A DNA stretch of 64,000 nucleotides from Candidatus Poribacteria bacterium (GTDB lineage: Bacteria > Poribacteria > WGA-4E > WGA-3G), in the NCBI GenBank assembly GCA_965198235.1, contig OZ240248.1, positions 4,512,001 through 4,576,000 of the forward strand, written 5' to 3'. Of this stretch, positions 1 through 64,000 are shown piece after piece. The notes below the pieces were generated by a model. That model made no database searches, was not told where the DNA came from, and worked only from the letters and a program-made list of their open reading frames with translations. A program made the translations under genes and the position numbers. Every line of letters starts with the position of its first letter. The stretch's first letter is position 1.

Positions 1-371
1 AACGCTTGGAGGATTTTCAAAAGTAGTGGATTGTCTGGAATCCGTACCCCGACAGTGTTCCCTCCAGCGGTTAAAACTGGCAGCAGTCCTTTGCTTTCAA
101 TAACGATAGTCAAACCGCCGGGCCAAAACCGATCTGTGAGGTGGAAGAAGAAATCCGGTAGATTTTGAGAGAAGCGATGGATATCCGCAACCGAACTGAG
201 AACGAGTGGAATCGGATTCCCATCGGGCCGTCCCTTCACTGTATAGAGTTTTTGCACGGCACTCGGATTAAACGGATCGGCTCCCAATCCATAGACTGTA
301 TCGGTGGGGATAGCGACAATACCGCCTGACTTTAGGCATTTTACGGCTTCAGAACAGACATCAGATTCCAC
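1..371 (-). CDS. tsaC: L-threonylcarbamoyladenylate synthase (TsaC/Sua5/YrdC), runs off the window edge
   Basis: Not in the ORF track. Manual translation from GTG at 371 gives ESDVCSEAVKCLKSGGIVAIPTDTVYGLGADP...KGRP...FWPGGLTIV...TVGVRIPD, the YrdC motifs. Lies directly downstream of tsaD. Confidence 0.9.
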   Translation of the reverse strand, partial: MESDVCSEAVKCLKSGGIVAIPTDTVYGLGADPFNPSAVQKLYTVKGRPDGNPIPLVLSSVADIHRFSQNLPDFFFHLTDRFWPGGLTIVIESKGLLPVLTAGGNTVGVRIPDNPLLLKILQA

Positions 372-456
372 TTTTTTAATTTTCCTTGCGGTTCGTTCAT
401 GTAGATTTTACGAAGGACGTTCCTTTCCGTAGAGTCAGGCGACCTACGATCTTGAG

Positions 457-1554
457 CTAAGCAGAAAGGACAAGAGACCCGTTCGGAGCAGCATTCAGAG
501 AAAGCCCGTCTCGGAGCCCTTGCTGATATTTTTGGTAAGCGATTCCCGCGATCATTGCGCCGTTATCCGTACACAAATGCATCGGCGGATAGTAGACTTC
601 TGCCCCAATCTCCGCAGCGGCGACTTTTAGTGAAGCACGCAACTGACTATTTGCGGCAACGCCACCCGTCAACGTTATAGCCCCAACACCAGTGGCTTTC
701 GCTGCGCGAAGTGATTTGTAAACAAGGACATCCACGACAGCCGCTTGAAAACTGGCGGCAATATCTTCGATAGTTATCATATCAGGGTTTGTAGGCTTCA
801 CATCCTCTTGTCCGTTCTCCACAAGTAGACCTGCCCGTCGCGCTTTCTCAACAAAATAGCGCACTGAGGTTTTGATACCGCTAAAACTGAATTGGTAGTC
901 GTCGGTATTCCGCATCGGTCTTGGAAATTTTACCGCCGAAGGGTCACCTTTCTGTGCGAGGTCATCAATCACTTTTCCGCCGGGGAAACCGAGCCCGAGG
1001 TACTTCGCGACCTTATCGTAGGCTTCACCGGCGGCATCGTCTTGTGTACTACCCAATACTTTATATTGCCACCCTTCGTGAACTTCGACAAGCAACGTAT
1101 GCCCGCCAGAAACCGTGAGGCAGATATGCGGAAATGTTAGGGTATCATGCACCGGACGTTTCGATAGTAAGTTTTGGCTTGCAAGCTGCGCCAAAAAGGG
1201 TGCATAGATATGTCCTTCAATGTGATTGATACCGAGCAACGGCAGATTGTGGCAATAGGCAAGACTTTTCGCCGCGGCAACTCCGACAAGCAACGCTCCG
1301 ATTAAGCCGGGACGATTCGTCACCGCTATCGCTCCCAAGTCCTTAAATGTCACACCCGCTTCTGCCAACGATCTACTCACGATGTAATTAATCGCTTCAA
1401 TATGTTTACGCGATGCGAGTTCCGGGACAACGCCACCGTATTCCTGGTGCACTTCAATCTGTGAAGAAACAACGTTGGAAAGGATTTCCTTGCCATCAGC
1501 AACAACTGCAGCAGCGGTTTCATCACATGAGGTATCTATACCGAGTATTTTCAT
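457..1554 (-). CDS. tsaD: tRNA N6-adenosine threonylcarbamoyltransferase TsaD
   Basis: ILGIDTSCDET, GGVVPELASRKH, HIEGH, VSGGHT, DDAAGEAYDK and CTDNGAMIA motifs. Confidence 0.97.
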   Translation of the reverse strand: MKILGIDTSCDETAAAVVADGKEILSNVVSSQIEVHQEYGGVVPELASRKHIEAINYIVSRSLAEAGVTFKDLGAIAVTNRPGLIGALLVGVAAAKSLAYCHNLPLLGINHIEGHIYAPFLAQLASQNLLSKRPVHDTLTFPHICLTVSGGHTLLVEVHEGWQYKVLGSTQDDAAGEAYDKVAKYLGLGFPGGKVIDDLAQKGDPSAVKFPRPMRNTDDYQFSFSGIKTSVRYFVEKARRAGLLVENGQEDVKPTNPDMITIEDIAASFQAAVVDVLVYKSLRAAKATGVGAITLTGGVAANSQLRASLKVAAAEIGAEVYYPPMHLCTDNGAMIAGIAYQKYQQGLRDGLSLNAAPNGSLVLSA

Positions 1555-1790
1555 AGTTCTTTGTTTAACTGCAGACGGGCAGAAATCGGTAAATTAAATA
1601 GTTCATCGCGCAGCAACCGCGTGGAAAAGAATAAAACTTCAAGATTTTCAATATCCCCCGTGTCTGGGTTAAAACGCGCGATGGTCTCGTCAGTAAGCTC
1701 CTCGCTTTCCTGTTCTGGATACGGAGGGCAAGTGTTTACGTACAAAATATCAGCATCTCTGTCATATTGAAAAGTCAGGTTCGTTTCCAT
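1551..1790 (-). CDS. DUF2283-like small protein (orphan antitoxin-type)
   Basis: YDRDADILYV...IARF..DTGDIENLEVL pattern. Start could be 1790 or 1802. Confidence 0.7.
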   Translation of the reverse strand: METNLTFQYDRDADILYVNTCPPYPEQESEELTDETIARFNPDTGDIENLEVLFFSTRLLRDELFNLPISARLQLNKEL

Positions 1791-1815
1791 TCGACATCTC
1801 ATCTTTTTTTTTGTT

Positions 1816-1937
1816 TAGGACTTACGCAGTTCACCCGTTTTCGTGCGGTCTTTCGTTCGTAGTAGCGCAATTCATTGCGCGTTCTTCGGTAATATCCGCT
1901 CAATGTCGGCATCGACTCCAAATTTGCGTAAGTTCTA
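1816..1937. mobile_element. 122-bp MITE with TAGGACTTACGCA-type TIRs and 5-bp TSD (TTGTT)
   Basis: TAGGACTTACGCA at 1816-1828 and TGCGTAAGTTCTA at 1925-1937; TTGTT at 1811-1815 and 1938-1942. Confidence 0.8.
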
Positions 1938-1952
1938 TTGTTGTAAAACAAT

Positions 1953-3179
1953 CTACGAACCAGCCTTAGTAAATTGCTTCCCCGGCAGTTGCTGAACAAC
2001 ACCTTTGAGCTCCAACATCAAAAGCATACTTGAAACCTGACTAATCGGCAGTTGGGTCGTCCGAACGATGGTATCAATATGCGATGACGGCACTTCGATA
2101 GCATCAAAAATCGTCTTCTCATCTGGTGTTAAATCAGGTGGAGGTGGAGTAGAGACAGGTTGTCGCGCTTCAGGGGAAGGTTGCGGGGATACAAGTTCAG
2201 CGTCACTCTTCTCAACAGCGGATGCTTGTGCAGGCACTGTCTCCATATCTGGCACCAGCGATGGTGATGCTTGGGGCTGGATTTGATTTAGGACGTATGG
2301 CGGTAGTTCGTTGAGCAGATCGTCGACGGTGTTAATGAGTTTCGCACCGTCATTAATTAACTTGTGGGTCCCCGCTGAGAGTTCAGAGAAGATCTCACCG
2401 GGTACTGCGAACACCTCTCTGTTCTGTTCAGCCGCGAGACGGGCGGTAATCAACGCTCCACTACGGTTTGATGCCTCTACGACAACAGTACCAAGCGTCA
2501 ATCCACTAATGATACGGTTACGGCGCGGGAAATTTCTTGGCTTCGGTCTGGCCGCCATTGGGAATTCAGAAATCAATGCCCCGGATGCCTCAATTTTCTC
2601 AGCGAGGGGGCTATTCGCCGCAGGATAAACGACACTCAAGCCGTTTCCCATTACCGCAATTGTTCTGCCACCTGCTTCAAGCGCGCCGCGATGGGCTGAT
2701 GTATCAATACCTTTGGCAAACCCGCTCACCACTGTTAAGCCGCGCTGCGCGAGCTGGTAACTCAAATGGTAACTCACCTTCCGCCCGTAATTCTTGGCGT
2801 TTCGAGAACCGACGAGGGAAATGCTAAGCGCGTCTTCAGGCGTGAGTTTCCCTTTTACATACAGCACAAATGGTGGTGTGTCAATCTCCTTCAAGTGGAG
2901 TGGATATGCGGCATCATAGAGTGTTACAATCTGACAACCATATTTGTGTATCAATTCAAGTTCACGTTCTATTGGATACAAAACGGGCTTGTGAATTAAG
3001 AGGTCACATACCGCTGGCGACAGTTGATTTGTTTTTCTGAGTTCGTCCGGTGTTGCCTGAAGTGCCCGCTCTGTACTACCAAAAACGTCCCGCAAGACTT
3101 GGACGGTTTTGAGTCCCACACCCTGAATTAGATTTAAATGAATTAGACTGATTGTGTCGTTAGACAGCATCTCTTCCAC
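1953..3179 (-). CDS. dprA: DNA-processing protein DprA
   Basis: YPLHLKEI..PP.VLYVKG, VGSR, VVSG.AKGID..AH, FPRRNRIISGL and EA..RSGALITA motifs; C-terminal winged helix. Confidence 0.95.
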   Translation of the reverse strand: MEEMLSNDTISLIHLNLIQGVGLKTVQVLRDVFGSTERALQATPDELRKTNQLSPAVCDLLIHKPVLYPIERELELIHKYGCQIVTLYDAAYPLHLKEIDTPPFVLYVKGKLTPEDALSISLVGSRNAKNYGRKVSYHLSYQLAQRGLTVVSGFAKGIDTSAHRGALEAGGRTIAVMGNGLSVVYPAANSPLAEKIEASGALISEFPMAARPKPRNFPRRNRIISGLTLGTVVVEASNRSGALITARLAAEQNREVFAVPGEIFSELSAGTHKLINDGAKLINTVDDLLNELPPYVLNQIQPQASPSLVPDMETVPAQASAVEKSDAELVSPQPSPEARQPVSTPPPPDLTPDEKTIFDAIEVPSSHIDTIVRTTQLPISQVSSMLLMLELKGVVQQLPGKQFTKAGS

Positions 3180-3186
3180 CTTTTAA

Positions 3187-3310
3187 TAGCCGTCGGCAGT
3201 CAGCCGTCGGCAGTCAGCAAGAGAATCTTGTGGCAGGTGAAAACGATAGTAACCGCCACAACGATTTACTGAAAGCCGACAGCCGGCGGCTGAAAGCCAA
3301 TAACCACTGA
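3187..3310. repeat. Heptamer tandem repeats arranged as an imperfect inverted pair
   Basis: agccgtc-ggcagtc-agccgtc-ggcagtc followed by ctgaaag-ccgacag-ccggcgg-ctgaaag. Confidence 0.65.
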
Positions 3311-3319
3311 AAAGGGTTA

Positions 3320-3910
3320 CTACTGTTCCGCCGTGCCTGCTTCCATCGGATCCGGTGGGAGCGCGTAATAGAGTTCAATTTCCTGAATCTCTTTATATTC
3401 TTGTGCAGTGGGTGCCCCAGTTTCGCCACGGGTTGAGCGTTTCTGCCCACCGACCCGACGCGAATCCCAACGGCGCGGTACTTTGAGACGAAACTGAGTC
3501 GTCACAATCGGATTATTCAAAGTGAACCGGTACACAGGACGTATGTTGTCACGGACTTCTTTTACCGTGATCCATTTTTCCTCTTCATTCATATACTGAG
3601 CGGCAAAGAATTCCAGTTGTCCCGGTTCGGCTTTCACGACAACCTGTTGAATCGTCTGCGGCTGTCGCCATTTGAGAACAACCTCCGTGTATTTATCAGA
3701 CTCCATTTGGGATGCCTCATCCTTCCCGTCTTCGAGAATAGGCCCCGTCTCTCCTATTGAGTAGATATTGTCGTCATGGAGTCTTGTATCCTGGCTTGTT
3801 GCGTCAAGTGCAATGTTCTTGCTCCAATTATACGCTGGGTTTGACGCGAGAATACAACCTGACAACCCAATCACCACACAGAGGGTCATTATCAATAATC
3901 CAAAACGCAT
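3320..3910 (-). CDS. Putative lipoprotein, discoidin/galactose-binding-like fold
   Basis: Lipobox LSGC; WSKNIAL...IGET...IQEIELY; paralog of the upstream gene. Confidence 0.6.
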   Translation of the reverse strand: MRFGLLIMTLCVVIGLSGCILASNPAYNWSKNIALDATSQDTRLHDDNIYSIGETGPILEDGKDEASQMESDKYTEVVLKWRQPQTIQQVVVKAEPGQLEFFAAQYMNEEEKWITVKEVRDNIRPVYRFTLNNPIVTTQFRLKVPRRWDSRRVGGQKRSTRGETGAPTAQEYKEIQEIELYYALPPDPMEAGTAEQ

Positions 3911-4010
3911 GTATTGCCTCCTTGTTGCATAGAACGGCGCGGACGCCGTTCACTCTGGTATGAAGTTGAGGTGGCATTGTAGAAAAACCACCTTGTTGTC
4001 CAGTTTTATA

Positions 4011-4649
4011 TTACTCTAAATCGAGTAATTCATCAAGTTCTTTTTCACGCTTATCGGTAGCCTGTTCCACTTCCATCTGTTCAGCAGTTTTATAGCCGTA
4101 AAGTTCAATCTCTCGAATTTTTCCAACAGCGCGCCGACTCCCGATATTCCACCCTCTGCCGCCAGAACGTGCTCGTTCCTGTCGGCTCAACAGAGCGTCA
4201 TCTTTCGTGCCTAAAACGCGCAACCGAATCCGATCTGTCGGAAACGGAATCAGCAGTGAAATCTTAATCGGATTCTCTTTGGCACTCCTTATGTCCTTAA
4301 TTAACTGCCAGTCGGCATCAACCGCAATGCTACCTTTATCGGCATAAATATCAAACTCCATTAAATTGTCTGAATGCACGACAATCCGACGGATAATCTT
4401 CTTTTCCGGCAACATAATTATTACCTGTGAAGCGGGGTTCGCACCAATGAATCCCTGCGAACCTGCGGGGAAGGTGGTTTCACCGATAGTGTTTAACTTC
4501 CCATCAATCATCTGTGGGCTTGTCGCCTGTACGCCTTCCATGAGGGCATAATTTTCACTCCACTCCTGTTCCGAAAAGAGTGCGCTGCACCCCGCCAAAA
4601 TAACGGCAAAGCAGAACAGTGAAAAGAACGCAGTGAATCGATAAATCAT
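4011..4649 (-). CDS. Putative lipoprotein, discoidin/galactose-binding-like fold
   Basis: Lipobox LAGC; WSENYAL...IGET...TDRIRLRV...IREIELYG. Confidence 0.6.
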   Translation of the reverse strand: MIYRFTAFFSLFCFAVILAGCSALFSEQEWSENYALMEGVQATSPQMIDGKLNTIGETTFPAGSQGFIGANPASQVIIMLPEKKIIRRIVVHSDNLMEFDIYADKGSIAVDADWQLIKDIRSAKENPIKISLLIPFPTDRIRLRVLGTKDDALLSRQERARSGGRGWNIGSRRAVGKIREIELYGYKTAEQMEVEQATDKREKELDELLDLE

Positions 4650-4742
4650 CTTTCTACTCCTTTAATATCGCGCTCAGGCACAAGCCCTCGCGCTACGAAT
4701 ATTCTGATCGCTTCTATACGTAAGCAGAACCAATCTAATCGG

Positions 4743-6158
4743 TTAAGATATAATTTTCCAAGTAGCCCCCTCGCGGGTGTCCTGAATTTCAATGTTAAGT
4801 TCTTTAAGCCTGTCCCGAATTTTATCGGATGTATCCCAATCTTTGCGACTTCGAGCCTCTTGTCGTACCTCCAGCAATAGCGCAATGAGCTGGTCGCGTT
4901 GCTCCACGTCGTTGTCATCCTGGGCATCCATATTGTAAATTCCGAGTACTTGGCAGGTTTCAGTCAACGCCTGATATGCTTGTGCGAAAATGGGTGCAGC
5001 TGCTCCATCGGAAATGCTGAGCGATCTGTTGACTTCGCCAACAAGCGTGAAAATAGCACCGAGTGCCTGCGCGGTGTTGAAGTCTGTATCCATCGCATCG
5101 GTAAACCGCGACTTCATCGTTTCGATGGCGTGCTGAAGTGGCGAGGTCTCGGTTTCGCTTGCATTAAACTGCCCATCGTACTTTTTCAACGCGTCCAAAC
5201 AATTGTTCAAACGTCTGAGAGCTCCTTCGGATTTCGTCAAACTTTCCGGATTGTAGTCAAGTGGGTGTCGGTAATGTGCGGAAATCAGGAAATGACGAAT
5301 TACCTCGGTGGGATAATGGTCGAGAGCGTCTCGTAGGAGAATAAAATTCTGTTCCGATTTGCCCATTCGTCTGCCATCAATCTTCAAAAAAGCAACGTGC
5401 ATCCAGTAGCGTGCGAAGGTACATCCTGTCGCCAATTCGCTCTGTGCTATCTCATTTTCGTGGTGTGGGAACTGCAAATCTTCGCCACCTGCGTGGATAT
5501 CAAGAGTCACACCGAGATGTTTCATCGCCATGGCAGAACATTCTATATGCCACCCGGGTCTGCCTCTACCCCATGGACTCTCCCAAGAAGGCTCACCCGG
5601 CTTCGCAGCTTTCCACATATCAAAATCCCGCGGATCCTCCTTCCGCTCATCAATTTCAACTCGCGCGCCCGCGAGCAGATCCTCTGGCTTCCGATTGGAA
5701 AGTTTTCCATACTCAGCAAAGTGATTCACGCGGTAATAAACACTCCCATCCATGACATAAGCCGCCCCTTTATCAATCAGGATTTGAATTAAACTTATCA
5801 TCTCTGGGATGTGTTCGGTTGCTTTTGGATGGACATCTGCGGGATGGATACCGAGGCGTTGGGAATCCTCGAAGAACGCTTCGCCGTTCTGATGCGCGAG
5901 CTGCTTTGCACTGACACCTAACTCTGCCGCACGATTAATAATCTTGTCATCAATATCCGTCAAATTTTGAACCAGTTTGACTTTGTACCCTCTATATACC
6001 AAATAGCGCCGAATAATATCTGTTACTAAAGCAGTGCGTGCGTTGCCCATGTGAACGTAATCGTAAACAGTCGGACCGCAACTATAAATAGACACCTGTT
6101 CGGGATTTAGTGGGACAAAATCCTCCAATTGTCGGCTCAGCGAGTTATAGATTTTCAT
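4743..6158 (-). CDS. cysS: Cysteine--tRNA ligase
   Basis: MKIYNSL..., YSCGPTVY..HMGNAR, GRPGWHIECSAM, HAGGEDLQFPHHENE and RMGKS motifs. True start is 6158; the ORF-track extension to 6440 is translated repeat DNA. Confidence 0.97.
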   Translation of the reverse strand: MKIYNSLSRQLEDFVPLNPEQVSIYSCGPTVYDYVHMGNARTALVTDIIRRYLVYRGYKVKLVQNLTDIDDKIINRAAELGVSAKQLAHQNGEAFFEDSQRLGIHPADVHPKATEHIPEMISLIQILIDKGAAYVMDGSVYYRVNHFAEYGKLSNRKPEDLLAGARVEIDERKEDPRDFDMWKAAKPGEPSWESPWGRGRPGWHIECSAMAMKHLGVTLDIHAGGEDLQFPHHENEIAQSELATGCTFARYWMHVAFLKIDGRRMGKSEQNFILLRDALDHYPTEVIRHFLISAHYRHPLDYNPESLTKSEGALRRLNNCLDALKKYDGQFNASETETSPLQHAIETMKSRFTDAMDTDFNTAQALGAIFTLVGEVNRSLSISDGAAAPIFAQAYQALTETCQVLGIYNMDAQDDNDVEQRDQLIALLLEVRQEARSRKDWDTSDKIRDRLKELNIEIQDTREGATWKIIS

Positions 6159-6331
6159 TTTTTTAACTATGGGCTCCTGGGCAAAGAAACACCGTTTTTG
6201 CTTGGGGTGTTTTTGCTTGGGTATTTCTGCGTATTGCTTGGGGTTTTTGCTTGGGAATTTCTGCGGATTTCCCTGCGGATTTCTTAAGCAAAAACCCCTC
6301 CACTTCGTTTCGGGCAGGTTTTCGGTTAATT
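6159..6331 (-). repeat. Start-codon-abutting structured element, copy A (interrupted by TTTTGCTTGGG repeats)
   Basis: Minus strand: aattaaccgaaaacctgcccgaaacgaagtgga-[~115 nt insert]-gcccaggagcccatagttaaaaaa-ATG(cysS). Confidence 0.8.
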
Positions 6332-6361
6332 TCATGCTGCGTTTGCTATCGGCTCGGTTTC

Positions 6362-6479
6362 TACGGTAGATTCCAGAATTAATTGGACATTGTGACCGAT
6401 GCGTTTGCGGCACCCACAAAGGTGGCAGCCACAAGGGCACCCCCTACAAGATGTTTATTTATTTTTAGAATTCACCATA
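6362..6479. mobile_element. Degenerate MITE-like element with imperfect TIRs, containing a GTAG-type palindrome
   Basis: tacggtagattccagaattaat versus reverse complement of 6458-6479 (tatggtgaattctaaaaataaa); internal ...acaagggcaccccctac. Confidence 0.4.
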
Positions 6480-6504
6480 AATACACAGAGGAAAACAAAA
6501 ACAT

Positions 6505-6978
6505 CTATAGCCGAGAAAGGCAGGCGGTAGCGTGAGCGACAATCGCTTTTCCCTCACCGACAACGCCCAATTCTTCCGATGTGGTAGCCTTAACGTTTAC
6601 CTGCGCCACGGCAATATCAAGCGTTTTGGCAAGCCTTGCGCGCATCTCCGAAATGTAGGGTGCCAATTTCGGGCACTGCGCGATAACTGTACTGTCTATA
6701 TTTTCAATCTGGTAGCCACACTGTCTCACTTTCGCTGCGGCATCACCAAGGAAAATAAGACTGTCCATTCCTTGATAACAATCATCTGTATCGGGAAAAT
6801 GTGTGCCAATATCACCGAGTGCGGCTGCTCCTAAAATCGCATCTACGATTGCGTGGGTCAGGACATCCGCATCTGAATGTCCTAACAATCCCAAATGATA
6901 TGAGATCTCAACGCCACCGAGAATCAATTTTCTATCAGAGACCAATCGATGAACGTCGTAACCAATACCTACTCGCAT
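6505..6978 (-). CDS. ispF: 2-C-methyl-D-erythritol 2,4-cyclodiphosphate synthase
   Basis: [29 protein letters not shown] and NVKATT motifs. Confidence 0.97.
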
Positions 6979-7037
6979 TCTTTCTCTTACATTTTCACTA
7001 CAGAGATTTATGAAAAATGGAGGAAACAGAAAAACAT

Positions 7038-7754
7038 CTACCAAAGGGTAGCATCTGAGATCAACACTTCAGCCACTCGCAAATCAATGGGTGTAGTTAT
7101 CTTTAGATTCGCGTAACTTCCCTGCACCAACTTAACAGGAAAACCGAGCTGTTCAACAAGAGAGGCATCATCAGTGGCTGTAAGTTGGCGCGTTTGCGCT
7201 GCTTGATGTGCCTCTTCTAAAAGAGATTTCCGAAAGACCTGAGGTGTTTGCACCGCCCACAGCTGATCACGCCCCGGTGTTTCAACAATGAAACTGTCTT
7301 GGTTGGCGACTTTAATTGTATCCTTGACTGGAACAGCAGCAACAGCAGCACCACACTCGTCTGCCGCGGTGAGGCATGCGAAAATTATCTCATCCGTCAC
7401 AAAAGGACGCACCCCATCATGGACAATTACAAAATCAACATCTGACGACAGGGCACGTACACCGTTATAGACGGACATCTGACGGGTTTCTCCTCCCTCA
7501 ACAAGTTCCTGCACCTTTGTAAACGGATAGGGACACAACACAGCGGCTCGACACTCACTAAAATCGTCTTGGTCAACAATGACGAAAATCGCGTCCACAG
7601 CACTATTTTGCTCAAACCGCTGAATAGTATGTGCCAAAATTGGCTTTTGCGCCAATTTTAAGTACGGCTTTTTAACCGAATGCGCCATCCGGCTTCCTTT
7701 ACCAGCTGCGGGGATAAGAGCGCATACCTTGCTGTTCATCAGTGTCCATTTCAT
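7038..7754 (-). CDS. ispD: 2-C-methyl-D-erythritol 4-phosphate cytidylyltransferase
   Basis: [35 protein letters not shown] and NLKITT motifs. Start 7754 or 7739. Confidence 0.96.
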
Positions 7755-8727
7755 TTTCTTTTATTCGCGTGAAAATCATTTGACCTGCACTCGTCCGTAA
7801 CATTTGTGTAACCTCAACGTTAAGGGTACTTCCGATGTACGGCTTCCCATCTTCAACAATTACCATTGTTCCATCATCAAGATAGCCAACTCCCTGATTC
7901 GGTTCCTTGCCTTCTTTCAGGAGAAGCACTTGGATTACCTCACCGGCAATGACGACAGGACGGACAGCATTTGACAATTCGTTGATATTGAGGACTTTCA
8001 CACTCTGCAATTCAGCGACTTTGTTGAGGTTTAAATCATTTGTGATAATCGTTGCCTCTCGCTGTTGTGCGAGATGAACCAACTTTGCATCAACTTCCGG
8101 CAAATGCGGTACTTCTTCCTCTGAGATCTCAACATCAATCGCTGGGTTGTTCTGAAGCGCGCGGAGAATATCGAAACCGCGCCGTCCTTTATTTCTGCGT
8201 AGTGGTTCCGTTGAATCCGCAATATGTTGCAGTTCATTGAGAACAAACCGTGGAATGACAAGTGTGCCTTCAATAAATCTCGTTTGACAGATCTCAAGAA
8301 TTCTGCCATCAATAATAACACTTGTGTCTAAAATTTTGAAGTTACTTGCAGTTTGAACCGAACGTGACTCGCCAGGACGAGCAGACGCACTTGATCCGAG
8401 TAGTTGGCTTAAATCCAGTGTCGTAGAGAGATGGTAACCCCCCATCATGCCCACGTAACCGAGACTGAGAACAATCACTATCTTTAGATTACCATCAAGT
8501 TGTGAAAGCAGAGGTAGTATGGCGAGAGAGACTAATAGACCTACAGCAAGCCCCATCAGACTCGCAATGATGCTACGCACGCTGGGTGTACGCAGACAAA
8601 TTTCTGCCCCAACAAGCAGAAGGGCAACAACAAATCCGACAACCGCTGCGATCGGGTCCCTGTAAATGATATAGCAGCTTGCCGCACTTGCAATTATAAA
8701 AAAGAGACGGATACCCCAAACTTTCAT
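7699..8727 (-). CDS. PIN/TRAM domain membrane protein (YacL family)
   Basis: N-terminal TM helices; ILDTSVIIDGRI, TND.NLNKVA and GVGYLDDGTMV motifs; radA-yacL-ispD synteny. Confidence 0.92.
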   Translation of the reverse strand: MKVWGIRLFFIIASAASCYIIYRDPIAAVVGFVVALLLVGAEICLRTPSVRSIIASLMGLAVGLLVSLAILPLLSQLDGNLKIVIVLSLGYVGMMGGYHLSTTLDLSQLLGSSASARPGESRSVQTASNFKILDTSVIIDGRILEICQTRFIEGTLVIPRFVLNELQHIADSTEPLRRNKGRRGFDILRALQNNPAIDVEISEEEVPHLPEVDAKLVHLAQQREATIITNDLNLNKVAELQSVKVLNINELSNAVRPVVIAGEVIQVLLLKEGKEPNQGVGYLDDGTMVIVEDGKPYIGSTLNVEVTQMLRTSAGQMIFTRIKENEMDTDEQQGMRSYPRSW

Positions 8728-8745
8728 TTTTTCTACTCCATTAAT

Positions 8746-8834
8746 AGTTAACAGTTGTCAGTTGTCAGTTGTCAGTTAAGAGGTTTTCGTTTAGCAATCC
8801 CCCCTTTTAACTGCTAACTGTTAACTGACGGCTA
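8746..8834. repeat. Heptamer tandem repeats forming an inverted hairpin
   Basis: (cagttgt)x3 followed by taactgc-taactgt-taactga. Confidence 0.7.
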
Positions 8835-8839
8835 TCTAA

Positions 8840-10201
8840 TCACAGCAAAGCCCCGAGAGTGTCATATACGTCGCTAACACCCACAAGTTCAATATCCTCG
8901 TCAATTTCCAAGCCTTTCCGGTTATATTCAGGAAAGATCACTCGTCTGAAGCCTAACTTCGCGGCTTCCCGGATTCGTCTCTCAACATGCGTTACGGGAC
9001 GAATTTCACCACCCAGCCCAACTTCACCGATCACAACAGTCTTCCGATCGACAGGGAGATCGCGATGACTTGAGGATATTGCCATCATCACACCGAGGTC
9101 TATACCGGGTTCATCAATGCGTAACCCGCCCGTAATGTTAACAAAGACATCAGAATCTCCAACGTTAATTCCCACCCTTTTATTAAGTACCGCAATGAGC
9201 AAAGCAATCCGGTGTCGGTCCACCCCAGCTGCCGTATTGCGGGGGTTTCCATAATGTGTAGGCACGACGAGTGCCTGAACTTCCATGAGTAAGGGTCGGG
9301 TCCCCTCTATACTTGAAACTACGACGGATCCTGAAACTTCTTCCTCCCTGTTGCTTAAAAAGAGTTCTGACGGATTCATCACATCCACAAGACCTGTGCT
9401 CTGCATCTCAAAGATTCCGATCTCATTCGTGGAACCGAACCGATTTTTGATCGCTCGAAGAATGCGGTAAATGTGGTGCTGTTCACCTTCAAAATAGAGG
9501 ACAGTATCCACCATGTGCTCTAAAACGCGAGGACCAGCGAGTGCCCCTTCCTTTGTCACATGCCCGACGAGAAACACCGGGATATTCCGATTTTTTGCAC
9601 AAATTAGGAGATGTCCGGCACACTCACGAATCTGAGTGACGCTCCCAGGTGCAGACGGGATACTCGACAAATAAACCGTTTGTATAGAATCGACGATGAC
9701 CACCTTCGGTTCTCGCGCCTCAATATACTTTTCAATCTGCTCCAAATTGTTTTCACACAGCACATAGAGCGTATCAGACGCAACGCCGAGCCGAGTCGCA
9801 CGGAGTTTCGTCTGACTCACAGATTCCTCACCGGAAACGTAAAGCACATCTCCGTAGTTCCGGCTCAATGCGTCACCGGCTTGTAGTAACAAGGTAGATT
9901 TGCCTATCCCTGGATCGCCGCCGATAAGGATCACAGAACCAGGCACAATCCCACCACCAAGTACTCTGTCAAACTCCAACATCCCAGTTAGATGTCGTTC
10001 CACTTCGTTTGCTGTAACTTGCGAAATGGGTTCAGGTTCGCGAGACACTTGCCCGATATCACGATGTTTCGATAGTGTCGTGAGGGTCTCTATTTCTTCG
10101 GCGAAACTCTGCCAACTTCTACAACTCGGACACCGTCCGAGCGTTTTTGGTGTTGTATATCCACACTCTTGACAGACAAATTTACGTTTCTCTCGTGCCA
10201 T
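8840..10201 (-). CDS. radA: DNA repair protein RadA/Sms
   Basis: CQECG...CPSC zinc finger, GGDPGIGKS, KNRFG and Lon-like C-terminal domain. Confidence 0.97.
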   Translation of the reverse strand: MAREKRKFVCQECGYTTPKTLGRCPSCRSWQSFAEEIETLTTLSKHRDIGQVSREPEPISQVTANEVERHLTGMLEFDRVLGGGIVPGSVILIGGDPGIGKSTLLLQAGDALSRNYGDVLYVSGEESVSQTKLRATRLGVASDTLYVLCENNLEQIEKYIEAREPKVVIVDSIQTVYLSSIPSAPGSVTQIRECAGHLLICAKNRNIPVFLVGHVTKEGALAGPRVLEHMVDTVLYFEGEQHHIYRILRAIKNRFGSTNEIGIFEMQSTGLVDVMNPSELFLSNREEEVSGSVVVSSIEGTRPLLMEVQALVVPTHYGNPRNTAAGVDRHRIALLIAVLNKRVGINVGDSDVFVNITGGLRIDEPGIDLGVMMAISSSHRDLPVDRKTVVIGEVGLGGEIRPVTHVERRIREAAKLGFRRVIFPEYNRKGLEIDEDIELVGVSDVYDTLGALL

Positions 10202-10264
10202 TTTTTTAACTATGGGCTCCTGGGCATCGCTCCACTACGTTCCGCGATGGTTTTCAGTTAATTC
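10202..10264 (-). repeat. Start-codon-abutting structured element, copy B
   Basis: Minus strand: gaattaactgaaaac-catcgc-ggaacgtagtgga-gcgatg-cccaggagcccatagttaaaaaa-ATG(radA). Confidence 0.85.
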
Positions 10265-10334
10265 TGACGCGACTGGGGATATGTACGCTTTTTAAGACTT
10301 CTTTCCGCTCCATCGGTTGTCCGGACGATCTGAA

Positions 10335-10366
10335 GTAGGAAGTCGCGAGCTGGAGCTCGCTCCTAC
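10335..10366. repeat. GTAG-type REP-like palindrome
   Basis: gtaggaagtcgcgagctggagctcgctcctac. Confidence 0.65.
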
Positions 10367-10397
10367 AGAAGAACTGAATAACCCTACATCGTTAATA

Positions 10398-11960
10398 CTA
10401 CCACTCACCACCAAAAAAGCGAAATCCTGTTGTCCAACGCCGCTCACCGGTCAAATTCTCTGCCCCAATCAGGAGTTGCCCATATCGGAAGAACCGGACC
10501 GCCACTTCCGCGTTCAACTCGGGTTCCCTGCTTGTCAACCCTATCCCTTCAACACTGATGCCGAAACGTCGGGACCACAACCACAAATCCAGCCCCGCGC
10601 CGACTTTGGAACGCATGAATCCTGCACGCGCCCGAAGAAAGTCAGTTACATCATGTGCATACTGAAACTCAAACCGAACCTTCTCATCTCGAACACCTAT
10701 CCCGAACCTATAGTGTGCGTTGGGTCTGCGAGAAAGTGAAAACGCCAGTTCATTGTAAAGTCGCTCTTCGAGACTTAAGTAGCGGAGTTCATAATCCCAG
10801 TTAAACCGGGGTGAATCAAGACGCTCCAACTGCTTCTCAGTTTTTTGAGAGAGTTCCGTTACCGCGCTCATCGTTTCGTCGACATTTTGCAAGGTTCGCC
10901 TGACATCTTCAAGCGGTTCCGGTGTGTTTAGCAATTGCGCGACAGTCCCCTCACCCTCATTAAGCGTGGTAAGAAAACGATTGACGCTCGCCTCCAAAGC
11001 AGCGATCGAAGCAGTCGTTGCCTTTAGGTTCTCTAAGATAGGTGCGATATTGGCTTCTCCGGTTTCAATAGCACTACTACTTTGCGAAACAAGGGCAGAA
11101 ACCTGTGCCGCTAACGTGTCGAAATCTGAGCGAAAATCCTGTGTTATCCGTCGAAATTCTGATGTTGTTGCACGAATATCGGTAAAAATAGTGTTGAGTT
11201 TCGGTGAATTCTGATTCAGGAGCCTCAAGAGTTCACGTGTAATGTCACTTATTTGACTGCTCACCATCAGAGAATCGCCTTCTAACTGTGTTATAAGGTT
11301 ATTTACCTTTACGAGGGTCCCCTGAAACCGCCTATCGTTTTCTAAGGCGAGTTGTGTTAAAGTTCGTACCGTCTCTTCAGAGTCAACGCTTAACTTCTCA
11401 ATAGTTTTTCCAGTGAGTGCGACGACCTCGCGAATCTCTTTGATGGCGAGTTGAATCGCTTCCTGGTTCGCTTGGAGCACCTCATTCGCAGCCGTTGTGA
11501 GTTCAATAGCCTGTGTCATACCAGCACTTGTCTGCTCAAGGAGTTCCAAGGCATTCACAGGATCTTTTCCAACAATCGGCAAGTTCGCTGGTTTTAATAT
11601 CGGGTTCCCAACTGCTCCATTGTCAAGAGCGATATAAATTTCACCGACAAACCCATTCATAGAAATTCTGGCACCACAGCCCTCCCTCAACCACTCAAAT
11701 GCGTTTTTGACTTTCGCCTTGATGTGCACATTATCAGTCTCAGGATGGAGCTCAATAGCCGTTACTTTGCCAATTGGGACACCATATAGGTAAACTCCTG
11801 CCCCGACATAAAGCCCGTTGACAGAACGAAATTGAAACGTCAGTTTATCACCAGTAGTTGCCCACGGCCAATTCTCCGCATTTGTAAGAAGGATTGTCAG
11901 GAATACGATGGCAACGAGAATCATTACACCGACTTTTACAGAAGCTGTCCAAAAGTTCAT
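10398..11960 (-). CDS. MCE/MlaD family protein with long helical region and C-terminal beta-rich domain
   Basis: N-terminal TM; F.SVNGL..GA.V...GV.IGKV MCE motif; in an operon with MlaE/MlaF homologues. Confidence 0.85.
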   Translation of the reverse strand: MNFWTASVKVGVMILVAIVFLTILLTNAENWPWATTGDKLTFQFRSVNGLYVGAGVYLYGVPIGKVTAIELHPETDNVHIKAKVKNAFEWLREGCGARISMNGFVGEIYIALDNGAVGNPILKPANLPIVGKDPVNALELLEQTSAGMTQAIELTTAANEVLQANQEAIQLAIKEIREVVALTGKTIEKLSVDSEETVRTLTQLALENDRRFQGTLVKVNNLITQLEGDSLMVSSQISDITRELLRLLNQNSPKLNTIFTDIRATTSEFRRITQDFRSDFDTLAAQVSALVSQSSSAIETGEANIAPILENLKATTASIAALEASVNRFLTTLNEGEGTVAQLLNTPEPLEDVRRTLQNVDETMSAVTELSQKTEKQLERLDSPRFNWDYELRYLSLEERLYNELAFSLSRRPNAHYRFGIGVRDEKVRFEFQYAHDVTDFLRARAGFMRSKVGAGLDLWLWSRRFGISVEGIGLTSREPELNAEVAVRFFRYGQLLIGAENLTGERRWTTGFRFFGGEW

Positions 11961-11961
11961 G

Positions 11962-12741
11962 CTATCTCCCCAAATATTTCTTCAAAATGGGATTTTCCAT
12001 GTTGAGAATCTGGTCCGGTGCTCCAAATAGAATGAACTGTTGCAAAATGGGATCGTCGATGTTGATAATTTCATCTGGACCGCCGTATGCGATCTGCCTA
12101 CCTTCATGAATCATAGCCATCCGTGTTGCGACACTGAAGGCACTGTGCATATCATGTGTAACCACAACGGAAGTGACTTGCAGCCTCTCGTGGAGATCTC
12201 TAATAAGTTGATTGATTTCCGTGCAGGTAACCGGGTCAAGTCCGGTTGTAGGTTCATCGTAAAAAATAACCTCCGGATCAAATGCCAGGGCGCGTGCGAG
12301 TCCAACCCGTTTTCGCATACCACCACTTAATTCAGCGGGACGCAAGTCCTGGACACCTTCTAAATCAACAAGACTGAGTTTCTCGTCAACAATCTTGCGT
12401 ATTTCTCGCCTGTCAAGATTTGTATGTTGATCCAGCATAAAAGCGACGTTCTCTGCGACAGTCATCGAATCAAAGAGGGCAGCAGACTGAAACAGCATTC
12501 CAACCTTTCGGCGGAGGACGTTCATCTTTTTGCCGTTTAGGTTCGATATTTCTGTTCCATCAAACCAAATCTCACCGGAATCGGCGGACATCAGTCCTGT
12601 GATAATCTTTAGGAGTACACTCTTACCACACCCGCTTTGTCCCATAATCACGAGCGTCTCACCACGTGGAATTTCAAGGCTTAGTTCGTTTAAAACGTTT
12701 TTGCCTCCAAAATTTTTGGTGACATTCCTAATTGAAATCAT
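11962..12741 (-). CDS. mlaF: MlaF/Mkl family ABC ATP-binding protein
   Basis: GQSGCGKS, LFQSAALFDS, LSGGMRKRVGLARA and YDEPTTGLDP motifs. Confidence 0.9.
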   Translation of the reverse strand: MISIRNVTKNFGGKNVLNELSLEIPRGETLVIMGQSGCGKSVLLKIITGLMSADSGEIWFDGTEISNLNGKKMNVLRRKVGMLFQSAALFDSMTVAENVAFMLDQHTNLDRREIRKIVDEKLSLVDLEGVQDLRPAELSGGMRKRVGLARALAFDPEVIFYDEPTTGLDPVTCTEINQLIRDLHERLQVTSVVVTHDMHSAFSVATRMAMIHEGRQIAYGGPDEIINIDDPILQQFILFGAPDQILNMENPILKKYLGR

Positions 12742-12794
12742 CTTTTTAATTATGGGCTCCTGGGCTGCCTTCCACTACGTTTCAGGCAGGTTTC
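12742..12794 (-). repeat. Start-codon-abutting structured element, copy C
   Basis: Minus strand: gaaac-ctgcc-tgaaacgtagtggaa-ggcag-cccaggagcccataattaaaaag-ATG(mlaF). Confidence 0.85.
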
Positions 12795-12850
12795 TGGTCC
12801 GTCCAGACGAACCTTGGTAAAAATAACGCTCAGATCTCAGAGACGGTGGG

Positions 12851-12911
12851 GATTCACTGGAAACCACCGCGTAATGTAATGGAGCGGTGCCCAGGTGTTA
12901 ATAGTTTAAAA
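12851..12911 (+). repeat. Diverged copy E of the same element, back-to-back with copy C and abutting the mlaE stop codon
   Basis: gattcactggaaac-caccgc-gtaatgtaatgga-gcggtg-cccaggtgttaatagtttaaaa. Confidence 0.7.
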
Positions 12912-13736
12912 TTATACCAACCCCAAAATGTTAAAGAGTATATGATTCAAGACAAAATCCAAAACGAGAATCGCAATAAGAGAGATTACAGCAGAGCCAG
13001 TCGTCGCAATTCCGACCCCCTCTGCGCCGCCTGCTGTCGAGATACTAAACCCCTTGTAGCAGCCGACCGCAGCAATTGCCATCCCGAAAGAGGTCGCTTT
13101 AATCAAACTAATGAGCACGCTTCCGACAAAAAGATTCTTCTGCACTTCCAAGAGAAAAAAGGAGCCATTTACATCAAATAGCGTAACAACGGCGACAAAA
13201 CCACCAGCGATGCCCGCAAACGTCGAATAGATTGTAAGTGTCGGTAACATCAGAGAACACGCGAGAAAACGCGGCACAACCAGATATTTGACTGGATTTG
13301 TGCCCATCACCTTAAGCGCGTCAATTTGCTCCGTAACCTTCATCGTTGAAAGCTCAGCAGTAATTGATGCCCCGATACGTCCGGCAAGCACAAACGCAGT
13401 AATCATCGGACCGAGTTCCTTCACGACTGAAACACAGACGAATCTTGCCACCGATCCTTCCACCGCATAAGGTTTGAGCTGAATGTACCCCTGAACACCC
13501 AATACCATCCCCGTGAAAAACCCGGAGACAATAACAACAGCCAAAGAATTGAAACCGATCAATAACAACTGCTTAACTAACAGATCAAACTGAAAGGGAG
13601 GACGGAAAATTTGGATAAGGGTTTGAAAAAAGAGCGTAAAGGCTTGTCCTATCTCGGAAAGCACGTTGTGCAACCGAATCTTAACCAAATCAGGGAACCC
13701 ATTAGGGGCTTCGTGTATAGTGGACTGCTGCTCCAT
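12912..13736 (-). CDS. mlaE: MlaE family ABC permease
   Basis: KELGP..TA..LAGR.GA.ITAEL.TMKVTEQIDAL motif; GA.GVG.ATT. Confidence 0.92.
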   Translation of the reverse strand: MEQQSTIHEAPNGFPDLVKIRLHNVLSEIGQAFTLFFQTLIQIFRPPFQFDLLVKQLLLIGFNSLAVVIVSGFFTGMVLGVQGYIQLKPYAVEGSVARFVCVSVVKELGPMITAFVLAGRIGASITAELSTMKVTEQIDALKVMGTNPVKYLVVPRFLACSLMLPTLTIYSTFAGIAGGFVAVVTLFDVNGSFFLLEVQKNLFVGSVLISLIKATSFGMAIAAVGCYKGFSISTAGGAEGVGIATTGSAVISLIAILVLDFVLNHILFNILGLV

Positions 13737-13809
13737 ATTTTCTATTTTTTAATACAATTGCTGATAGCCAATTCAGGGAGATGTCCGATTCTTAAGGCTT
13801 TTTATCCGC

Positions 13810-15141
13810 CTAACTGGGGTTTTCAAATCGCATCTGCTTTTTGCTAAAATAAAGAATAACCGTCCCGGTTGGTCCGTTACGCTGTTTCTTAATCATGATG
13901 TTCGCTTCAACCCTGTCTCCAGCATCTTCATCTTCATAATAATCTTCTCGGTGTAAAAAGGCAACGAGATCGGCATCCTGTTCGATTGCCCCAGACTCCC
14001 GTAAATCTGAAAGTTGCGGGCGTTTATCAGGGCGGCGTTCAATCTCACGACTCAATTGCGAACAAGCGATAATCGGAACATTAAGTTCCCACGCGAGGAC
14101 TTTCAAAGCACGTGAGATTTCAGAGATCTCCTGTTCACGAGCGTGATATCTACCCGTCCCTCTCAATAGTTGGAGGTAGTCAACAATAATAAGTGCCAGA
14201 TCGTCGTGTTCGCCTTTTAATCGTCGCCCTTCGGCGCGTAGCCCCTGAACGGTAAGCCCACGATTATCGTTAATTAGGATAGGTGCCTCAGCCAATCGGC
14301 TTGCCCCTTCGGTCAACGGTCTCCAGTTATCTTCACTGAAGTTACCGGTTCGGAGTCGCGTAAAATCAATCTGAGATTCGGCAGCTAACATTCTCATAGC
14401 GATATCCTGAGCAGGCATCTCAAGACTAAAGACGGCGACTGGACATTTTTCTTCAAGGGCGATGTTCTGTGCTATGTTCAGCACTAAGGTTGTTTTTCCC
14501 ATACTCGGTCGCGCGGCAATGATAATGAGATTACCGGGCTGCAACCCTGATGTCAGATGGTCAAAATCCATAAAGCCGGTCGGCACCCCCAAGAACCTAT
14601 TTTTTTTGTGATATAAACCTTCAACCGTATTAAGACTTTCTGTGAGTAATGAACGGATAGCAACAAATCCGCGTTGGGTATTTGCCTGTCCAAGATCAAA
14701 GACTGCTTCCTGTGATTGATTCAGTACATCAGCAATTCCGACACCCTCGTCGTACGCTATCTCGCGAATCTGAAGGGTCGCTCGAATCAACCGACGGCGT
14801 GTCGCCTTTTCATGCAGGATATCTGCATAAAACTCCGTACTCTCCGTCTCCACAATTGGAGCCTGTAGTTCGTATAGGTACTCTGTCCCACCAGCCCGGT
14901 TCAACTGGTTCACTCGTTTCAACTCATCAGCAACAAGGAGCGGATCTGCATTGCTAACGCGGTCATATACAACAAGAATAGCTGAATAGATAAGCTGATG
15001 GTCTACAGTGAAAAACACATCAGAGGTCTGGCCGAACTTGGTTATTACTGGAGGAATAACCGATTTTTCGGTCATCATCGCGCCCAGAACCGCTTGTTCA
15101 GCTTCCTTGTCAGAAAGGGAATCAACCAGTTGTGCCTGCAT
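13810..15141 (-). CDS. dnaB: Replicative DNA helicase
   Basis: AEQAVLGA, AARPSMGKT, FSLEM, VDYLQL and SDLRESGAIEQDAD motifs. Confidence 0.97.
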   Translation of the reverse strand: MQAQLVDSLSDKEAEQAVLGAMMTEKSVIPPVITKFGQTSDVFFTVDHQLIYSAILVVYDRVSNADPLLVADELKRVNQLNRAGGTEYLYELQAPIVETESTEFYADILHEKATRRRLIRATLQIREIAYDEGVGIADVLNQSQEAVFDLGQANTQRGFVAIRSLLTESLNTVEGLYHKKNRFLGVPTGFMDFDHLTSGLQPGNLIIIAARPSMGKTTLVLNIAQNIALEEKCPVAVFSLEMPAQDIAMRMLAAESQIDFTRLRTGNFSEDNWRPLTEGASRLAEAPILINDNRGLTVQGLRAEGRRLKGEHDDLALIIVDYLQLLRGTGRYHAREQEISEISRALKVLAWELNVPIIACSQLSREIERRPDKRPQLSDLRESGAIEQDADLVAFLHREDYYEDEDAGDRVEANIMIKKQRNGPTGTVILYFSKKQMRFENPS

Positions 15142-15143
15142 AA

Positions 15144-15590
15144 TTACTCTTCACGTTCAACAACAAGGCGGAGTTCGACGACAACATCTGTATGTAATTT
15201 GACCGGCACCATAAACACGCCGAGTTCGCGAATCGGCTCTGTGAGTTCAAAGAACCGCCGTTCCAAATCAAACCCCTGAGCTCGCAAATTTTCTGCGATA
15301 TCCATGGAGGTAACTGACCCGAAGAGACGATCATTTTCACCCGCCCGCCTGCTCAGTGTGCAGGTAACACCCGTCATCTGTGCGGCGATTTCACGTGCCT
15401 GTTCTTTATCTTTCGCCTCCTGATGATCGATTATCCGTTTCTCGTGCACTAAGTGTCGGCGGTTTCGTTCGGTTGCGTGTACCGCTAACTGCATAGGAAG
15501 AAGATAGTTACGCGCGTAGCCATTCGCGACCTTTAGCACATCGCCCGGCAGACCGAGACCTTCAACACTTTTTTTTAGAATGACTTCCAT
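15144..15590 (-). CDS. rplI: 50S ribosomal protein L9
   Basis: LG..GD...V..GYARNYLLP and RLFGSVT motifs. Confidence 0.97.
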   Translation of the reverse strand: MEVILKKSVEGLGLPGDVLKVANGYARNYLLPMQLAVHATERNRRHLVHEKRIIDHQEAKDKEQAREIAAQMTGVTCTLSRRAGENDRLFGSVTSMDIAENLRAQGFDLERRFFELTEPIRELGVFMVPVKLHTDVVVELRLVVEREE

Positions 15591-15651
15591 AATTGAAATC
15601 CTAAACTATCCTTCGTAGGGAAATCCGTTGTACGCGTCTGGAGCCCTACCT

Positions 15652-15852
15652 CTATCGCGTAAACGGCAACAGTGCCATATTACGGGCGCGCTTGACTGCA
15701 CGCGTTACCATTCGTTGTTGTTTCGCCGATAGTCCAGTGACTCGGCGACTCACAATTTTGCCACGTTCATTAATAAATTTTCGCAGCGTATCTATATCTT
15801 TGTAATCGAAAGATTCAATTTTATGATAGCGCTGTCTGCGACGGAATGCCAT
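15652..15852 (-). CDS. rpsR: 30S ribosomal protein S18 (short, no Cys)
   Basis: DYKD...LRKFI.ERGKI..RR.TG..AKQQR....A.KRAR.MALLP. Confidence 0.96.
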
Positions 15853-16285
15853 ATCAATTTCTTCAGACTGGGGACTCCATGCTTTAGCATGGAGCGAAAA
15901 GTCTGCTCCTCCAAAAATTAAAAGTTAATCGTAATGCTATACGTTTTGTTGTATTTTTTCATGTATAGCAATAGGTTTATATCTAAAGTTAAGTCTACGT
16001 AATGTCTTACAGTCTGATACTTTTGCCGATCGTGTCAGTCGTTTACCCCCTTCTATCGGTTGTAAACACAAGTATTTGTTCATTTTACCGCATACTACAG
16101 CTAAGCCGTGTTTAATATGCTTGACGAGTGTGCCCTTACTGAATCCAAGACAACTTGTTCCACCATATCGCGGACGCTTACTGCCTTTCTGTGGGAGTTG
16201 TCTGTGTAGACTCCGTCTTTCCATAGGTATTGGCGATATAGGGAGAACCTCTGGACAACAGCGATTCTCCCACGAAGACTATTCT
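15853..16285 (-). mobile_element. IS200/IS605-type remnant: C-terminal fragment of an RRXRR/IscB-IsrB-like protein (ORF 15937-16224) plus terminal hairpin (15864-15905)
   Basis: PI...RRSLHRQLPQKG..RPRYGGT..LGF.KGTLVKH.KHGL..V.G...GKRLT..AKVSDC resembles RRXRR-protein C-termini; hairpin cagact...ctccatgc-taaa-gcatggag...agtctg. Confidence 0.7.
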
Positions 16286-16288
16286 TAC

Positions 16289-16759
16289 TCAAAACGGAAT
16301 GTCGTCCTCTGTTCCGGAAGATGCGTCACTCGCAGCGGGAGCAGGTGCGTCCTGATAAGATGCAGGCTGTGCTGATGTAGCTGCAGGTTGGGCATCGGCG
16401 TAACCGCTGCCCCTCTCATTGTCATCACGTCTCCCAACAAACTGAAACCGCTGCAGACGGACTTTAAGACGGTTCCGCTTCGTGCCGTCTTCAGCTTCCC
16501 AGGAATCATATCTGAGGGACCCCTCAACCAAAATGGGGCTGCCTTTACTGAAATACTCACCCACTAACTCTGCCTGCTTATCCCATGCTTCTATATCAAC
16601 AAAGCAGACATTTTCTTTCTGTTCACCCGTCTGCCGGTCAGTATACCGTTCACTCATAGCCAATCCAAAATTCGCGATGGCTGTTCCACTCGGCAGGAAT
16701 TTCACCTCAGGATCCCGTGTCAAATTTCCCATCAGGATGACCTTGTTGTAACTTGCCAT
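16289..16759 (-). CDS. ssb: Single-stranded DNA-binding protein
   Basis: NKVILMGNLTRDPE; C-terminal DDIPF. Confidence 0.97.
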   Translation of the reverse strand: MASYNKVILMGNLTRDPEVKFLPSGTAIANFGLAMSERYTDRQTGEQKENVCFVDIEAWDKQAELVGEYFSKGSPILVEGSLRYDSWEAEDGTKRNRLKVRLQRFQFVGRRDDNERGSGYADAQPAATSAQPASYQDAPAPAASDASSGTEDDIPF

Positions 16760-16844
16760 GGTTTCTCCTTTTTATCTGTAGGCTCAGACCTTTTGAGGTA
16801 GCCTACACGCCAAAAACTCGTTTAAAATTTGGATGACGCTTATT

Positions 16845-17297
16845 TTAGGCAGACTCTGTTGTATCTTTAGCCTCTGCGTCATCATCTGTTGTATCTTCAG
16901 CCTCTGCATTATCATCCGACGTTGCTTTCTCATCCGATGTCAATTCTCCATCCGGTGTCGATTTTTCGACCTCGGCTTTCTCAGCGGTTAGTTCGGCTTT
17001 CAGCTTATCAATATCATCCTCGTATTGGACAACCATATACCGCAAAATTGCTTCAATGACATGCAGGGATTGATTTAATTCCGCAACAAAACTCGGTGCG
17101 CACTCAAAAATGTAGAGCACATAATAGCCTTCACCCCGTTTTCGGATAGGATAGGAGAGTCGTTTTTTTCCCCAGGGATCAACCTTCAGGAGAGTCCCAC
17201 CACCTTCGATGATGCCCTTTATTTGATTCGTAAGAGCCTCTGCTGCGTTTTCATCGTGGTCGGGAGTAATGATAAGCAGGAGTTCGTAAGGATTCAA
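16845..17297 (-). CDS. rpsF: 30S ribosomal protein S6
   Basis: YEL..I..P, WGKKRLSYPI.K...GYY; acidic tail; TTG start. Confidence 0.96.
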   Translation of the reverse strand: MNPYELLLIITPDHDENAAEALTNQIKGIIEGGGTLLKVDPWGKKRLSYPIRKRGEGYYVLYIFECAPSFVAELNQSLHVIEAILRYMVVQYEDDIDKLKAELTAEKAEVEKSTPDGELTSDEKATSDDNAEAEDTTDDDAEAKDTTESA

Positions 17298-17302
17298 ATT
17301 TT

Positions 17303-17360
17303 CATGCCTCTCTTCGGACTGATGGCTCCACTGCTGTTGTAATAAGAGCAGAGAGCAGAG
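17303..17360 (-). promoter_or_regulatory. Probable S6:S18 autoregulatory ribosomal leader
   Basis: Minus strand: gctct-ctgct-loop-agcag-t-ggagc hairpin, then CCG directly before the purine-rich SD (ccgaagagagg). Confidence 0.6.
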
Positions 17361-17455
17361 ATTAATATTAATTAAGTGAACCCCACCTGATGCCTATAAA
17401 TCGAAACCGAATTACAGGTTAGATGGAATTCTATTCGTTAATTTTAGTTAATATA

Positions 17456-17484
17456 ATTATACCACATTCTAATCCGTATATCAA
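17456..17484 (-). promoter_or_regulatory. Sigma70-type promoter of the rpsF operon
   Basis: TTGATA-17-TATAAT with extended -10 TG. Confidence 0.6.
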
Positions 17485-17615
17485 CAAAAATAGTATTTTT
17501 CAGAGACATTTAGCTTTTACGGAATGCGTTGATTGAAAATTTACTACGTACTCCATAATACAGGTTAAAAGTCAATTAAGCTCATATAAGTTATATAAAA
17601 GAGAATTCAAGAAAT

Positions 17616-18473
17616 TTAGATTGGGAGCGTTGAATATGCAGTTACATGCAACGGTAAGAAAAACGGACGTTTCGACCTGAGGACCTCTTGCCGGATCCGT
17701 GCAGCTAATGTATCCACATCCACCTGTTCCGCCGTCGCAAGTCCGTATTTCTCCAGGAGTGGAAGGAGACTCTGAAAGATAGTCGCCATATATCGGTAAC
17801 CTGCCCAAGTTTTGGCGGCACCAATAGGAGATTCAAGATGCATCGTTGGCGGCGGCAAACCCGCGTCAACAAAAGCGCGATAAAGCCCAACGCCCATGTC
17901 AAGATGTGACCCTGAATGCTCAAACACATCCAAAATCCATCTAATCAGTTGGTTCATGAGAGGCGTACCGGGGTGTAAAAACGCGGGATAGAGTGTGTAT
18001 TCCGGCTCCTGAAATGCGACGATGCCACCCGGCTTTAGGTGCGTTATGAGCTCAGCGAACGCTTTCCCCGGATCCGCCATATACATCAATACAAACCGTC
18101 CAACAATAGCATCAAATTTGCCCGGAAAGTCAAGGATTCGCGCATCGCCCGCAATAAATTCTACGTTTCGCATGCCTGCATCAGTTGCTCGTTGGCGTGC
18201 AGTGTCAAGAATTGATACGTTGACATCTACACCAATAACCTGTCCTGTCGGTCCGACGAGTTCAGCGAGGGTGAGGGCAACATCACCAGCGCCACTACCG
18301 ATTTCAAGGACTCGCATCCCCTCTGTGATACCGGCTCGCTTACAGAGACGCTGCGTCGACTCTCCATAGATTCTCGATTGCTCAATGAGACGCGTTGTTT
18401 CGTGTGAGGTTCGTCCTAACGTATAGGTAGCATCGCTATTCGGCGAGACCGAGTTTTCCGCGTGATTTTTCAC
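17616..18473 (-). CDS. Class I SAM-dependent methyltransferase (paralog 2)
   Basis: VLEIGSGAGDV, FDAIVGR.VLMY and LKPGG motifs. Confidence 0.9.
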   Translation of the reverse strand: MKNHAENSVSPNSDATYTLGRTSHETTRLIEQSRIYGESTQRLCKRAGITEGMRVLEIGSGAGDVALTLAELVGPTGQVIGVDVNVSILDTARQRATDAGMRNVEFIAGDARILDFPGKFDAIVGRFVLMYMADPGKAFAELITHLKPGGIVAFQEPEYTLYPAFLHPGTPLMNQLIRWILDVFEHSGSHLDMGVGLYRAFVDAGLPPPTMHLESPIGAAKTWAGYRYMATIFQSLLPLLEKYGLATAEQVDVDTLAARIRQEVLRSKRPFFLPLHVTAYSTLPI

Positions 18474-18489
18474 CGTGTGTCGAATCCTT

Positions 18490-19326
18490 TTACGTCGTTA
18501 GAGAGGCATACGCTGTGATATGCGGTGGCAACATAATCGGTCGTTTCGCTGCTGCCACTTCCGCCTGTATCCGCTCTGCTAACGTATCAACATCTAACTC
18601 TTCAGCAGTGGCAATTCCGTACGCTTCCATCAGGGGGACGAGGCTCTGAAAACTGTTCGTAAGATATTCGTAGCCGGGCCAGTTCACGGGACCACCCATC
18701 GGTGCCTCAAAGTGTAAAGTCGGTTCAGGCAAACCTGCATCAACAAACGCTTTGTAAAGATCCATGCCCATCTCAAGATGCGCACCGGAACGCTCAAATA
18801 CACCACGTCCCCATTCAATCAATTTGTTTGCCAAGGGAGTATCGGGATGCACCGCTGCGGTATAAGGCGTAAAATCGACTTCCTGAAAGGCGACGATTCC
18901 ACCGGGACGCAGGTGTGTCGCCAAATGTCTAAGGGCTTCCGCTGGGTCCGCCATATACATCAGGACAAGCCGCCCGACCACAGCATCAAAGTCGCTTGGA
19001 AGCTCAAGGGTTCTGGTATCACCAGCAATGAATTCAGTATTTGAAAAACCCGCTGTCTCCGCTCGTGCCTGTGCTGTTTTGAGAATATCAGGGTTGACAT
19101 CTACACCAATAACTGTGCCGTCGGGACCAACAAATTCGGCGAGCGTGAGAGCCACATCACCGGCACCACTTCCGACATCAAGAACTTTCATCCCTTTTGC
19201 GATACCGCTCCTGAGAAAAAAACGCCGTGTCACATTGTCATAGAGTTGTGATTGCTCGATTAAGCGTTCCGTTTCCCCTTTGCTGCGACCCATTGTATAT
19301 TCTGCATCTCTGGACTGATTGCTCAT
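18490..19326 (-). CDS. Class I SAM-dependent methyltransferase (paralog 1)
   Basis: VLDVGSGAGDV, FDAVVGR.VLMY and LRPGG motifs; collinear with the neighbouring paralog. Confidence 0.9.
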   Translation of the reverse strand: MSNQSRDAEYTMGRSKGETERLIEQSQLYDNVTRRFFLRSGIAKGMKVLDVGSGAGDVALTLAEFVGPDGTVIGVDVNPDILKTAQARAETAGFSNTEFIAGDTRTLELPSDFDAVVGRLVLMYMADPAEALRHLATHLRPGGIVAFQEVDFTPYTAAVHPDTPLANKLIEWGRGVFERSGAHLEMGMDLYKAFVDAGLPEPTLHFEAPMGGPVNWPGYEYLTNSFQSLVPLMEAYGIATAEELDVDTLAERIQAEVAAAKRPIMLPPHITAYASLTT

Positions 19327-19471
19327 TCCTATTCCCTCACTTTCGAGAAATTTGCGAGATACAAGGACCTCGCGTCATATAATTGCAAATATTATGGTGT
19401 AATAAATAGCACAAAGATTTCCTTTCACGTTAGGGAGCAGTTGGGAACCACTCCGTAACACAAACTAAGAA

Positions 19472-20500
19472 CTAAAAACTGTAACCAACTTTGGTATACC
19501 AGAACGCACCGCCAAACCCATACGGACTATACTCGCCAAAAGGCCTACCAACAATTGCACCCGTAAAGTTTTCAATATCGGGATCTGACCAAGTGACGTT
19601 ATCGGGTTCCACATTGAGGACATTATTCACACCAATCGTGATACCTAAGTTTTCAATGACTGCGTAACTGAGTTCAAGGTCCACCAGAAACGCGCCGTCA
19701 TAGGTTTGCGCACCGACACCCGTGTTTCCGGCACTGATAAGCGCGGCGGCATCATCTCGCTGTATAGAACGATCTGTCTCATTCACGCCCCCGTATTCTA
19801 CACTAAGATTCGTCCAGAGATCTTCTCGTCCCAAACCGATATTTCCAGCGAGAGCGTAGGCAAGACCATCACCGGTTTGGAAAATACTGGGTTTAATTTC
19901 AAAAGATCCACCTTCGTAACTATCTTTGAGCTGCAGGTTTATGACACCCGCGATCGCATCGGAACCGTATTGCGCCGATGCTCCGTCTCGTAGCACCTCT
20001 ACCTGTTTCAGGGCAATGAAAGGGATAGGAGAGAGATCAGCACCCTGTGCACCATCGGACAATCCATTCCCGAGCCAAGCAATCACAGATGCCCGGTGGC
20101 GACGTTTACCGTTAACCAGCAGTAATGTGTGATCTGGTGCCAATCCGCGTAGATTCGCTGGACGGACAACAGTGGCTGCATCAGCGATCGGCTGTGCATT
20201 GACATTGTAGGAGGGTACTAAGTTTCTTAACAGGTCAGGGAGATCTGCGCCCCCCTGTTTGACGAAGTCCTCACTCGGTAAAACATCAATTGGTACCGCA
20301 GATTCAAGAACCGAACGCGGTTCTGCCCGTGTACCCACCACAACCATACCTTCAAGCGTTATAACTTCTTGTTCAGATGTTGCTTCGCTTGATTCCACCT
20401 CAGTCTCTTGTGCTATTGCGATAGACACCGAACCTATAAAAACTGCCAAAACAACGTGCGTCCAAAGCATCACCATTTTAAAATTAGGTACGACTTTCAT
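19472..20500 (-). pseudogene. TonB-dependent receptor with a large in-frame internal deletion (plug plus C-terminal strands only)
   Basis: Matches the 887-aa neighbour up to RSIQR.DA..LI.AGN, then jumps to QTY...FLVDLELSY...FWYTKVGYSF. Confidence 0.75.
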
Positions 20501-20643
20501 AAATGAAGCTCCTTCATTTTTTAGGTAAAAGACACTATTATCTAAATCAGGACTTACATAAATTGAATTATAAATGGAATAGGCGCGGTTTCAAACCGCG
20601 CCATCTGCGAAAAGCATATTCAGCACTCTTTCACGAGATAGGT

Positions 20644-23307
20644 TTAGAAACTGTATCCGACTTTGGCGTACCAGAACGCGCCATCAAACCCAAACGGACT
20701 GAACTGCCCGTATTTGTTGCCAATAGTATCAGCAGCATTCGGATTTTCATCGGGATAGGTATTCAGGATGTTTCTCCCACCGAGGGTGAGAGCCACTCCG
20801 GACCCCACAGCGTAAGTGGTTTCCAAGTCGAAAATAACCTTGAGGGTATACGTTTGGTCATCCTCAGAGTCATACCAATTGCTGAAATAACTGGCGCGCC
20901 CGAGCACTCCCCACGCATCCGTTATAGATTGAACGACAGTCGCGCTGGCGCGGTGTTCGGGTAAGTTTTCTTCCAATTCCTTGATCCGCAGATCGTCCAG
21001 CGTTTGCGGATTGTGATCGGTAACCGTGGTTGACGTGAAGTTATACACAGCGATGACCCTTCCGTTGGGTATTGGTGCCGTAACGACAACGTCAATTCCT
21101 TGGGTTGTGGTATCGAAGTCATTGGTAAAGAACCGGAATTCCTCCAGATTCGCAGCACTGGTTACACCTGCGGCGATGAGCTGTACCTTCTGGGAGTCAG
21201 TCAGTGCGAAGTCTTGCGACAGAGATAACCGGTTTTTCATCCGAATATCAAAAAAGTCCATCGTGAAGTTTACGTTGAGAATATCAACGGTAAATCCACC
21301 TGTGAAGTTATTTGATGTTTCAGGGTCAAGCGAGTTATCTTCCTTGCCTGTCACAACACCAACAGCAGGGTTGGTGGAAGGAATCGTTCCGTTATTGACG
21401 AGGTCATTCTTCTCAAAATTGAATTCAGTGGTGATGTTGAACGCATTTTGCTGCCCGGGTGTCGGTGCCCGGAACCCGCTACTATAACTTCCCCGCAACC
21501 GCATCGTTTCCGTAATCTTGTAGTTTGCAGCGGCTTTGTAGTTCAGGGTGCTACCGAAGTCTTCAAAGTTTTCACCGCGCACGGCAAGAGCAATCAGCAG
21601 CGGATCAATCGGTCTGATTTCACTTTCCAGATAGGCAGCAACGTTGTAGCGGTGCCACGTGCCTGCGGCAACCGGGCTGAACCCTGAAAACCCGTTGGAG
21701 GCAGCAGTGAAGCCTTGAACCGCGAGGGGCCCGATCTGATGCGAATCGAGTTCCCCCTCTATGATTTCAAACCCTTCGTTCCGATATTCTAAGCCAGAAG
21801 CGAGGAACACCATGTCGTGCAATGGATACGTTACATCAAAGTTGAGGTTATAATCCGTCTGAATGTAGTCACCCGGATCAAAATACGTCGGTGTATCTGG
21901 TCCGAGGGAAGCATTGACGGTGTTGAAGATAAAGAAATCGGCATGGTGCCGTCCAAAAGAGCCACTCAGATCCCACGTTAAGTCCTTACCCAATGTGTCT
22001 CCGAGTGCGGTGCCCTTAACGCCCAAGACGATGGAACTATCCCAGGCGAACGCGCCAAATCTGGGTGTGAAGCCCCCTGGGAACATCTCCTGGAATGTGA
22101 ATAGATTCGGGTCACCCTTGACGGCTTGCAACCGTTCGGGATCAGGAACGTGGTTGGTTATGGGGATATCGTCAGCATCGTGAGGCGACAGTTCGGTAAA
22201 CTCCTGCCCGGCAGTCTCCGCTGCCTGCTTTCGGGCTTCCCAAGCCGCCATTTCCGCTGTCAAACCCCGCAAATCCCCGACGAGCAACGTCTTCCCACCG
22301 GTCTTGCTAAACACGCCACTGCGAGTATTTGGGTTTCGGAAATAGAATCCGCCTTCAACCCGTTTGCGAGCGTAGTTAGCATGTCCATAGAAGTCGATGG
22401 TATCTGTGAGGGTAGCACCGTAGTTGGCGAAGAATTTGAGGTCATTCTCTATAATTGGCTGTCCCCAAATTTGCACGGGGTCTTTCACCCTGAAATTGCC
22501 TGCGTTAACCAAGTTTAACGCATCAGTGCGTTGGACAGAGCGGACGGTGGGATCTGCGCCACCATATTCAAAGCTGAGGCTACTCCACGCGTCTGGATTC
22601 CCTAAACCGATATTCCCTGCGACAGCAAACTGTCGACCGTCGCCGTATTGGTAGATACCGGGTTTGAATTCAAACGAACCGCCTTCGTAATTGTCTTTCA
22701 ATTGAAAATTCATCACACCAGCAATGGCATCAGAACCGTATTGTGCGGATGCACCATCTCGTAGCACTTCAACCTGTTTGAGTGCGATTGACGGAATAGG
22801 CGACAGATCAGGTCCCTGTGAGCCATCAGACAAACCATTCCCGAGCCAGTGAATCACGGAGGCACGGTGTCGCCGCTTGTTATTGACCAGCACGAGTGTA
22901 TGGTCTGGGGCAAGTCCGCGTAAATTCGCCGGACGTACCACTGTTGACGCATCGCTAATCGGCTGCGTATTGATGTTATAAGATGGCACCAAAGATCTCA
23001 GCAAATCTGGTAGGTCTGCGCCGCCCTGCTTCGCAAAGGACTCGCTTGACACAATATCGATCGGTACTGCTGAATCCAAGACGGAGCGCGGTTGCGCACG
23101 GGTCCCCACCACAACAAGACTCTCAAGCCTCACAGGACCACCAGTCTGAGACGCTTCATCAGACGCTTCAGCCTCGTCCGTGGACGCTGCTTCCTCCGCA
23201 TCACTGGCTTCTTCTTGCGCCATAACCGTTGTAAATACGCACATCGAAATGCCAATAAAAATACTGAGCGCGAAGACGATCGGTTTGATATATTTACTGT
23301 AATACAT
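20644..23307 (-). CDS. TonB-dependent outer-membrane receptor
   Basis: Signal peptide, TonB box (ESLVVVGTR), plug motifs (LRGL.PD.TLVLVN.KRRH; VEVLRDGASAQYGSDAIAGV.N), C-terminal F. Confidence 0.93.
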   Translation of the reverse strand: MYYSKYIKPIVFALSIFIGISMCVFTTVMAQEEASDAEEAASTDEAEASDEASQTGGPVRLESLVVVGTRAQPRSVLDSAVPIDIVSSESFAKQGGADLPDLLRSLVPSYNINTQPISDASTVVRPANLRGLAPDHTLVLVNNKRRHRASVIHWLGNGLSDGSQGPDLSPIPSIALKQVEVLRDGASAQYGSDAIAGVMNFQLKDNYEGGSFEFKPGIYQYGDGRQFAVAGNIGLGNPDAWSSLSFEYGGADPTVRSVQRTDALNLVNAGNFRVKDPVQIWGQPIIENDLKFFANYGATLTDTIDFYGHANYARKRVEGGFYFRNPNTRSGVFSKTGGKTLLVGDLRGLTAEMAAWEARKQAAETAGQEFTELSPHDADDIPITNHVPDPERLQAVKGDPNLFTFQEMFPGGFTPRFGAFAWDSSIVLGVKGTALGDTLGKDLTWDLSGSFGRHHADFFIFNTVNASLGPDTPTYFDPGDYIQTDYNLNFDVTYPLHDMVFLASGLEYRNEGFEIIEGELDSHQIGPLAVQGFTAASNGFSGFSPVAAGTWHRYNVAAYLESEIRPIDPLLIALAVRGENFEDFGSTLNYKAAANYKITETMRLRGSYSSGFRAPTPGQQNAFNITTEFNFEKNDLVNNGTIPSTNPAVGVVTGKEDNSLDPETSNNFTGGFTVDILNVNFTMDFFDIRMKNRLSLSQDFALTDSQKVQLIAAGVTSAANLEEFRFFTNDFDTTTQGIDVVVTAPIPNGRVIAVYNFTSTTVTDHNPQTLDDLRIKELEENLPEHRASATVVQSITDAWGVLGRASYFSNWYDSEDDQTYTLKVIFDLETTYAVGSGVALTLGGRNILNTYPDENPNAADTIGNKYGQFSPFGFDGAFWYAKVGYSF

Positions 23308-23364
23308 ATAATTTTCCTCTTCAACTTGACATAAACGTCAAATCTTGAAAACTACTATCTATAA

Positions 23365-23486
23365 CAGGACTTACGCATTTCCTCTTAAAGTCCCCCTGAT
23401 AAGGGGGATTTAGGGGGTTAAAAACACTGAAATTGCCACTTTTTGCGTGAGAATGCCCTATATTTGCTCAATTTGCGTAAGTCCTA
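23365..23486. mobile_element. 122-bp MITE with CAGGACTTACGCA/TGCGTAAGTCCTA TIRs and 5-bp TSD (TATAA)
   Basis: TIRs at 23365-23377 and 23474-23486; TATAA at 23360-23364 and 23487-23491; internal ccccctgataagggg palindrome. Confidence 0.85.
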
Positions 23487-23937
23487 TATAAAATAAAATA
23501 CGAAACGTAGTTAACACCCCACGCTTCCCCTCATAAGATGTCCTACAATTAACGTGTATTCAAATTAAGAATTTAGCGCACCAAGAGGCTAATTAGGTTG
23601 CTACCTCCTACACAAGCAGTGTTATAATAACACAATCTGTTCTATTTTCTATATCGGATTCACGTTAAATGTAGCATTTGTAACATTACAATCTTAATAA
23701 TATATAATACCACAAAATTTCTCTATAGTCAAGTCTCTAAGCATAGAGAAGTTAGTATTAACAAGGGCTTAGAAGATTACCATAATTAGTGCATTAGTGC
23801 CAAACCATTGAGACATAAATTCATTTTGACTTAATATGGTTTTTTAGCAATATTAACCGCGTTTTTCATCTGTTTCCGCTCTACGAAAAAACGGAGAGCC
23901 TCACCTAAAACACTATACTCCCGTAGAAAATTTAAAC

Positions 23938-23966
23938 TTGACAATAAATTTGTATTGGTATATACT
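23938..23966 (+). promoter_or_regulatory. Sigma70-type promoter
   Basis: TTGACA-17-TATACT upstream of 24071. Confidence 0.7.
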
Positions 23967-24070
23967 TAATAGCACGCTAAACTTGATGTTATACGGTGTT
24001 TGGAATATAAAGAAACCGTCAAAAAAATCACCAAACAGCTACCTTAATCTTAATAACGAAAAATACCACC

Positions 24071-25309
24071 ATGGCAAAAAAAAAGGGACGCCGCTCCGTA
24101 AATGTGGCACGGAAGCGCGAAAAACGAAATCGCGACCGGAAATTTAGACAAAAACAGCTTGCTATCGAAAAGCAACGTAGACTCCCTTATGAAAAGTCAG
24201 AAGAAGAGCATTTGCACGCCTGTATCTCACAGAGTCGAAAACTTCTTGATGAACCTGAACTTGAAGGGGTGCTTTTCGATTTTGAGCTGATGTATACACA
24301 GGTGACGGAAGTCCTCGATAATTACCAAGCAGATAAAACAGATACAGAAGAATCTGAAGAAGACCTCACCTACCTAACTGATGTAGCGGACGAAGTAGCA
24401 GCGAGTGAAGAGGAACTAAATTTTTTACCGGAAGCCGAACGGGCATGCGAACACTTTCGGTTAGAAGTGCTCCCACACCTCGTTACACCAGACTTCATGC
24501 AACAATTAGTGCAAGCACTCACGGCGTGTGAAAAACGTCTTAAACTAACAGGTAATCGAGAATTCGCAGAGGTCGCTTTTGTCACCCGATCGCTTTTTGA
24601 AGCCGCTCCACAGGAAATACTGGTGTTTCACCCGATGATCCAAACTATCGGTATTGAAACCCTACGGATACTTGTGGAAGAACCGGATATGATTATTGAC
24701 AGGCATGAAGAGGTCAAAGAAATTCTTTCTAACGTTCTGGAATACAAAGACTCAGAAGCGTATGAATCTCAACCGATTTCCGTCTTTTCAGATACCGGAC
24801 AAAACCCGGAACGCCACGAGGAAGAGGACTCCGAATCTGCCTTAACAGCACCAACTTCACTGGATTTGGACCTGGTAAACCCTGAAGTAACCGATATGAA
24901 ACAGGCTTTGTCCTCTCTTGGGAAGGATCCTGCTCGGCTTCCATATCCAGCCGATCTCTCTGACACACCTACCCCAGAGATAACAATACCGACAGTGTCA
25001 CCCGACGAACTTCCTGCTCGAGCACTTTATAAAAACTTCAACGGCTTGGCAATAAAAGAAAGTTTCGAGGGACGGACAGACAACGCGTCCGTACAAGAGG
25101 GATTCACTAACTACGTTTTGGTGAATGAAAGCAAAGAGCAGGTTGAATTTGTTGATGTGGAAAACGAACGCTACATCACAGTTACCGAAGATCGACTGCA
25201 GTTACACGCGCGCTCAGAAGCAGAACTTACTATTGCAATGGCAGAGGTAGAAGCACAGTGTACATCGGCGGTCATGTACCTCGCCAAAACAATCGAAGAA
25301 AGGGGGTAA
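24071..25309 (+). CDS. Hypothetical protein (basic N-terminus, acidic body)
   Basis: 412-aa ORF with a good promoter; no family recognised. Confidence 0.75.
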   Translation: MAKKKGRRSVNVARKREKRNRDRKFRQKQLAIEKQRRLPYEKSEEEHLHACISQSRKLLDEPELEGVLFDFELMYTQVTEVLDNYQADKTDTEESEEDLTYLTDVADEVAASEEELNFLPEAERACEHFRLEVLPHLVTPDFMQQLVQALTACEKRLKLTGNREFAEVAFVTRSLFEAAPQEILVFHPMIQTIGIETLRILVEEPDMIIDRHEEVKEILSNVLEYKDSEAYESQPISVFSDTGQNPERHEEEDSESALTAPTSLDLDLVNPEVTDMKQALSSLGKDPARLPYPADLSDTPTPEITIPTVSPDELPARALYKNFNGLAIKESFEGRTDNASVQEGFTNYVLVNESKEQVEFVDVENERYITVTEDRLQLHARSEAELTIAMAEVEAQCTSAVMYLAKTIEERG

Positions 25310-25313
25310 TATT

Positions 25314-25433
25314 ATGCCACGAAGTAAAAGCGGACAGGTCCGACGTAGGACGCAAATCCGCCAACGCCAACAACGGCGACTGAAAAGAAAGAAAGAAACA
25401 CTGAAAGAACTATTACAGAACAGCGGCACTTAA
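25314..25433 (+). CDS. Small basic protein (39 aa), below the ORF-track cutoff
   Basis: MPRSKSGQVRRRTQIRQRQQRRLKRKKETLKELLQNSGT; SD-like aggggg upstream; ATG 4 nt after the previous stop; hairpin at ~25453-25472. Confidence 0.6.
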   Translation: MPRSKSGQVRRRTQIRQRQQRRLKRKKETLKELLQNSGT

Positions 25434-25471
25434 TATACCACATTTTGATAGCGGCGGGTTGCTGTACCCGC

Positions 25472-26242
25472 CTACTCTCTCTTTTCAAAGTGAACGAACT
25501 CTGATGGCTGTAACCGGACGGAGTCCCCACTCCTCTCTTCAATATATCCCATCCTGAGCAGCGTGATCACTTCATGAGAAGTAGGAATATTGAAAAGTTG
25601 TCGCACCCGTTCACGATCCATGGAGCACTCCAAAGGGGCACTGACAAACTGTACACCGATGTCCAAAGCAGTTGCAGCGAGAAGCACATTCTGAATTAAC
25701 ATCCCCATGCTCAACCACATCCACCGCGTTCCTCCGTCCCCAGGCGGGTATCTCTTGCAATTCATCGTAATCAGCATGAGTAGCGGTGCTTCGCGAACCT
25801 GTGCCGCGATCTCTTTAGCGGGTATCTTCCCTGCCCCTAAATGTCCCAATAGTGTGAACGCCTTCGCGTTTTTCAACATCCCTTCCAATAACTTGTCCGG
25901 CGCGTCCTGAAGCAATTTCGGCAGCGTAACGTGGTCAGCAAGTAGCACGCCATCACCTAACGCCTTCAGGTCCTTCTCCGTGAGACGCATCCAACGGCTG
26001 TTGTCATCAAGAAACTTGGCATCTTTGAATTGTTCAACGATAGCGCGCTCTGTTACCTCAGCGAGTGCTGCCTTACCTTCTGCTTCCTGAATGAGTACAA
26101 GCTCCCAAGGTTGGACATTGAACGGTGATGGAGTCCATCGCGCAGCCTCAATAAGTTTTTCAAGGTCTGTTGTATCAATTGCGCGGTTTTGAAACGTACC
26201 GCGATGGCTACGTCGCTGTGTTATTGCGTCAAAAACGTTCAT
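25472..26242 (-). CDS. Nitroreductase family protein
   Basis: AI.QRRS.R, AARWTPS.FNVQPW and G..IQN.LLAA motifs. Confidence 0.88.
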   Translation of the reverse strand: MNVFDAITQRRSHRGTFQNRAIDTTDLEKLIEAARWTPSPFNVQPWELVLIQEAEGKAALAEVTERAIVEQFKDAKFLDDNSRWMRLTEKDLKALGDGVLLADHVTLPKLLQDAPDKLLEGMLKNAKAFTLLGHLGAGKIPAKEIAAQVREAPLLMLITMNCKRYPPGDGGTRWMWLSMGMLIQNVLLAATALDIGVQFVSAPLECSMDRERVRQLFNIPTSHEVITLLRMGYIEERSGDSVRLQPSEFVHFEKRE

Positions 26243-27315
26243 AGATTCACGTAGTCCCGATGCCGTTGTAGGATTTCCGCGGGTGATGCTGTACCAGTCG
26301 TGCCGATTTTGGTGACAGTAATTGAAGCCACCAAATTGCCAACATAAGCCGCCTCAACAGATGCTTCCGCTTGTGAAGTGTGTAGGCTACAGAGCGTTGC
26401 AACAAGTCCCGCCGAAACACTGTCCCCCGCTCCAACAGGATCAATCTCATCATTAATCGAGATACCGGGGATGCGTGTAAACTCACCCTCACTATAGACG
26501 AGAACACCGTTTTCGCCGAGGGTGATATAGACCGTCCTTTGGGTTTGTTCTGCGAGTGCAACCGCGTACCGCCTTGCTTCTTCAATGCCAACCTCTTGTC
26601 CATTCCACTCTGGCTGAACAGCACGTTTCGCTTCAAATCGGTTCGGTTTAATGATAACGTTTCGGTACTTGCCAATCCGCGTGCGGGAGTCCGCGAAAAA
26701 GATTTTATCAGGAAACGCCAATCCCAACTCGCATAATTCTTCTCTCACTCGGTTGGTGACAACGCCTAAGTTCTCAATCGGCATCTGATCGCCGACAATT
26801 ACACCATCAACGAGCGGTATACACTCTCGCAGGGTATCAATCACAGCAGTTTCAACCGCCTCATCCATCGGCGATTGATTCTCAATATCGAACCGCGGTC
26901 CCTCCGTCTCCACGCCCTCATAGCCACGATGAATAGGTTTAAGATAGGTAGGCGTTACCCATTCCGGTACCTGTATCATAAAATCCGTCAGGCACCCGTT
27001 CGTCTGTAGACAATCCAGCAGCGTCCCACCGAACCCGTCTTCACCAATAACGCCTAACGTATAGACCGCGCCTACGCCTAACGCTTTCAGATTATTTGTG
27101 ACAGTCCCAGCCGCGCCAGGGCTATAGCGTTGTTCAACAACCGGATTCGTATGCCACGGTGTTTCCAACGATAGCGTTGAACGGGTCTTATCTATATACC
27201 AGTAGGCATCAAGGTAAAAATCGCCAACAACGAGAATACGCTGGTTTTGAAATTGATTGAGAATTGTCTCCAGGCGCGCTTCGCTAATCAACGTCTTCCT
27301 CCGGTGCCTCAACAT
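26239..27315 (-). CDS. PfkB-family sugar kinase (HldE/RfaE domain I-like)
   Basis: LVVGD..LD.Y, PGAAG.V..NL, KPN..E, ITLGENG and DPVGAGD motifs. Start may be TTG at 27291. Confidence 0.85.
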   Translation of the reverse strand: MLRHRRKTLISEARLETILNQFQNQRILVVGDFYLDAYWYIDKTRSTLSLETPWHTNPVVEQRYSPGAAGTVTNNLKALGVGAVYTLGVIGEDGFGGTLLDCLQTNGCLTDFMIQVPEWVTPTYLKPIHRGYEGVETEGPRFDIENQSPMDEAVETAVIDTLRECIPLVDGVIVGDQMPIENLGVVTNRVREELCELGLAFPDKIFFADSRTRIGKYRNVIIKPNRFEAKRAVQPEWNGQEVGIEEARRYAVALAEQTQRTVYITLGENGVLVYSEGEFTRIPGISINDEIDPVGAGDSVSAGLVATLCSLHTSQAEASVEAAYVGNLVASITVTKIGTTGTASPAEILQRHRDYVNL

Positions 27316-27537
27316 ACGCTGTAACGTAGATAACCATTATACCATATCCCAACTTTTTGCGGAAACACCAAATTCTCTCATTTCTCAATATACCGCGCAG
27401 TTGTCAAAAGCTTACAAAGCCCGCCAATCTGCCATATCCGACAAAAAACCGGGTGTGTAAATATTTTGTCAAAGGGATAAATGGAGGGGCCAAACCGTTC
27501 CTACAAAGATATTCAGTTTTCCGCTTGGATTTCAGTC

Positions 27538-27640
27538 CTGTAAGGTTTATTTGCTTGGGTATTTCTTCACTATGTTTATAGAGACAGGCTTCCTCCTAGA
27601 CACTCAGCCCTGTAAGGGGTTTTTGCTTGGGTGTTTCTTC
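27538..27640. repeat. Two copies of the TTTGCTTGGGTRTTTCT repeat (also nested at 6195-6260)
   Basis: ctgtaaggtttatttgcttgggtatttcttc and ctgtaaggggtttttgcttgggtgtttcttc. Confidence 0.6.
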
Positions 27641-27709
27641 AGCATGTGGAGTATCCGTTTTTGACACACATCTGTTCCTTCTTTTCTAATGTCGCATGCT
27701 TGGCTTGAC

Positions 27710-27883
27710 ACATAGCACTCCGCTGGAGTGCGGTTGCGGTCGGTTCATTTTTCTATAGACATCTTGCTCCGCTGGAGCAAAGAGACGGACCCCTCATAAG
27801 TCAGGGGCTGTCCTCACGCCAGAGGCGTGATATGTCTATAGAAAATGGATGGACCCTTTACGCACTCCAGCGGAGTGCTATGT
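27710..27883. repeat. Long inverted REPIN-like element
   Basis: acatagcactccgctggagtgcg...ttttctatagacat and atgtctatagaaaa...cgcactccagcggagtgctatgt. Confidence 0.8.
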
Positions 27884-27953
27884 AAATAAACCTGTCCTTT
27901 TTGAAAAAATCAATACGCCGCCAAAAACTTTACACACCCCAAAAAACCCCAAT

Positions 27954-27982
27954 TTGCAATATCGTCCCAGATGTGGTAAAAT
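27954..27982 (+). promoter_or_regulatory. Sigma70-type promoter of leuB
   Basis: TTGCAA-17-TAAAAT with TG extension. Confidence 0.55.
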
Positions 27983-28046
27983 ATAAAGAGCCCACTTTTC
28001 TAAAGCGAGTCTTGGCTTGCAAACTATAACATCTTGGAGAAAATCT

Positions 28047-29099
28047 ATGTACAAAATCGGTCTCATCCCTGGCGATGGAATCGGCCCCGAAGTGACGCGC
28101 GAAGCAATGAAGGTCTTCGGGGCAGCAGCCGAACAAGCAGGAATTCAATACGAGACAGTCGAATACGATGTCGGCGGTGACCGGTATCTCGCAACCGGCG
28201 AAGTGTTACCGGATTCAGTTTTAGAGGAACTCCGAGGTTTAGACGCTATCTACCTCGGCGCAATAGGGCACCCCGATGTCAAACCCGGTATTTTAGAGAA
28301 AGGCATCCTGCTCAAGGTCCGGTTTGAACTCGATCTCTACATTAACCTCCGTCCCGTCAAACTTTACCCCGGTGTCCCGACACCCGTGAAAGACAAGGGA
28401 CCTGAAGAAATTGATTTCATCATCGTTCGTGAGAACACCGAAGGCTTATACGCCGGCATCGGTGGTTTCCTAAAACGTGGCACGCGTGATGAAGTTGCAA
28501 TTCAGGAAATGATTAACACCTACAAAGGCGTAGAACGCTGCGTGCGCTATGCGTACGAACTCACCAAAAAGCGCAACAGGGAAAACACTCTGACCCTCTG
28601 TGACAAGGCAAACGTCCTTACCTACGCACATGATCTGTGGCGACGTGTCTTTGACGAGGTAGGCGAAGACTATCCTGATATCAAGAAGGAATATGCCTTT
28701 GTCGATGCGACGACAATGTGGATGGTGAAAAATCCAGAGTGGTTCGATGTCATTGTGACATGTAATATGTTTGGAGACATTATCACCGACCTCGGTGCGA
28801 TGATTCAGGGAGGCATGGGTGTCGCCGCATCTGGCAATCTGAACCCAGAAAGCGTCGCCATGTTTGAACCGATTCACGGTTCCGCGCCGCGTTACACGGG
28901 CAAAAATCAGATTAACCCCATCGCGGCGATAGGCGCAGCTGGAATGATGCTCGACCATCTTGGACACGAAAAAGCGGCGGCAAAAGTAGAAAACTCTATC
29001 AGTAACCTGCTTGCAAGCGGAAAAATTAAAGATTTGGGTGCCGGCCGAATGGGCTACACCACTGAAGAAGTTGGCGACCTTGTTGCAGAAGGATTGTAA
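28047..29099 (+). CDS. leuB: 3-isopropylmalate dehydrogenase
   Basis: [39 protein letters not shown] and FEP.HGSAP motifs. Confidence 0.88.
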
Positions 29100-29387
29100 T
29101 CATTCACAAGTAGACGCGCTTTCATGAAGATTCAGAATTTAATTCGGTAATATGGGATGGTAATTGTCTGAATCGGGATAACCCCCCTCAAGAATCAACG
29201 GTATGAATGCCGTATGGCATTCCCCGCCCCTTATCAGGGGGACAGGCTTCTTCGATCTTTACAGGATTATAGAACCTTCTGGGTTGACAACTGTCCTTTA
29301 GAGAATTCCCGAAATATTTATTGAAACTTCATCCAAGCGCGCATCCTGAAAAAATACCAACACGAAGTATTTGGATGCCTCCAATCT

Positions 29388-30146
29388 TCAGAGCAAACGT
29401 GCTGTAAAATTAATCCGATCTGAATAGCGGTTCCAACGATTGAAGGTGTACATGTCGTAAGCACTCAATGGCTTGTAGCCAGTGCTCTTGAGCAGATCAT
29501 TGACGGTACTGACTTCAAAGATTCGTTGCTGGTGAATCTCTTCATAACGGCGAAACAGATCGCCCTCTCGGATAAAAAAGGTTAGGATCGTTCGACACAT
29601 CTTGGAGTGGTGGAGGTAATTGTTTTTCCAAATATAGGTATAATCATCATGATTTGACGCGAACGTTTTGTTGTGAAAATGCTCAACGATGTTCCGTTCC
29701 GTCGTCACATCAAAGATAAATAAGCCGTCGGGTTCGAGATGCTCGGTGACACACTGAAAAACGTTGCTTAATTCGGTTTCATCGTAAGCATAATTAATGC
29801 TATCGTAGGTGCAGAGGACCGCGTCAAAGCGTTGGTTGAGTTGGAACTCGCGCATGTCACCGTAATGGAGTTCAATGTTTACATCGTGCGCAGCGGCTTT
29901 TTCCTTCGCAAGGTCCAGCATACCAACTGCCCGGTCGACTCCAGTCATCTCATAGCCTTTCAATGCGAGTTCTATCGTCAAAGCACAGGTGCCACATGCT
30001 AAGTCAAGAACCGTGCGTGGTTTGCAATCATATTTGTCGAAAAGCGACTCAATGTAATGGGTCCAACGCGTGTAGTTGACGTTTGTCATCATCCTATCAT
30101 AGGCGTAGGCGAATTTCTCATAAGGGGGAGTTAGCTGTGTCCGCAT
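29388..30146 (-). CDS. Class I SAM-dependent methyltransferase
   Basis: FA..YD..M, VLDLACGT, GDMR.F and DSINY motifs. Confidence 0.88.
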   Translation of the reverse strand: MRTQLTPPYEKFAYAYDRMMTNVNYTRWTHYIESLFDKYDCKPRTVLDLACGTCALTIELALKGYEMTGVDRAVGMLDLAKEKAAAHDVNIELHYGDMREFQLNQRFDAVLCTYDSINYAYDETELSNVFQCVTEHLEPDGLFIFDVTTERNIVEHFHNKTFASNHDDYTYIWKNNYLHHSKMCRTILTFFIREGDLFRRYEEIHQQRIFEVSTVNDLLKSTGYKPLSAYDMYTFNRWNRYSDRINFTARLL

Positions 30147-30180
30147 CGTTTAGGTGTCGCTTGCAAACCGATAGTGCAAG

Positions 30181-30570
30181 TTACTCGGTTCCTCCTTTAA
30201 CTCCAACAGAAGCGTTCATCATCCGAAGGAGTGTATTAATCTCATCGGCATCCCAAGATTCATCAGCGTTTGCTTCTATCGCATATCTACCAACGGCTCT
30301 GATTTTGCGGAGACTGATTTTCCCCGTAAGGAAACTAAATGGCAGTTGCATCCCAGCTGTTTTGACCCGATCAAACGTCGCTTCAATGTGATACCGATCT
30401 ACCCCTTCAGGGGCTTGTCGAATCAGTGCGTCCTTTACCATATCCGCGCCGAAACTAAATAATTCTTTGATGATAAACCATTGCAAAACTGCAAGGCACA
30501 CCGCAAGGATTAAGAGAACAGTCAAACCTTTGGCGATGTGCTGTCTCCACGTTCCTTTCTCAGCCGCCAT
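30181..30570 (-). CDS. Hypothetical membrane-anchored protein
   Basis: ATG at 30570 with SD; single N-terminal TM; promoter TTGACA-17-TAAGAT at 30611-30639. Confidence 0.65.
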   Translation of the reverse strand: MAAEKGTWRQHIAKGLTVLLILAVCLAVLQWFIIKELFSFGADMVKDALIRQAPEGVDRYHIEATFDRVKTAGMQLPFSFLTGKISLRKIRAVGRYAIEANADESWDADEINTLLRMMNASVGVKGGTE

Positions 30571-30701
30571 GTTCGATTCACCTCTGGGTTGAATTCTATG
30601 TTTAACCCTCATCTTAATACTTAAGACGGATGTTGTCAATAGATTTTTCTGTAGCACCGGCAAGGTTAGAACCTTACCTGCGAAACATATAGGGTAAAAA
30701 A

Positions 30702-31796
30702 ATGAAGATAGGCATTGTAGGCAGACCACAGGTCGGAAAAACGACGGTGTTTAATACCTTAGCCCAATCTAATGCAGAAATTGGGGGCTACACCAGTCGC
30801 GGGCAGATAAACCTGAGTACTGCCAACATCCCAGACGAACGCTTGGAACAGATAGCAAAGATATCCGAATCAAAAAAAACAACGCCCGCTACAATTGACT
30901 ATGTAGACGTTGCTGGGGTAACGAAATCGGACATGGAACAAGCAGCGTTAGATTCCGGGATGATCGCAGAACTCCGCACAGTTGATGCCCTTGCACATGT
31001 CGTTAGGCTTTTTGAAGACGAAACGGTTCCACACGTTGACGGAAGTGTTGACGCAGAACGCGATATTGAAAGTGTTGCCCTTGAGTTCGCATTGGCAGAT
31101 CTGCAGATCGTTGAAGGTAGACTTACCCGACTCCGTAAGCAATTTCAAAATCAGAAACTTCCGGAACAGCAAAGTGAAATTAAACTTTTAGAGGCGTGTC
31201 AGAAAACCCTTGAGGCTGGAAAACCGATCCGAATCCTTGACCTCTCTGCCAATGAAGAGAAGTTGATACGCGGTTACGGGTTTTTGACACAGAAACCGTT
31301 GCTGTTAGTCTGCAACATCGGTGAAACACAACTGGACGCGGCTGATGAAATTCTCGAACGCTTCACTAAACATGAAACGGAACCGCAAACGGCAGTCATA
31401 GTTCTCGCCGCACAATTAGAAATGGAGCTGTCCCAACTTGATGAAACGGATACCGAGATTTTCATGGAGGAAATGGGATTGCACGAATCTGCTTTAGAGC
31501 GGTTCATCCAGACTTCGTATCGGTTATTAGGGCTGCTAACGTTCTTTACAACGGGTCCAATCGAGACGCGAGCGTGGACACTGCGTGAGGGGCAAACTGC
31601 TGTCGAGGCAGCGGGACGTGTACACACCGATTTCGCAAAAGGTTTCATCCGTTCCGAAACAATTAATTGGGCTGACTTAGTAGCGTGTGGCAGCTATCCG
31701 CAGGCGCGTAGTAAAGGTTTGCTGAGAGCCGAGGGCAAAACCTATCAGGTCCAAGAGGGTGATGTTCTACTCATTCTGGCAAATCCGACTCACTAA
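30702..31796 (+). CDS. ychF: Obg-family ATPase YchF
   Basis: GIVG.P.VGKTT.FN, D.AG, LT.KP, FFT.G..E.RAW and HTDF.KGFIR motifs. Confidence 0.92.
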   Translation: MKIGIVGRPQVGKTTVFNTLAQSNAEIGGYTSRGQINLSTANIPDERLEQIAKISESKKTTPATIDYVDVAGVTKSDMEQAALDSGMIAELRTVDALAHVVRLFEDETVPHVDGSVDAERDIESVALEFALADLQIVEGRLTRLRKQFQNQKLPEQQSEIKLLEACQKTLEAGKPIRILDLSANEEKLIRGYGFLTQKPLLLVCNIGETQLDAADEILERFTKHETEPQTAVIVLAAQLEMELSQLDETDTEIFMEEMGLHESALERFIQTSYRLLGLLTFFTTGPIETRAWTLREGQTAVEAAGRVHTDFAKGFIRSETINWADLVACGSYPQARSKGLLRAEGKTYQVQEGDVLLILANPTH

Positions 31797-32439
31797 ACAC
31801 ATTATCCCGCAAATCAGCGATTGCCTCCATCATCTGATTGCCCATCTGTTGGTACATCTCGCGCCTCGTTTCAAATTCTTCGGTAGTGAGTTCAAGAGGG
31901 GCACCAAAGACGACAGTTAACTTTGACCGGCGCAGCCGTTTACTATTGCGCGGCAACATCCGTTCCGCACCCCTGTGGAAAACAGGAATAGTGGGTACAC
32001 CTGCTCGGTGTGCAATAAAACAGGCACCGTCACGCGCTTTACCTAATGTGCCATCGACACTACGAGTGCCTTCGGGAAATATCAGCACAGCGTTACCAGT
32101 TTGCAAAAGCGAAATAGTCCGCCGCAACGCCCCTAAGTCAGGGGCATCTCTATTTACAGGGTAGGCATTATAGGCTGAGATGAGTTTCCCTAAGCCGGGA
32201 ATGTCGAATGCATTACTTCGCGCCATATAATGAATCTCGCGGTTGGCGGCAGAACCAACGACAACTGGGTCAAGAAAGCTGACGTGATTTGAGACGAGCA
32301 GCACCCCGCCCTCTCTCGGAATATGGTGAACGCCTTGCGCTTCGAGATGTCCCATTGTTTTACAGAAAAGGCTTGTAAGTCGATGACCCCATCGATAGAC
32401 CGCACGGGATGTCCAAAACTGATTATTGGTATACCACAT
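31771..32439 (-). CDS. plsC: 1-acyl-sn-glycerol-3-phosphate acyltransferase
   Basis: NH.S.LD and IFPEGTRS motifs; follows cmk. Confidence 0.9.
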   Translation of the reverse strand: MWYTNNQFWTSRAVYRWGHRLTSLFCKTMGHLEAQGVHHIPREGGVLLVSNHVSFLDPVVVGSAANREIHYMARSNAFDIPGLGKLISAYNAYPVNRDAPDLGALRRTISLLQTGNAVLIFPEGTRSVDGTLGKARDGACFIAHRAGVPTIPVFHRGAERMLPRNSKRLRRSKLTVVFGAPLELTTEEFETRREMYQQMGNQMMEAIADLRDNVFSESDLPE

Positions 32440-32448
32440 AAAAAATAC

Positions 32449-32498
32449 CGGGGTTGCAAACCCCTCCTACAAATATCGGGGTTACAAACCCCTCCTAC
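32449..32498. repeat. Tandem pair of GTAG-type REP-like palindromes
   Basis: cggggttgcaaacccctcctac and cggggttacaaacccctcctac. Confidence 0.7.
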
Positions 32499-32500
32499 AA

Positions 32501-33175
32501 TTACTGCTCGTTTGCCCACACCTGTGCGACAATCAAATCAACCACTTCTTCAATCGTTTTATCGGTCGTATCAATAACAATCGCATCGTCAGCAGCACGC
32601 AGCGGACTGTGTTCTCGCGTTATATCTTTTTCATCGCGCTCGCGAATCTCTGCTTCAACCGCTGCTAACGTTGCCTCTTCGTTTTGTGCTTGGAGGTCGG
32701 CAAGTTTACGTTTTGCACGCTCCGTCATAGAAGCGTCAAGATAGAACTTAAAATCGGCGTTCGGAAAAACGATGGTCGTCAAATCTCTACCTTCAGCGAT
32801 GATGCTTCCTTCGGCACCGATCCGCTGTTGATGGTTCACAATTTCACGACGAATCTCTGGGATTTTCGCGACATCTGCGACCAATCTGTTGACTGCTGGC
32901 GTTCGGATCTGTTTGGACACATCTTCGGCATTGAGCAGAATCGTTCTACCGTTATCCGTGAATTCGATATGACACGCTTTCACGCGGTCGATGAGTTTCG
33001 GGCTATCCGCCGCAAGTCCTTCCTCTATCGCCAACAGTGTCACTGCTCGGTACATTGCCCCGGAATCGAGATAAAGCAGTCCGAGTTTTTCTGCGACCCG
33101 TCGAGCCACCGTGCTTTTCCCAGACCCGGCGGGTCCATCCATCGCAATCGTCACCTGAGATCCAGTTTCTTTCAT
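32501..33175 (-). CDS. cmk: Cytidylate kinase
   Basis: DGPAGSGKST, DSGAMYRA, EGRD...VFP.A and RD..D..R..SPL motifs. Confidence 0.96.
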   Translation of the reverse strand: MKETGSQVTIAMDGPAGSGKSTVARRVAEKLGLLYLDSGAMYRAVTLLAIEEGLAADSPKLIDRVKACHIEFTDNGRTILLNAEDVSKQIRTPAVNRLVADVAKIPEIRREIVNHQQRIGAEGSIIAEGRDLTTIVFPNADFKFYLDASMTERAKRKLADLQAQNEEATLAAVEAEIRERDEKDITREHSPLRAADDAIVIDTTDKTIEEVVDLIVAQVWANEQ

Positions 33176-34080
33176 GCGCCTCCTAATACTTTTCTGCGCT
33201 TTTCGACGATAACTTGTGCCTCCAGAAGTACACGTTCAATCTCGACAAGGTTATCGGTCTGAAGCATGGTCTTGAATTCAGCTAAGTTGTCAACGATGTC
33301 ATCAATGAGTGATAAAAGGACATCTCTGTTCTGGGTGAAAATGCCGGCCCACAGGTCTGGTGAACCCGCCGCGATACGGGTAGAATCCCGAAAGCCGGTC
33401 GCCGTAAAGTCCAATGCTTTATGATGCTCGATTTCCACATTCGCAACAGTATTGGCAAGCAAACTGGCAATGAGATGCGGTAGATGGCTTGCGGCACCGA
33501 TGAGCAGATCGTGGATTTCAGGAGAGAGGAGATGTGGGACTGCTCCGACAAATTCCCACAGATTTTTAACCCGTTGTAGGGAATCCGAATCAGTGTTTTC
33601 TGTGGGTGTCAAAATACAGGTGGCGTTTTCAAAAAGTGTCGCCCGCGCTGCGCTGACTCCGGTTTCGTGGGAGCCTGCCATCGGATGTGCACCTACAAAC
33701 GAAAGGACATCCGACTCCTGTTCCCTCAGCTGTGCCTCGACCGTCTGCACTAACACCGATTTCGTACTGCCCACGTCCGTCAACACCATGCGTTGCTGCT
33801 GCCCATCAACAACTTCAACGATACACTCGACTAACACTGGGACCAGCTCAACAGGGGTGCACAGGACGACAAGGTCGCTTCCGCGCAGCCCTTCCGCCAC
33901 CTCTGTCGTAACCGCATCAACCGCATCGTATTGGAGTGCTTTTTCAAGCCTGCCGATGTTGCGTCCCAATCCGACACGTTGACCTTGAAATCCATTCTTT
34001 TTCAGGGCGAGTCCAAGCGACCCTCCGATTAAACCGACACCCCATATTGTAATTCGACGAAGCTGTTGTATCTGTCCCAT
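33172..34080 (-). CDS. tyrA: Prephenate dehydrogenase
   Basis: G.GLIGGS, TDVGSTK, HPMAGS, HD....SHLPH and GFRD.TRIA motifs. Confidence 0.93.
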   Translation of the reverse strand: MGQIQQLRRITIWGVGLIGGSLGLALKKNGFQGQRVGLGRNIGRLEKALQYDAVDAVTTEVAEGLRGSDLVVLCTPVELVPVLVECIVEVVDGQQQRMVLTDVGSTKSVLVQTVEAQLREQESDVLSFVGAHPMAGSHETGVSAARATLFENATCILTPTENTDSDSLQRVKNLWEFVGAVPHLLSPEIHDLLIGAASHLPHLIASLLANTVANVEIEHHKALDFTATGFRDSTRIAAGSPDLWAGIFTQNRDVLLSLIDDIVDNLAEFKTMLQTDNLVEIERVLLEAQVIVEKRRKVLGGA

Positions 34081-34203
34081 AGTTAAGTCTCGAAAACCTT
34101 CAATCTACGAAATATCGCGGCACACCTGATAGGTAGAAATCTTACTATATTCTAAGGGAATCCACGACTCTTTGTCAAGTGAAAATCGGTGGATGCAGTT
34201 TTT

Positions 34204-36114
34204 TCACCAGATAAAGCGATACATTGGCTTCTCCATGAAAATGCCGAGAAGTCCCCAGACACTCCCTACCAAGAATTCACCCAAAATCAGCCCTAAAAAG
34301 AACGGTGCGACCCGCCGAAACGTCCGCACACCACCGAAACGCAGAATCGCTAACTTGATGAAATAACTGATGAAAACCGAAAACCAGAAAAAGTTCACCG
34401 CCCACGTCCCGGAGATGGCATATCCAATCGGATACAGGGGCCACCAGAAAAAGCGGAGCCGAACCAAAGTAAGACCGAACGCGAACAGAAGCCCACAAAC
34501 CATCGCAATCAACGACGGAATGTTCACAGGCATCGGGTTCGTCAGCCAATTCTGGGTGCGGTTGAACACAGAACCCGACCAGACCTCTATCGCACCACTT
34601 TCATAACCGAGATGCAGCGCGCCCCAAAACGCTGCGAAAGGACTTAGTACCATCGCGAGGAGCATCGCGACGGCAATCCGCCGTGTAGAATTACGCGACC
34701 GTTCCGCCAATTTTAAGCCCTCTAACTGATGCGGCATCGTATTGCCCCGATACGCACGGTTGAAGCAGAATATCAGCGAAAACAGTGCCAGATTCTGTCC
34801 GCCGAGCCGTCGCATCCCAAACATTTTAGGGAGTAAGACATCGGGTCCCATAGAGCGTAAATCGTGAATCGGCGGACCCAGCTCGGCACGGACACGCGTA
34901 ATCACGGTCACCGTCGTTAGATGGATAGCAAAGACGAGCACCGCAACCCAGAAAGACATCCCCGCAACCCACCAAAAACCGGTGAGGAGCAGAAACCCAC
35001 AGATTAACCCTAACACCGCAGTGCGATAGGCCATCGGTTCGTTGGAGTCCGTTTTTCTGTTTCCATGCCATGCCTGCCTAAGGACATTCCGCAAATGGTC
35101 CCGTGCACTCCACAACGCCATGCCCAAGACACCGACACAAACCCCGAAGGATTGGTCAAAGATGAACGGGAACCCCGGAATCCGCTGCAATCCAGCGATA
35201 CTCCCGAAGATCATTTCAAACTTCCAGAAGATATAGAAAAACCAGAACGTAAACGAAAGGTCCAACGGGATAAAATACGCCATCCCGACAACGAAGGGAA
35301 AGAAAACGATTGGCGTCCAGCCAATCGCATTCCACGGTTTCGTCGTAAACAGTGGACGCAGATCATAGAACTCACCACCGAGTCCCGGAAAGTTTGGGAA
35401 TAGAAAATGCAGTCCGTTAACCACATCTATCCCACCCGCGAGGATGATGCCGACCCACAACGGTTTTGAGCGGAAGAAACGCACCGTTGTCATCTGATAC
35501 GGCAACTCAATAATCGGATAGCTGAGCCGTTCAACTTCAATCCACTGCCTTCTTAGCATAACGTTGATGCAAAACGTCGTGAACAGCAGAACGATGATAA
35601 ACCCGCTCCACGCAAGCACAGGTCGCCACCACAACTCAAGGTGCGGACGCAGATAGAGGCTGGACTCCCCTGTAAAATAGACAGTCAAATGGTTCTTATC
35701 CGTCAAGGCGAGCCAGTCTGGAAGATAGCGGTGGAAAAGCGTGCCCCACTCATTCTCCTCTGTCGCCAACCAACCGACCGTAGCGATATTCGTGATAATC
35801 ACCTCAAACAGGTCATGTCCACAGATAGCGGATGCTACAGAAAGCATTGCGTAGAGCGTCAGCAATTCGCCTTGGGTGAGTGCGGCGCGTGGTGCGAACC
35901 GATGAAGGATCGTATTGAGAGCTATCAGGATGACGAGTGCGAAGATGGTATTGAAAAAGAGGGACATCGTCGTCGGGAACCCTTGGTCCCAACGCAGCGA
36001 TGCGAAGACCCAATAGTTATTGAAGGGAATCAGCGCGAGCCCCAGCCAAATAATCCGCCAACGGATTTTCCGACGAGAAGGAGACGTAGAGAGGGCAGGC
36101 GAGTGTTGCTGCAT
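34204..36114 (-). CDS. Polytopic membrane protein, DUF6785/DUF6784-like (OPT-like putative transporter)
   Basis: Many TM helices; ELLT.Y.M, R.QW...ERL.YP, WWPL.P.GY and PFFLGL..GE motifs. Confidence 0.7.
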   Translation of the reverse strand: MQQHSPALSTSPSRRKIRWRIIWLGLALIPFNNYWVFASLRWDQGFPTTMSLFFNTIFALVILIALNTILHRFAPRAALTQGELLTLYAMLSVASAICGHDLFEVIITNIATVGWLATEENEWGTLFHRYLPDWLALTDKNHLTVYFTGESSLYLRPHLELWWRPVLAWSGFIIVLLFTTFCINVMLRRQWIEVERLSYPIIELPYQMTTVRFFRSKPLWVGIILAGGIDVVNGLHFLFPNFPGLGGEFYDLRPLFTTKPWNAIGWTPIVFFPFVVGMAYFIPLDLSFTFWFFYIFWKFEMIFGSIAGLQRIPGFPFIFDQSFGVCVGVLGMALWSARDHLRNVLRQAWHGNRKTDSNEPMAYRTAVLGLICGFLLLTGFWWVAGMSFWVAVLVFAIHLTTVTVITRVRAELGPPIHDLRSMGPDVLLPKMFGMRRLGGQNLALFSLIFCFNRAYRGNTMPHQLEGLKLAERSRNSTRRIAVAMLLAMVLSPFAAFWGALHLGYESGAIEVWSGSVFNRTQNWLTNPMPVNIPSLIAMVCGLLFAFGLTLVRLRFFWWPLYPIGYAISGTWAVNFFWFSVFISYFIKLAILRFGGVRTFRRVAPFFLGLILGEFLVGSVWGLLGIFMEKPMYRFIW

Positions 36115-36202
36115 AGAGAGCCCCAGTCAAGGTGTGTGTCGTTTTACCCATAAATCGCAACGCCATTATACCCCAGAATTGAACTGTACTCAAGATTTTT
36201 GT

Positions 36203-36231
36203 TTGCAAAATTAAAGCAGATTTGGTAAAAT
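36203..36231 (+). promoter_or_regulatory. Sigma70-type promoter of the TPR operon
   Basis: TTGCAA-17-TAAAAT. Confidence 0.55.
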
Positions 36232-36276
36232 ACCACCAAAACTAACCCTAAAGTAACCTTTTTCTTTCCCAAGCAA

Positions 36277-38448
36277 ATGAACGCTATAAAAGAGGCACAC
36301 TATAACCTCGGTATCGCTTATCTGGAGGCGGGGCAATACAACAGAGCAGTCCCTGAGTTTGAAGCAGCCATAAAGTTGGATGCGGATTTCATTGGGGCAC
36401 ACTGCGCGCTCTGCCGAGCGTATCTCGAACAGGACGAATTAGAGAAAGCAAGCACCTCGGTCACAGCGGCGTTAAAACTCGATGCCACCCACCAACCCGC
36501 GCTGCTGCTGTGTGACACCATAACACACGCATACTACGACAGGGGCAAAGAGTATCTCAACGCCGAACGTTATACAGAAGCCGTTTCCATATTCCAGAAA
36601 GCACTAACCCTTGTCGAAGACTTGGGACGTAGTTCACAGGTTTCCGACATTGAAAATAAGCATATCTATGCACATCTCGGTGCCGCTTACATTGGACTGA
36701 AGACATATCCGAAGGCAATCGATGCATTACAAAACGCGATAGCCTTAGATGCCGATCTCGTCGATGCGCACTACAACCTCGGCTATGCTTACGTCGAACA
36801 GGGGCACTATGACCAAGCGATACCGCACCTTGAACGTGCGATAGCCATCGCTCCGAATCTCAAACGCGCACACTATCACCTTGCGCGCTCACATCGGGAA
36901 TTAGGCAATTTGGAGGCGGCGACACATGCCGTTACAGAGACATTAAGGCTCGACCCCAATTATCAACGCGCGCATGAACTCGCGAACTCGATAAAACAGG
37001 CGCACTACAACAGAGGTATCACCTACCTCAACGATGAACGTTATAGTGAAGCCGTTACAGCCTTTCAGAATGCTATAGCCCTCGATTCCGATTTCACTAC
37101 TGCACACTACAATTTGGGGTTAACCTACCTGAAGATGGAAACCTACCGCCGTGCTGTAGATGCCCTTCAGAAGACGACAACTCTGGATCGTAACTATAAA
37201 GCCGCATATCACGCCCTTGCCCTTGCCTACCTCGGACAACAGGAACTCGGAAAGGCGAGAGATGCCGCGAGAGATGCGTTAGAACTGGACCCAAACTATC
37301 AACCCGCACGTTCGCTTTTGGAAGCGATTGATCCGAGCTTTACCCCCTCTGAGACACAATCTGCCACGCCTTCAGAACCAGCGCAACCTGTAAAGCAACA
37401 GCCAGCTGTGAAACCGAGACAGGAAACACATTATGAACTCGGTATCGCTTACAAGGACTCGAAAATGTATACAGAGGCGATTACGGAGTTCCAAAAGGTG
37501 ATAGATCTAGATCCTGATTTTACAGCGGCACACGCGAGTTTAGGCGAAGTCTACCTTGAAATGGGACGACTTGATGATGCCGAAAACGCAGCGAATGCGG
37601 CGTTAAAGATTGACGCTAACTCCCAACCTGCGCGCCAACTTTTGGACGATATTAGACGGGTACGGTCAACCCAATCTCCGCAACCAATTGGCACTTCCTC
37701 AAACGTAGCGGATGTAACAAAGCACCACGAACGTGGAGAAGCGTTCCTCAACAATAAGCAATATAACGAAGCCACCGCCGCATTCAAAAGAGCGATAAAG
37801 GCAGATCCGGATTTTGCAGATGCACACTATGGCTTAGGTGTGGCTTATCTGGAAATGGGAGCACTCGATGACGCTAAAACGGCAGCGGAAGAGGCATCAA
37901 GACTCAAAGCCGACCGTCAACTCGTACACGAACTTCTTATAGCGATAAAGGTTGTCGAAAGAAGTCTGCGCAGACGGAGACTTTGGAAAAAAAGACTGTC
38001 CTACGCCGTTGTCTTAGGTGTTATTGCAGTAGTTGCTTTTCTTGTATTCAACCATAAGCCACCGGTCCCTCCACCAGATCCTGATCTTTCGATCGCAGTC
38101 TCTTTAGAGGAACCTTCAGGGAACGGTTTCCTTGATGCTGGCGAGAAGGTTTGTCTCAGGTTAACTATCAGCAATAAGGGAGGTACAGCTCGCAATGTCG
38201 AACTTAGGTTTGAGCCACCATCTATAGCAGGATTGCGTTTTAGAAAACCCACACTGATTCCAGAATTAAAGAAAAATAGTATAGAAACTATTAGGATCCC
38301 TATTACAGCTAATAAGAAAGTGCAAGGACGCAACCAGGCCTTGGAAATCCAACTGTTCGGTGAGAATAGAACACTCCTCGCGACCAAAAACTTCTCTTTC
38401 AAGATTATACCGGCAACACCAGACCCAATACCGCCAAGGAGACGATAA
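36277..38448 (+). CDS. Tetratricopeptide-repeat protein with C-terminal TM and Ig-like domain
   Basis: Many AHYNLG.AY...A...F..AI.LDP repeats; TM LSYAVVLGVIAVVAFLVF; then EP.GNG.LDAGE...L.ISN.G. Confidence 0.9.
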   Translation: MNAIKEAHYNLGIAYLEAGQYNRAVPEFEAAIKLDADFIGAHCALCRAYLEQDELEKASTSVTAALKLDATHQPALLLCDTITHAYYDRGKEYLNAERYTEAVSIFQKALTLVEDLGRSSQVSDIENKHIYAHLGAAYIGLKTYPKAIDALQNAIALDADLVDAHYNLGYAYVEQGHYDQAIPHLERAIAIAPNLKRAHYHLARSHRELGNLEAATHAVTETLRLDPNYQRAHELANSIKQAHYNRGITYLNDERYSEAVTAFQNAIALDSDFTTAHYNLGLTYLKMETYRRAVDALQKTTTLDRNYKAAYHALALAYLGQQELGKARDAARDALELDPNYQPARSLLEAIDPSFTPSETQSATPSEPAQPVKQQPAVKPRQETHYELGIAYKDSKMYTEAITEFQKVIDLDPDFTAAHASLGEVYLEMGRLDDAENAANAALKIDANSQPARQLLDDIRRVRSTQSPQPIGTSSNVADVTKHHERGEAFLNNKQYNEATAAFKRAIKADPDFADAHYGLGVAYLEMGALDDAKTAAEEASRLKADRQLVHELLIAIKVVERSLRRRRLWKKRLSYAVVLGVIAVVAFLVFNHKPPVPPPDPDLSIAVSLEEPSGNGFLDAGEKVCLRLTISNKGGTARNVELRFEPPSIAGLRFRKPTLIPELKKNSIETIRIPITANKKVQGRNQALEIQLFGENRTLLATKNFSFKIIPATPDPIPPRRR

Positions 38449-40373
38449 TGAACGCTAAAATTTGGGGTATCATCGGTGGAGTTGCCTTGGTACTCGCCCT
38501 CCTATCACCCCTTGTATTAGGGAGTGCCCAAAAGGTAGAAAGGCTTTTTGAAGCCGCCGAAGCGTTGTACGAACGCTTGGATTATGAAGCGGCAATCGCA
38601 AAATATAAAGAGGCACTAAAGGAATCAAAAAAGTTCGGTGCGAAAACAGAGCGGATTGACAAGGATTTTACCACCCTCGCTAATCTTAAAATCGCGCGAT
38701 GCTACTACGAACTCGCTGAAGATAGCAGTGATATTGGACACTATCATAACGCACTTACACACATCAGAAAAGTCGTGCTGAAAGCACAAGTCCCTAAACA
38801 TCAGGAAGAACTCACTTATCTCTGGGCAGAAACCCTCTACAAAACCGGAGATATTGATCAAGCGAAGTCTAAATTCCTGCTGCTCATAGAAAAATTTCCA
38901 AATAGTCGCTGGGTGGAGAAAGCACTTTATACTATTGCGGAGATTAACTATCAACAGCAAGACTACGACACAGCACGAGAGACTTTTCAGAGATTCCTTG
39001 CTGAATTTCCACATTCTGAATTTAAGATGGATGTTGAACAGCGTATTATAAAAATTGATCTGTTGTCTGAAAGAAGAAAATCTTCTGAAGAGTCTGATGA
39101 CGATGATCACGACCCCTTTAAGCTTGATGCGGAACTACAAGCCGAAACAATGTACAACAATGCTCGTGCCTTAAAACAGCAGGGGAACGTTAATGCAGCA
39201 CTCCAACGATATATAGATTTTGTCACACAATATCCGGACAGCCAGTATGCTACCAAAGCTTATGTTGATATGGGCGATCTCTATTTCAAGATGCGGGATA
39301 GCAAGAATGCTCGAAACAGTTATGAGAAAGCCTTGGACCGCTTGGTAGAAGAAGATACTGAAGAAGAAAAAAAAGAAATTTACGAGAAATATCAAAGTAC
39401 TTATTTTATACCACAGTATATAAGTGACGATTCTAAGATTGAAGCCCTAACACCTAGAGAAGATAAGGCACTTGTTAAAGCCAATCTTCTTCGAGCACAA
39501 AGACTTTATGCCGAAGCCGCTCAGCAGTATGTATATTCCGCTAACACGAATCCATCTGTTGAAGATGTAGTGTACGCACTCTATTGGGCTGGTAGATGTT
39601 ACCACCACGCAGCCTTGACTGATGTAACATTTTTTAGTAAATCAGTTAATGCTTTCAGAAGACTCATCAACCATTATGCTGACAGTTCACATACAATTGA
39701 AGCCTATTACCACTTAACTCTGGTGTATATAGACTGGGCACAAACACCCGGATATGCATCTGAGTGGGAATCAGTAATCAAAACAGTTGAAGAAGCTAAC
39801 ATGAAATATACCGACAGCGACAATGCCTCCGATCAGCGACTCCTTGGTCGTATGGAGCCGTTCAAAAACAGGGCACTAATAAAGATAAAAAAGCAAGATC
39901 AAACGGAAGATGATTCTCAATCAGAACATGATTCTAAGACCACAGACAAAGAAACGAACTCCTCTAAAAACGATAGAGAAGAGAATCATAAGACCTTTAG
40001 GCAAACTAATGCAGATAGAGAAAAAACGAAAGAAAAACATTATGGACAAGGACTTACTTACCTCAACCAGAATCAATATGCCCAGGCGATCATCCAATTC
40101 CAAAATGCGATAGAACTTGATTCGCAATTTAAAGAAGCACACTGCAACTTGGCAGTTGCTTATATTGAGCAGGGATCATATGAACAGGCGATACCACCCC
40201 TTCAAGAGGCAACCCGTATTGACCCAGATTTCATAGAGGCGTATTTTAACCTCGGCATCGCTTATTTAAGACTTGGTAGATTTGAAGCCGCGAGAAATGC
40301 AGCGAACGCAGCGTTAAACATTAATCCAAATTATGAACCAGCACAAGATCTTTTAGATTCTATTGCAGACTAA
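38448..40373 (+). CDS. Membrane-anchored/secreted TPR protein (BamD/YbgF-like repeats plus C-terminal TPR block)
   Basis: N-terminal hydrophobic helix; F..LI..FP.S repeats; translationally coupled to the previous gene. Confidence 0.88.
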   Translation: MNAKIWGIIGGVALVLALLSPLVLGSAQKVERLFEAAEALYERLDYEAAIAKYKEALKESKKFGAKTERIDKDFTTLANLKIARCYYELAEDSSDIGHYHNALTHIRKVVLKAQVPKHQEELTYLWAETLYKTGDIDQAKSKFLLLIEKFPNSRWVEKALYTIAEINYQQQDYDTARETFQRFLAEFPHSEFKMDVEQRIIKIDLLSERRKSSEESDDDDHDPFKLDAELQAETMYNNARALKQQGNVNAALQRYIDFVTQYPDSQYATKAYVDMGDLYFKMRDSKNARNSYEKALDRLVEEDTEEEKKEIYEKYQSTYFIPQYISDDSKIEALTPREDKALVKANLLRAQRLYAEAAQQYVYSANTNPSVEDVVYALYWAGRCYHHAALTDVTFFSKSVNAFRRLINHYADSSHTIEAYYHLTLVYIDWAQTPGYASEWESVIKTVEEANMKYTDSDNASDQRLLGRMEPFKNRALIKIKKQDQTEDDSQSEHDSKTTDKETNSSKNDREENHKTFRQTNADREKTKEKHYGQGLTYLNQNQYAQAIIQFQNAIELDSQFKEAHCNLAVAYIEQGSYEQAIPPLQEATRIDPDFIEAYFNLGIAYLRLGRFEAARNAANAALNINPNYEPAQDLLDSIAD

Positions 40374-40464
40374 AGAGTTTGACATAAAATTAATTGGGTG
40401 TCAAAATGTAGTATACGCGAATCCACATTTTTACAAAACAACTACTTAGAAGGAACCGTGCTAT

Positions 40465-42912
40465 ATGAAAAAGAAATACGTTCTACTCGTTGCCGTAGTA
40501 TTAAACACTACCCTCTTACTATCGGATATTTTCGCGCAAGACTATACAAAGTGGCATTTACCACCAGGGGCAAAAGCGCGTCTCGGCAAAGGCTGGATAA
40601 ATGACATAAAATTTTCACCTCACGGAGATCGGTTAGCTGTCGCAACAACCATTGGCGTTTGGATTTATGATATTCGCACTGGCAAAGAAGTTGATTTGAT
40701 AACGGATGTCTATACTGACGAGGCAAAACTAAAGTTATTCCCTGAATCTATGGGTGGAGCCAATGCTATTTCGTATTCCCCAGGTGGAATTATCCTTGCA
40801 GTGGCACACTGGGACAGGAAGATTAGATTGTGGGATGTCAGCAGCGACTATCGCAATTCAATGCCTACTTCTACTTCCCCAGAACCTCTATCTATTTTTG
40901 AAGGACACACAGGGGCTGTCTATGATATCGCATTCTCCCCGGATGGCAGTCTGCTTGCCAGTGGAAGTGCAGACAACACTATCCGAATCTGGAATGTCCA
41001 CGACGAAAAACTGATTTCAATTCTACCATATAGGGATTCTGTGTATACCGTGGCGTTCTCACCAGACAATCGACTATTGGCTGGTGGAAGTGGAGATGGT
41101 ACCATTCAAGTCTGGGATGCTGGTACAGGGGACCAAATCTACGAGTTTAAAGAACATAAAGACTCGGTTTGGGCAGTAGATTTTTCACCTGACAGAACCA
41201 GTCTTGCAAGTGCTAGCCTAGACGGTTCCGTCCGGCTGTGGAGTCTTGTTGCTGCTGGAGGAGAACTTCATGCACCAGCACAACATAATATGCCGGTATA
41301 CGCAGTGAAATTCTCTCCCAATGGAAGTTCCTTTGCCACAGGCAGCGCGGACAAATTGATCCAACTATGGGACACGAGCACAGCAGAACGTAATTCTTCC
41401 CTGACAGGACATAAAGATTTAGTGTCAGATGTGGATTTCTCCCCAGATGGGAACACTCTTGCCAGTGGTAGTGCAGATGGTACAATAGTGTTATGGGATA
41501 GAGTTGGTGCAAGGGCGAGAATTGAGATACCAGGACATACCGGTGGAGTCAAGGCTTTGGTGTACACAGAGGATAACCGTGTTCGCGCATGCGGTACTGG
41601 ATTAGATGGCAAACTCCGACTGTGGGACGCGGGCACAAGCAGCGAACTTTCTATACTCCGAGAACACACAGGCTTAACGCAAGCAGTTGCTTTTTCTAAA
41701 AATGGCAAAATACTTGCCAGTGGTGGGGACGAAGATGACACGATTTTCTTATCTGATGTTCCCAAGGTTCTTATGAATAGCAAAAGCTTAGATACAGAAA
41801 GTTTAATCTCTACACTATCAGGAAATACACATGGCATTACTGCGCTTGCATTCTCACCCGCTGACACCACACTCGCTAGTGGTGGCAAGGACGGGAGAAT
41901 TTACCTAATAAATATTGATACTCGACGAGGACTCAAAACACTCAGAGGTTCCCAGAGTACTGTTACCGCGTTGACATTCGTCCACGACGGTACTGTTCTT
42001 TTCAGTGGTGAAGAAAACGGAAGCGTGCGTCAGTGGAATGCACTGAGCGGGGAAGAAGATCGCGTTGCTGAACCTGATTCTAATCCTATCACCGCCTTAG
42101 CATTTTCTCGTAATGCTCGCTTTCTCGCAATCGGGAATGAGATAGGAACAATTTGGTTATTTGATGCTGTTGAAAAACATCGGAGAGAAATCACCACTCG
42201 TCACACCCGTAAGATAACTGCTCTCGTTTTTTCCAAAGACGACACCACACTCGTCAGTGGTAGTGAAGACGGCACCATCCTACTCTGGAATGTGTGGGGT
42301 CAACCATCTCAAACAGAAGAAATTCATAGACTAAAAAAGCATAAGGCAACACCACTCATTCAAAGTGCGCTTAATTCCACCGTTCATTTGAAAATAGGGA
42401 CAGGAGAAGGACAAGACTCACAAGGGAGCGGATTCTTCGTCCACCCGGGTTATGTTGCGACTAACTACCACGTTATTAAAGGTGCAGAGGCGGCTTATGT
42501 GAAATCCGTTGCAAATGATACAACATACACCGTTGAGGAAGTCACAGCGATAAATGAAAAACACGATCTCGCCATCATCAAGATTTCCAGTACTGAGCAT
42601 CCAGTCCTGGACCTCGGCAATAGCGATGACGTTCACATAGGTGAAACTATCTACACCATCGGTAATCCCAAAGGTTTGCAAGGGACAGTTTCAAGGGGCA
42701 TTATCAGTAGTATACGAGATTTTGGTGATAGAGGCGAACGTATCCAGATTGACGCACCAATTTCTCCCGGAAACAGCGGCGGTCCTGTCCTAAACGAAAA
42801 GGGTAAGGTAATAGGTGTGTCAGTTTCTGTACATCGAGATTTAGATGCCCAGAACCTCAATTTCGCAGTTCCATCAAATTATCTCAAGGAATTGCTCCGC
42901 AGAGTAGAGTGA
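40465..42912 (+). CDS. Secreted WD40-repeat protein with C-terminal trypsin-like serine protease domain
   Basis: Signal peptide; repeated FSPDG..LASGS.D.TI.LWD; TNYHV, DLAI and ISPGNSGGP catalytic-triad motifs. Confidence 0.92.
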   Translation: MKKKYVLLVAVVLNTTLLLSDIFAQDYTKWHLPPGAKARLGKGWINDIKFSPHGDRLAVATTIGVWIYDIRTGKEVDLITDVYTDEAKLKLFPESMGGANAISYSPGGIILAVAHWDRKIRLWDVSSDYRNSMPTSTSPEPLSIFEGHTGAVYDIAFSPDGSLLASGSADNTIRIWNVHDEKLISILPYRDSVYTVAFSPDNRLLAGGSGDGTIQVWDAGTGDQIYEFKEHKDSVWAVDFSPDRTSLASASLDGSVRLWSLVAAGGELHAPAQHNMPVYAVKFSPNGSSFATGSADKLIQLWDTSTAERNSSLTGHKDLVSDVDFSPDGNTLASGSADGTIVLWDRVGARARIEIPGHTGGVKALVYTEDNRVRACGTGLDGKLRLWDAGTSSELSILREHTGLTQAVAFSKNGKILASGGDEDDTIFLSDVPKVLMNSKSLDTESLISTLSGNTHGITALAFSPADTTLASGGKDGRIYLINIDTRRGLKTLRGSQSTVTALTFVHDGTVLFSGEENGSVRQWNALSGEEDRVAEPDSNPITALAFSRNARFLAIGNEIGTIWLFDAVEKHRREITTRHTRKITALVFSKDDTTLVSGSEDGTILLWNVWGQPSQTEEIHRLKKHKATPLIQSALNSTVHLKIGTGEGQDSQGSGFFVHPGYVATNYHVIKGAEAAYVKSVANDTTYTVEEVTAINEKHDLAIIKISSTEHPVLDLGNSDDVHIGETIYTIGNPKGLQGTVSRGIISSIRDFGDRGERIQIDAPISPGNSGGPVLNEKGKVIGVSVSVHRDLDAQNLNFAVPSNYLKELLRRVE

Positions 42913-42925
42913 TACTCACCACGCG

Positions 42926-42975
42926 AAACAGCGGCATTGCGCGAATCTCATAACATCCGCGCGATGCCGCTGTTC
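42926..42975. terminator. Hairpin between convergent genes
   Basis: aacagcggcattgcgcg...cgcgcgatgccgctgtt. Confidence 0.55.
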
Positions 42976-43009
42976 AAGTAAACCTGCTATTCGTGTGGAT
43001 TCCTATTCA

Positions 43010-43780
43010 CTACTCCTTAATCACGAAGAATTTTTCCTCTTTAATCCGTTCTTCAGGGAAACGCGCGCGCGCCCAGATCGCCTTCGCATTCTCGATCATC
43101 TGTGGATGTCCGCACGCATAGGCGACCGCATTCGTATGATCGAAACCGAGTTGATCGCCGTACTTCCGAACCACATCTTCGGCACGTCCGCTCTCACCTT
43201 GCCACTCCGGATCCTCCCACGGACGACTTACCGTCGGGACGAATGTGAACCACTCTTCTTGTGCCGCGAGTTCATTGAGCTCATCCATGTAATACCCAAG
43301 CTCCCATGAACGACTCGCACCGACGATCGCTACGATCTGATGTGGACTCGCCTTGCCTTGTTCCTGTTCAATTTTTTGTGTCCGCGCAATACTAATATAC
43401 GGCGCAGCACCCGTGACAGTCCCTGCCATCACGTGGCGTGTCATCCCGTTCTCCGTGTCCAAGACAAATCTTCCGACGAGACGTTCCCGGAAAAACACGC
43501 TGTCGCCCAGTTTCAATTCCCAAAACAGCGGGGTCGTCACACCCTCCGGTACCAATTCCACGAAAACCTCCATAAACGGTTCGTGTGGTGAGGAAACTAT
43601 CGAATACGGACGTTGGACAATCTTTTCATCAACCTCAAAACCGATAGTGGCGTATTGCCCGGGTATGAACGGCAGCTGCTTATCAACACGGAATTTGAAC
43701 GCGGCTAAATCTTCAGAAAAGTCCTCGCGTTCAATCAATTCACCTTTACAATATTGCGATCTGGAGCGTCTTCTTTGCAT
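43010..43780 (-). CDS. Ferredoxin--NADP+ reductase (bacterial Fpr type)
   Basis: F.PGQY, RPYSI.S, TG.APY.S, VSR and CG.P.M motifs; likely start at 43780. Confidence 0.85.
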   Translation of the reverse strand: MQRRRSRSQYCKGELIEREDFSEDLAAFKFRVDKQLPFIPGQYATIGFEVDEKIVQRPYSIVSSPHEPFMEVFVELVPEGVTTPLFWELKLGDSVFFRERLVGRFVLDTENGMTRHVMAGTVTGAAPYISIARTQKIEQEQGKASPHQIVAIVGASRSWELGYYMDELNELAAQEEWFTFVPTVSRPWEDPEWQGESGRAEDVVRKYGDQLGFDHTNAVAYACGHPQMIENAKAIWARARFPEERIKEEKFFVIKE

Positions 43781-43929
43781 AATTGTTCCCTTCAAATTTT
43801 CTATAACAAGCTTACCCCTTTCCAGTAACGGGTGGGGACCCCGGCGTTGCAAACTACACCGAACAGAAAATGATAGAATTTTGATGACCTTTTTAATATA
43901 TTATACTTAAAACGAAAATCAAGATCAAG

Positions 43930-44088
43930 TCTTTTTATTTTTGGGATGTTCTCACTGGGGATCTAATTGGCACACTCGACGCTGTTGAGAACGTTAATGC
44001 CTTAGCCCTTTCTCCAGATGGAAAAACATTCGCAAGCGGAAGTAACGATACCACAACCCTCCTCTGGGATTGGGAGAAACTCAAATAG
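43930..44088 (+). pseudogene. Orphan C-terminal fragment of a WD40-repeat gene
   Basis: Manual translation: FWDVLTGDLIGTLDAVENVNALALSPDGKTFASGSNDTTTLLWDWEKLK*; no start codon or upstream ORF. Confidence 0.75.
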
Positions 44089-44139
44089 CCGGCGGCGGTC
44101 GGCTATCAGCTGACTGCTGATTGCTGACCGCTGACAGCC
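44086..44139. repeat. Heptamer tandem repeats
   Basis: gctgact-gctgatt-gctgacc-gctgaca preceded by complementary heptamers. Confidence 0.6.
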
Positions 44140-44143
44140 ATGT

Positions 44144-45580
44144 CTACATCTCCGCCAACTTCTTCTGAAGCCACTGCGTCATCGGTGCTTGCCCCGGATC
44201 GCAGACCTCAATGAAATGTCCCGGTAGGGGTTGTCCGATCAACGCCTCGATATCCCGTCGCCGCTCGGCAACAATCGCAGGATGCGCACTCGCAACGTTT
44301 ACCTTTTCCTCTGGATCATTCCGTACATCAAAGAGTTCATCACCGTTCTCATCTTGATAGCCGACTGAAGTGCAGAAGTTCCAGTGATCATCACGCACAC
44401 TGACGCGACCGCGAGCGTTGCCCGTAATAAATCCTGCCCAACCCGTGATAACTCGTTCACGGAGTAACGCCTTTTCCTGCGTAACGAGTTTCCACATATC
44501 CTCGCCATCCGTCCAACCGCACGGAATGTCAAGCAGATTTAGGAGTGTCGGCATCAGATCGTGGTTCTGCACGAACGCAAAAATGTCCTTGTCATTCGGT
44601 CCCTCCGGATGCCGAACCATCAGGTTCAACTGCGTATTGAAGGGATGTAACTTGTTCGGTCCCTTCCCGAAACTCCCGTGGTCGCGGAGTTGTGTGCCGT
44701 GGTCGGACATCAGGACAATCAATGTGTCGTCTCGGATGTTCAGTTGCTCTATCTTGTCAAGTAACACGCCGACCCATTTATCGACAAACGTCACTTCGCC
44801 GAGGTAGAGTGCCTCAATTCGACGAAGTTCATCTTCCGTAGGTCCACCGCCTTCGTTCGCGCTGCCCGGCGTAATGAAATCCTTGCCCGAATAGTCGGGG
44901 AAATAGAGATCCGCGTAAGATTTAGGGGGATCCCACGGCTCATGCGGGTCGAAACTGTCCACCCAGAGGAAGAACGGATCGACGGTATGATTGTCCTGGA
45001 GCCAATCAGCTGCGGCACGGAAGACGCGGGCACAACTATAATCATCCTCCGATTGCCGATGCCGTTGCGACAACAAGTAGTTGACGAGTCCGGCATGTCG
45101 TTGCCAGTTAAGCGGTTCACGGACATGTTTCCGGAGTTGCTCCTCAATCAACCTCGGATCACCGCTGTGCCAGTTATCCGATTCCTGCCCGCGGATGAAA
45201 TCGAAATGCGCAAACCCGCGCGAGAAATTCATCGTCGGCTTGAACATGTGATACGTATCGGCAATCAGTGCAGTGAGATAGCCGCGCTCAAGTAGGACTT
45301 CAGCGATCGTATCCTGTTCGGGTGGAATCTTATGCCAACCGGGGGCATGATGCCAATGTCCGCGCCGGTCGAAATTATACTTCCACGGGAAACTCCGCAT
45401 TCCCGTAAAGTTGGCGCGGCGTACCTGAAGCGTCGGTTGCCCCTCACCAAATGCGCGTGTGAAACGGACGCTCTCCGATGCCAAGGCATCAAGGTTCGGG
45501 GTCTGCACGTGGCTATATTTCTTACCTTCACCGATGATGTCTGCGCGAAACGTGTCCAAACAGATACAGACAATGTTCAT
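44144..45580 (-). CDS. Sulfatase-like hydrolase (alkaline phosphatase superfamily)
   Basis: NIV.I.LDT.RAD, TPNLD.LA, FDPHEPWDPP, SDHG and ELFD...DP.E motifs. Confidence 0.88.
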   Translation of the reverse strand: MNIVCICLDTFRADIIGEGKKYSHVQTPNLDALASESVRFTRAFGEGQPTLQVRRANFTGMRSFPWKYNFDRRGHWHHAPGWHKIPPEQDTIAEVLLERGYLTALIADTYHMFKPTMNFSRGFAHFDFIRGQESDNWHSGDPRLIEEQLRKHVREPLNWQRHAGLVNYLLSQRHRQSEDDYSCARVFRAAADWLQDNHTVDPFFLWVDSFDPHEPWDPPKSYADLYFPDYSGKDFITPGSANEGGGPTEDELRRIEALYLGEVTFVDKWVGVLLDKIEQLNIRDDTLIVLMSDHGTQLRDHGSFGKGPNKLHPFNTQLNLMVRHPEGPNDKDIFAFVQNHDLMPTLLNLLDIPCGWTDGEDMWKLVTQEKALLRERVITGWAGFITGNARGRVSVRDDHWNFCTSVGYQDENGDELFDVRNDPEEKVNVASAHPAIVAERRRDIEALIGQPLPGHFIEVCDPGQAPMTQWLQKKLAEM

Positions 45581-45584
45581 AATA

Positions 45585-46298
45585 TTACGCCCCTCTCATC
45601 TCTTCAAGGATCATTTGGACAGCCTCCTCCGGATCCTCTGCCTCAATAATCGGTCTACCGACAACAATGTAATCCGCGCCTCGCCGAATCGCCTCTGCCG
45701 GTGTAGTGATACGCCGTTGGTCGTCGCTTTCTGCCCACTTTGGACGAATGCCCGGTGTCACAATCAAGAAGTTATCGCCACACGTTCTTCGGATCGGTTC
45801 AATTTCCAAGGGGGAAGCAACTACACCATCTAAACCCGCCTCCTGAGCTAACTGCGCCAGATAGACGACCTGATCTGTCAGTTGTCGTTCTGAGCCAAAG
45901 TCCCGTTGAAAGCCGGTTTCGTCAATGCTCGTTAGAATGGTCACACCGAGTAGCACAGGCGGCAGAATATCGCGTTCGACAGATACTTTGTATGCGCTCC
46001 TCCGTGCTGCCTCCATCATCTCAAGTCCACCGGCGGCGTGCATGTTAATCATGTGTGCGCCGTGTTTGGTCATCGTGCCGACATCGCGTGCTACCGTGTT
46101 CGGGATGTCGTGGAACTTCAGGTCAAGAAAGACTTTCTGTCCGCGCTCGTTCATCCATGGAAAAGCCTCAAGTCCAAGGACCCCGAACGCTTGAAAACCG
46201 AGCTTAACCCAAGGGACTCTGTTCATAAGCGTTTCAGATAACCAGTCAATCTCTTCACCATCATCCGTATCCAATGCGACGATCAATCTGTCTCTCAA
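45585..46298 (-). CDS. pyrF: Orotidine-5'-phosphate decarboxylase
   Basis: LIVALD, FLDLKFHDIPNTV, VTILTS, VTPGIRP and VVGRPI motifs. Confidence 0.96.
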   Translation of the reverse strand: MRDRLIVALDTDDGEEIDWLSETLMNRVPWVKLGFQAFGVLGLEAFPWMNERGQKVFLDLKFHDIPNTVARDVGTMTKHGAHMINMHAAGGLEMMEAARRSAYKVSVERDILPPVLLGVTILTSIDETGFQRDFGSERQLTDQVVYLAQLAQEAGLDGVVASPLEIEPIRRTCGDNFLIVTPGIRPKWAESDDQRRITTPAEAIRRGADYIVVGRPIIEAEDPEEAVQMILEEMRGA

Positions 46299-46711
46299 TT
46301 TTCGGCCTCCGTGTTCGTGTTAGGGACCCGTTGGGCTCTACACTTTTCAATGCGCGCAGCCAGTTCCGGAATTTGTGTATGGTCATATCTTTCAATAAGC
46401 ATGATAGCAAATTCCATCAATGGCGCGAAAATGTGATGTTCGTTTTCACGCACGACATCAGTTAATTCACCCAGCAGAACTACAAGGTGTTCATAGTCGT
46501 CTTCGGTCAAAGCGGTGATGTTGTCATCTTTGTACGCGTCAACCGCATGAATTAAAACTTCTAAGGCTGCTGCAGGCGATTGCGAATTGCTATGCTTGTC
46601 CTGCTTCAATTCTACTCGCGATACGCTATGTGTACAATGCTCAAGTGCCGATCTAGCGTTCGGATATTTCTGTGCGAAGTCCTTCAGTGGTTTGTATGGA
46701 CCCGTATGCAT
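46295..46711 (-). CDS. Chimeric/degenerate HigB-HigA-like protein
   Basis: N-terminus K.LKDFA.KYP.A.SAL resembles HigB; C-terminus TEDDYE.L..LL.EL.D.V.ENE.H....LM....LIE.YD resembles the HigA N-terminus. Confidence 0.5.
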   Translation of the reverse strand: MHTGPYKPLKDFAQKYPNARSALEHCTHSVSRVELKQDKHSNSQSPAAALEVLIHAVDAYKDDNITALTEDDYEHLVVLLGELTDVVRENEHHIFAPLMEFAIMLIERYDHTQIPELAARIEKCRAQRVPNTNTEAEN

Positions 46712-46732
46712 TCGTTTCCCCTACGTTCTCTC

Positions 46733-48241
46733 CTACAATATCGTTGCAATTGGCTTCCTTAAAACTTCATCAACGATTCGCAGCGTCTCTCGGCGCGCGT
46801 CATCAATTTGCGTCTGGCGAGCATCAATATGCGCCGCAATCTCATTCAGTTGTTCCGCAAAGTTGTCTATCATCCGACGCACCTCTGCAGGCGACGTGCC
46901 ACCGAGGCTCTGATTATTCTGAATCGCCAATTTTGCATCAAGCACCTGTTTCAGCTGCGAAATTGGGACATCAACCTCTCGCTGTTTTAAGAGTTTCTGT
47001 GTTAATTCCCAATCGGCGAACGTTTTTCCGCGCTGCACGAGTTCCCCGACAAGCCATCCTACAATCTCATGGCACTCCCGAAAACTGATTTGACGCTCCT
47101 TAACGAGATAATTTGCCAACTCCGTTGCCGTTGCGAAGTTCGCATTCGCCAATTCAGCCATCCGTTCCGTTTTAAAATCCGTCGTTTTGAGAAGTTCTGG
47201 TAGCAGACCGAGGCACGCTTTCACAATATCGAACGCCTCCCACAGCGGCGGCTTATCCTCCTGAAAATCGCGATTGTAGCCCATCGGTAAGCCCTTAAGA
47301 TTCGTCAACAGGTCGAGCAATGCACCATAGACGCGCCCTGTGCGACCTCGTGTCAGTTCCGCAATGTCGGGATTCTTCTTCTGCGGCATGATGGAGCTTC
47401 CGAAACTATAGGCATCGTTAAGCACCGCCACTCCAAATTCATAAGTCGTCCAATAGACGATTTCTTCGCTGATTCGCGAGAGATTCGCCATTACAAGCGA
47501 CAACGCAAAGAGCGTCTCTGCAATAAAATCTCGGCTGCTGATGACATCAAGAGCGTGTTCGTGTGGCGCGTCGAAACCGAGCAGTGTCGTCGTCAGGTGC
47601 CGATCAATTGGGAATGTCGTGCCAGCCAAAGCGCACGCGCCGAGAGGGTTCGTATTGGCGAGTGCATACGCAGATTGCAGACGTTTCTGATCCCGCAGAA
47701 ACATACTCACATAAGCCGTCGCCCAGAAACCGAGGCTAATCGGTTGTGCGTGTTGGGTATGCGTGTAGCCGGGCATGACGGCATCCGTATGCGCTTTCGC
47801 AATATGTAGGAATGCCTCACAGAGTTCGGAGAGACCGCGCTGGACGTTGAGAATTTCATCCCGAATGTAGAGGTGCGCATCGACAAGTACCTGATCGTTA
47901 CGAGAACGAGCGGTGTGGAGTTTACCGCCGAATTCGCGTCCAGCGTTCTCAATCAGATACGATTCGACGTTCATGTGTACGTCCTCTTTATTTGGATCGA
48001 GCGTAAAATCGCCGTTCTGAAAATCCGCCTCTGCCTTTCGGAGCCAGTGTAAAATCTCGCGGAGGTCAGCATCGGAGATAATCCTTTGCCGAGCGAGCAT
48101 AATCGCATGCGCTTGGCTTCCCCAAATATCGTATCCGATGAGGCGCGTATCGACTTCAATGGAGTGCGTGAAGGCTATTGTCTCTGTGGTGAGGCTTGTG
48201 CTGAAACGTCCACCCCAGAGGGTTTTTTGTGGCTTTCCCAT
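46733..48241 (-). CDS. argH: Argininosuccinate lyase
   Basis: LWGGRF, EDVH, LHTARSRNDQ, MPGYTH.Q.AQP and GSSIMPQKKNPD motifs. Confidence 0.97.
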   Translation of the reverse strand: MGKPQKTLWGGRFSTSLTTETIAFTHSIEVDTRLIGYDIWGSQAHAIMLARQRIISDADLREILHWLRKAEADFQNGDFTLDPNKEDVHMNVESYLIENAGREFGGKLHTARSRNDQVLVDAHLYIRDEILNVQRGLSELCEAFLHIAKAHTDAVMPGYTHTQHAQPISLGFWATAYVSMFLRDQKRLQSAYALANTNPLGACALAGTTFPIDRHLTTTLLGFDAPHEHALDVISSRDFIAETLFALSLVMANLSRISEEIVYWTTYEFGVAVLNDAYSFGSSIMPQKKNPDIAELTRGRTGRVYGALLDLLTNLKGLPMGYNRDFQEDKPPLWEAFDIVKACLGLLPELLKTTDFKTERMAELANANFATATELANYLVKERQISFRECHEIVGWLVGELVQRGKTFADWELTQKLLKQREVDVPISQLKQVLDAKLAIQNNQSLGGTSPAEVRRMIDNFAEQLNEIAAHIDARQTQIDDARRETLRIVDEVLRKPIATIL

Positions 48242-48255
48242 ATTCCGTCAACTGC

Positions 48256-48684
48256 CTACTCTTCAGGATAATCTTCGGGTTTTGGTGGTGGCGGTTCGTT
48301 GAAGGGTTGATTGTTCGCAGCTGCTTCGGCTCGCCGCTTCTCCCATGCGAAATACTGACGGAATTCGGCAATCGTTTCCGCTCTCCCTTGTGCCTTACCT
48401 TCAGCAATACCTTCGGCTCTCGTTTTTTCCATCAGACTTGTCAATCTAATCATGATTTCACCTACTATCTCAAATGTACCTACAATCCCAACAATCATAG
48501 GTAGTATCGCCGTAGAAACATGCCGCATTGTAACAAACACTGTTTCCATCGTTTCTTGTGCTTTACCGCTCTGATACCGCCATACGACGACAGCATAGAT
48601 AATCGTTGCGACAAACAGCGTGAAAATCTCCACGCTTATCCAATCCTGCCGCGTCGATAAGAGCGGGGATCTCTGTTTCCCCAC
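48256..48684 (-). CDS. Hypothetical membrane protein with Rpn-like (EG..EG) C-terminus
   Basis: Two hydrophobic segments, then RAEGIAEGKAQGRAE...W..RR.EA......F.EPPP. Confidence 0.65.
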   Translation of the reverse strand: MGKQRSPLLSTRQDWISVEIFTLFVATIIYAVVVWRYQSGKAQETMETVFVTMRHVSTAILPMIVGIVGTFEIVGEIMIRLTSLMEKTRAEGIAEGKAQGRAETIAEFRQYFAWEKRRAEAAANNQPFNEPPPPKPEDYPEE

Positions 48685-48770
48685 TCAAAAAAACTCCTTT
48701 AACGCTCTCTATTGTATAGGATTTCAATCGAGAAGCCAAGACAGACAGTAGCCCTCTCAATCCCCCCACA

Positions 48771-49625
48771 TCATACAATATTCGGGGGTCTACGCGGTGC
48801 CGTTGGTTGGATAATCTTGCGTTGATCCGGTGTCAAACGTGCCAATAACTCCTTCGAATGCGGATAATCAAAACGCTCACGGACATATCTCGGAGAATAG
48901 CGATAGACGATCGACCGACGATACCCCTCATTCGTCCGTTCTGCTGACCCGTGTGTAATCGCGTCTGTGAACATCACCACATCTCCTGCCTTGAGATAGA
49001 TCTCCTTCGTCCCAAAAGCTGTCCCTGCGGGTTTACCGCTCACACCGTCGTAAACCAAGCCTTTCCCATCGACCTTCAAACGCGGGTGAACCTCTGTGCA
49101 TTTATGACTCCCTGGCACCAATACTGGCGCGCCATCGCCCGGTCCAATATCGTCCAGTGCCATCAGGACGTTAATCTGTCCTACCATCCATTCGCCGGTG
49201 TTCTCCTGTCGGAATGTCAGGTAACTCAGCGGGACATGTCCACCACAATGGATATGAATGAAACCGCCGGGACCGCGGACGTTAAGGAAATTCTCGTGGA
49301 TAGAAAGCCCGTTGACTTCGTGGACGTATTTTCGTACCAGACCGATCCATGACGGATGGTCGATGAGTTTCTGAAAAACGTCCCCACCCTCAATGATATT
49401 CTGGAAATTCACGCCGTTTTCGATGTTGTAGGTATGCGTTTCGATGTTCCCGAGCCAGCGTGGGATCCGTCTGTCCTCGGTTTCTTCCTCCCAAGGATCT
49501 TCAACGTAAGCCCACTGCGCATCGATCCACTCGTTCATTTCATCCAGATCGGGTTTTGAAATCGCATTCTCCAAAATCAGATAGCCTTGTAGGTCGAACA
49601 GATAATCTTTTAACTCTTGGTCCAT
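48771..49625 (-). CDS. Phytanoyl-CoA dioxygenase (PhyH) family protein
   Basis: FD.QGYL...NA, ALDD.GP.DG....VPGSHK and AGD...F...THGS motifs; start MDQELK at 49625. Confidence 0.85.
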   Translation of the reverse strand: MDQELKDYLFDLQGYLILENAISKPDLDEMNEWIDAQWAYVEDPWEEETEDRRIPRWLGNIETHTYNIENGVNFQNIIEGGDVFQKLIDHPSWIGLVRKYVHEVNGLSIHENFLNVRGPGGFIHIHCGGHVPLSYLTFRQENTGEWMVGQINVLMALDDIGPGDGAPVLVPGSHKCTEVHPRLKVDGKGLVYDGVSGKPAGTAFGTKEIYLKAGDVVMFTDAITHGSAERTNEGYRRSIVYRYSPRYVRERFDYPHSKELLARLTPDQRKIIQPTAPRRPPNIV

Positions 49626-49785
49626 GTTCCGTCTCCTTAGCCAGCAGGCGTAGTTTATGGCGATTAAGAATTTAATCGAGTCATCTGAACGTGCTATAAA
49701 TAGCACTACTACGAGCAAAGCAGTTTGTAGTGGGGAAACCCATCATCGCCGCTCATCGGTTCAGATTACCCAAATCATTCTAAAA

Positions 49786-50589
49786 CTACAAATATGCATC
49801 CAATTCTGCCTCGGTCGGTGTCGGCGTAGAGATACCTTCTTCAGGGACTTCTACTTTCGCTGTCCACGCAATGGCGTTAAGAATGAATTTACGGAGATGG
49901 TCATCCCCCCAATTCCGATGGAGATGTCCGCCGGTAAACCCGAATCCACGTCCCCCATCTGGACGCTCTACACACCACGCCAGATGCTGTGGCTCACCGT
50001 TGGCTACCGATGCGCGCACATGCGGGTTTCCGCTATGCGGTCCGTCGGGTCTCTCAAGGGTCGAGGCAGGTGCAATTGCACTCAACACCGGTGTCACGCC
50101 CTGCATATTTTCACGAAACCGCATGTGATAATACCACTCATCCTCCAACGAAAACGGCTCTATCCCGCGTGTTATGGGGTGTTCAGGAAATCCGGTAAAC
50201 GTCGCCGTCCAGTATGGATTCACCGAAAGGTGGGTCTCAAAGTAGCCGCCGATCCAATCCAAGAAACAATCTCCCGGTTCACCCTTCGGAACTTCGATAG
50301 CATAGTGCAACATCGCAAGTCCGATACCTTGTGTTATTAGTCCAGAGATCTGTTCAAGGTGTGGAATGCTAAGATGCCGCGCGCCACCGTCCGAGTAAAC
50401 AATAATGGCATCTGTATCGGTGAAAGTTGTCGGATTTTCGGGCCACCCTTGAGTAACCACGACTTCCACACCGTCCATAGTCTTATTCAACTGTTCCGCG
50501 AGATAGGCACATCCAGCGGGATGTTCATGCGAACCACCGCCATGACTTGCACTTCCGGCTACCATAACAATTCGAGATGTCTTTGCCAT
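49786..50589 (-). CDS. ThuA-like (class I glutamine amidotransferase-like) domain protein
   Basis: SHG.G.HEH.AG, HPITRG...F...DEWY and GGR.F..TGGH motifs. Confidence 0.8.
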   Translation of the reverse strand: MAKTSRIVMVAGSASHGGGSHEHPAGCAYLAEQLNKTMDGVEVVVTQGWPENPTTFTDTDAIIVYSDGGARHLSIPHLEQISGLITQGIGLAMLHYAIEVPKGEPGDCFLDWIGGYFETHLSVNPYWTATFTGFPEHPITRGIEPFSLEDEWYYHMRFRENMQGVTPVLSAIAPASTLERPDGPHSGNPHVRASVANGEPQHLAWCVERPDGGRGFGFTGGHLHRNWGDDHLRKFILNAIAWTAKVEVPEEGISTPTPTEAELDAYL

Positions 50590-50675
50590 ATTTCTAACGC
50601 CTTCCTTTGCAATATCTATCAGTTTAGCACATCCTATGACTTTCTGCCAACCCCCAACGAGTGTCTACCAAATTG

Positions 50676-50860
50676 TCACCATTCTCTACTTACGCCATAA
50701 GCATCAAAAGCACTATCTACACCGATTATTGGAATTTTTTCATCAAGGGCTTGAGCGATGATCAAGCGATCAAACGGATCCCGGTGATGGAAAGGTAACG
50801 TAGTCAACTGTATGAGGTAATAAACCAAAGCAGGGTATGTGTATCCAGCAGGTATCTCAC
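50676..50860 (-). pseudogene. VapC/PIN toxin pseudogene (internal deletion plus frameshift)
   Basis: GTG at 50860 overlapping the upstream TGA gives MRYLLDTHTLLWF...*; another frame gives LPFHHRDPFDRLIIAQA...D.AFDAYGV..W. Confidence 0.8.
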
Positions 50861-51534
50861 CACATATACTCCCTAAATTCCGGGAGTTCAGCGTCAAAAT
50901 CGTCAGCGATCTTGATAAGTCCTTTGAGGGTTCCTGCTTGACGCGGTGGTTGCAACGTCTTTAGGCCCTCCCCATAAAACAACTCGTGGTACTTCACATA
51001 CATCTTATCTAGCAATTTAAAGCAGTCCTTGAATTCCTTGAACATTGGCGCAGTTTTCACTTCGTGCTTTTCCAAATAGGCAAGTCGTTCATCAGCAAAC
51101 GCTTCGCACGCTTCTAACGCCGATGTCAGTTGTGCTATATCTTCGGTGATCATTTGTGGACAAATATGCGCGTCCATAACGTCCGTGCATGAAGCAGCGT
51201 TCGTTACATTATTCAGATCTGAACGGACAGAATCAAAGTAGGTGCGGGATAACTCTTGGGGATTTTCAGCAATCTCATGGAGCAATCCTACAAAGGAAAT
51301 AGACTTTTTATAAGGTTTAATTTGCCGATAAAGCCTCGCAAGCGCATGATTCAGATACGAGCGCTCAAGATATCCATAGTGGAAGTCTTGGGTACGTTGA
51401 TGTCCATGAATGATAATTCGGATCTCCCAGAATACTCTGGCATCCTGAAGCAGGAGCCGAATCTCTGGTTCAATAGCCTCCATCCATTCACGCCACTTCT
51501 GAAGCTTCGGACTCGTTAATTTTTTTTCACTCAT
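50857..51534 (-). CDS. AbiU2/HEPN-like helical protein fused to a DUF2281/VapB-like C-terminal tail
   Basis: Y......L.R......SIS...LL..I and ADERLAY segments; tail PRQAGTLKGLIKIADDFDAEL.EF.EY typical of antitoxins preceding vapC. Confidence 0.55.
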   Translation of the reverse strand: MSEKKLTSPKLQKWREWMEAIEPEIRLLLQDARVFWEIRIIIHGHQRTQDFHYGYLERSYLNHALARLYRQIKPYKKSISFVGLLHEIAENPQELSRTYFDSVRSDLNNVTNAASCTDVMDAHICPQMITEDIAQLTSALEACEAFADERLAYLEKHEVKTAPMFKEFKDCFKLLDKMYVKYHELFYGEGLKTLQPPRQAGTLKGLIKIADDFDAELPEFREYMW

Positions 51535-51631
51535 AAGTCAATTCTCCTCAAACGAAAGTGCACGGTTGTAGCGAAGAACTTACCAAATTTGAGTACTGCG
51601 GGCTAAAACATGCCTTCACCATTCTGCTAAG

Positions 51632-51700
51632 ATTATACACGTTCTCGTAGTGGATGTCAATTTTTTAATACTTGACAATCCCAGAAAGAAGCCTTAAAAT
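51632..51700. promoter_or_regulatory. Back-to-back divergent sigma70 promoters
   Basis: Minus strand TTGACA-17-TATAAT (51660-51632); plus strand TTGACA-17-TAAAAT (51672-51700). Confidence 0.7.
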
Positions 51701-51736
51701 ACTCCCAAACTCAATATGAAATAAAGGAGCACTGCA

Positions 51737-52594
51737 ATGGAGAAATTTCCGATCGTTGATACGCACGTTCACCTATGGCACCCGGAACAGTTGAGATACC
51801 CCTGGCTGACGGAAGTCCTAGTCCTAAACAGACCTTATCTCCTAAAAGATTACAACGACGCGTCCAGCGAATTGGACATCGAATCCATCGTCTTTGTCCA
51901 GTGCGATACACACCCCGATGACGGTTTGAAAGAAACAGCGTGGGTTACCGATCTCGCAACGACAGTAGAGCCACGGATTCAGGGCATTGTTGCATGGGCA
52001 CCGCTCGAAGAGGGAGAACAGGTGGCACCTTTCGTTGAAAAATTGGCAGAGAACCCACTCGTCAAAGGTATACGCCGCCTCATCCAATCCGAAAACGTTG
52101 ACTTTTGCATCCAACCCGACTTTGTGAGCGGTGTTAAAACACTCTCCCGCTACGGATTGAGCTTCGATATCTGTATCTTCCACCCACAACTCGCCAATGC
52201 CATTCGGCTCGTGGAACAGTGTCCGCACGTCCAATTCATCTTAGACCACATCGGTAAACCCGACATCAAGAACCAACACTTTGATCCATGGAAACAGGAA
52301 ATCCAAACACTTGCGATGTTCCCGAATGTCCATTGTAAAATATCAGGTTTGGTAACGGAGGCTGATCTCAAAGCATGGACACCTGCCGATCTACAACCGT
52401 ATATTGAACACGTTATTACCTGTTTCGGCTTTGATCGCGTTATATACGGTAGCGATTGGCCCGTCTCCACACAAGCCTCAGATTATCTGCGATGGGTACA
52501 GACATTGAGAGAGGCTGTATCCGGCTGCTCATCCGAGGAGTTAGGTAACCTCTTCCGCAACAACGCCATTAGATTCTATAGACTTGCCGAATAA
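51737..52594 (+). CDS. Amidohydrolase family protein (L-fuconolactonase-like)
   Basis: VDTHVHLW, KG.R, LDH.GKP, CKISG and FG.DR..YGSDWPV motifs. Confidence 0.88.
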   Translation: MEKFPIVDTHVHLWHPEQLRYPWLTEVLVLNRPYLLKDYNDASSELDIESIVFVQCDTHPDDGLKETAWVTDLATTVEPRIQGIVAWAPLEEGEQVAPFVEKLAENPLVKGIRRLIQSENVDFCIQPDFVSGVKTLSRYGLSFDICIFHPQLANAIRLVEQCPHVQFILDHIGKPDIKNQHFDPWKQEIQTLAMFPNVHCKISGLVTEADLKAWTPADLQPYIEHVITCFGFDRVIYGSDWPVSTQASDYLRWVQTLREAVSGCSSEELGNLFRNNAIRFYRLAE

Positions 52595-52596
52595 AA

Positions 52597-52636
52597 AGAG
52601 AAGGGAAGGATGCCTCGTACACCCTTCCCTTCTTTC
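52597..52636. terminator. Putative bidirectional terminator hairpin
   Basis: agaagggaagg...ccttcccttct with A-rich and T-rich flanks. Confidence 0.55.
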
Positions 52637-52697
52637 ACTTTTCTATCCTCTCGTCATCTTTAGTAACGTGAGTCCGATTTAAGCATTTATTCGACTC

Positions 52698-52721
52698 GGA
52701 GCGGTTACAAACCGCTCCTAC
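52698..52721. repeat. GTAG-type REP-like palindrome
   Basis: ggagcggttacaaaccgctcctac. Confidence 0.55.
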
Positions 52722-52747
52722 CGGATTTGGGAACTCGCCTGACTTTC

Positions 52748-54931
52748 TTAACCTCCGGCTTTAACCTCTCGCCGACGCGGATGCAGCACAAACTCGGTAT
52801 ACCCGTTTGGTAACTCACACCCTTTAAAAACCAAGTCCAAAGCCGCTTGGAATGCGACGCTCTGATCGTAGTTCGGCGACATATCCCGATAATTCGGGTC
52901 ACCGGCGTTCTGTTCGTCAACGATCTTCGCCATCCGTTGGAACGTCTCCGTCACTTGCTCCCTTGTGACGATCCCGTGGCGCAACCAATTTGCGATATGT
53001 TGACTCGAAATCCGCAGTGTCGCTCGATCCTCCATCAACCCGACGTTGTTAATATCCGGTATCTTCGAGCAGCCAATTCCTTGGTCAACCCATCGGACGA
53101 CGTATCCCAAGATACCTTGCGCGTTGTTGTCTAATTCGCGCTGAATCTCATCGGGTTGCAACTGGTGATCCTTCAACAGAGGTGGTGTTAGTAAATCCGC
53201 CAAACTCGCACGCTGTCTCGCCGACAATTCCTTTATCCGGTTTGCAACGTCAACCCGGTGGTAATGCATCGCATGAAGCGTTGCGGCTGTCGGCGATGGC
53301 ACCCACGCCGTTGTCGCACCCGCCAACGGGTGATTCACCTTCGTTTCAATCATCTCTGCCATCTGGTCAGGTTTCGTCCACATCCCCTTCCCAATTTGTG
53401 CAGTGCCGAGCAACACGGTTTCAATCCCTATATCAACGTTCCAATCCTCATAAGCGAGCATCCAGGGTTCGTTGCGGATGTCCATTTTGGGAATCATGGC
53501 TCCCGCTTCCATACTCGTATGGATTTCATCGCCGGTCCTATCCAAAAACCCGGTGTTAATAAAGACGAGACGCTCCTGTGCCACCCGAATCGCCTCTTTG
53601 AGATTGACGGTCGTCCGCCGTTCCTCATCCATAATCCCGATTTTAATAGCATTGGTCGGAAGCCCAAGTGCAGACTCTATCCATTCAAACAGCCGAATCG
53701 TCATCTCCACTTCTTCGGGTCCGTGGAACTTCGGCTTGACGATGTAAATACTACCTGTTTTGCTATTGGTGCGGGGACCCTTGCCCTGCAGGTCATGCAT
53801 TGCGGCGAAACTCGTTATCATGGCATCGAGAATGCCTTCCGGGATCTCCTCACCTTCTGCTGTCGTGACGGCATCCGTGTACATGTGGAGTCCAACGTTC
53901 CGAATCAGGAGCAGGCTCCTGCCCGGTAACGTCAACGTCCCTCCATCGGGTGCGGTAAACGTCTTATCGGGTGCAAGGCGACGGGTAAGCATTTCGCCGT
54001 TTTTCTCGAACGTTGTCTCCAATGTTCCCTTCATGATACCGTTCCAATTGCTATAGACGCGCACCTTGTCTGCCGCATCCACTGCCGCGACGGAATCCTC
54101 GCAATCTTGAATCGTCGTGATTGCCGACTCAAGGATAACATCGACAACACCGGCAGGATGTGCCTTTCCAACGGGGTGTTCTCGGTCTATCTGTATTTCA
54201 ATGTGTAACCCGTGGTTTCGGAGCAGAATAGCACTCAGTCCACCATTGCTCTGCGTAAAACCTACAAATTTGGTCGGATCGGCTAAACCGACTTCGCTAC
54301 CATCACTGAGTGTTGCGCGTAACTGCTGCTCGCCATGAACGGTTATGAGGGAAAATCCCGTAACGTCAGAGAAACTTCCAGTTTCAAGTCCGGTCATTTC
54401 ATCTAAAAACTTTTCAGTGTCCGCGATGACTTTCGCACCTCGGATCGGGTTATAGGCAGTCCCTCGTGTAGCCCCATCCGATTCGTCGATGACATCGGTG
54501 CCGTAGAGTGCATCGTAGAGGCTTCCCCAACGAGCGTTCGCTGCGTTTAGGGCATAGCGGGCGTTATCGGTCGGGACAACCAATTGTGGACCTGAGATGA
54601 GCGAAATCTCTGTGTCAACGTCTTCAGTAATCACAGTAAAATCTCGTCCTTCGGGGAGCAGATAGCCTATATCCGTCAGAAATGCCGAATACGCCTCACC
54701 GTCCAACGGTTCATCTTTGCGTGCCAGATGCCACGCGTCAATCTGCTGTTGGAGCGTATCCCGTTTCTCCAAGAGTGCCTTGTTTTCTGGTGCGAACGCC
54801 GCAACGATGTCACCGAACGCTTTCCAGAAGGCATCTGCCTCTACCCCCGTGCCGGGAGCGATCTCATCTCTTACTAATGCGTACAAATCTTCATCTATCC
54901 TGAGATTACCGATTTCAATCCGGTTTCCCAT
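52748..54931 (-). CDS. glcB: Malate synthase G
   Basis: [48 protein letters not shown] and [14 protein letters not shown] motifs; start MGNRIE at 54931. Confidence 0.96.
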
Positions 54932-55082
54932 ACTCTTTTCTCCATTCCAAGGTGCTGTTAAGGTGTTGGATATCCGTTTGCCGATGCTTCGTTGCACCGG
55001 CAAACAATTCCGCCTGAATTGTCAAATATCATAACAATATATCTGTAGTCTGTCAATTGTTTTTTTTATAAATTATGGCTTT

Positions 55083-55871
55083 TTAGTTTTTGGTTATCTT
55101 CTTGATGGGGGATTTTCGCCGATCCTTCCGCCGCAATTTAAACACATCGCTTGTCTGTTCAATGTGTTTAACACGATCCAGGAAGTGCAAGCGCATGGGG
55201 GCCGCAGATTTATAATGCGGGTTATCCACAAAAACATCTGGTTCGCCTAACAATTCGCTGATGAGACCTTTTGTCCAACCACGTTCAGAGATGAGCCGTG
55301 CCTGGGTGATTTTTTCTTTCTCACGCACTGCCTTGCCTGCTGCAGCTTTCTGCTGCTTTTCGGTTTGCCACAACATTTTGAAATCGTCTGAACGTTCGAC
55401 TTTGCGAACATCGGATTTTAGATAAATTGGATAGGTTAAGCACCCTCCTAAAAAGGGCATAGAGAAAGACTCACACGACAAGAATCTATCTACGCGTTCG
55501 GGTGTCCAATGTCCACGCCTCGACAATTCTTCGTGCGAAAAGTGGGTGTCGGGATGTTCTTCTATTTCTATATTCCAAATCTCGCAAAATCTTCTTCGCA
55601 TTGAGACCTTGTGGAAATTCTCAAGCATCAATTTTTTTTCTGCTTTCTCAATATCATTGTAACGAAATAGCCGAACCGTATTTAAATCCTTTACTGTAAT
55701 CACAGTAACATCACCTACCGTTCTCCTTAATTTTCTTCTTTCGACTTCAAAATCAAGGAGTCGTGATTCAGAGAGAATCGTGCCACGTTTTCCGAGTTGG
55801 GATTTGGTGATGTATCCATCTTTTCTGATCGTAAAATTACGCGCGGGTCTCCGATGTTTTTGCTGTTTCAT
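55083..55871 (-). CDS. Basic hypothetical protein with three XPA-C/MerR-like repeats
   Basis: Repeats of IT...L..RG(W)T......L...(NPH...PM.L)....V..E; promoter TTGGCA-17-TATAAT at 55925-55953. Confidence 0.55.
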   Translation of the reverse strand: MKQQKHRRPARNFTIRKDGYITKSQLGKRGTILSESRLLDFEVERRKLRRTVGDVTVITVKDLNTVRLFRYNDIEKAEKKLMLENFHKVSMRRRFCEIWNIEIEEHPDTHFSHEELSRRGHWTPERVDRFLSCESFSMPFLGGCLTYPIYLKSDVRKVERSDDFKMLWQTEKQQKAAAGKAVREKEKITQARLISERGWTKGLISELLGEPDVFVDNPHYKSAAPMRLHFLDRVKHIEQTSDVFKLRRKDRRKSPIKKITKN

Positions 55872-55993
55872 GCTGAATACCTCCGGGCAGTTTTGTGTCG
55901 TGCTCAGGACGGTTTCAATATCAGATTATACGACACTTTTAGGCAATTGCCAACTCCTTTTTGACCGAAGCACCCACACCCTTCTCATGCGAC

Positions 55994-56022
55994 TTGCAAA
56001 AATATAGAACTTGTGTTAAGAT
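55994..56022 (+). promoter_or_regulatory. Sigma70-type promoter of thiC
   Basis: TTGCAA-17-TAAGAT. Confidence 0.55.
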
Positions 56023-56144
56023 GTTAAGCGGAGTAGAGACTTCATCTTTCTCACTGAAGCGAAACACAATACGGACGGTGTGAAAAGCCGCGCCGCAGAA
56101 TGACTGCAACAGATGCGCAGACAATTAACATAAATGCAAACTGA

Positions 56145-58115
<1,971 letters not shown>

Positions 58116-58190
58116 CACCGCGAGCCATTCCCAATCAGCGAATTTACACAATTTTGCGTAATTCTTGTCGTATGAATAAGGAACAACATA

Positions 58191-58931
58191 ATGAAAGCGT
58201 TAAGTATTGGATTGGGTATACTTCTCTTCACCTCCTCTGTTTGGGCTGGTACATTTGTGGAAACTTTTGATGAGGATGTTTTAGCGGATTGGCAGGCACT
58301 TAACGCGCATGATGCTGCACTCGGTTCGTGGGAAGTCGTTGATGGTGAACTTGAGATGATAAACCCTGGAGGGGGTATCCGTTTACTTACGACGGGTGAT
58401 GAAACATGGCAAGATTACAGTATCGAGGTTAATGTCAAACCTCTTGAAAAACGCGGCCCCGGAAATATCAGTATTGTCGCACGAGTTGAAGGAAGCCGGG
58501 TAGTTTGGTGTACGATTAGTGATCTTTTCTTAAACGATCCTGAATCAAAAGCGATGTGTAGCAGTCGTGACTTTGCTGGAAACATAGGTCAATTGCTGTC
58601 TATGAAAGCTCATCGGCTTTTAAAATTGAATAAATGGTCTAAACTCAAGTTGAGCGTTAGAGGAGATCACTTCATTTTTTTGATAAATGGAAAGAAAATT
58701 ATGGAAACAGGAGATCCTTTTATCCTTCTACATGATGGTGAAGAACTCATGATAAAAACAAAAGACCTCGCGTCCCACCCGACAGGCGGTGCCGGTTTCG
58801 GTCTCGCGAATTATACAGCGAGATTCGATAATATCACCATCACCGGTGAGAGTATCCCAAACAAGGGTGGATTATCGGTATCACCTCAATCAAAACTCGC
58901 AACGACTTGGGGACAGTTGAAGCAGTTTTAG
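58191..58931 (+). CDS. Secreted DUF1080/concanavalin-like protein with KLATTWGQLK C-terminal motif
   Basis: Signal peptide; W..VDG.L, W.DY.IE, W..LKL.V.G and FDNI.ITG motifs. Confidence 0.7.
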   Translation: MKALSIGLGILLFTSSVWAGTFVETFDEDVLADWQALNAHDAALGSWEVVDGELEMINPGGGIRLLTTGDETWQDYSIEVNVKPLEKRGPGNISIVARVEGSRVVWCTISDLFLNDPESKAMCSSRDFAGNIGQLLSMKAHRLLKLNKWSKLKLSVRGDHFIFLINGKKIMETGDPFILLHDGEELMIKTKDLASHPTGGAGFGLANYTARFDNITITGESIPNKGGLSVSPQSKLATTWGQLKQF

Positions 58932-58934
58932 ACA

Positions 58935-59158
58935 TTAGCATTCACGGGCGGGGAGGCGTTTCTGCCTCAGGAATCGATTAAGTTGATCATGATTCCATTT
59001 CGGGGTATGTGCTGCGAAGTACGTCTGCGTGAGGTCATGGAAATTTGCTAACAGAAATTGGCAATAATCCACTAATAACGGTTGCTTCCTTTCAGAAGGG
59101 GTTAAGGTTTTCATAATGTCAGAGTATGACACAATTTTAAATTATTGTGTAAGTCCTA
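58935..59158 (-). mobile_element. IS701-like transposase 5' remnant with left TIR TAGGACTTACACA
   Basis: DYCQFLL......TQTYFA.H...W.HDQLNRFL N-terminus, truncated; TIR at 59146-59158 matches the MITE ends. Confidence 0.65.
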
Positions 59159-59187
59159 AATTTAAAGGGATAATGTGGGGTGTCCAT

Positions 59188-59250
59188 TGTCTGAATCCGG
59201 ATTTACAGGATTATGTAGCCGGAAGTCGGGATTCGGAGATACCTCCTACA
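59188..59250. repeat. TGTCTGAATC-type repeat plus GTAG REP-like palindrome
   Basis: tgtctgaatccggatttacaggatt; related copies at ~29165 and 62194-62287. Confidence 0.5.
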
Positions 59251-59293
59251 AGGCGAATCTACGTTAAGACCGCACAAATCCTTAAGCACGCTC

Positions 59294-59356
59294 GAATTAA
59301 TCCAAAACCTGCCTGAAACGAAGTGGAAGGCAGTCCAGGAGCTCATAGTTAAAAAA
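59294..59356 (+). repeat. Start-codon-abutting structured element, copy D
   Basis: gaattaatccaaaac-ctgcc-tgaaacgaagtggaa-ggcag-tccaggagctcatagttaaaaaa-ATG. Confidence 0.85.
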
Positions 59357-60436
59357 ATGAAAATCGGAATTATTGGTTGTGGCACAATCAGCGGTGCCTA
59401 TTTTGAAGGGGCGCGAAAAACCGACATCTTAGAAATCAAAGCCTGTACTGACCTCCGAATGGAAGCCGCACAGGCGCAAGCCGAGAAATACAACTGCCAC
59501 GCAGTCACCGTCGACGAATTGCTCGCAGATCCAGAGATAGAACTCGTCGTAAATCTTACCATCCCGCGGGCACACGTGGATGTTGGCTTGCAAGTTTTGG
59601 ATGCGGATAAACACGTCTACAGCGAAAAACCGCTCGGTGTAGACATCGAAAGCGGAAAGCAGCTTATTGACACCGCCGCTGAAAAAGGACTCCGTGTCGG
59701 ATCGGCACCCGATACCTTCCTCGGTGCAGGAATCCAGACCTCGCGGCAGACGTTAGATGCAGGGAAAATCGGGAGACCCATTGCGGGGAGTGCGTTTATG
59801 TGTGGGCACGGACCTGAAAGCTGGCATCCGAATCCCGTCTTCTTTTATGACATCGGCGGCGGTCCAATGCTGGATATGGGACCTTACTACGTGACTGCGC
59901 TCGTCAATATTCTCGGTCCCGTCAAGCGCGTTGCCGCGATTACGACGAAGGCATTTGAGGAGCGAATCGCAACCGGTGACGCGTTGCAAGGTATCAGAAT
60001 CCCTGTCAAGACCACAACGCATCTCACAGGCACGATGGAGTTTGAGAATGGGACGATTGTCACGACAATCATGAGTTTTGATATGTGGCGACAGAGTTTG
60101 CCCTGCATCGAAATCTACGGCGAAACCGGTTCAATGCAGGTGCCTGACCCGAACGGATTTGGTGGTCCCGTAAATGTGTGTCCAGCAGGTGGTGATTGGG
60201 AAGAAGAGGAAATCGCTTTCCCGAACAACGCTCGAATGATCGGTGTCATTGACATGGTATCCGCAATCCGTTCAGGACGCACACACCGTGCAAACGGTGC
60301 GTTGGCATACCATGTGCTTGAGGTGATGCTCGCCTTCGACAAATCCTCTGAAACCGGCGAACACGTCGTTATCGAAAGCACGACGGAACGTCCTGATCCT
60401 GTTCCATTCGGTTTGCAGGAATGGGAAATTGACTAA
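59357..60436 (+). CDS. Gfo/Idh/MocA family oxidoreductase
   Basis: IGIIGCG.IS, KHVYSEKP, APDTFLG and GGGP.LDMGPYY motifs. Confidence 0.92.
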   Translation: MKIGIIGCGTISGAYFEGARKTDILEIKACTDLRMEAAQAQAEKYNCHAVTVDELLADPEIELVVNLTIPRAHVDVGLQVLDADKHVYSEKPLGVDIESGKQLIDTAAEKGLRVGSAPDTFLGAGIQTSRQTLDAGKIGRPIAGSAFMCGHGPESWHPNPVFFYDIGGGPMLDMGPYYVTALVNILGPVKRVAAITTKAFEERIATGDALQGIRIPVKTTTHLTGTMEFENGTIVTTIMSFDMWRQSLPCIEIYGETGSMQVPDPNGFGGPVNVCPAGGDWEEEEIAFPNNARMIGVIDMVSAIRSGRTHRANGALAYHVLEVMLAFDKSSETGEHVVIESTTERPDPVPFGLQEWEID

Positions 60437-60463
60437 ACTATATCGATCCGACTCTCCAACCCC

Positions 60464-60493
60464 GGTAGGTACGGTTTCCGAACCGCACCTACC
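60464..60493. repeat. GTAG-type REP-like palindrome
   Basis: ggtaggtacggtttccgaaccgcacctacc. Confidence 0.6.
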
Positions 60494-60535
60494 ATTTTGG
60501 GGATGGGTTGTGTTAGGGCACACGGAGTGTGACTG

Positions 60536-61369
60536 CTACTTTGCCTTAAGCGCACCCCATGTCGTTGTCAATTTGCCTGCAACATCAACGATCAGAATAT
60601 CTTTGGCATTCATGACTGTTTTTACCTCTGCTGCTGTTAACGCGCGATCGTATACCGCCAATTCGTCAAGCAGACCTTTGTAGAGATTTGCGCCGCCGTT
60701 TGTGTCCGGACGACCGCCAATTTCAATGTTGTTGTCGTTCCAGACCATCACGGGACCGTTCTTTGGTACATCTTTCTCACCCTCAAGTTTTCCATCAAGG
60801 TAGATCTGGATCTTCTCTCCGTCAAAGGTACCGACGACGTGATACCAAGTCTTGGGTTTTAGACCTAAATTAGGCAGCGAAAGTGTGGTATCAACATCGG
60901 CACCGTTAAAAGGTCCCATCTTCTTCTGTCCGGAATTGATATACCAATACAATCCTTCACCGCTACCGAGCCCAAATTCAACGTTATCGTCACTTGTACC
61001 CGATTTGTCGTAAAAGATGTTTCCATAGACGTGTCCATCGCCGAGACCGACTTTTGATATTTCAAAAGGATGTATCCAAACAGCAACAGTCAGATGTTCC
61101 ACGTAAACTTCGCTCTGACCACCGGGATCGATTATCAGTGCGGGACCCTCCGAAAATTCGATTGCACTCCCCACCTTACCTTTGGCAACGAACTTCGCGC
61201 TATCGTGAAGTTCCGCTTCAAACCCTTTCGGACCGACATCCTTAGCAACCTTACCTTTTCCCTCATTAAACGGCATGTAAAAGTGTAAGCCTTTTGTCAC
61301 TTGAGCGGTTGCATCGAAAGTTAAAACACAAAATGCAAAAACCGCGAGCATCCAGAAGTATCTTCTCAT
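60536..61369 (-). CDS. Secreted LamG/laminin G-like protein with KLTTTWGALK C-terminal motif
   Basis: Signal peptide from MRRYFW (61369); F.EG.G..A.D, WYHVVGTFDG....YLDG and G.LDE.AVY.RALT motifs. Confidence 0.88.
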   Translation of the reverse strand: MRRYFWMLAVFAFCVLTFDATAQVTKGLHFYMPFNEGKGKVAKDVGPKGFEAELHDSAKFVAKGKVGSAIEFSEGPALIIDPGGQSEVYVEHLTVAVWIHPFEISKVGLGDGHVYGNIFYDKSGTSDDNVEFGLGSGEGLYWYINSGQKKMGPFNGADVDTTLSLPNLGLKPKTWYHVVGTFDGEKIQIYLDGKLEGEKDVPKNGPVMVWNDNNIEIGGRPDTNGGANLYKGLLDELAVYDRALTAAEVKTVMNAKDILIVDVAGKLTTTWGALKAK

Positions 61370-61576
61370 TTTGTCGACTCCTTTTCTATTTCTCATCGCC
61401 TGTTTCAAAATTAGCAAAATATCGTGATAAACGTTTGCTATTTTAATAGTTATGCCAGTCTTTATCAAGAAAAAACCGGCGCGTTCCAATCTCCCATGCA
61501 GATATGGAAGCCGAAAATCGAAAATTAAATTTTCACTCATCTGAAACCGATTTGCAAACCTAACGTTTTATACTTT

Positions 61577-61608
61577 ATACATGTATGCATGTTTGCATGT
61601 GCACATGT
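61577..61608. promoter_or_regulatory. Phased operator/centromere-like repeats (CATGT x4, 8-bp period)
   Basis: CATGT at 61580, 61588, 61596 and 61604, just upstream of the GGAGG SD of an RHH gene. Confidence 0.65.
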
Positions 61609-61625
61609 ATGGAGGCATACATCAT

Positions 61626-61865
61626 ATGAAAACCGTAGCAATTCTGTCGGACGCGGGTGGAGTTGCCGTTGAAACAACACCAAAATCGACTGTAGCGGTC
61701 CCGCCATCCCGTCAGGGCAAAAAGATGATTTCTGGACATTTCGACAAGGACGTACATCGGCAGTTGAAGATGCTCGCGATTGAGAAGGATACGAGTATTC
61801 AAGACCTACTGAGCGAGGCACTGAATGCGCTATTTGAACGGAACAACAAGCCACCGATAGCGTAA
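61626..61865 (+). CDS. Ribbon-helix-helix protein (ParG-like)
   Basis: Flexible N-terminus, then PSRQGKK.I.GHF..DV.RQLK.LA.E...SIQDLL.EALN.LF; SD GGAGG. Confidence 0.8.
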   Translation: MKTVAILSDAGGVAVETTPKSTVAVPPSRQGKKMISGHFDKDVHRQLKMLAIEKDTSIQDLLSEALNALFERNNKPPIA

Positions 61866-61886
61866 GGCAAATTTCGGGAGGATACC

Positions 61887-62084
61887 ATGATTTCAAATAC
61901 GGATTGGAGAATTTTAGAGCAAACGAACCGGATGCTGGCATTGAGTTGGGAGGCACTCAGACGGGCGCGCGCAAGTGGAGATACACACGCAATCAAGATG
62001 GCTGAAATGAGTTATTTTCAGGCATTGCAAGGTGTGATCGTAGCGACACAAAACGCCGTCGCTCAGAATGCGGTATCACAGTAA
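61887..62084 (+). CDS. Small helical hypothetical protein
   Basis: Strong SD gggagg; follows the RHH gene on the same strand. Confidence 0.6.
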   Translation: MISNTDWRILEQTNRMLALSWEALRRARASGDTHAIKMAEMSYFQALQGVIVATQNAVAQNAVSQ

Positions 62085-62193
62085 AGGGGCGTAGTCGTCT
62101 TCGGGATTTTTGTATACTGTTTTAAAGTTGCGATCAGGGGAACTACATAATTGTTGTTCCCCTATACTTTCTGTTGTTGATGAAAAACGGCTT

Positions 62194-62287
62194 AAAATCC
62201 GCGTCCTCCGCGTCATCCGTGTAATTCGAGATTCAGACGATGAAAACGGCACCCAATTCTACCATCCTAAAATCCTGATTCAGACAC
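62194..62287. repeat. 9-nt-period repeat element ending in GATTCAGAC (two units)
   Basis: aatccgcgt-cctccgcgt-catccgtgt-aattcgagattcagac ... atcctaaaatcctgattcagac. Confidence 0.55.
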
Positions 62288-62329
62288 TTAATCTTTAGTA
62301 CAATAGATTAACGCGCTTATTGTGGCCGC

Positions 62330-63397
62330 TTACACCTTCTTAATTCCTATTCTTTTCTCTATTTTCTCCGCCAAAATCTTGAAATCTTGGCGTGCAGTAT
62401 TAGCAGCGGCTGCGTGACTGCCGAAGGCACCATCTGCTGTGGTGAGATGAAAAATCGGTTTACGTTTTTCTTGTGCCATAGGAATGAGACTACGGTAGTG
62501 CTTAAGGGTGGCGAGGGAATTTTCGAGATCCTTTTTCGGAGTCGCAGCATAGGGACCTATTCGATTTCCTAGGAGATTCCGAGCGTATTCTTTAGGCATC
62601 CGATTAACCCATTTATCGTAAGCTTTAACAGGGCGTTCTAAACGCACCCCGTGTTGCTGCATTATGTACCCGATAGGTTTCATACCCCCTTTTGGAAGGG
62701 GAAAATTTGGCACATTCTTGTTATCTTGTTTGCGTTGCCAATCCGACCAGTTGTCCCGCCTGCGTTGCCAATCCTCTCGCCACCGCTCGAGGGTTGGACC
62801 CAGGTTTTGCAGCCCACGGAGCGAAAATAGATCTGTTCCAAGCGGAACCACAACGTAATCGCTTGCAATCAATGCTGAGCGGTTGATAGCACCCAAATTG
62901 GGACCAACATCAGCTAAAATAATTGAGGCATTCATTTCCGTAGCACTTTGCTGCATAATAGTTGAAAATGCCGTTAGTATTCTGAAGGACCTGTGAAGAC
63001 TGGTGGATCCCATGGCGTTTGGCCATTCATTAGATAGGGTGTCCTCAAATTCTGCGAGTGCTAAGTCGCCCGGAATCAATCTTAGGTCACTCCGCCCGAA
63101 GTCCAATTGCCATAAAATTGATTGTAGATACGGCAAGTGCAGATCACCAACTTCTATTAGCGGTTTCACACATTGGAAGATTGTGCTTCTAGAAGCAGAA
63201 ACAGCATTACTTTCGTCCCAGAGGCTTTCCAAACGTTCCTCGTCCAAAAACGCAGCGGTAAGATTGGCCTGCGGGTCAAGATCGCAGGCAAGCACTCGAT
63301 GTCCGAGGTCGTGTAGCATCCATGCAAGATGGTAGACGAGCGATGTCTTACCAACACCACCTTTGTTGTTGAAGAAAGTTAGAACTGGGACAGGCAT
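62330..63397 (-). CDS. ParA/Soj-family ATPase (long, non-partitioning type)
   Basis: FNNKGGVGKTS, D.DPQANLT and D.GPNLGAINRSAL motifs. Confidence 0.88.
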   Translation of the reverse strand: MPVPVLTFFNNKGGVGKTSLVYHLAWMLHDLGHRVLACDLDPQANLTAAFLDEERLESLWDESNAVSASRSTIFQCVKPLIEVGDLHLPYLQSILWQLDFGRSDLRLIPGDLALAEFEDTLSNEWPNAMGSTSLHRSFRILTAFSTIMQQSATEMNASIILADVGPNLGAINRSALIASDYVVVPLGTDLFSLRGLQNLGPTLERWREDWQRRRDNWSDWQRKQDNKNVPNFPLPKGGMKPIGYIMQQHGVRLERPVKAYDKWVNRMPKEYARNLLGNRIGPYAATPKKDLENSLATLKHYRSLIPMAQEKRKPIFHLTTADGAFGSHAAAANTARQDFKILAEKIEKRIGIKKV

Positions 63398-63411
63398 TGT
63401 CAGAGAATCTC

Positions 63412-64000
63412 CTACTTTTGTGCTGATTTTATGGTTACTTTCACGAAATTATCAAGAATTTCAAATTCTGGTTCAGGATGCCCTGCCTTTTGCAGCAGAT
63501 TTCTAGTTATCTGTATTCCGCTGCCAAACTTCTGGACATAACCAAGGACTCTCATCGCTTCTGCCAGATTTGGATTGCGATAATCAATCAAATGGGGCTT
63601 ACCAAAATTTTCTGCTGTTATCGCGCCAAAAGCACCGCCGGGGCTTAAAACTTCAACATGGTCACTGAACCAGTAAACATGAACGGGGGCGTTGGTCCCT
63701 TCATAAGTTCTATGCATAACAGCGTTCCGGATGATTTGTTGCAACGCTGGAATAGGATAGAGCTCTGTACGTTGTTCGATAGAGCTACTCGTAAAATCAA
63801 CTGCCGTGCGGTTATGTGCTATCAGTTTATTATCCAGACGGTGGAGAATGTCAGGGATCGTCCCTCTGATCCCCTCGCTGTCAAGAATGTCGTTATCGTC
63901 TATCAGCTGAATATTATCAATTCTGAGAAATTGCACATAAGCTCCTGGAAGAAAATCCTGTGGGTTTTTGCCGAGTACCAAAATTCCCATCACAGTCGCG
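63412..64000 (-). CDS. RecG-C/HATPase_c_4 domain protein (AlbA_2-associated ATP-binding family), 5' end outside the window
   Basis: YP..AL....NA..HR.Y, SPGG, RNP.LA..M..LGYV.K.GSGI motifs. Confidence 0.8.
   Translation of the reverse strand, partial: ATVMGILVLGKNPQDFLPGAYVQFLRIDNIQLIDDNDILDSEGIRGTIPDILHRLDNKLIAHNRTAVDFTSSSIEQRTELYPIPALQQIIRNAVMHRTYEGTNAPVHVYWFSDHVEVLSPGGAFGAITAENFGKPHLIDYRNPNLAEAMRVLGYVQKFGSGIQITRNLLQKAGHPEPEFEILDNFVKVTIKSAQK

Follow-up and report, generated by a model that had tools for sequence, protein, structure and literature searches.

A hairpin repeat family of Candidatus Poribacteria with many copies at start codons

Repeat copies in the analysed window

The window, that is, the whole 64-kb stretch of DNA that was analysed, contains five copies of a hairpin repeat, named F1. 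All five had been noticed in a preliminary description and were found again at those positions by reading of the letters and by a pattern scan, which revealed no sixth copy in the window. Copy A (6159..6331, minus strand) precedes cysS, identified by the Pfam domain tRNA-synt_1e. Its 3' box and A-run (6159-6181) adjoin the cysS ATG (6156-6158), the 5' box lies at approximately 6317-6331, and nested GCTTGGG/TTCTGCG repeat modules add about 110 nt to the loop. The ispF gene (YgbB, Pfam) lies upstream of cysS on the same strand. The cysS ORF stays open through copy A as far as a GTG at 6440. Copy B (10202..10295, minus strand; 85.1 bits with the covariance model) consists of a canonical 63-nt core (10202-10264), adjoining the ATG (10199-10201) of radA, and a 5' extension TTAAAAAGCGTACATATCCCCAGTCGCGTCAGAATT at 10265-10295; the radA-type domain set was recognised by Pfam.

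Copies C and D form a head-to-head doublet. The sense arm, copy C (12742..12804, minus strand, 77.8 bits), adjoins the ATG (12739-12741) of a gene encoding an mlaF-type ABC ATPase (Pfam). The antisense arm, copy D (12850..12912, plus strand, 73.9 bits), has a variant box and a stem, CACCGC, unlike that of copy C. Its tail runs as far as the mlaE stop codon (12912-12914), in agreement with its earlier description as an inverted copy abutting this stop. The coordinates proposed initially differ slightly from those of the covariance model, which extends copy C beyond 12742-12794 and places copy D at the positions given here. Copy E (59294..59356, plus strand, 80.9 bits), with a 5' extension upstream of its core, adjoins the ATG (59357) of a Gfo/Idh/MocA oxidoreductase gene (Pfam). 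In copies A, B, C and E exactly 6 nt separate the motif CATA(G/A)TT from the ATG, and the AGGAG motif reported 15 nt upstream of the ATG is seen in the letters. The pattern scan also found, at 374..391 on the minus strand, a box CCGCAAGGAAAATTAAAA of a second repeat family, F2, which is a start-codon leader like F1.

Size, range and anatomy of the family

Hairpin geometry alone identifies 284 short-loop copies of F1, with conserved flanks, in the 5.17-Mb genome of this Candidatus Poribacteria bacterium, a sponge symbiont, and the covariance model gives at least 150 matches there. Within the genus, F1 was observed in 43 of the 44 genomes sampled; in the sister genus one of 32 genomes has it, and in the rest of the phylum (44 genomes from 17 other genera) none. 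Another scan of the genus found it in 18/18 genomes. The number of matches per genome within the genus varies from 0-2 to more than 100. These scans of the genome and its relatives bear out the initial view of a dispersed, lineage-restricted element rather than a chance resemblance. The possibility, also raised initially, that the motif belongs to an already described family found no support in Rfam: there were no matches at the gathering score in the window, and none at E up to 1 for 20 of the 40 canonical F1 copies.

The hairpin is 25 nt long. It has a 6-bp stem, of which ten or more versions exist, and a conserved loop of 13 nt with an apex formed by a 2-bp mini-stem and a GNA triloop. Around it lie the 5' box, the 3' box (CCAGGAGCCCATAGTT) and the A-run; the stem foot has columns AAAC-C on one side and G-CCCAG on the other, and the only terminal inverted repeat is the 5-nt pair TTAAC/GTTAA. 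Other small repeats are often nested in the loop, and loop inserts of 12-199 nt were found in 58 copies, and loop-length variants show as joints in metagenome contigs. Assemblies break at F1 repeats.

Most copies (245/284) lie between co-directional genes. Paired copies are oriented head-to-head in 48 cases and in tandem in two, and no tail-to-tail pair was found. The spacer of head-to-head doublets has a modal length of 30-31 nt, and the stems of the two arms are never alike. The stretch from the core to the upstream stop codon is a mosaic that varies among loci.

Register with start and stop codons

An ATG opening an ORF of at least 80 codons lies within +/-2 nt of the expected place at 70 of the 284 copies, compared with 280 of 20000 random positions (1.4%). 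The fixed distance to the ATG seen earlier in the window therefore holds genome-wide as an approximately 18-fold enrichment, but it characterises only a minority of copies. The density of F1 ends at 0/-1 nt from an ATG is about ten times that at 3-60 nt, with 57 copies at positions 0/-1 and scattered ones and twos elsewhere. The upstream gene is on the same strand for 67 of the 70 in-register copies. In other genomes of the genus, the best model match is in register in 7/9 cases.

AGGAG boxes are enriched in in-register copies (23/43 vs 47/241, odds ratio 4.7, p = 1e-5), and the 3' box is marginally closer to its consensus in them (0.648 vs 0.603, p = 0.05). A similar difference in the 5' box (0.739 vs 0.688, p = 0.048) suggests that copy age may account for part of the AGGAG effect. 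Apart from F1, the Shine-Dalgarno spacing of the genome is normal: starts with GGAG have a peak at -13 to -10 and a second peak, comprising 110 genes, at -19/-18, which matches the F1 box; the 16S tail is canonical. The second codon is AAA in 24% of F1-served and 28% of F2-served genes, compared with 15% of genes with canonical Shine-Dalgarno boxes (p = 0.04 and 0.003, respectively).

The F2 family is unrelated to F1 and behaves in the same way at start codons: 59 of 186 F2 boxes have an ATG at exactly +2, and the two families have in common the tail A(T/A)TTAAAAA and the register. Counting short-loop copies only, a repeat end stands in place of the Shine-Dalgarno region in about 70 F1 and 79 F2 genes, or about 3.7% of approximately 4000 ORFs, including the housekeeping genes cysS, radA, atpH, thiD and ispH. 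Gene callers that rely on Shine-Dalgarno spacing will misplace such starts, for instance that of cysS, open to the GTG at 6440. The genes served by F1 have diverse functions: a scan of 40 out of 69 gave Pfam matches for 37, which belong to unrelated pathways. A regulon is not supported.

Most copies outside the ATG register lie antisense. In 43 of the 214 copies without an ATG in register, the tail TTAA contains the stop codon of an ORF (at least 100 codons) on the opposite strand. An opposite-strand stop lies within -12 to +10 nt of 86/214 copies, compared with 110/5000 random positions. Among single copies between co-directional genes, 95 are sense and 68 antisense.

Replacement of native initiation regions

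Relatives that have no repeat at radA, atpH, thiD and mlaF possess a normal Shine-Dalgarno box or an overlapping stop and start at the same ATG. F1 has therefore taken over the native initiation region of the four genes. The radA start ATGGCACGAGA is identical in 26/26 relatives, whereas the sequence upstream of its ATG contains F1 in two of them, F2 in eight, and neither in 16. In two distant relatives mlaE and mlaF are separated by -1 or 9 nt, whereas 23 others have 58-299 nt of repeats between them; the ancestral gap was probably -1 to 9 nt. Upstream of atpH and thiD, an AGGTGA or GGAG-type Shine-Dalgarno box lies 3-10 nt before the same ATG in 5/5 genomes of the sister genus and in 5/5 low-copy genomes of the same genus. 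In the present genome, the whole stretch between the atpF stop and the atpH ATG is occupied by an F1 doublet; the C-terminus of the atpF product reads ISRLPIS* in place of ISRLPADSR*. The relatives compared are about 87% identical in DNA. At an L9-like gene (about 15598 in the window) the ancestral spacer is approximately 70 nt, and thus the position of a repeat against the ATG is not forced by a tight junction alone.

Because relatives have a Shine-Dalgarno box or an overlap at these places, an in-register F1 copy must supply whatever initiation region the served gene uses. The suggestion that the element brings its own initiation region, made in the preliminary description together with a proposal to look for repeat-less orthologous sites, therefore stands as far as replacement is concerned: such sites exist at radA and mlaF, and also at atpH and thiD. 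That the box itself drives initiation is a further step. AGGAG at 15 nt is too far for a textbook Shine-Dalgarno box; initiation via the F1 box is putative. Among sequenced relatives, one and the same start codon can be found free of repeats, preceded by F1 or preceded by F2. These natural before/after pairs bear both on initiation with a Shine-Dalgarno-like motif 15 nt away and on the tolerance of tightly coupled operon junctions to invasion.

The hairpin: RNA structure or DNA repeat

In the 40 canonical copies, 96.6% of stem cells are paired, compared with 70.7 +/- 1.6% in shuffles, of which 0/500 reach this value; sliding the partners gives 57.5% or less. Changes on both sides are seen in six of eight stem pairs, and RNAalifold independently predicts the same structure. 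The covariation that had been taken as selection on structure is thus real. However, it does not point to RNA, since the mismatches in the stems show no excess of G:U. The stems are 95.9% Watson-Crick, and mismatches among 1266 pairs are distributed as 13 G:T, 17 A:C and 22 others. Folded together with its flanks, a single copy is no more stable than shuffled sequences (z = +0.82); its minimum-energy fold omits the consensus stem.

One could still assume that F1 works mainly as a cis-acting RNA. Binding of a protein to the hairpin, or its cleavage by an RNase, would then control, process or stabilise many intercistronic mRNA segments in a co-ordinated way, as a lineage-wide post-transcriptional regulon. 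The conserved 13-nt loop on stems that vary yet stay paired is in line with this assumption, as is the position of the hairpin directly 5' of intercistronic start regions with a same-strand gene upstream (67/70). Moreover, the C/D doublet folds as a single foldback (z = -2.2; 3/200 shuffles are as stable), and the pairing of doublet arms covers the CCCAGG part of the box. A contig from an RNA library covers copy C and mlaF, but this is a weak indication, as DNA carry-over is possible. The expression runs are assembled contigs that show no RNA ends or levels. Against an RNA function, in addition to the mismatch spectrum and the poor folding of a lone copy, one has to set the mixed orientation of single copies (95 sense, 68 antisense), the lack of a common theme among the served genes, and the variation in copy number within the genus, which is the pattern of a selfish repeat and not of a fixed regulon. 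Further, this genome has no CsrA gene, and F1 has no counterpart in Rfam. All this makes a chiefly RNA-level role unlikely.

The explanation that we prefer, and consider rather probable, is that F1 is a genus-restricted, non-autonomous interspersed repeat with a REP/BIME-like build that serves as a start leader. Such a repeat would colonise the short spacers of co-directional genes. In a sense copy, the 3' box and A-run would come to lie 0-1 nt from the downstream ATG, displacing the native Shine-Dalgarno box and spacer, and the copy would act as a portable translation-initiation leader with an unstructured A-rich tail and an AGGAG lying 15 nt away, which is not a canonical spacing. In an antisense copy, the tail TTAA would lie at, or provide, the TAA stop of the upstream gene. 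The exact register would then arise because copies breaking either reading frame do not survive in tight junctions, the survivors being only those whose ends keep both frames working. The hairpin may matter as DNA, for instance by serving as the substrate of a hairpin-recognising enzyme. Points that count against this explanation are the long AGGAG distance, the only marginally better 3' box of in-register copies, the roomy ancestral spacer at the L9-like gene, the loss of native spacer on both sides at atpF-atpH, and the outcome of the search around the Y1 transposase genes described below, which revealed no linked mobilising enzyme.

Possible modes of spread

The preliminary description had considered a mobile element that targets translation starts. 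A dedicated enzyme would recognise the junction 5' of the ATG or the A/T-rich spacer between the Shine-Dalgarno box and the ATG, and antisense or non-register copies would be decayed or secondary. The tenfold peak of F1 ends at 0/-1 nt agrees with targeting, and so do the same tail and register in two unrelated families and the occurrence of F1 or F2 at one gene start in different species. However, in-register copies make up only 70/284, single copies occur in both orientations (95/68), and the same tail is found at stop codons in antisense, which fits tolerance at ORF boundaries better than recognition of the ATG. The target duplications and flanking transposase gene that were to be looked for did not appear. 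No duplication was observed at the 33 doublets inspected, and no autonomous parent element was found, as the four candidate pairs of inverted boxes all have single-copy interiors. The genome contains six Y1_Tnp transposase genes; the flanks of all six contain other REPs or IS605 parts, and a search of five of these loci with the F1 model found no F1 (best E = 0.13). Finally, native sequence is gone on both sides of the atpF-atpH doublet, which plain cut-and-paste insertion fails to explain. Dedicated targeting of start codons is accordingly very improbable.

The loss of the native atpF-atpH spacer, where the doublet replaces everything from the last atpF codons up to the atpH ATG, would be natural if break repair or gene conversion transferred copies of whole intergenic cassettes, reaching from stop to start, from one operon junction to another without a transposase. 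The copying would be anchored by microhomology at TAA and at A-rich sequence plus ATGA/ATGAAA. The absence of duplications, a parent element and a linked enzyme in the searches described above is consistent with this, as are the enrichment of AAA second codons in F1- and F2-served genes and the finding that closely related species may have either F1 or F2 before one and the same ATG. On the other hand, the AAA enrichment is modest, and selection for A-rich starts in genes lacking a Shine-Dalgarno box explains it equally well. At about 87% DNA identity between the species, simple insertions may have been followed by a remodelling of the junctions, and the mosaic core-to-stop region, differing by locus, argues against fixed cassettes. 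We regard cassette copying as unlikely.

A bolder combination, to which we likewise give little credence, is that the spacers of this genus are exchangeable cassettes bounded by stop and start codons and pasted by microhomology without a transposase, and that about 150 F1/F2 genes start without a canonical Shine-Dalgarno box. Initiation would then depend on AGGAG or AAGG held 12-15 nt away, or on cleavage of the AUAGUUAAAAAA tail by an RNase, which would leave a very short A-rich leader. If true, nature would here have produced standardised, portable parts for translation initiation on the scale of a whole genome.

Comparison with known systems

The REP/BIME and REPIN repeats of proteobacteria are short hairpins present in hundreds of extragenic copies, mostly between co-directional genes. 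REP/BIME sequences have several stem types and form regular clusters of alternating orientation, mosaic with other motifs; in REPs, one foot of the palindrome bears a conserved tetranucleotide, GTAG or CGTC, and the arms of REPINs have a common stem. F1 resembles REPs as a short extragenic palindrome with more than 100 copies, and BIMEs in its alternating copies with regular spacing. However, its stem foot has neither GTAG nor CGTC (GTAG occurs only within the loop of some variants), its doublet arms never have the same stem, and it does not flank RAYT-like Y1 genes. In the same genome, RAYT-like Y1 transposase genes are flanked by classical REPs. F1 also stands in register with starts and replaces native Shine-Dalgarno boxes, whereas a start-codon register or a replacement of ribosome-binding sites is not known for REPs.

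MITEs such as Correia/NEMIS of Neisseria and ERIC of enterobacteria are small, non-autonomous, often intercistronic elements co-transcribed with the flanking genes, which sometimes provide expression signals at variable distances to start codons. F1 is also small, non-autonomous and often intercistronic. Apart from TTAAC/GTTAA, however, its ends form no inverted repeats, and neither a duplicated target nor a related insertion sequence was found. In Nostocaceae, small dispersed repeats reportedly insert into hairpin repeats; the very small modules nested in F1 loops are similar, the likeness concerning these loop passengers and not F1 itself.

To our knowledge, repeats bearing translation start signals have been seen in few cases, REP2 of Neisseria and IR of Borrelia, with their spread unexplained. 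These appear to be the closest precedents of F1. As described by Delihas (2011, PMC3184786), REP2 (CREN) and the plasmid repeats IR-A/IR-B of Borrelia are dispersed sequences of about 120-180 bp directly upstream of unrelated ORFs, with a ribosome-binding site beside the ATG and stem-loops towards the 5' end; they are termed fusions of a translational start site with ORFs. According to the same account, they have negligible common sequence, no obvious terminal inverted repeats and no known mode of spread, and REP2 is promoter-bearing and present in about 26 copies (PMC3184786). In F1, sigma-70-like sites are absent from the sense copies A, B and C; copy D has one, a 9-of-12 match, in antisense. 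The region as a whole contains 14 such sites vs 9.0 +/- 3.5 in shuffles, with a consensus that may not be that of Poribacteria. Compared by description, about a quarter of F1 copies are likewise a repeat fused to a translational start. F1 differs from REP2, as the latter is described, in having about 300 copies, mostly between co-directional genes, and from both REP2 and IR in its antisense copies that abut or supply stop codons, in its REP-like head-to-head doublets, and in the position of its Shine-Dalgarno-like motif 15 nt from the ATG. The phenomenon is much larger here than in Neisseria REP2 or Borrelia IR.

Anatomy and extent of the F1 family

The five copies of the hairpin repeat F1 listed in the preliminary description are all present in the window (positions 6159-6331, 10202-10264, 12742-12794, 12851-12911 and 59294-59356), and a pattern scan of the window found no sixth. 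On the strand of the gene that it faces, a copy consists of a 5' box (AATTAACCAGAAACC), a 6-bp stem, a 13-nt loop G-N-A-A-(C/T)-G-N-A-(G/A)-T-G-G-A, the complementary stem, a 3' box (CCAGGAGCCCATAGTT) and an A-run; the ATG follows. The tail contains the sequence AUAGUUAAAAAA. By Pfam matches, copy A faces cysS, with ispF upstream, and copy B faces a radA-type gene, with an mlaD-type gene upstream. Copies C and D form a doublet between mlaE and an mlaF-type ABC ATPase gene, and the remaining copy neighbours a Gfo/Idh/MocA oxidoreductase gene.

The loop of copy A (6182-6296) holds about 110 nt of the short units TTTTTGCTTGGGG and TTTCTGCG(G/T)A in several repeats. The same unit repeats occur upstream of mlaF in L052, the matching region of a relative, and several length variants of the loop were observed in metagenome contigs (joints 6173-6190 to 6287-6298). 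At least three further small modules, e.g. ATTGTCCCGCAAGCCTCTATAGGCTTGCGCA, recur within F1 loops elsewhere. The cysS frame (4743-6440, minus strand) is open through the entire copy A to a GTG at 6440, giving 565 aa versus 471 aa from the ATG at 6158. As the 3' box has stops in just two of the three frames, gene callers may extend F1-served genes such as cysS too far. Upstream of copy B (10296-10400, minus strand) is a palindromic repeat, TGTAGGAGCGAGCTCCAGCTCGCGACTTCCTACA, that also occurs at other loci of the genome and in relatives.

When copies are defined by hairpin geometry alone (the loop motif enclosed by a stem with no more than one mismatch), the host genome (5.17 Mb, 48% G+C, 96% complete), in which the window occupies G000:C1 4512001-4576000, contains 284 short-loop copies. 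Both boxes emerge in their flanks, although they are not part of the definition. Like copy A, about 58 more copies hold 12-199 nt of other small repeats in the loop. With a covariance model based on 40 canonical copies, at least 150 matches were found in this genome. The model matched 18 of 18 same-genus genomes and, in three other families within the order, none of 12; in a phylum-wide draw, matches were found in 43 of 44 same-genus genomes, 1 of 32 from the sister genus and none of 44 across 17 other genera. The number of matches per same-genus genome varies from 0-2 to more than 100. The Rfam search proposed in the preliminary description produced no matching family at the gathering score, and 20 of the 40 canonical copies matched none even with E relaxed to 1. 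Listings of openly accessible literature showed no account of repeats in Poribacteria.

Position relative to start and stop codons

A copy was considered in register if an ATG opening an ORF of at least 80 codons lies within 2 nt of the expected position. The supposed fixed distance to the ATG holds in the sense that 70 of the 284 copies are in register (33 at 0 and 24 at -1), far above random (280 of 20000 positions), but the majority (214 of 284) are not. All but three of the 70 have an upstream gene on the same strand. The genes served have unrelated functions: 40 of 69 were scanned, 37 of these had Pfam matches, and the products include ATP synthase delta, IspH, ThiD, KsgA, transketolase, a RecN-like protein, aminotransferases, cytochromes and a sigma-54 regulator. 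The best model match per genome is in register in 7 of 9 other genomes of the genus, a sample biased because best matches are the most consensus-like copies.

Copies with an exact AGGAG are in register more frequently (23 of 43) than those without it (47 of 241; odds ratio 4.7, p = 1e-5). The 5' box is also slightly closer to the consensus in in-register copies, and thus copy age may contribute to this association. Judging from its position, the box may drive translation initiation, with AGGAG at 15 nt, beyond normal Shine-Dalgarno (SD) spacing. Such spacing is not a trait of the whole genome, as the main peak of GGAG before start codons is at -13 to -10, the ordinary distance, and the 16S tail is canonical; a separate small peak at -19/-18 (110 genes) matches the F1 box. 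A leaderless-mRNA promoter within the box, with CATAGTT as the -10 element, was also considered. The match to the consensus is poor and the scan found no site, the consensus used being sigma-70-like and possibly not that of Poribacteria.

Many of the out-of-register copies lie at stop codons. In 43 of the 214, the reverse-complement stop of an opposite-strand ORF (at least 100 codons) is at -8/-7, within the TTAA of the tail, and an opposite-strand stop within -12 to +10 nt was observed in 86 of the 214 versus 110 of 5000 random positions. Copy D, noted earlier as abutting the mlaE stop codon, belongs to this class, with the stop in or near the tail. Thus the same A/T-rich end of F1 meets ORF boundaries in both orientations, starts in sense and stops in antisense. 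Single copies between co-directional genes are sense in 95 cases (50 in register) and antisense in 68.

Hairpin structure

The stem covariation from which selection on structure had been proposed is real. Among the 40 canonical copies, 96.6% of stem cells are paired versus 70.7 +/- 1.6% after shuffling (0 of 500 shuffles reach the observed value), and slid-partner controls give at most 57.5%. Six of eight pairs change on both sides, among them a 2-bp mini-stem at the loop apex (A-C/G-T or A-T/A-T), and RNAalifold independently recovers the same structure.

However, a conserved RNA is not the favoured reading. The covariation consists of swaps within a limited set of ready-made stems (CATCGT, CTGCCC, CACCGC, CACCGT, CTGCCT, CTGCGC and others). 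Perfect stems were found in 168 of 225 copies picked without use of the stem, and the 211 stems with at most two mismatches contain 1214 Watson-Crick, 13 G:T, 17 A:C and 22 other pairs. An RNA helix read on one strand should favour G:U over A:C, and no such preference is seen, which argues against conserved RNA. Shuffled sequences fold as well as a single copy plus flanks (z = +0.82); a doublet outdoes them (z = -2.2) through pairing between its two arms. The apex C-GNA-G is the motif of very stable DNA mini-hairpins. The mismatches, the folding and the apex motif are more readily explained by a DNA-level hairpin, or by stem types simply being inherited, than by a conserved RNA. CsrA-type control through the GGA of the loop and that of the box was ruled out, as the 96%-complete genome has no CsrA gene.

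Doublets and candidate mobilisers

Among copies less than 300 nt apart, 48 pairs are head-to-head, their 5' boxes pointing at each other across a spacer that is most often 30-31 nt long; two pairs are tandem and none is tail-to-tail. The two arms never have the stem in common and their box variants usually differ, an arrangement that resembles the alternation of REP types in BIMEs. The F1 core abuts nothing at its 5' end: the upstream stop is mostly 60-200 nt away, with a 5' extension, the other arm of a doublet or further repeats in between. Assembled contigs from four metagenome or RNA-library runs have depth spikes at repeats, break there and contain repeat-derived joints.

The genome contains six Y1-transposase genes (coordinates on the host contig, G000:C1). 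Three encode RAYT-like proteins of 159-163 aa (about 606918-607262, 1898775-1899119 and 3853757-3854101) and are flanked by classical REPs, GCACYCC-AGCG/GTAG-GGRGTGC then TATGTCTATAGA. The other three encode IS200/IS605-type TnpA of 139-149 aa (about 119838-120191, 4381488-4381841 and 4792784-4793137), each with a downstream partner ORF; two of them are near-identical, flanks included. F1 adjoins none of the six, and neither RAYT nor IS200/IS605 was retained as its mobiliser. Nor was a parent insertion sequence found: inverted 3' boxes do not enclose any multi-copy element. The window holds RAYT-type REPs in a small cluster (27718-27875), and at a few places such a REP is joined to the 3' half of an F1 hairpin.

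TTAA is present at both ends of F1 and at the start of the 5' extension, as a duplicated target would be. However, in individual copies CTAAC pairs with GTTAG and TTAAT with ATTAA, an inverted and not a direct relation. No target duplication was found at the doublet flanks, and the empty radA and L9-like sites of related genomes and the window have no TTAA at the right place; the search for target duplications was thus negative. The AAC...GTT ends resemble those of integron attC. The 7-nt and 13-nt segments beside the hairpin are unpaired, and F1 copies are not in cassette arrays; an attC relationship appears unlikely.

Other repeats in the same spacers

A second family, F2, has the consensus ...TACGGAnAGGCACGT...ACCGAA-CCGCAAGG(T/A)AAAATTAAA and is unrelated to F1; only the tail A(T/A)TTAAAAA is common to both. 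Its box occurs 186 times genome-wide, including a copy in the window (374-391, minus strand). An ATG follows 0-5 nt past the box in 79 cases, exactly at +2 in 59, and the tail TTA provides an opposite-strand stop in 17. Across related species, F1 and F2 alternate at the same start codons.

A non-F1 insert of 82-84 nt (window about 4663-4748) separates a stop codon from the AAGGAG of the following gene. The matching regions L051-L053 lack it, and in two metagenome runs contigs pass over it (84 nt, joint 4663 to 4748); it is thus polymorphic among close relatives. Heptamer-type repeats (CTGATAACTGACAACTGA...) in a foldback layout fill other intercistronic gaps of relatives (L051-L061, window-equivalent 13744-13809 and 3261-3320).

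The same junctions in related genomes

Relatives retrieved via RadA were all Candidatus Poribacteria, sponge-associated metagenome-assembled genomes. Empty orthologous sites do exist among them. The radA start, ATGGCACGAGA, is common to all 26 relatives, with F1 upstream in 2, F2 in 8 and neither in 16. Genes mlaE and mlaF overlap in the most distant relative (gap -1) and are separated by 9 nt in another; in 23 others the gap is 58-299 nt of F1, F2 or heptamer repeats, and one locus is rearranged. For the L9-like gene, the window itself has the empty state (aggatttcaattATG), and seven relatives have a mosaic of an F1 half and F2 up to the ATG.

Upstream of atpH and thiD, AGGTGA or GGAG-type SD boxes are found 3-10 nt before the same ATG in 5 of 5 sister-genus and 5 of 5 low-copy same-genus genomes. 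The thiE-thiD gap is 13-19 nt in three of the five low-copy genomes, and sister-genus thiD is behind a promoter-like region. The gap before atpH is about 30-110 nt in the comparison genomes. Here, an F1 doublet fills the junction, reaching from a TAA supplied by its antisense tail as far as the ATG of atpH; no native SD is left, and the AtpF C-terminus is ISRLPIS* versus ISRLPADSR*.

At cysS, even distant species have a degenerate box (AGGAG-N15-ATG), with a hairpin part that varies between species; a metagenome variant departs from this genome 1 nt upstream of the ATG (joint 6159 to 6500). The N-termini of KsgA differ between genera. With about 81-88% DNA identity over a 13-kb region, the relatives are too distant to tell insertion and decay from replacement.

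Proposed explanation

The preliminary description had suggested either a mobile element that targets translation-start junctions and supplies its own initiation region, or a lineage-wide regulatory RNA. The observation itself was confirmed, and this interpretation is partly supported. F1 repeats may invade short intercistronic spacers. Where the stop and the start are a few bases apart, any insert would touch both, and would also part the downstream ATG from its native SD. Persistence would then be limited to inserts whose end supports initiation or ends a reading frame. Invasion with such a survival filter would explain the exact register, the preference for spacers between co-directional genes, the behaviour of a single tail at both starts and stops, and the alternative filling of one junction by F1 or F2. 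Two cases are not fully explained: the atpF-atpH junction has lost its native sequence on either side, and at the L9-like gene the ancestral spacer was about 70 nt. Given these cases, a preference for an A/T-rich stretch before the ATG, or a replacement-type mechanism, is possible.

Comparison with known repeats

F1 has neither the foot tag nor the flanking RAYT that define a REP, and neither the terminal inverted repeats nor the target duplication and parent insertion sequence that define a MITE. The closest described systems are the Neisseria REP2 and Borrelia IR repeats, which have internal stem-loops, carry a promoter, an RBS and an ATG, and lie immediately upstream of unrelated genes, their origin and mode of spread being unknown (Delihas 2011, PMC3184786). 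Compared with these repeats, F1 is more numerous (about 300 copies versus about 26 of REP2) and mostly intercistronic, forms REP/BIME-like doublets, and has antisense copies associated with stop codons; no promoter was detected in it with the sigma-70-like consensus, which may not be that of Poribacteria. Repeats fused to translational starts are a rare kind that is already known, and F1 is a new, large-scale form of such repeats.
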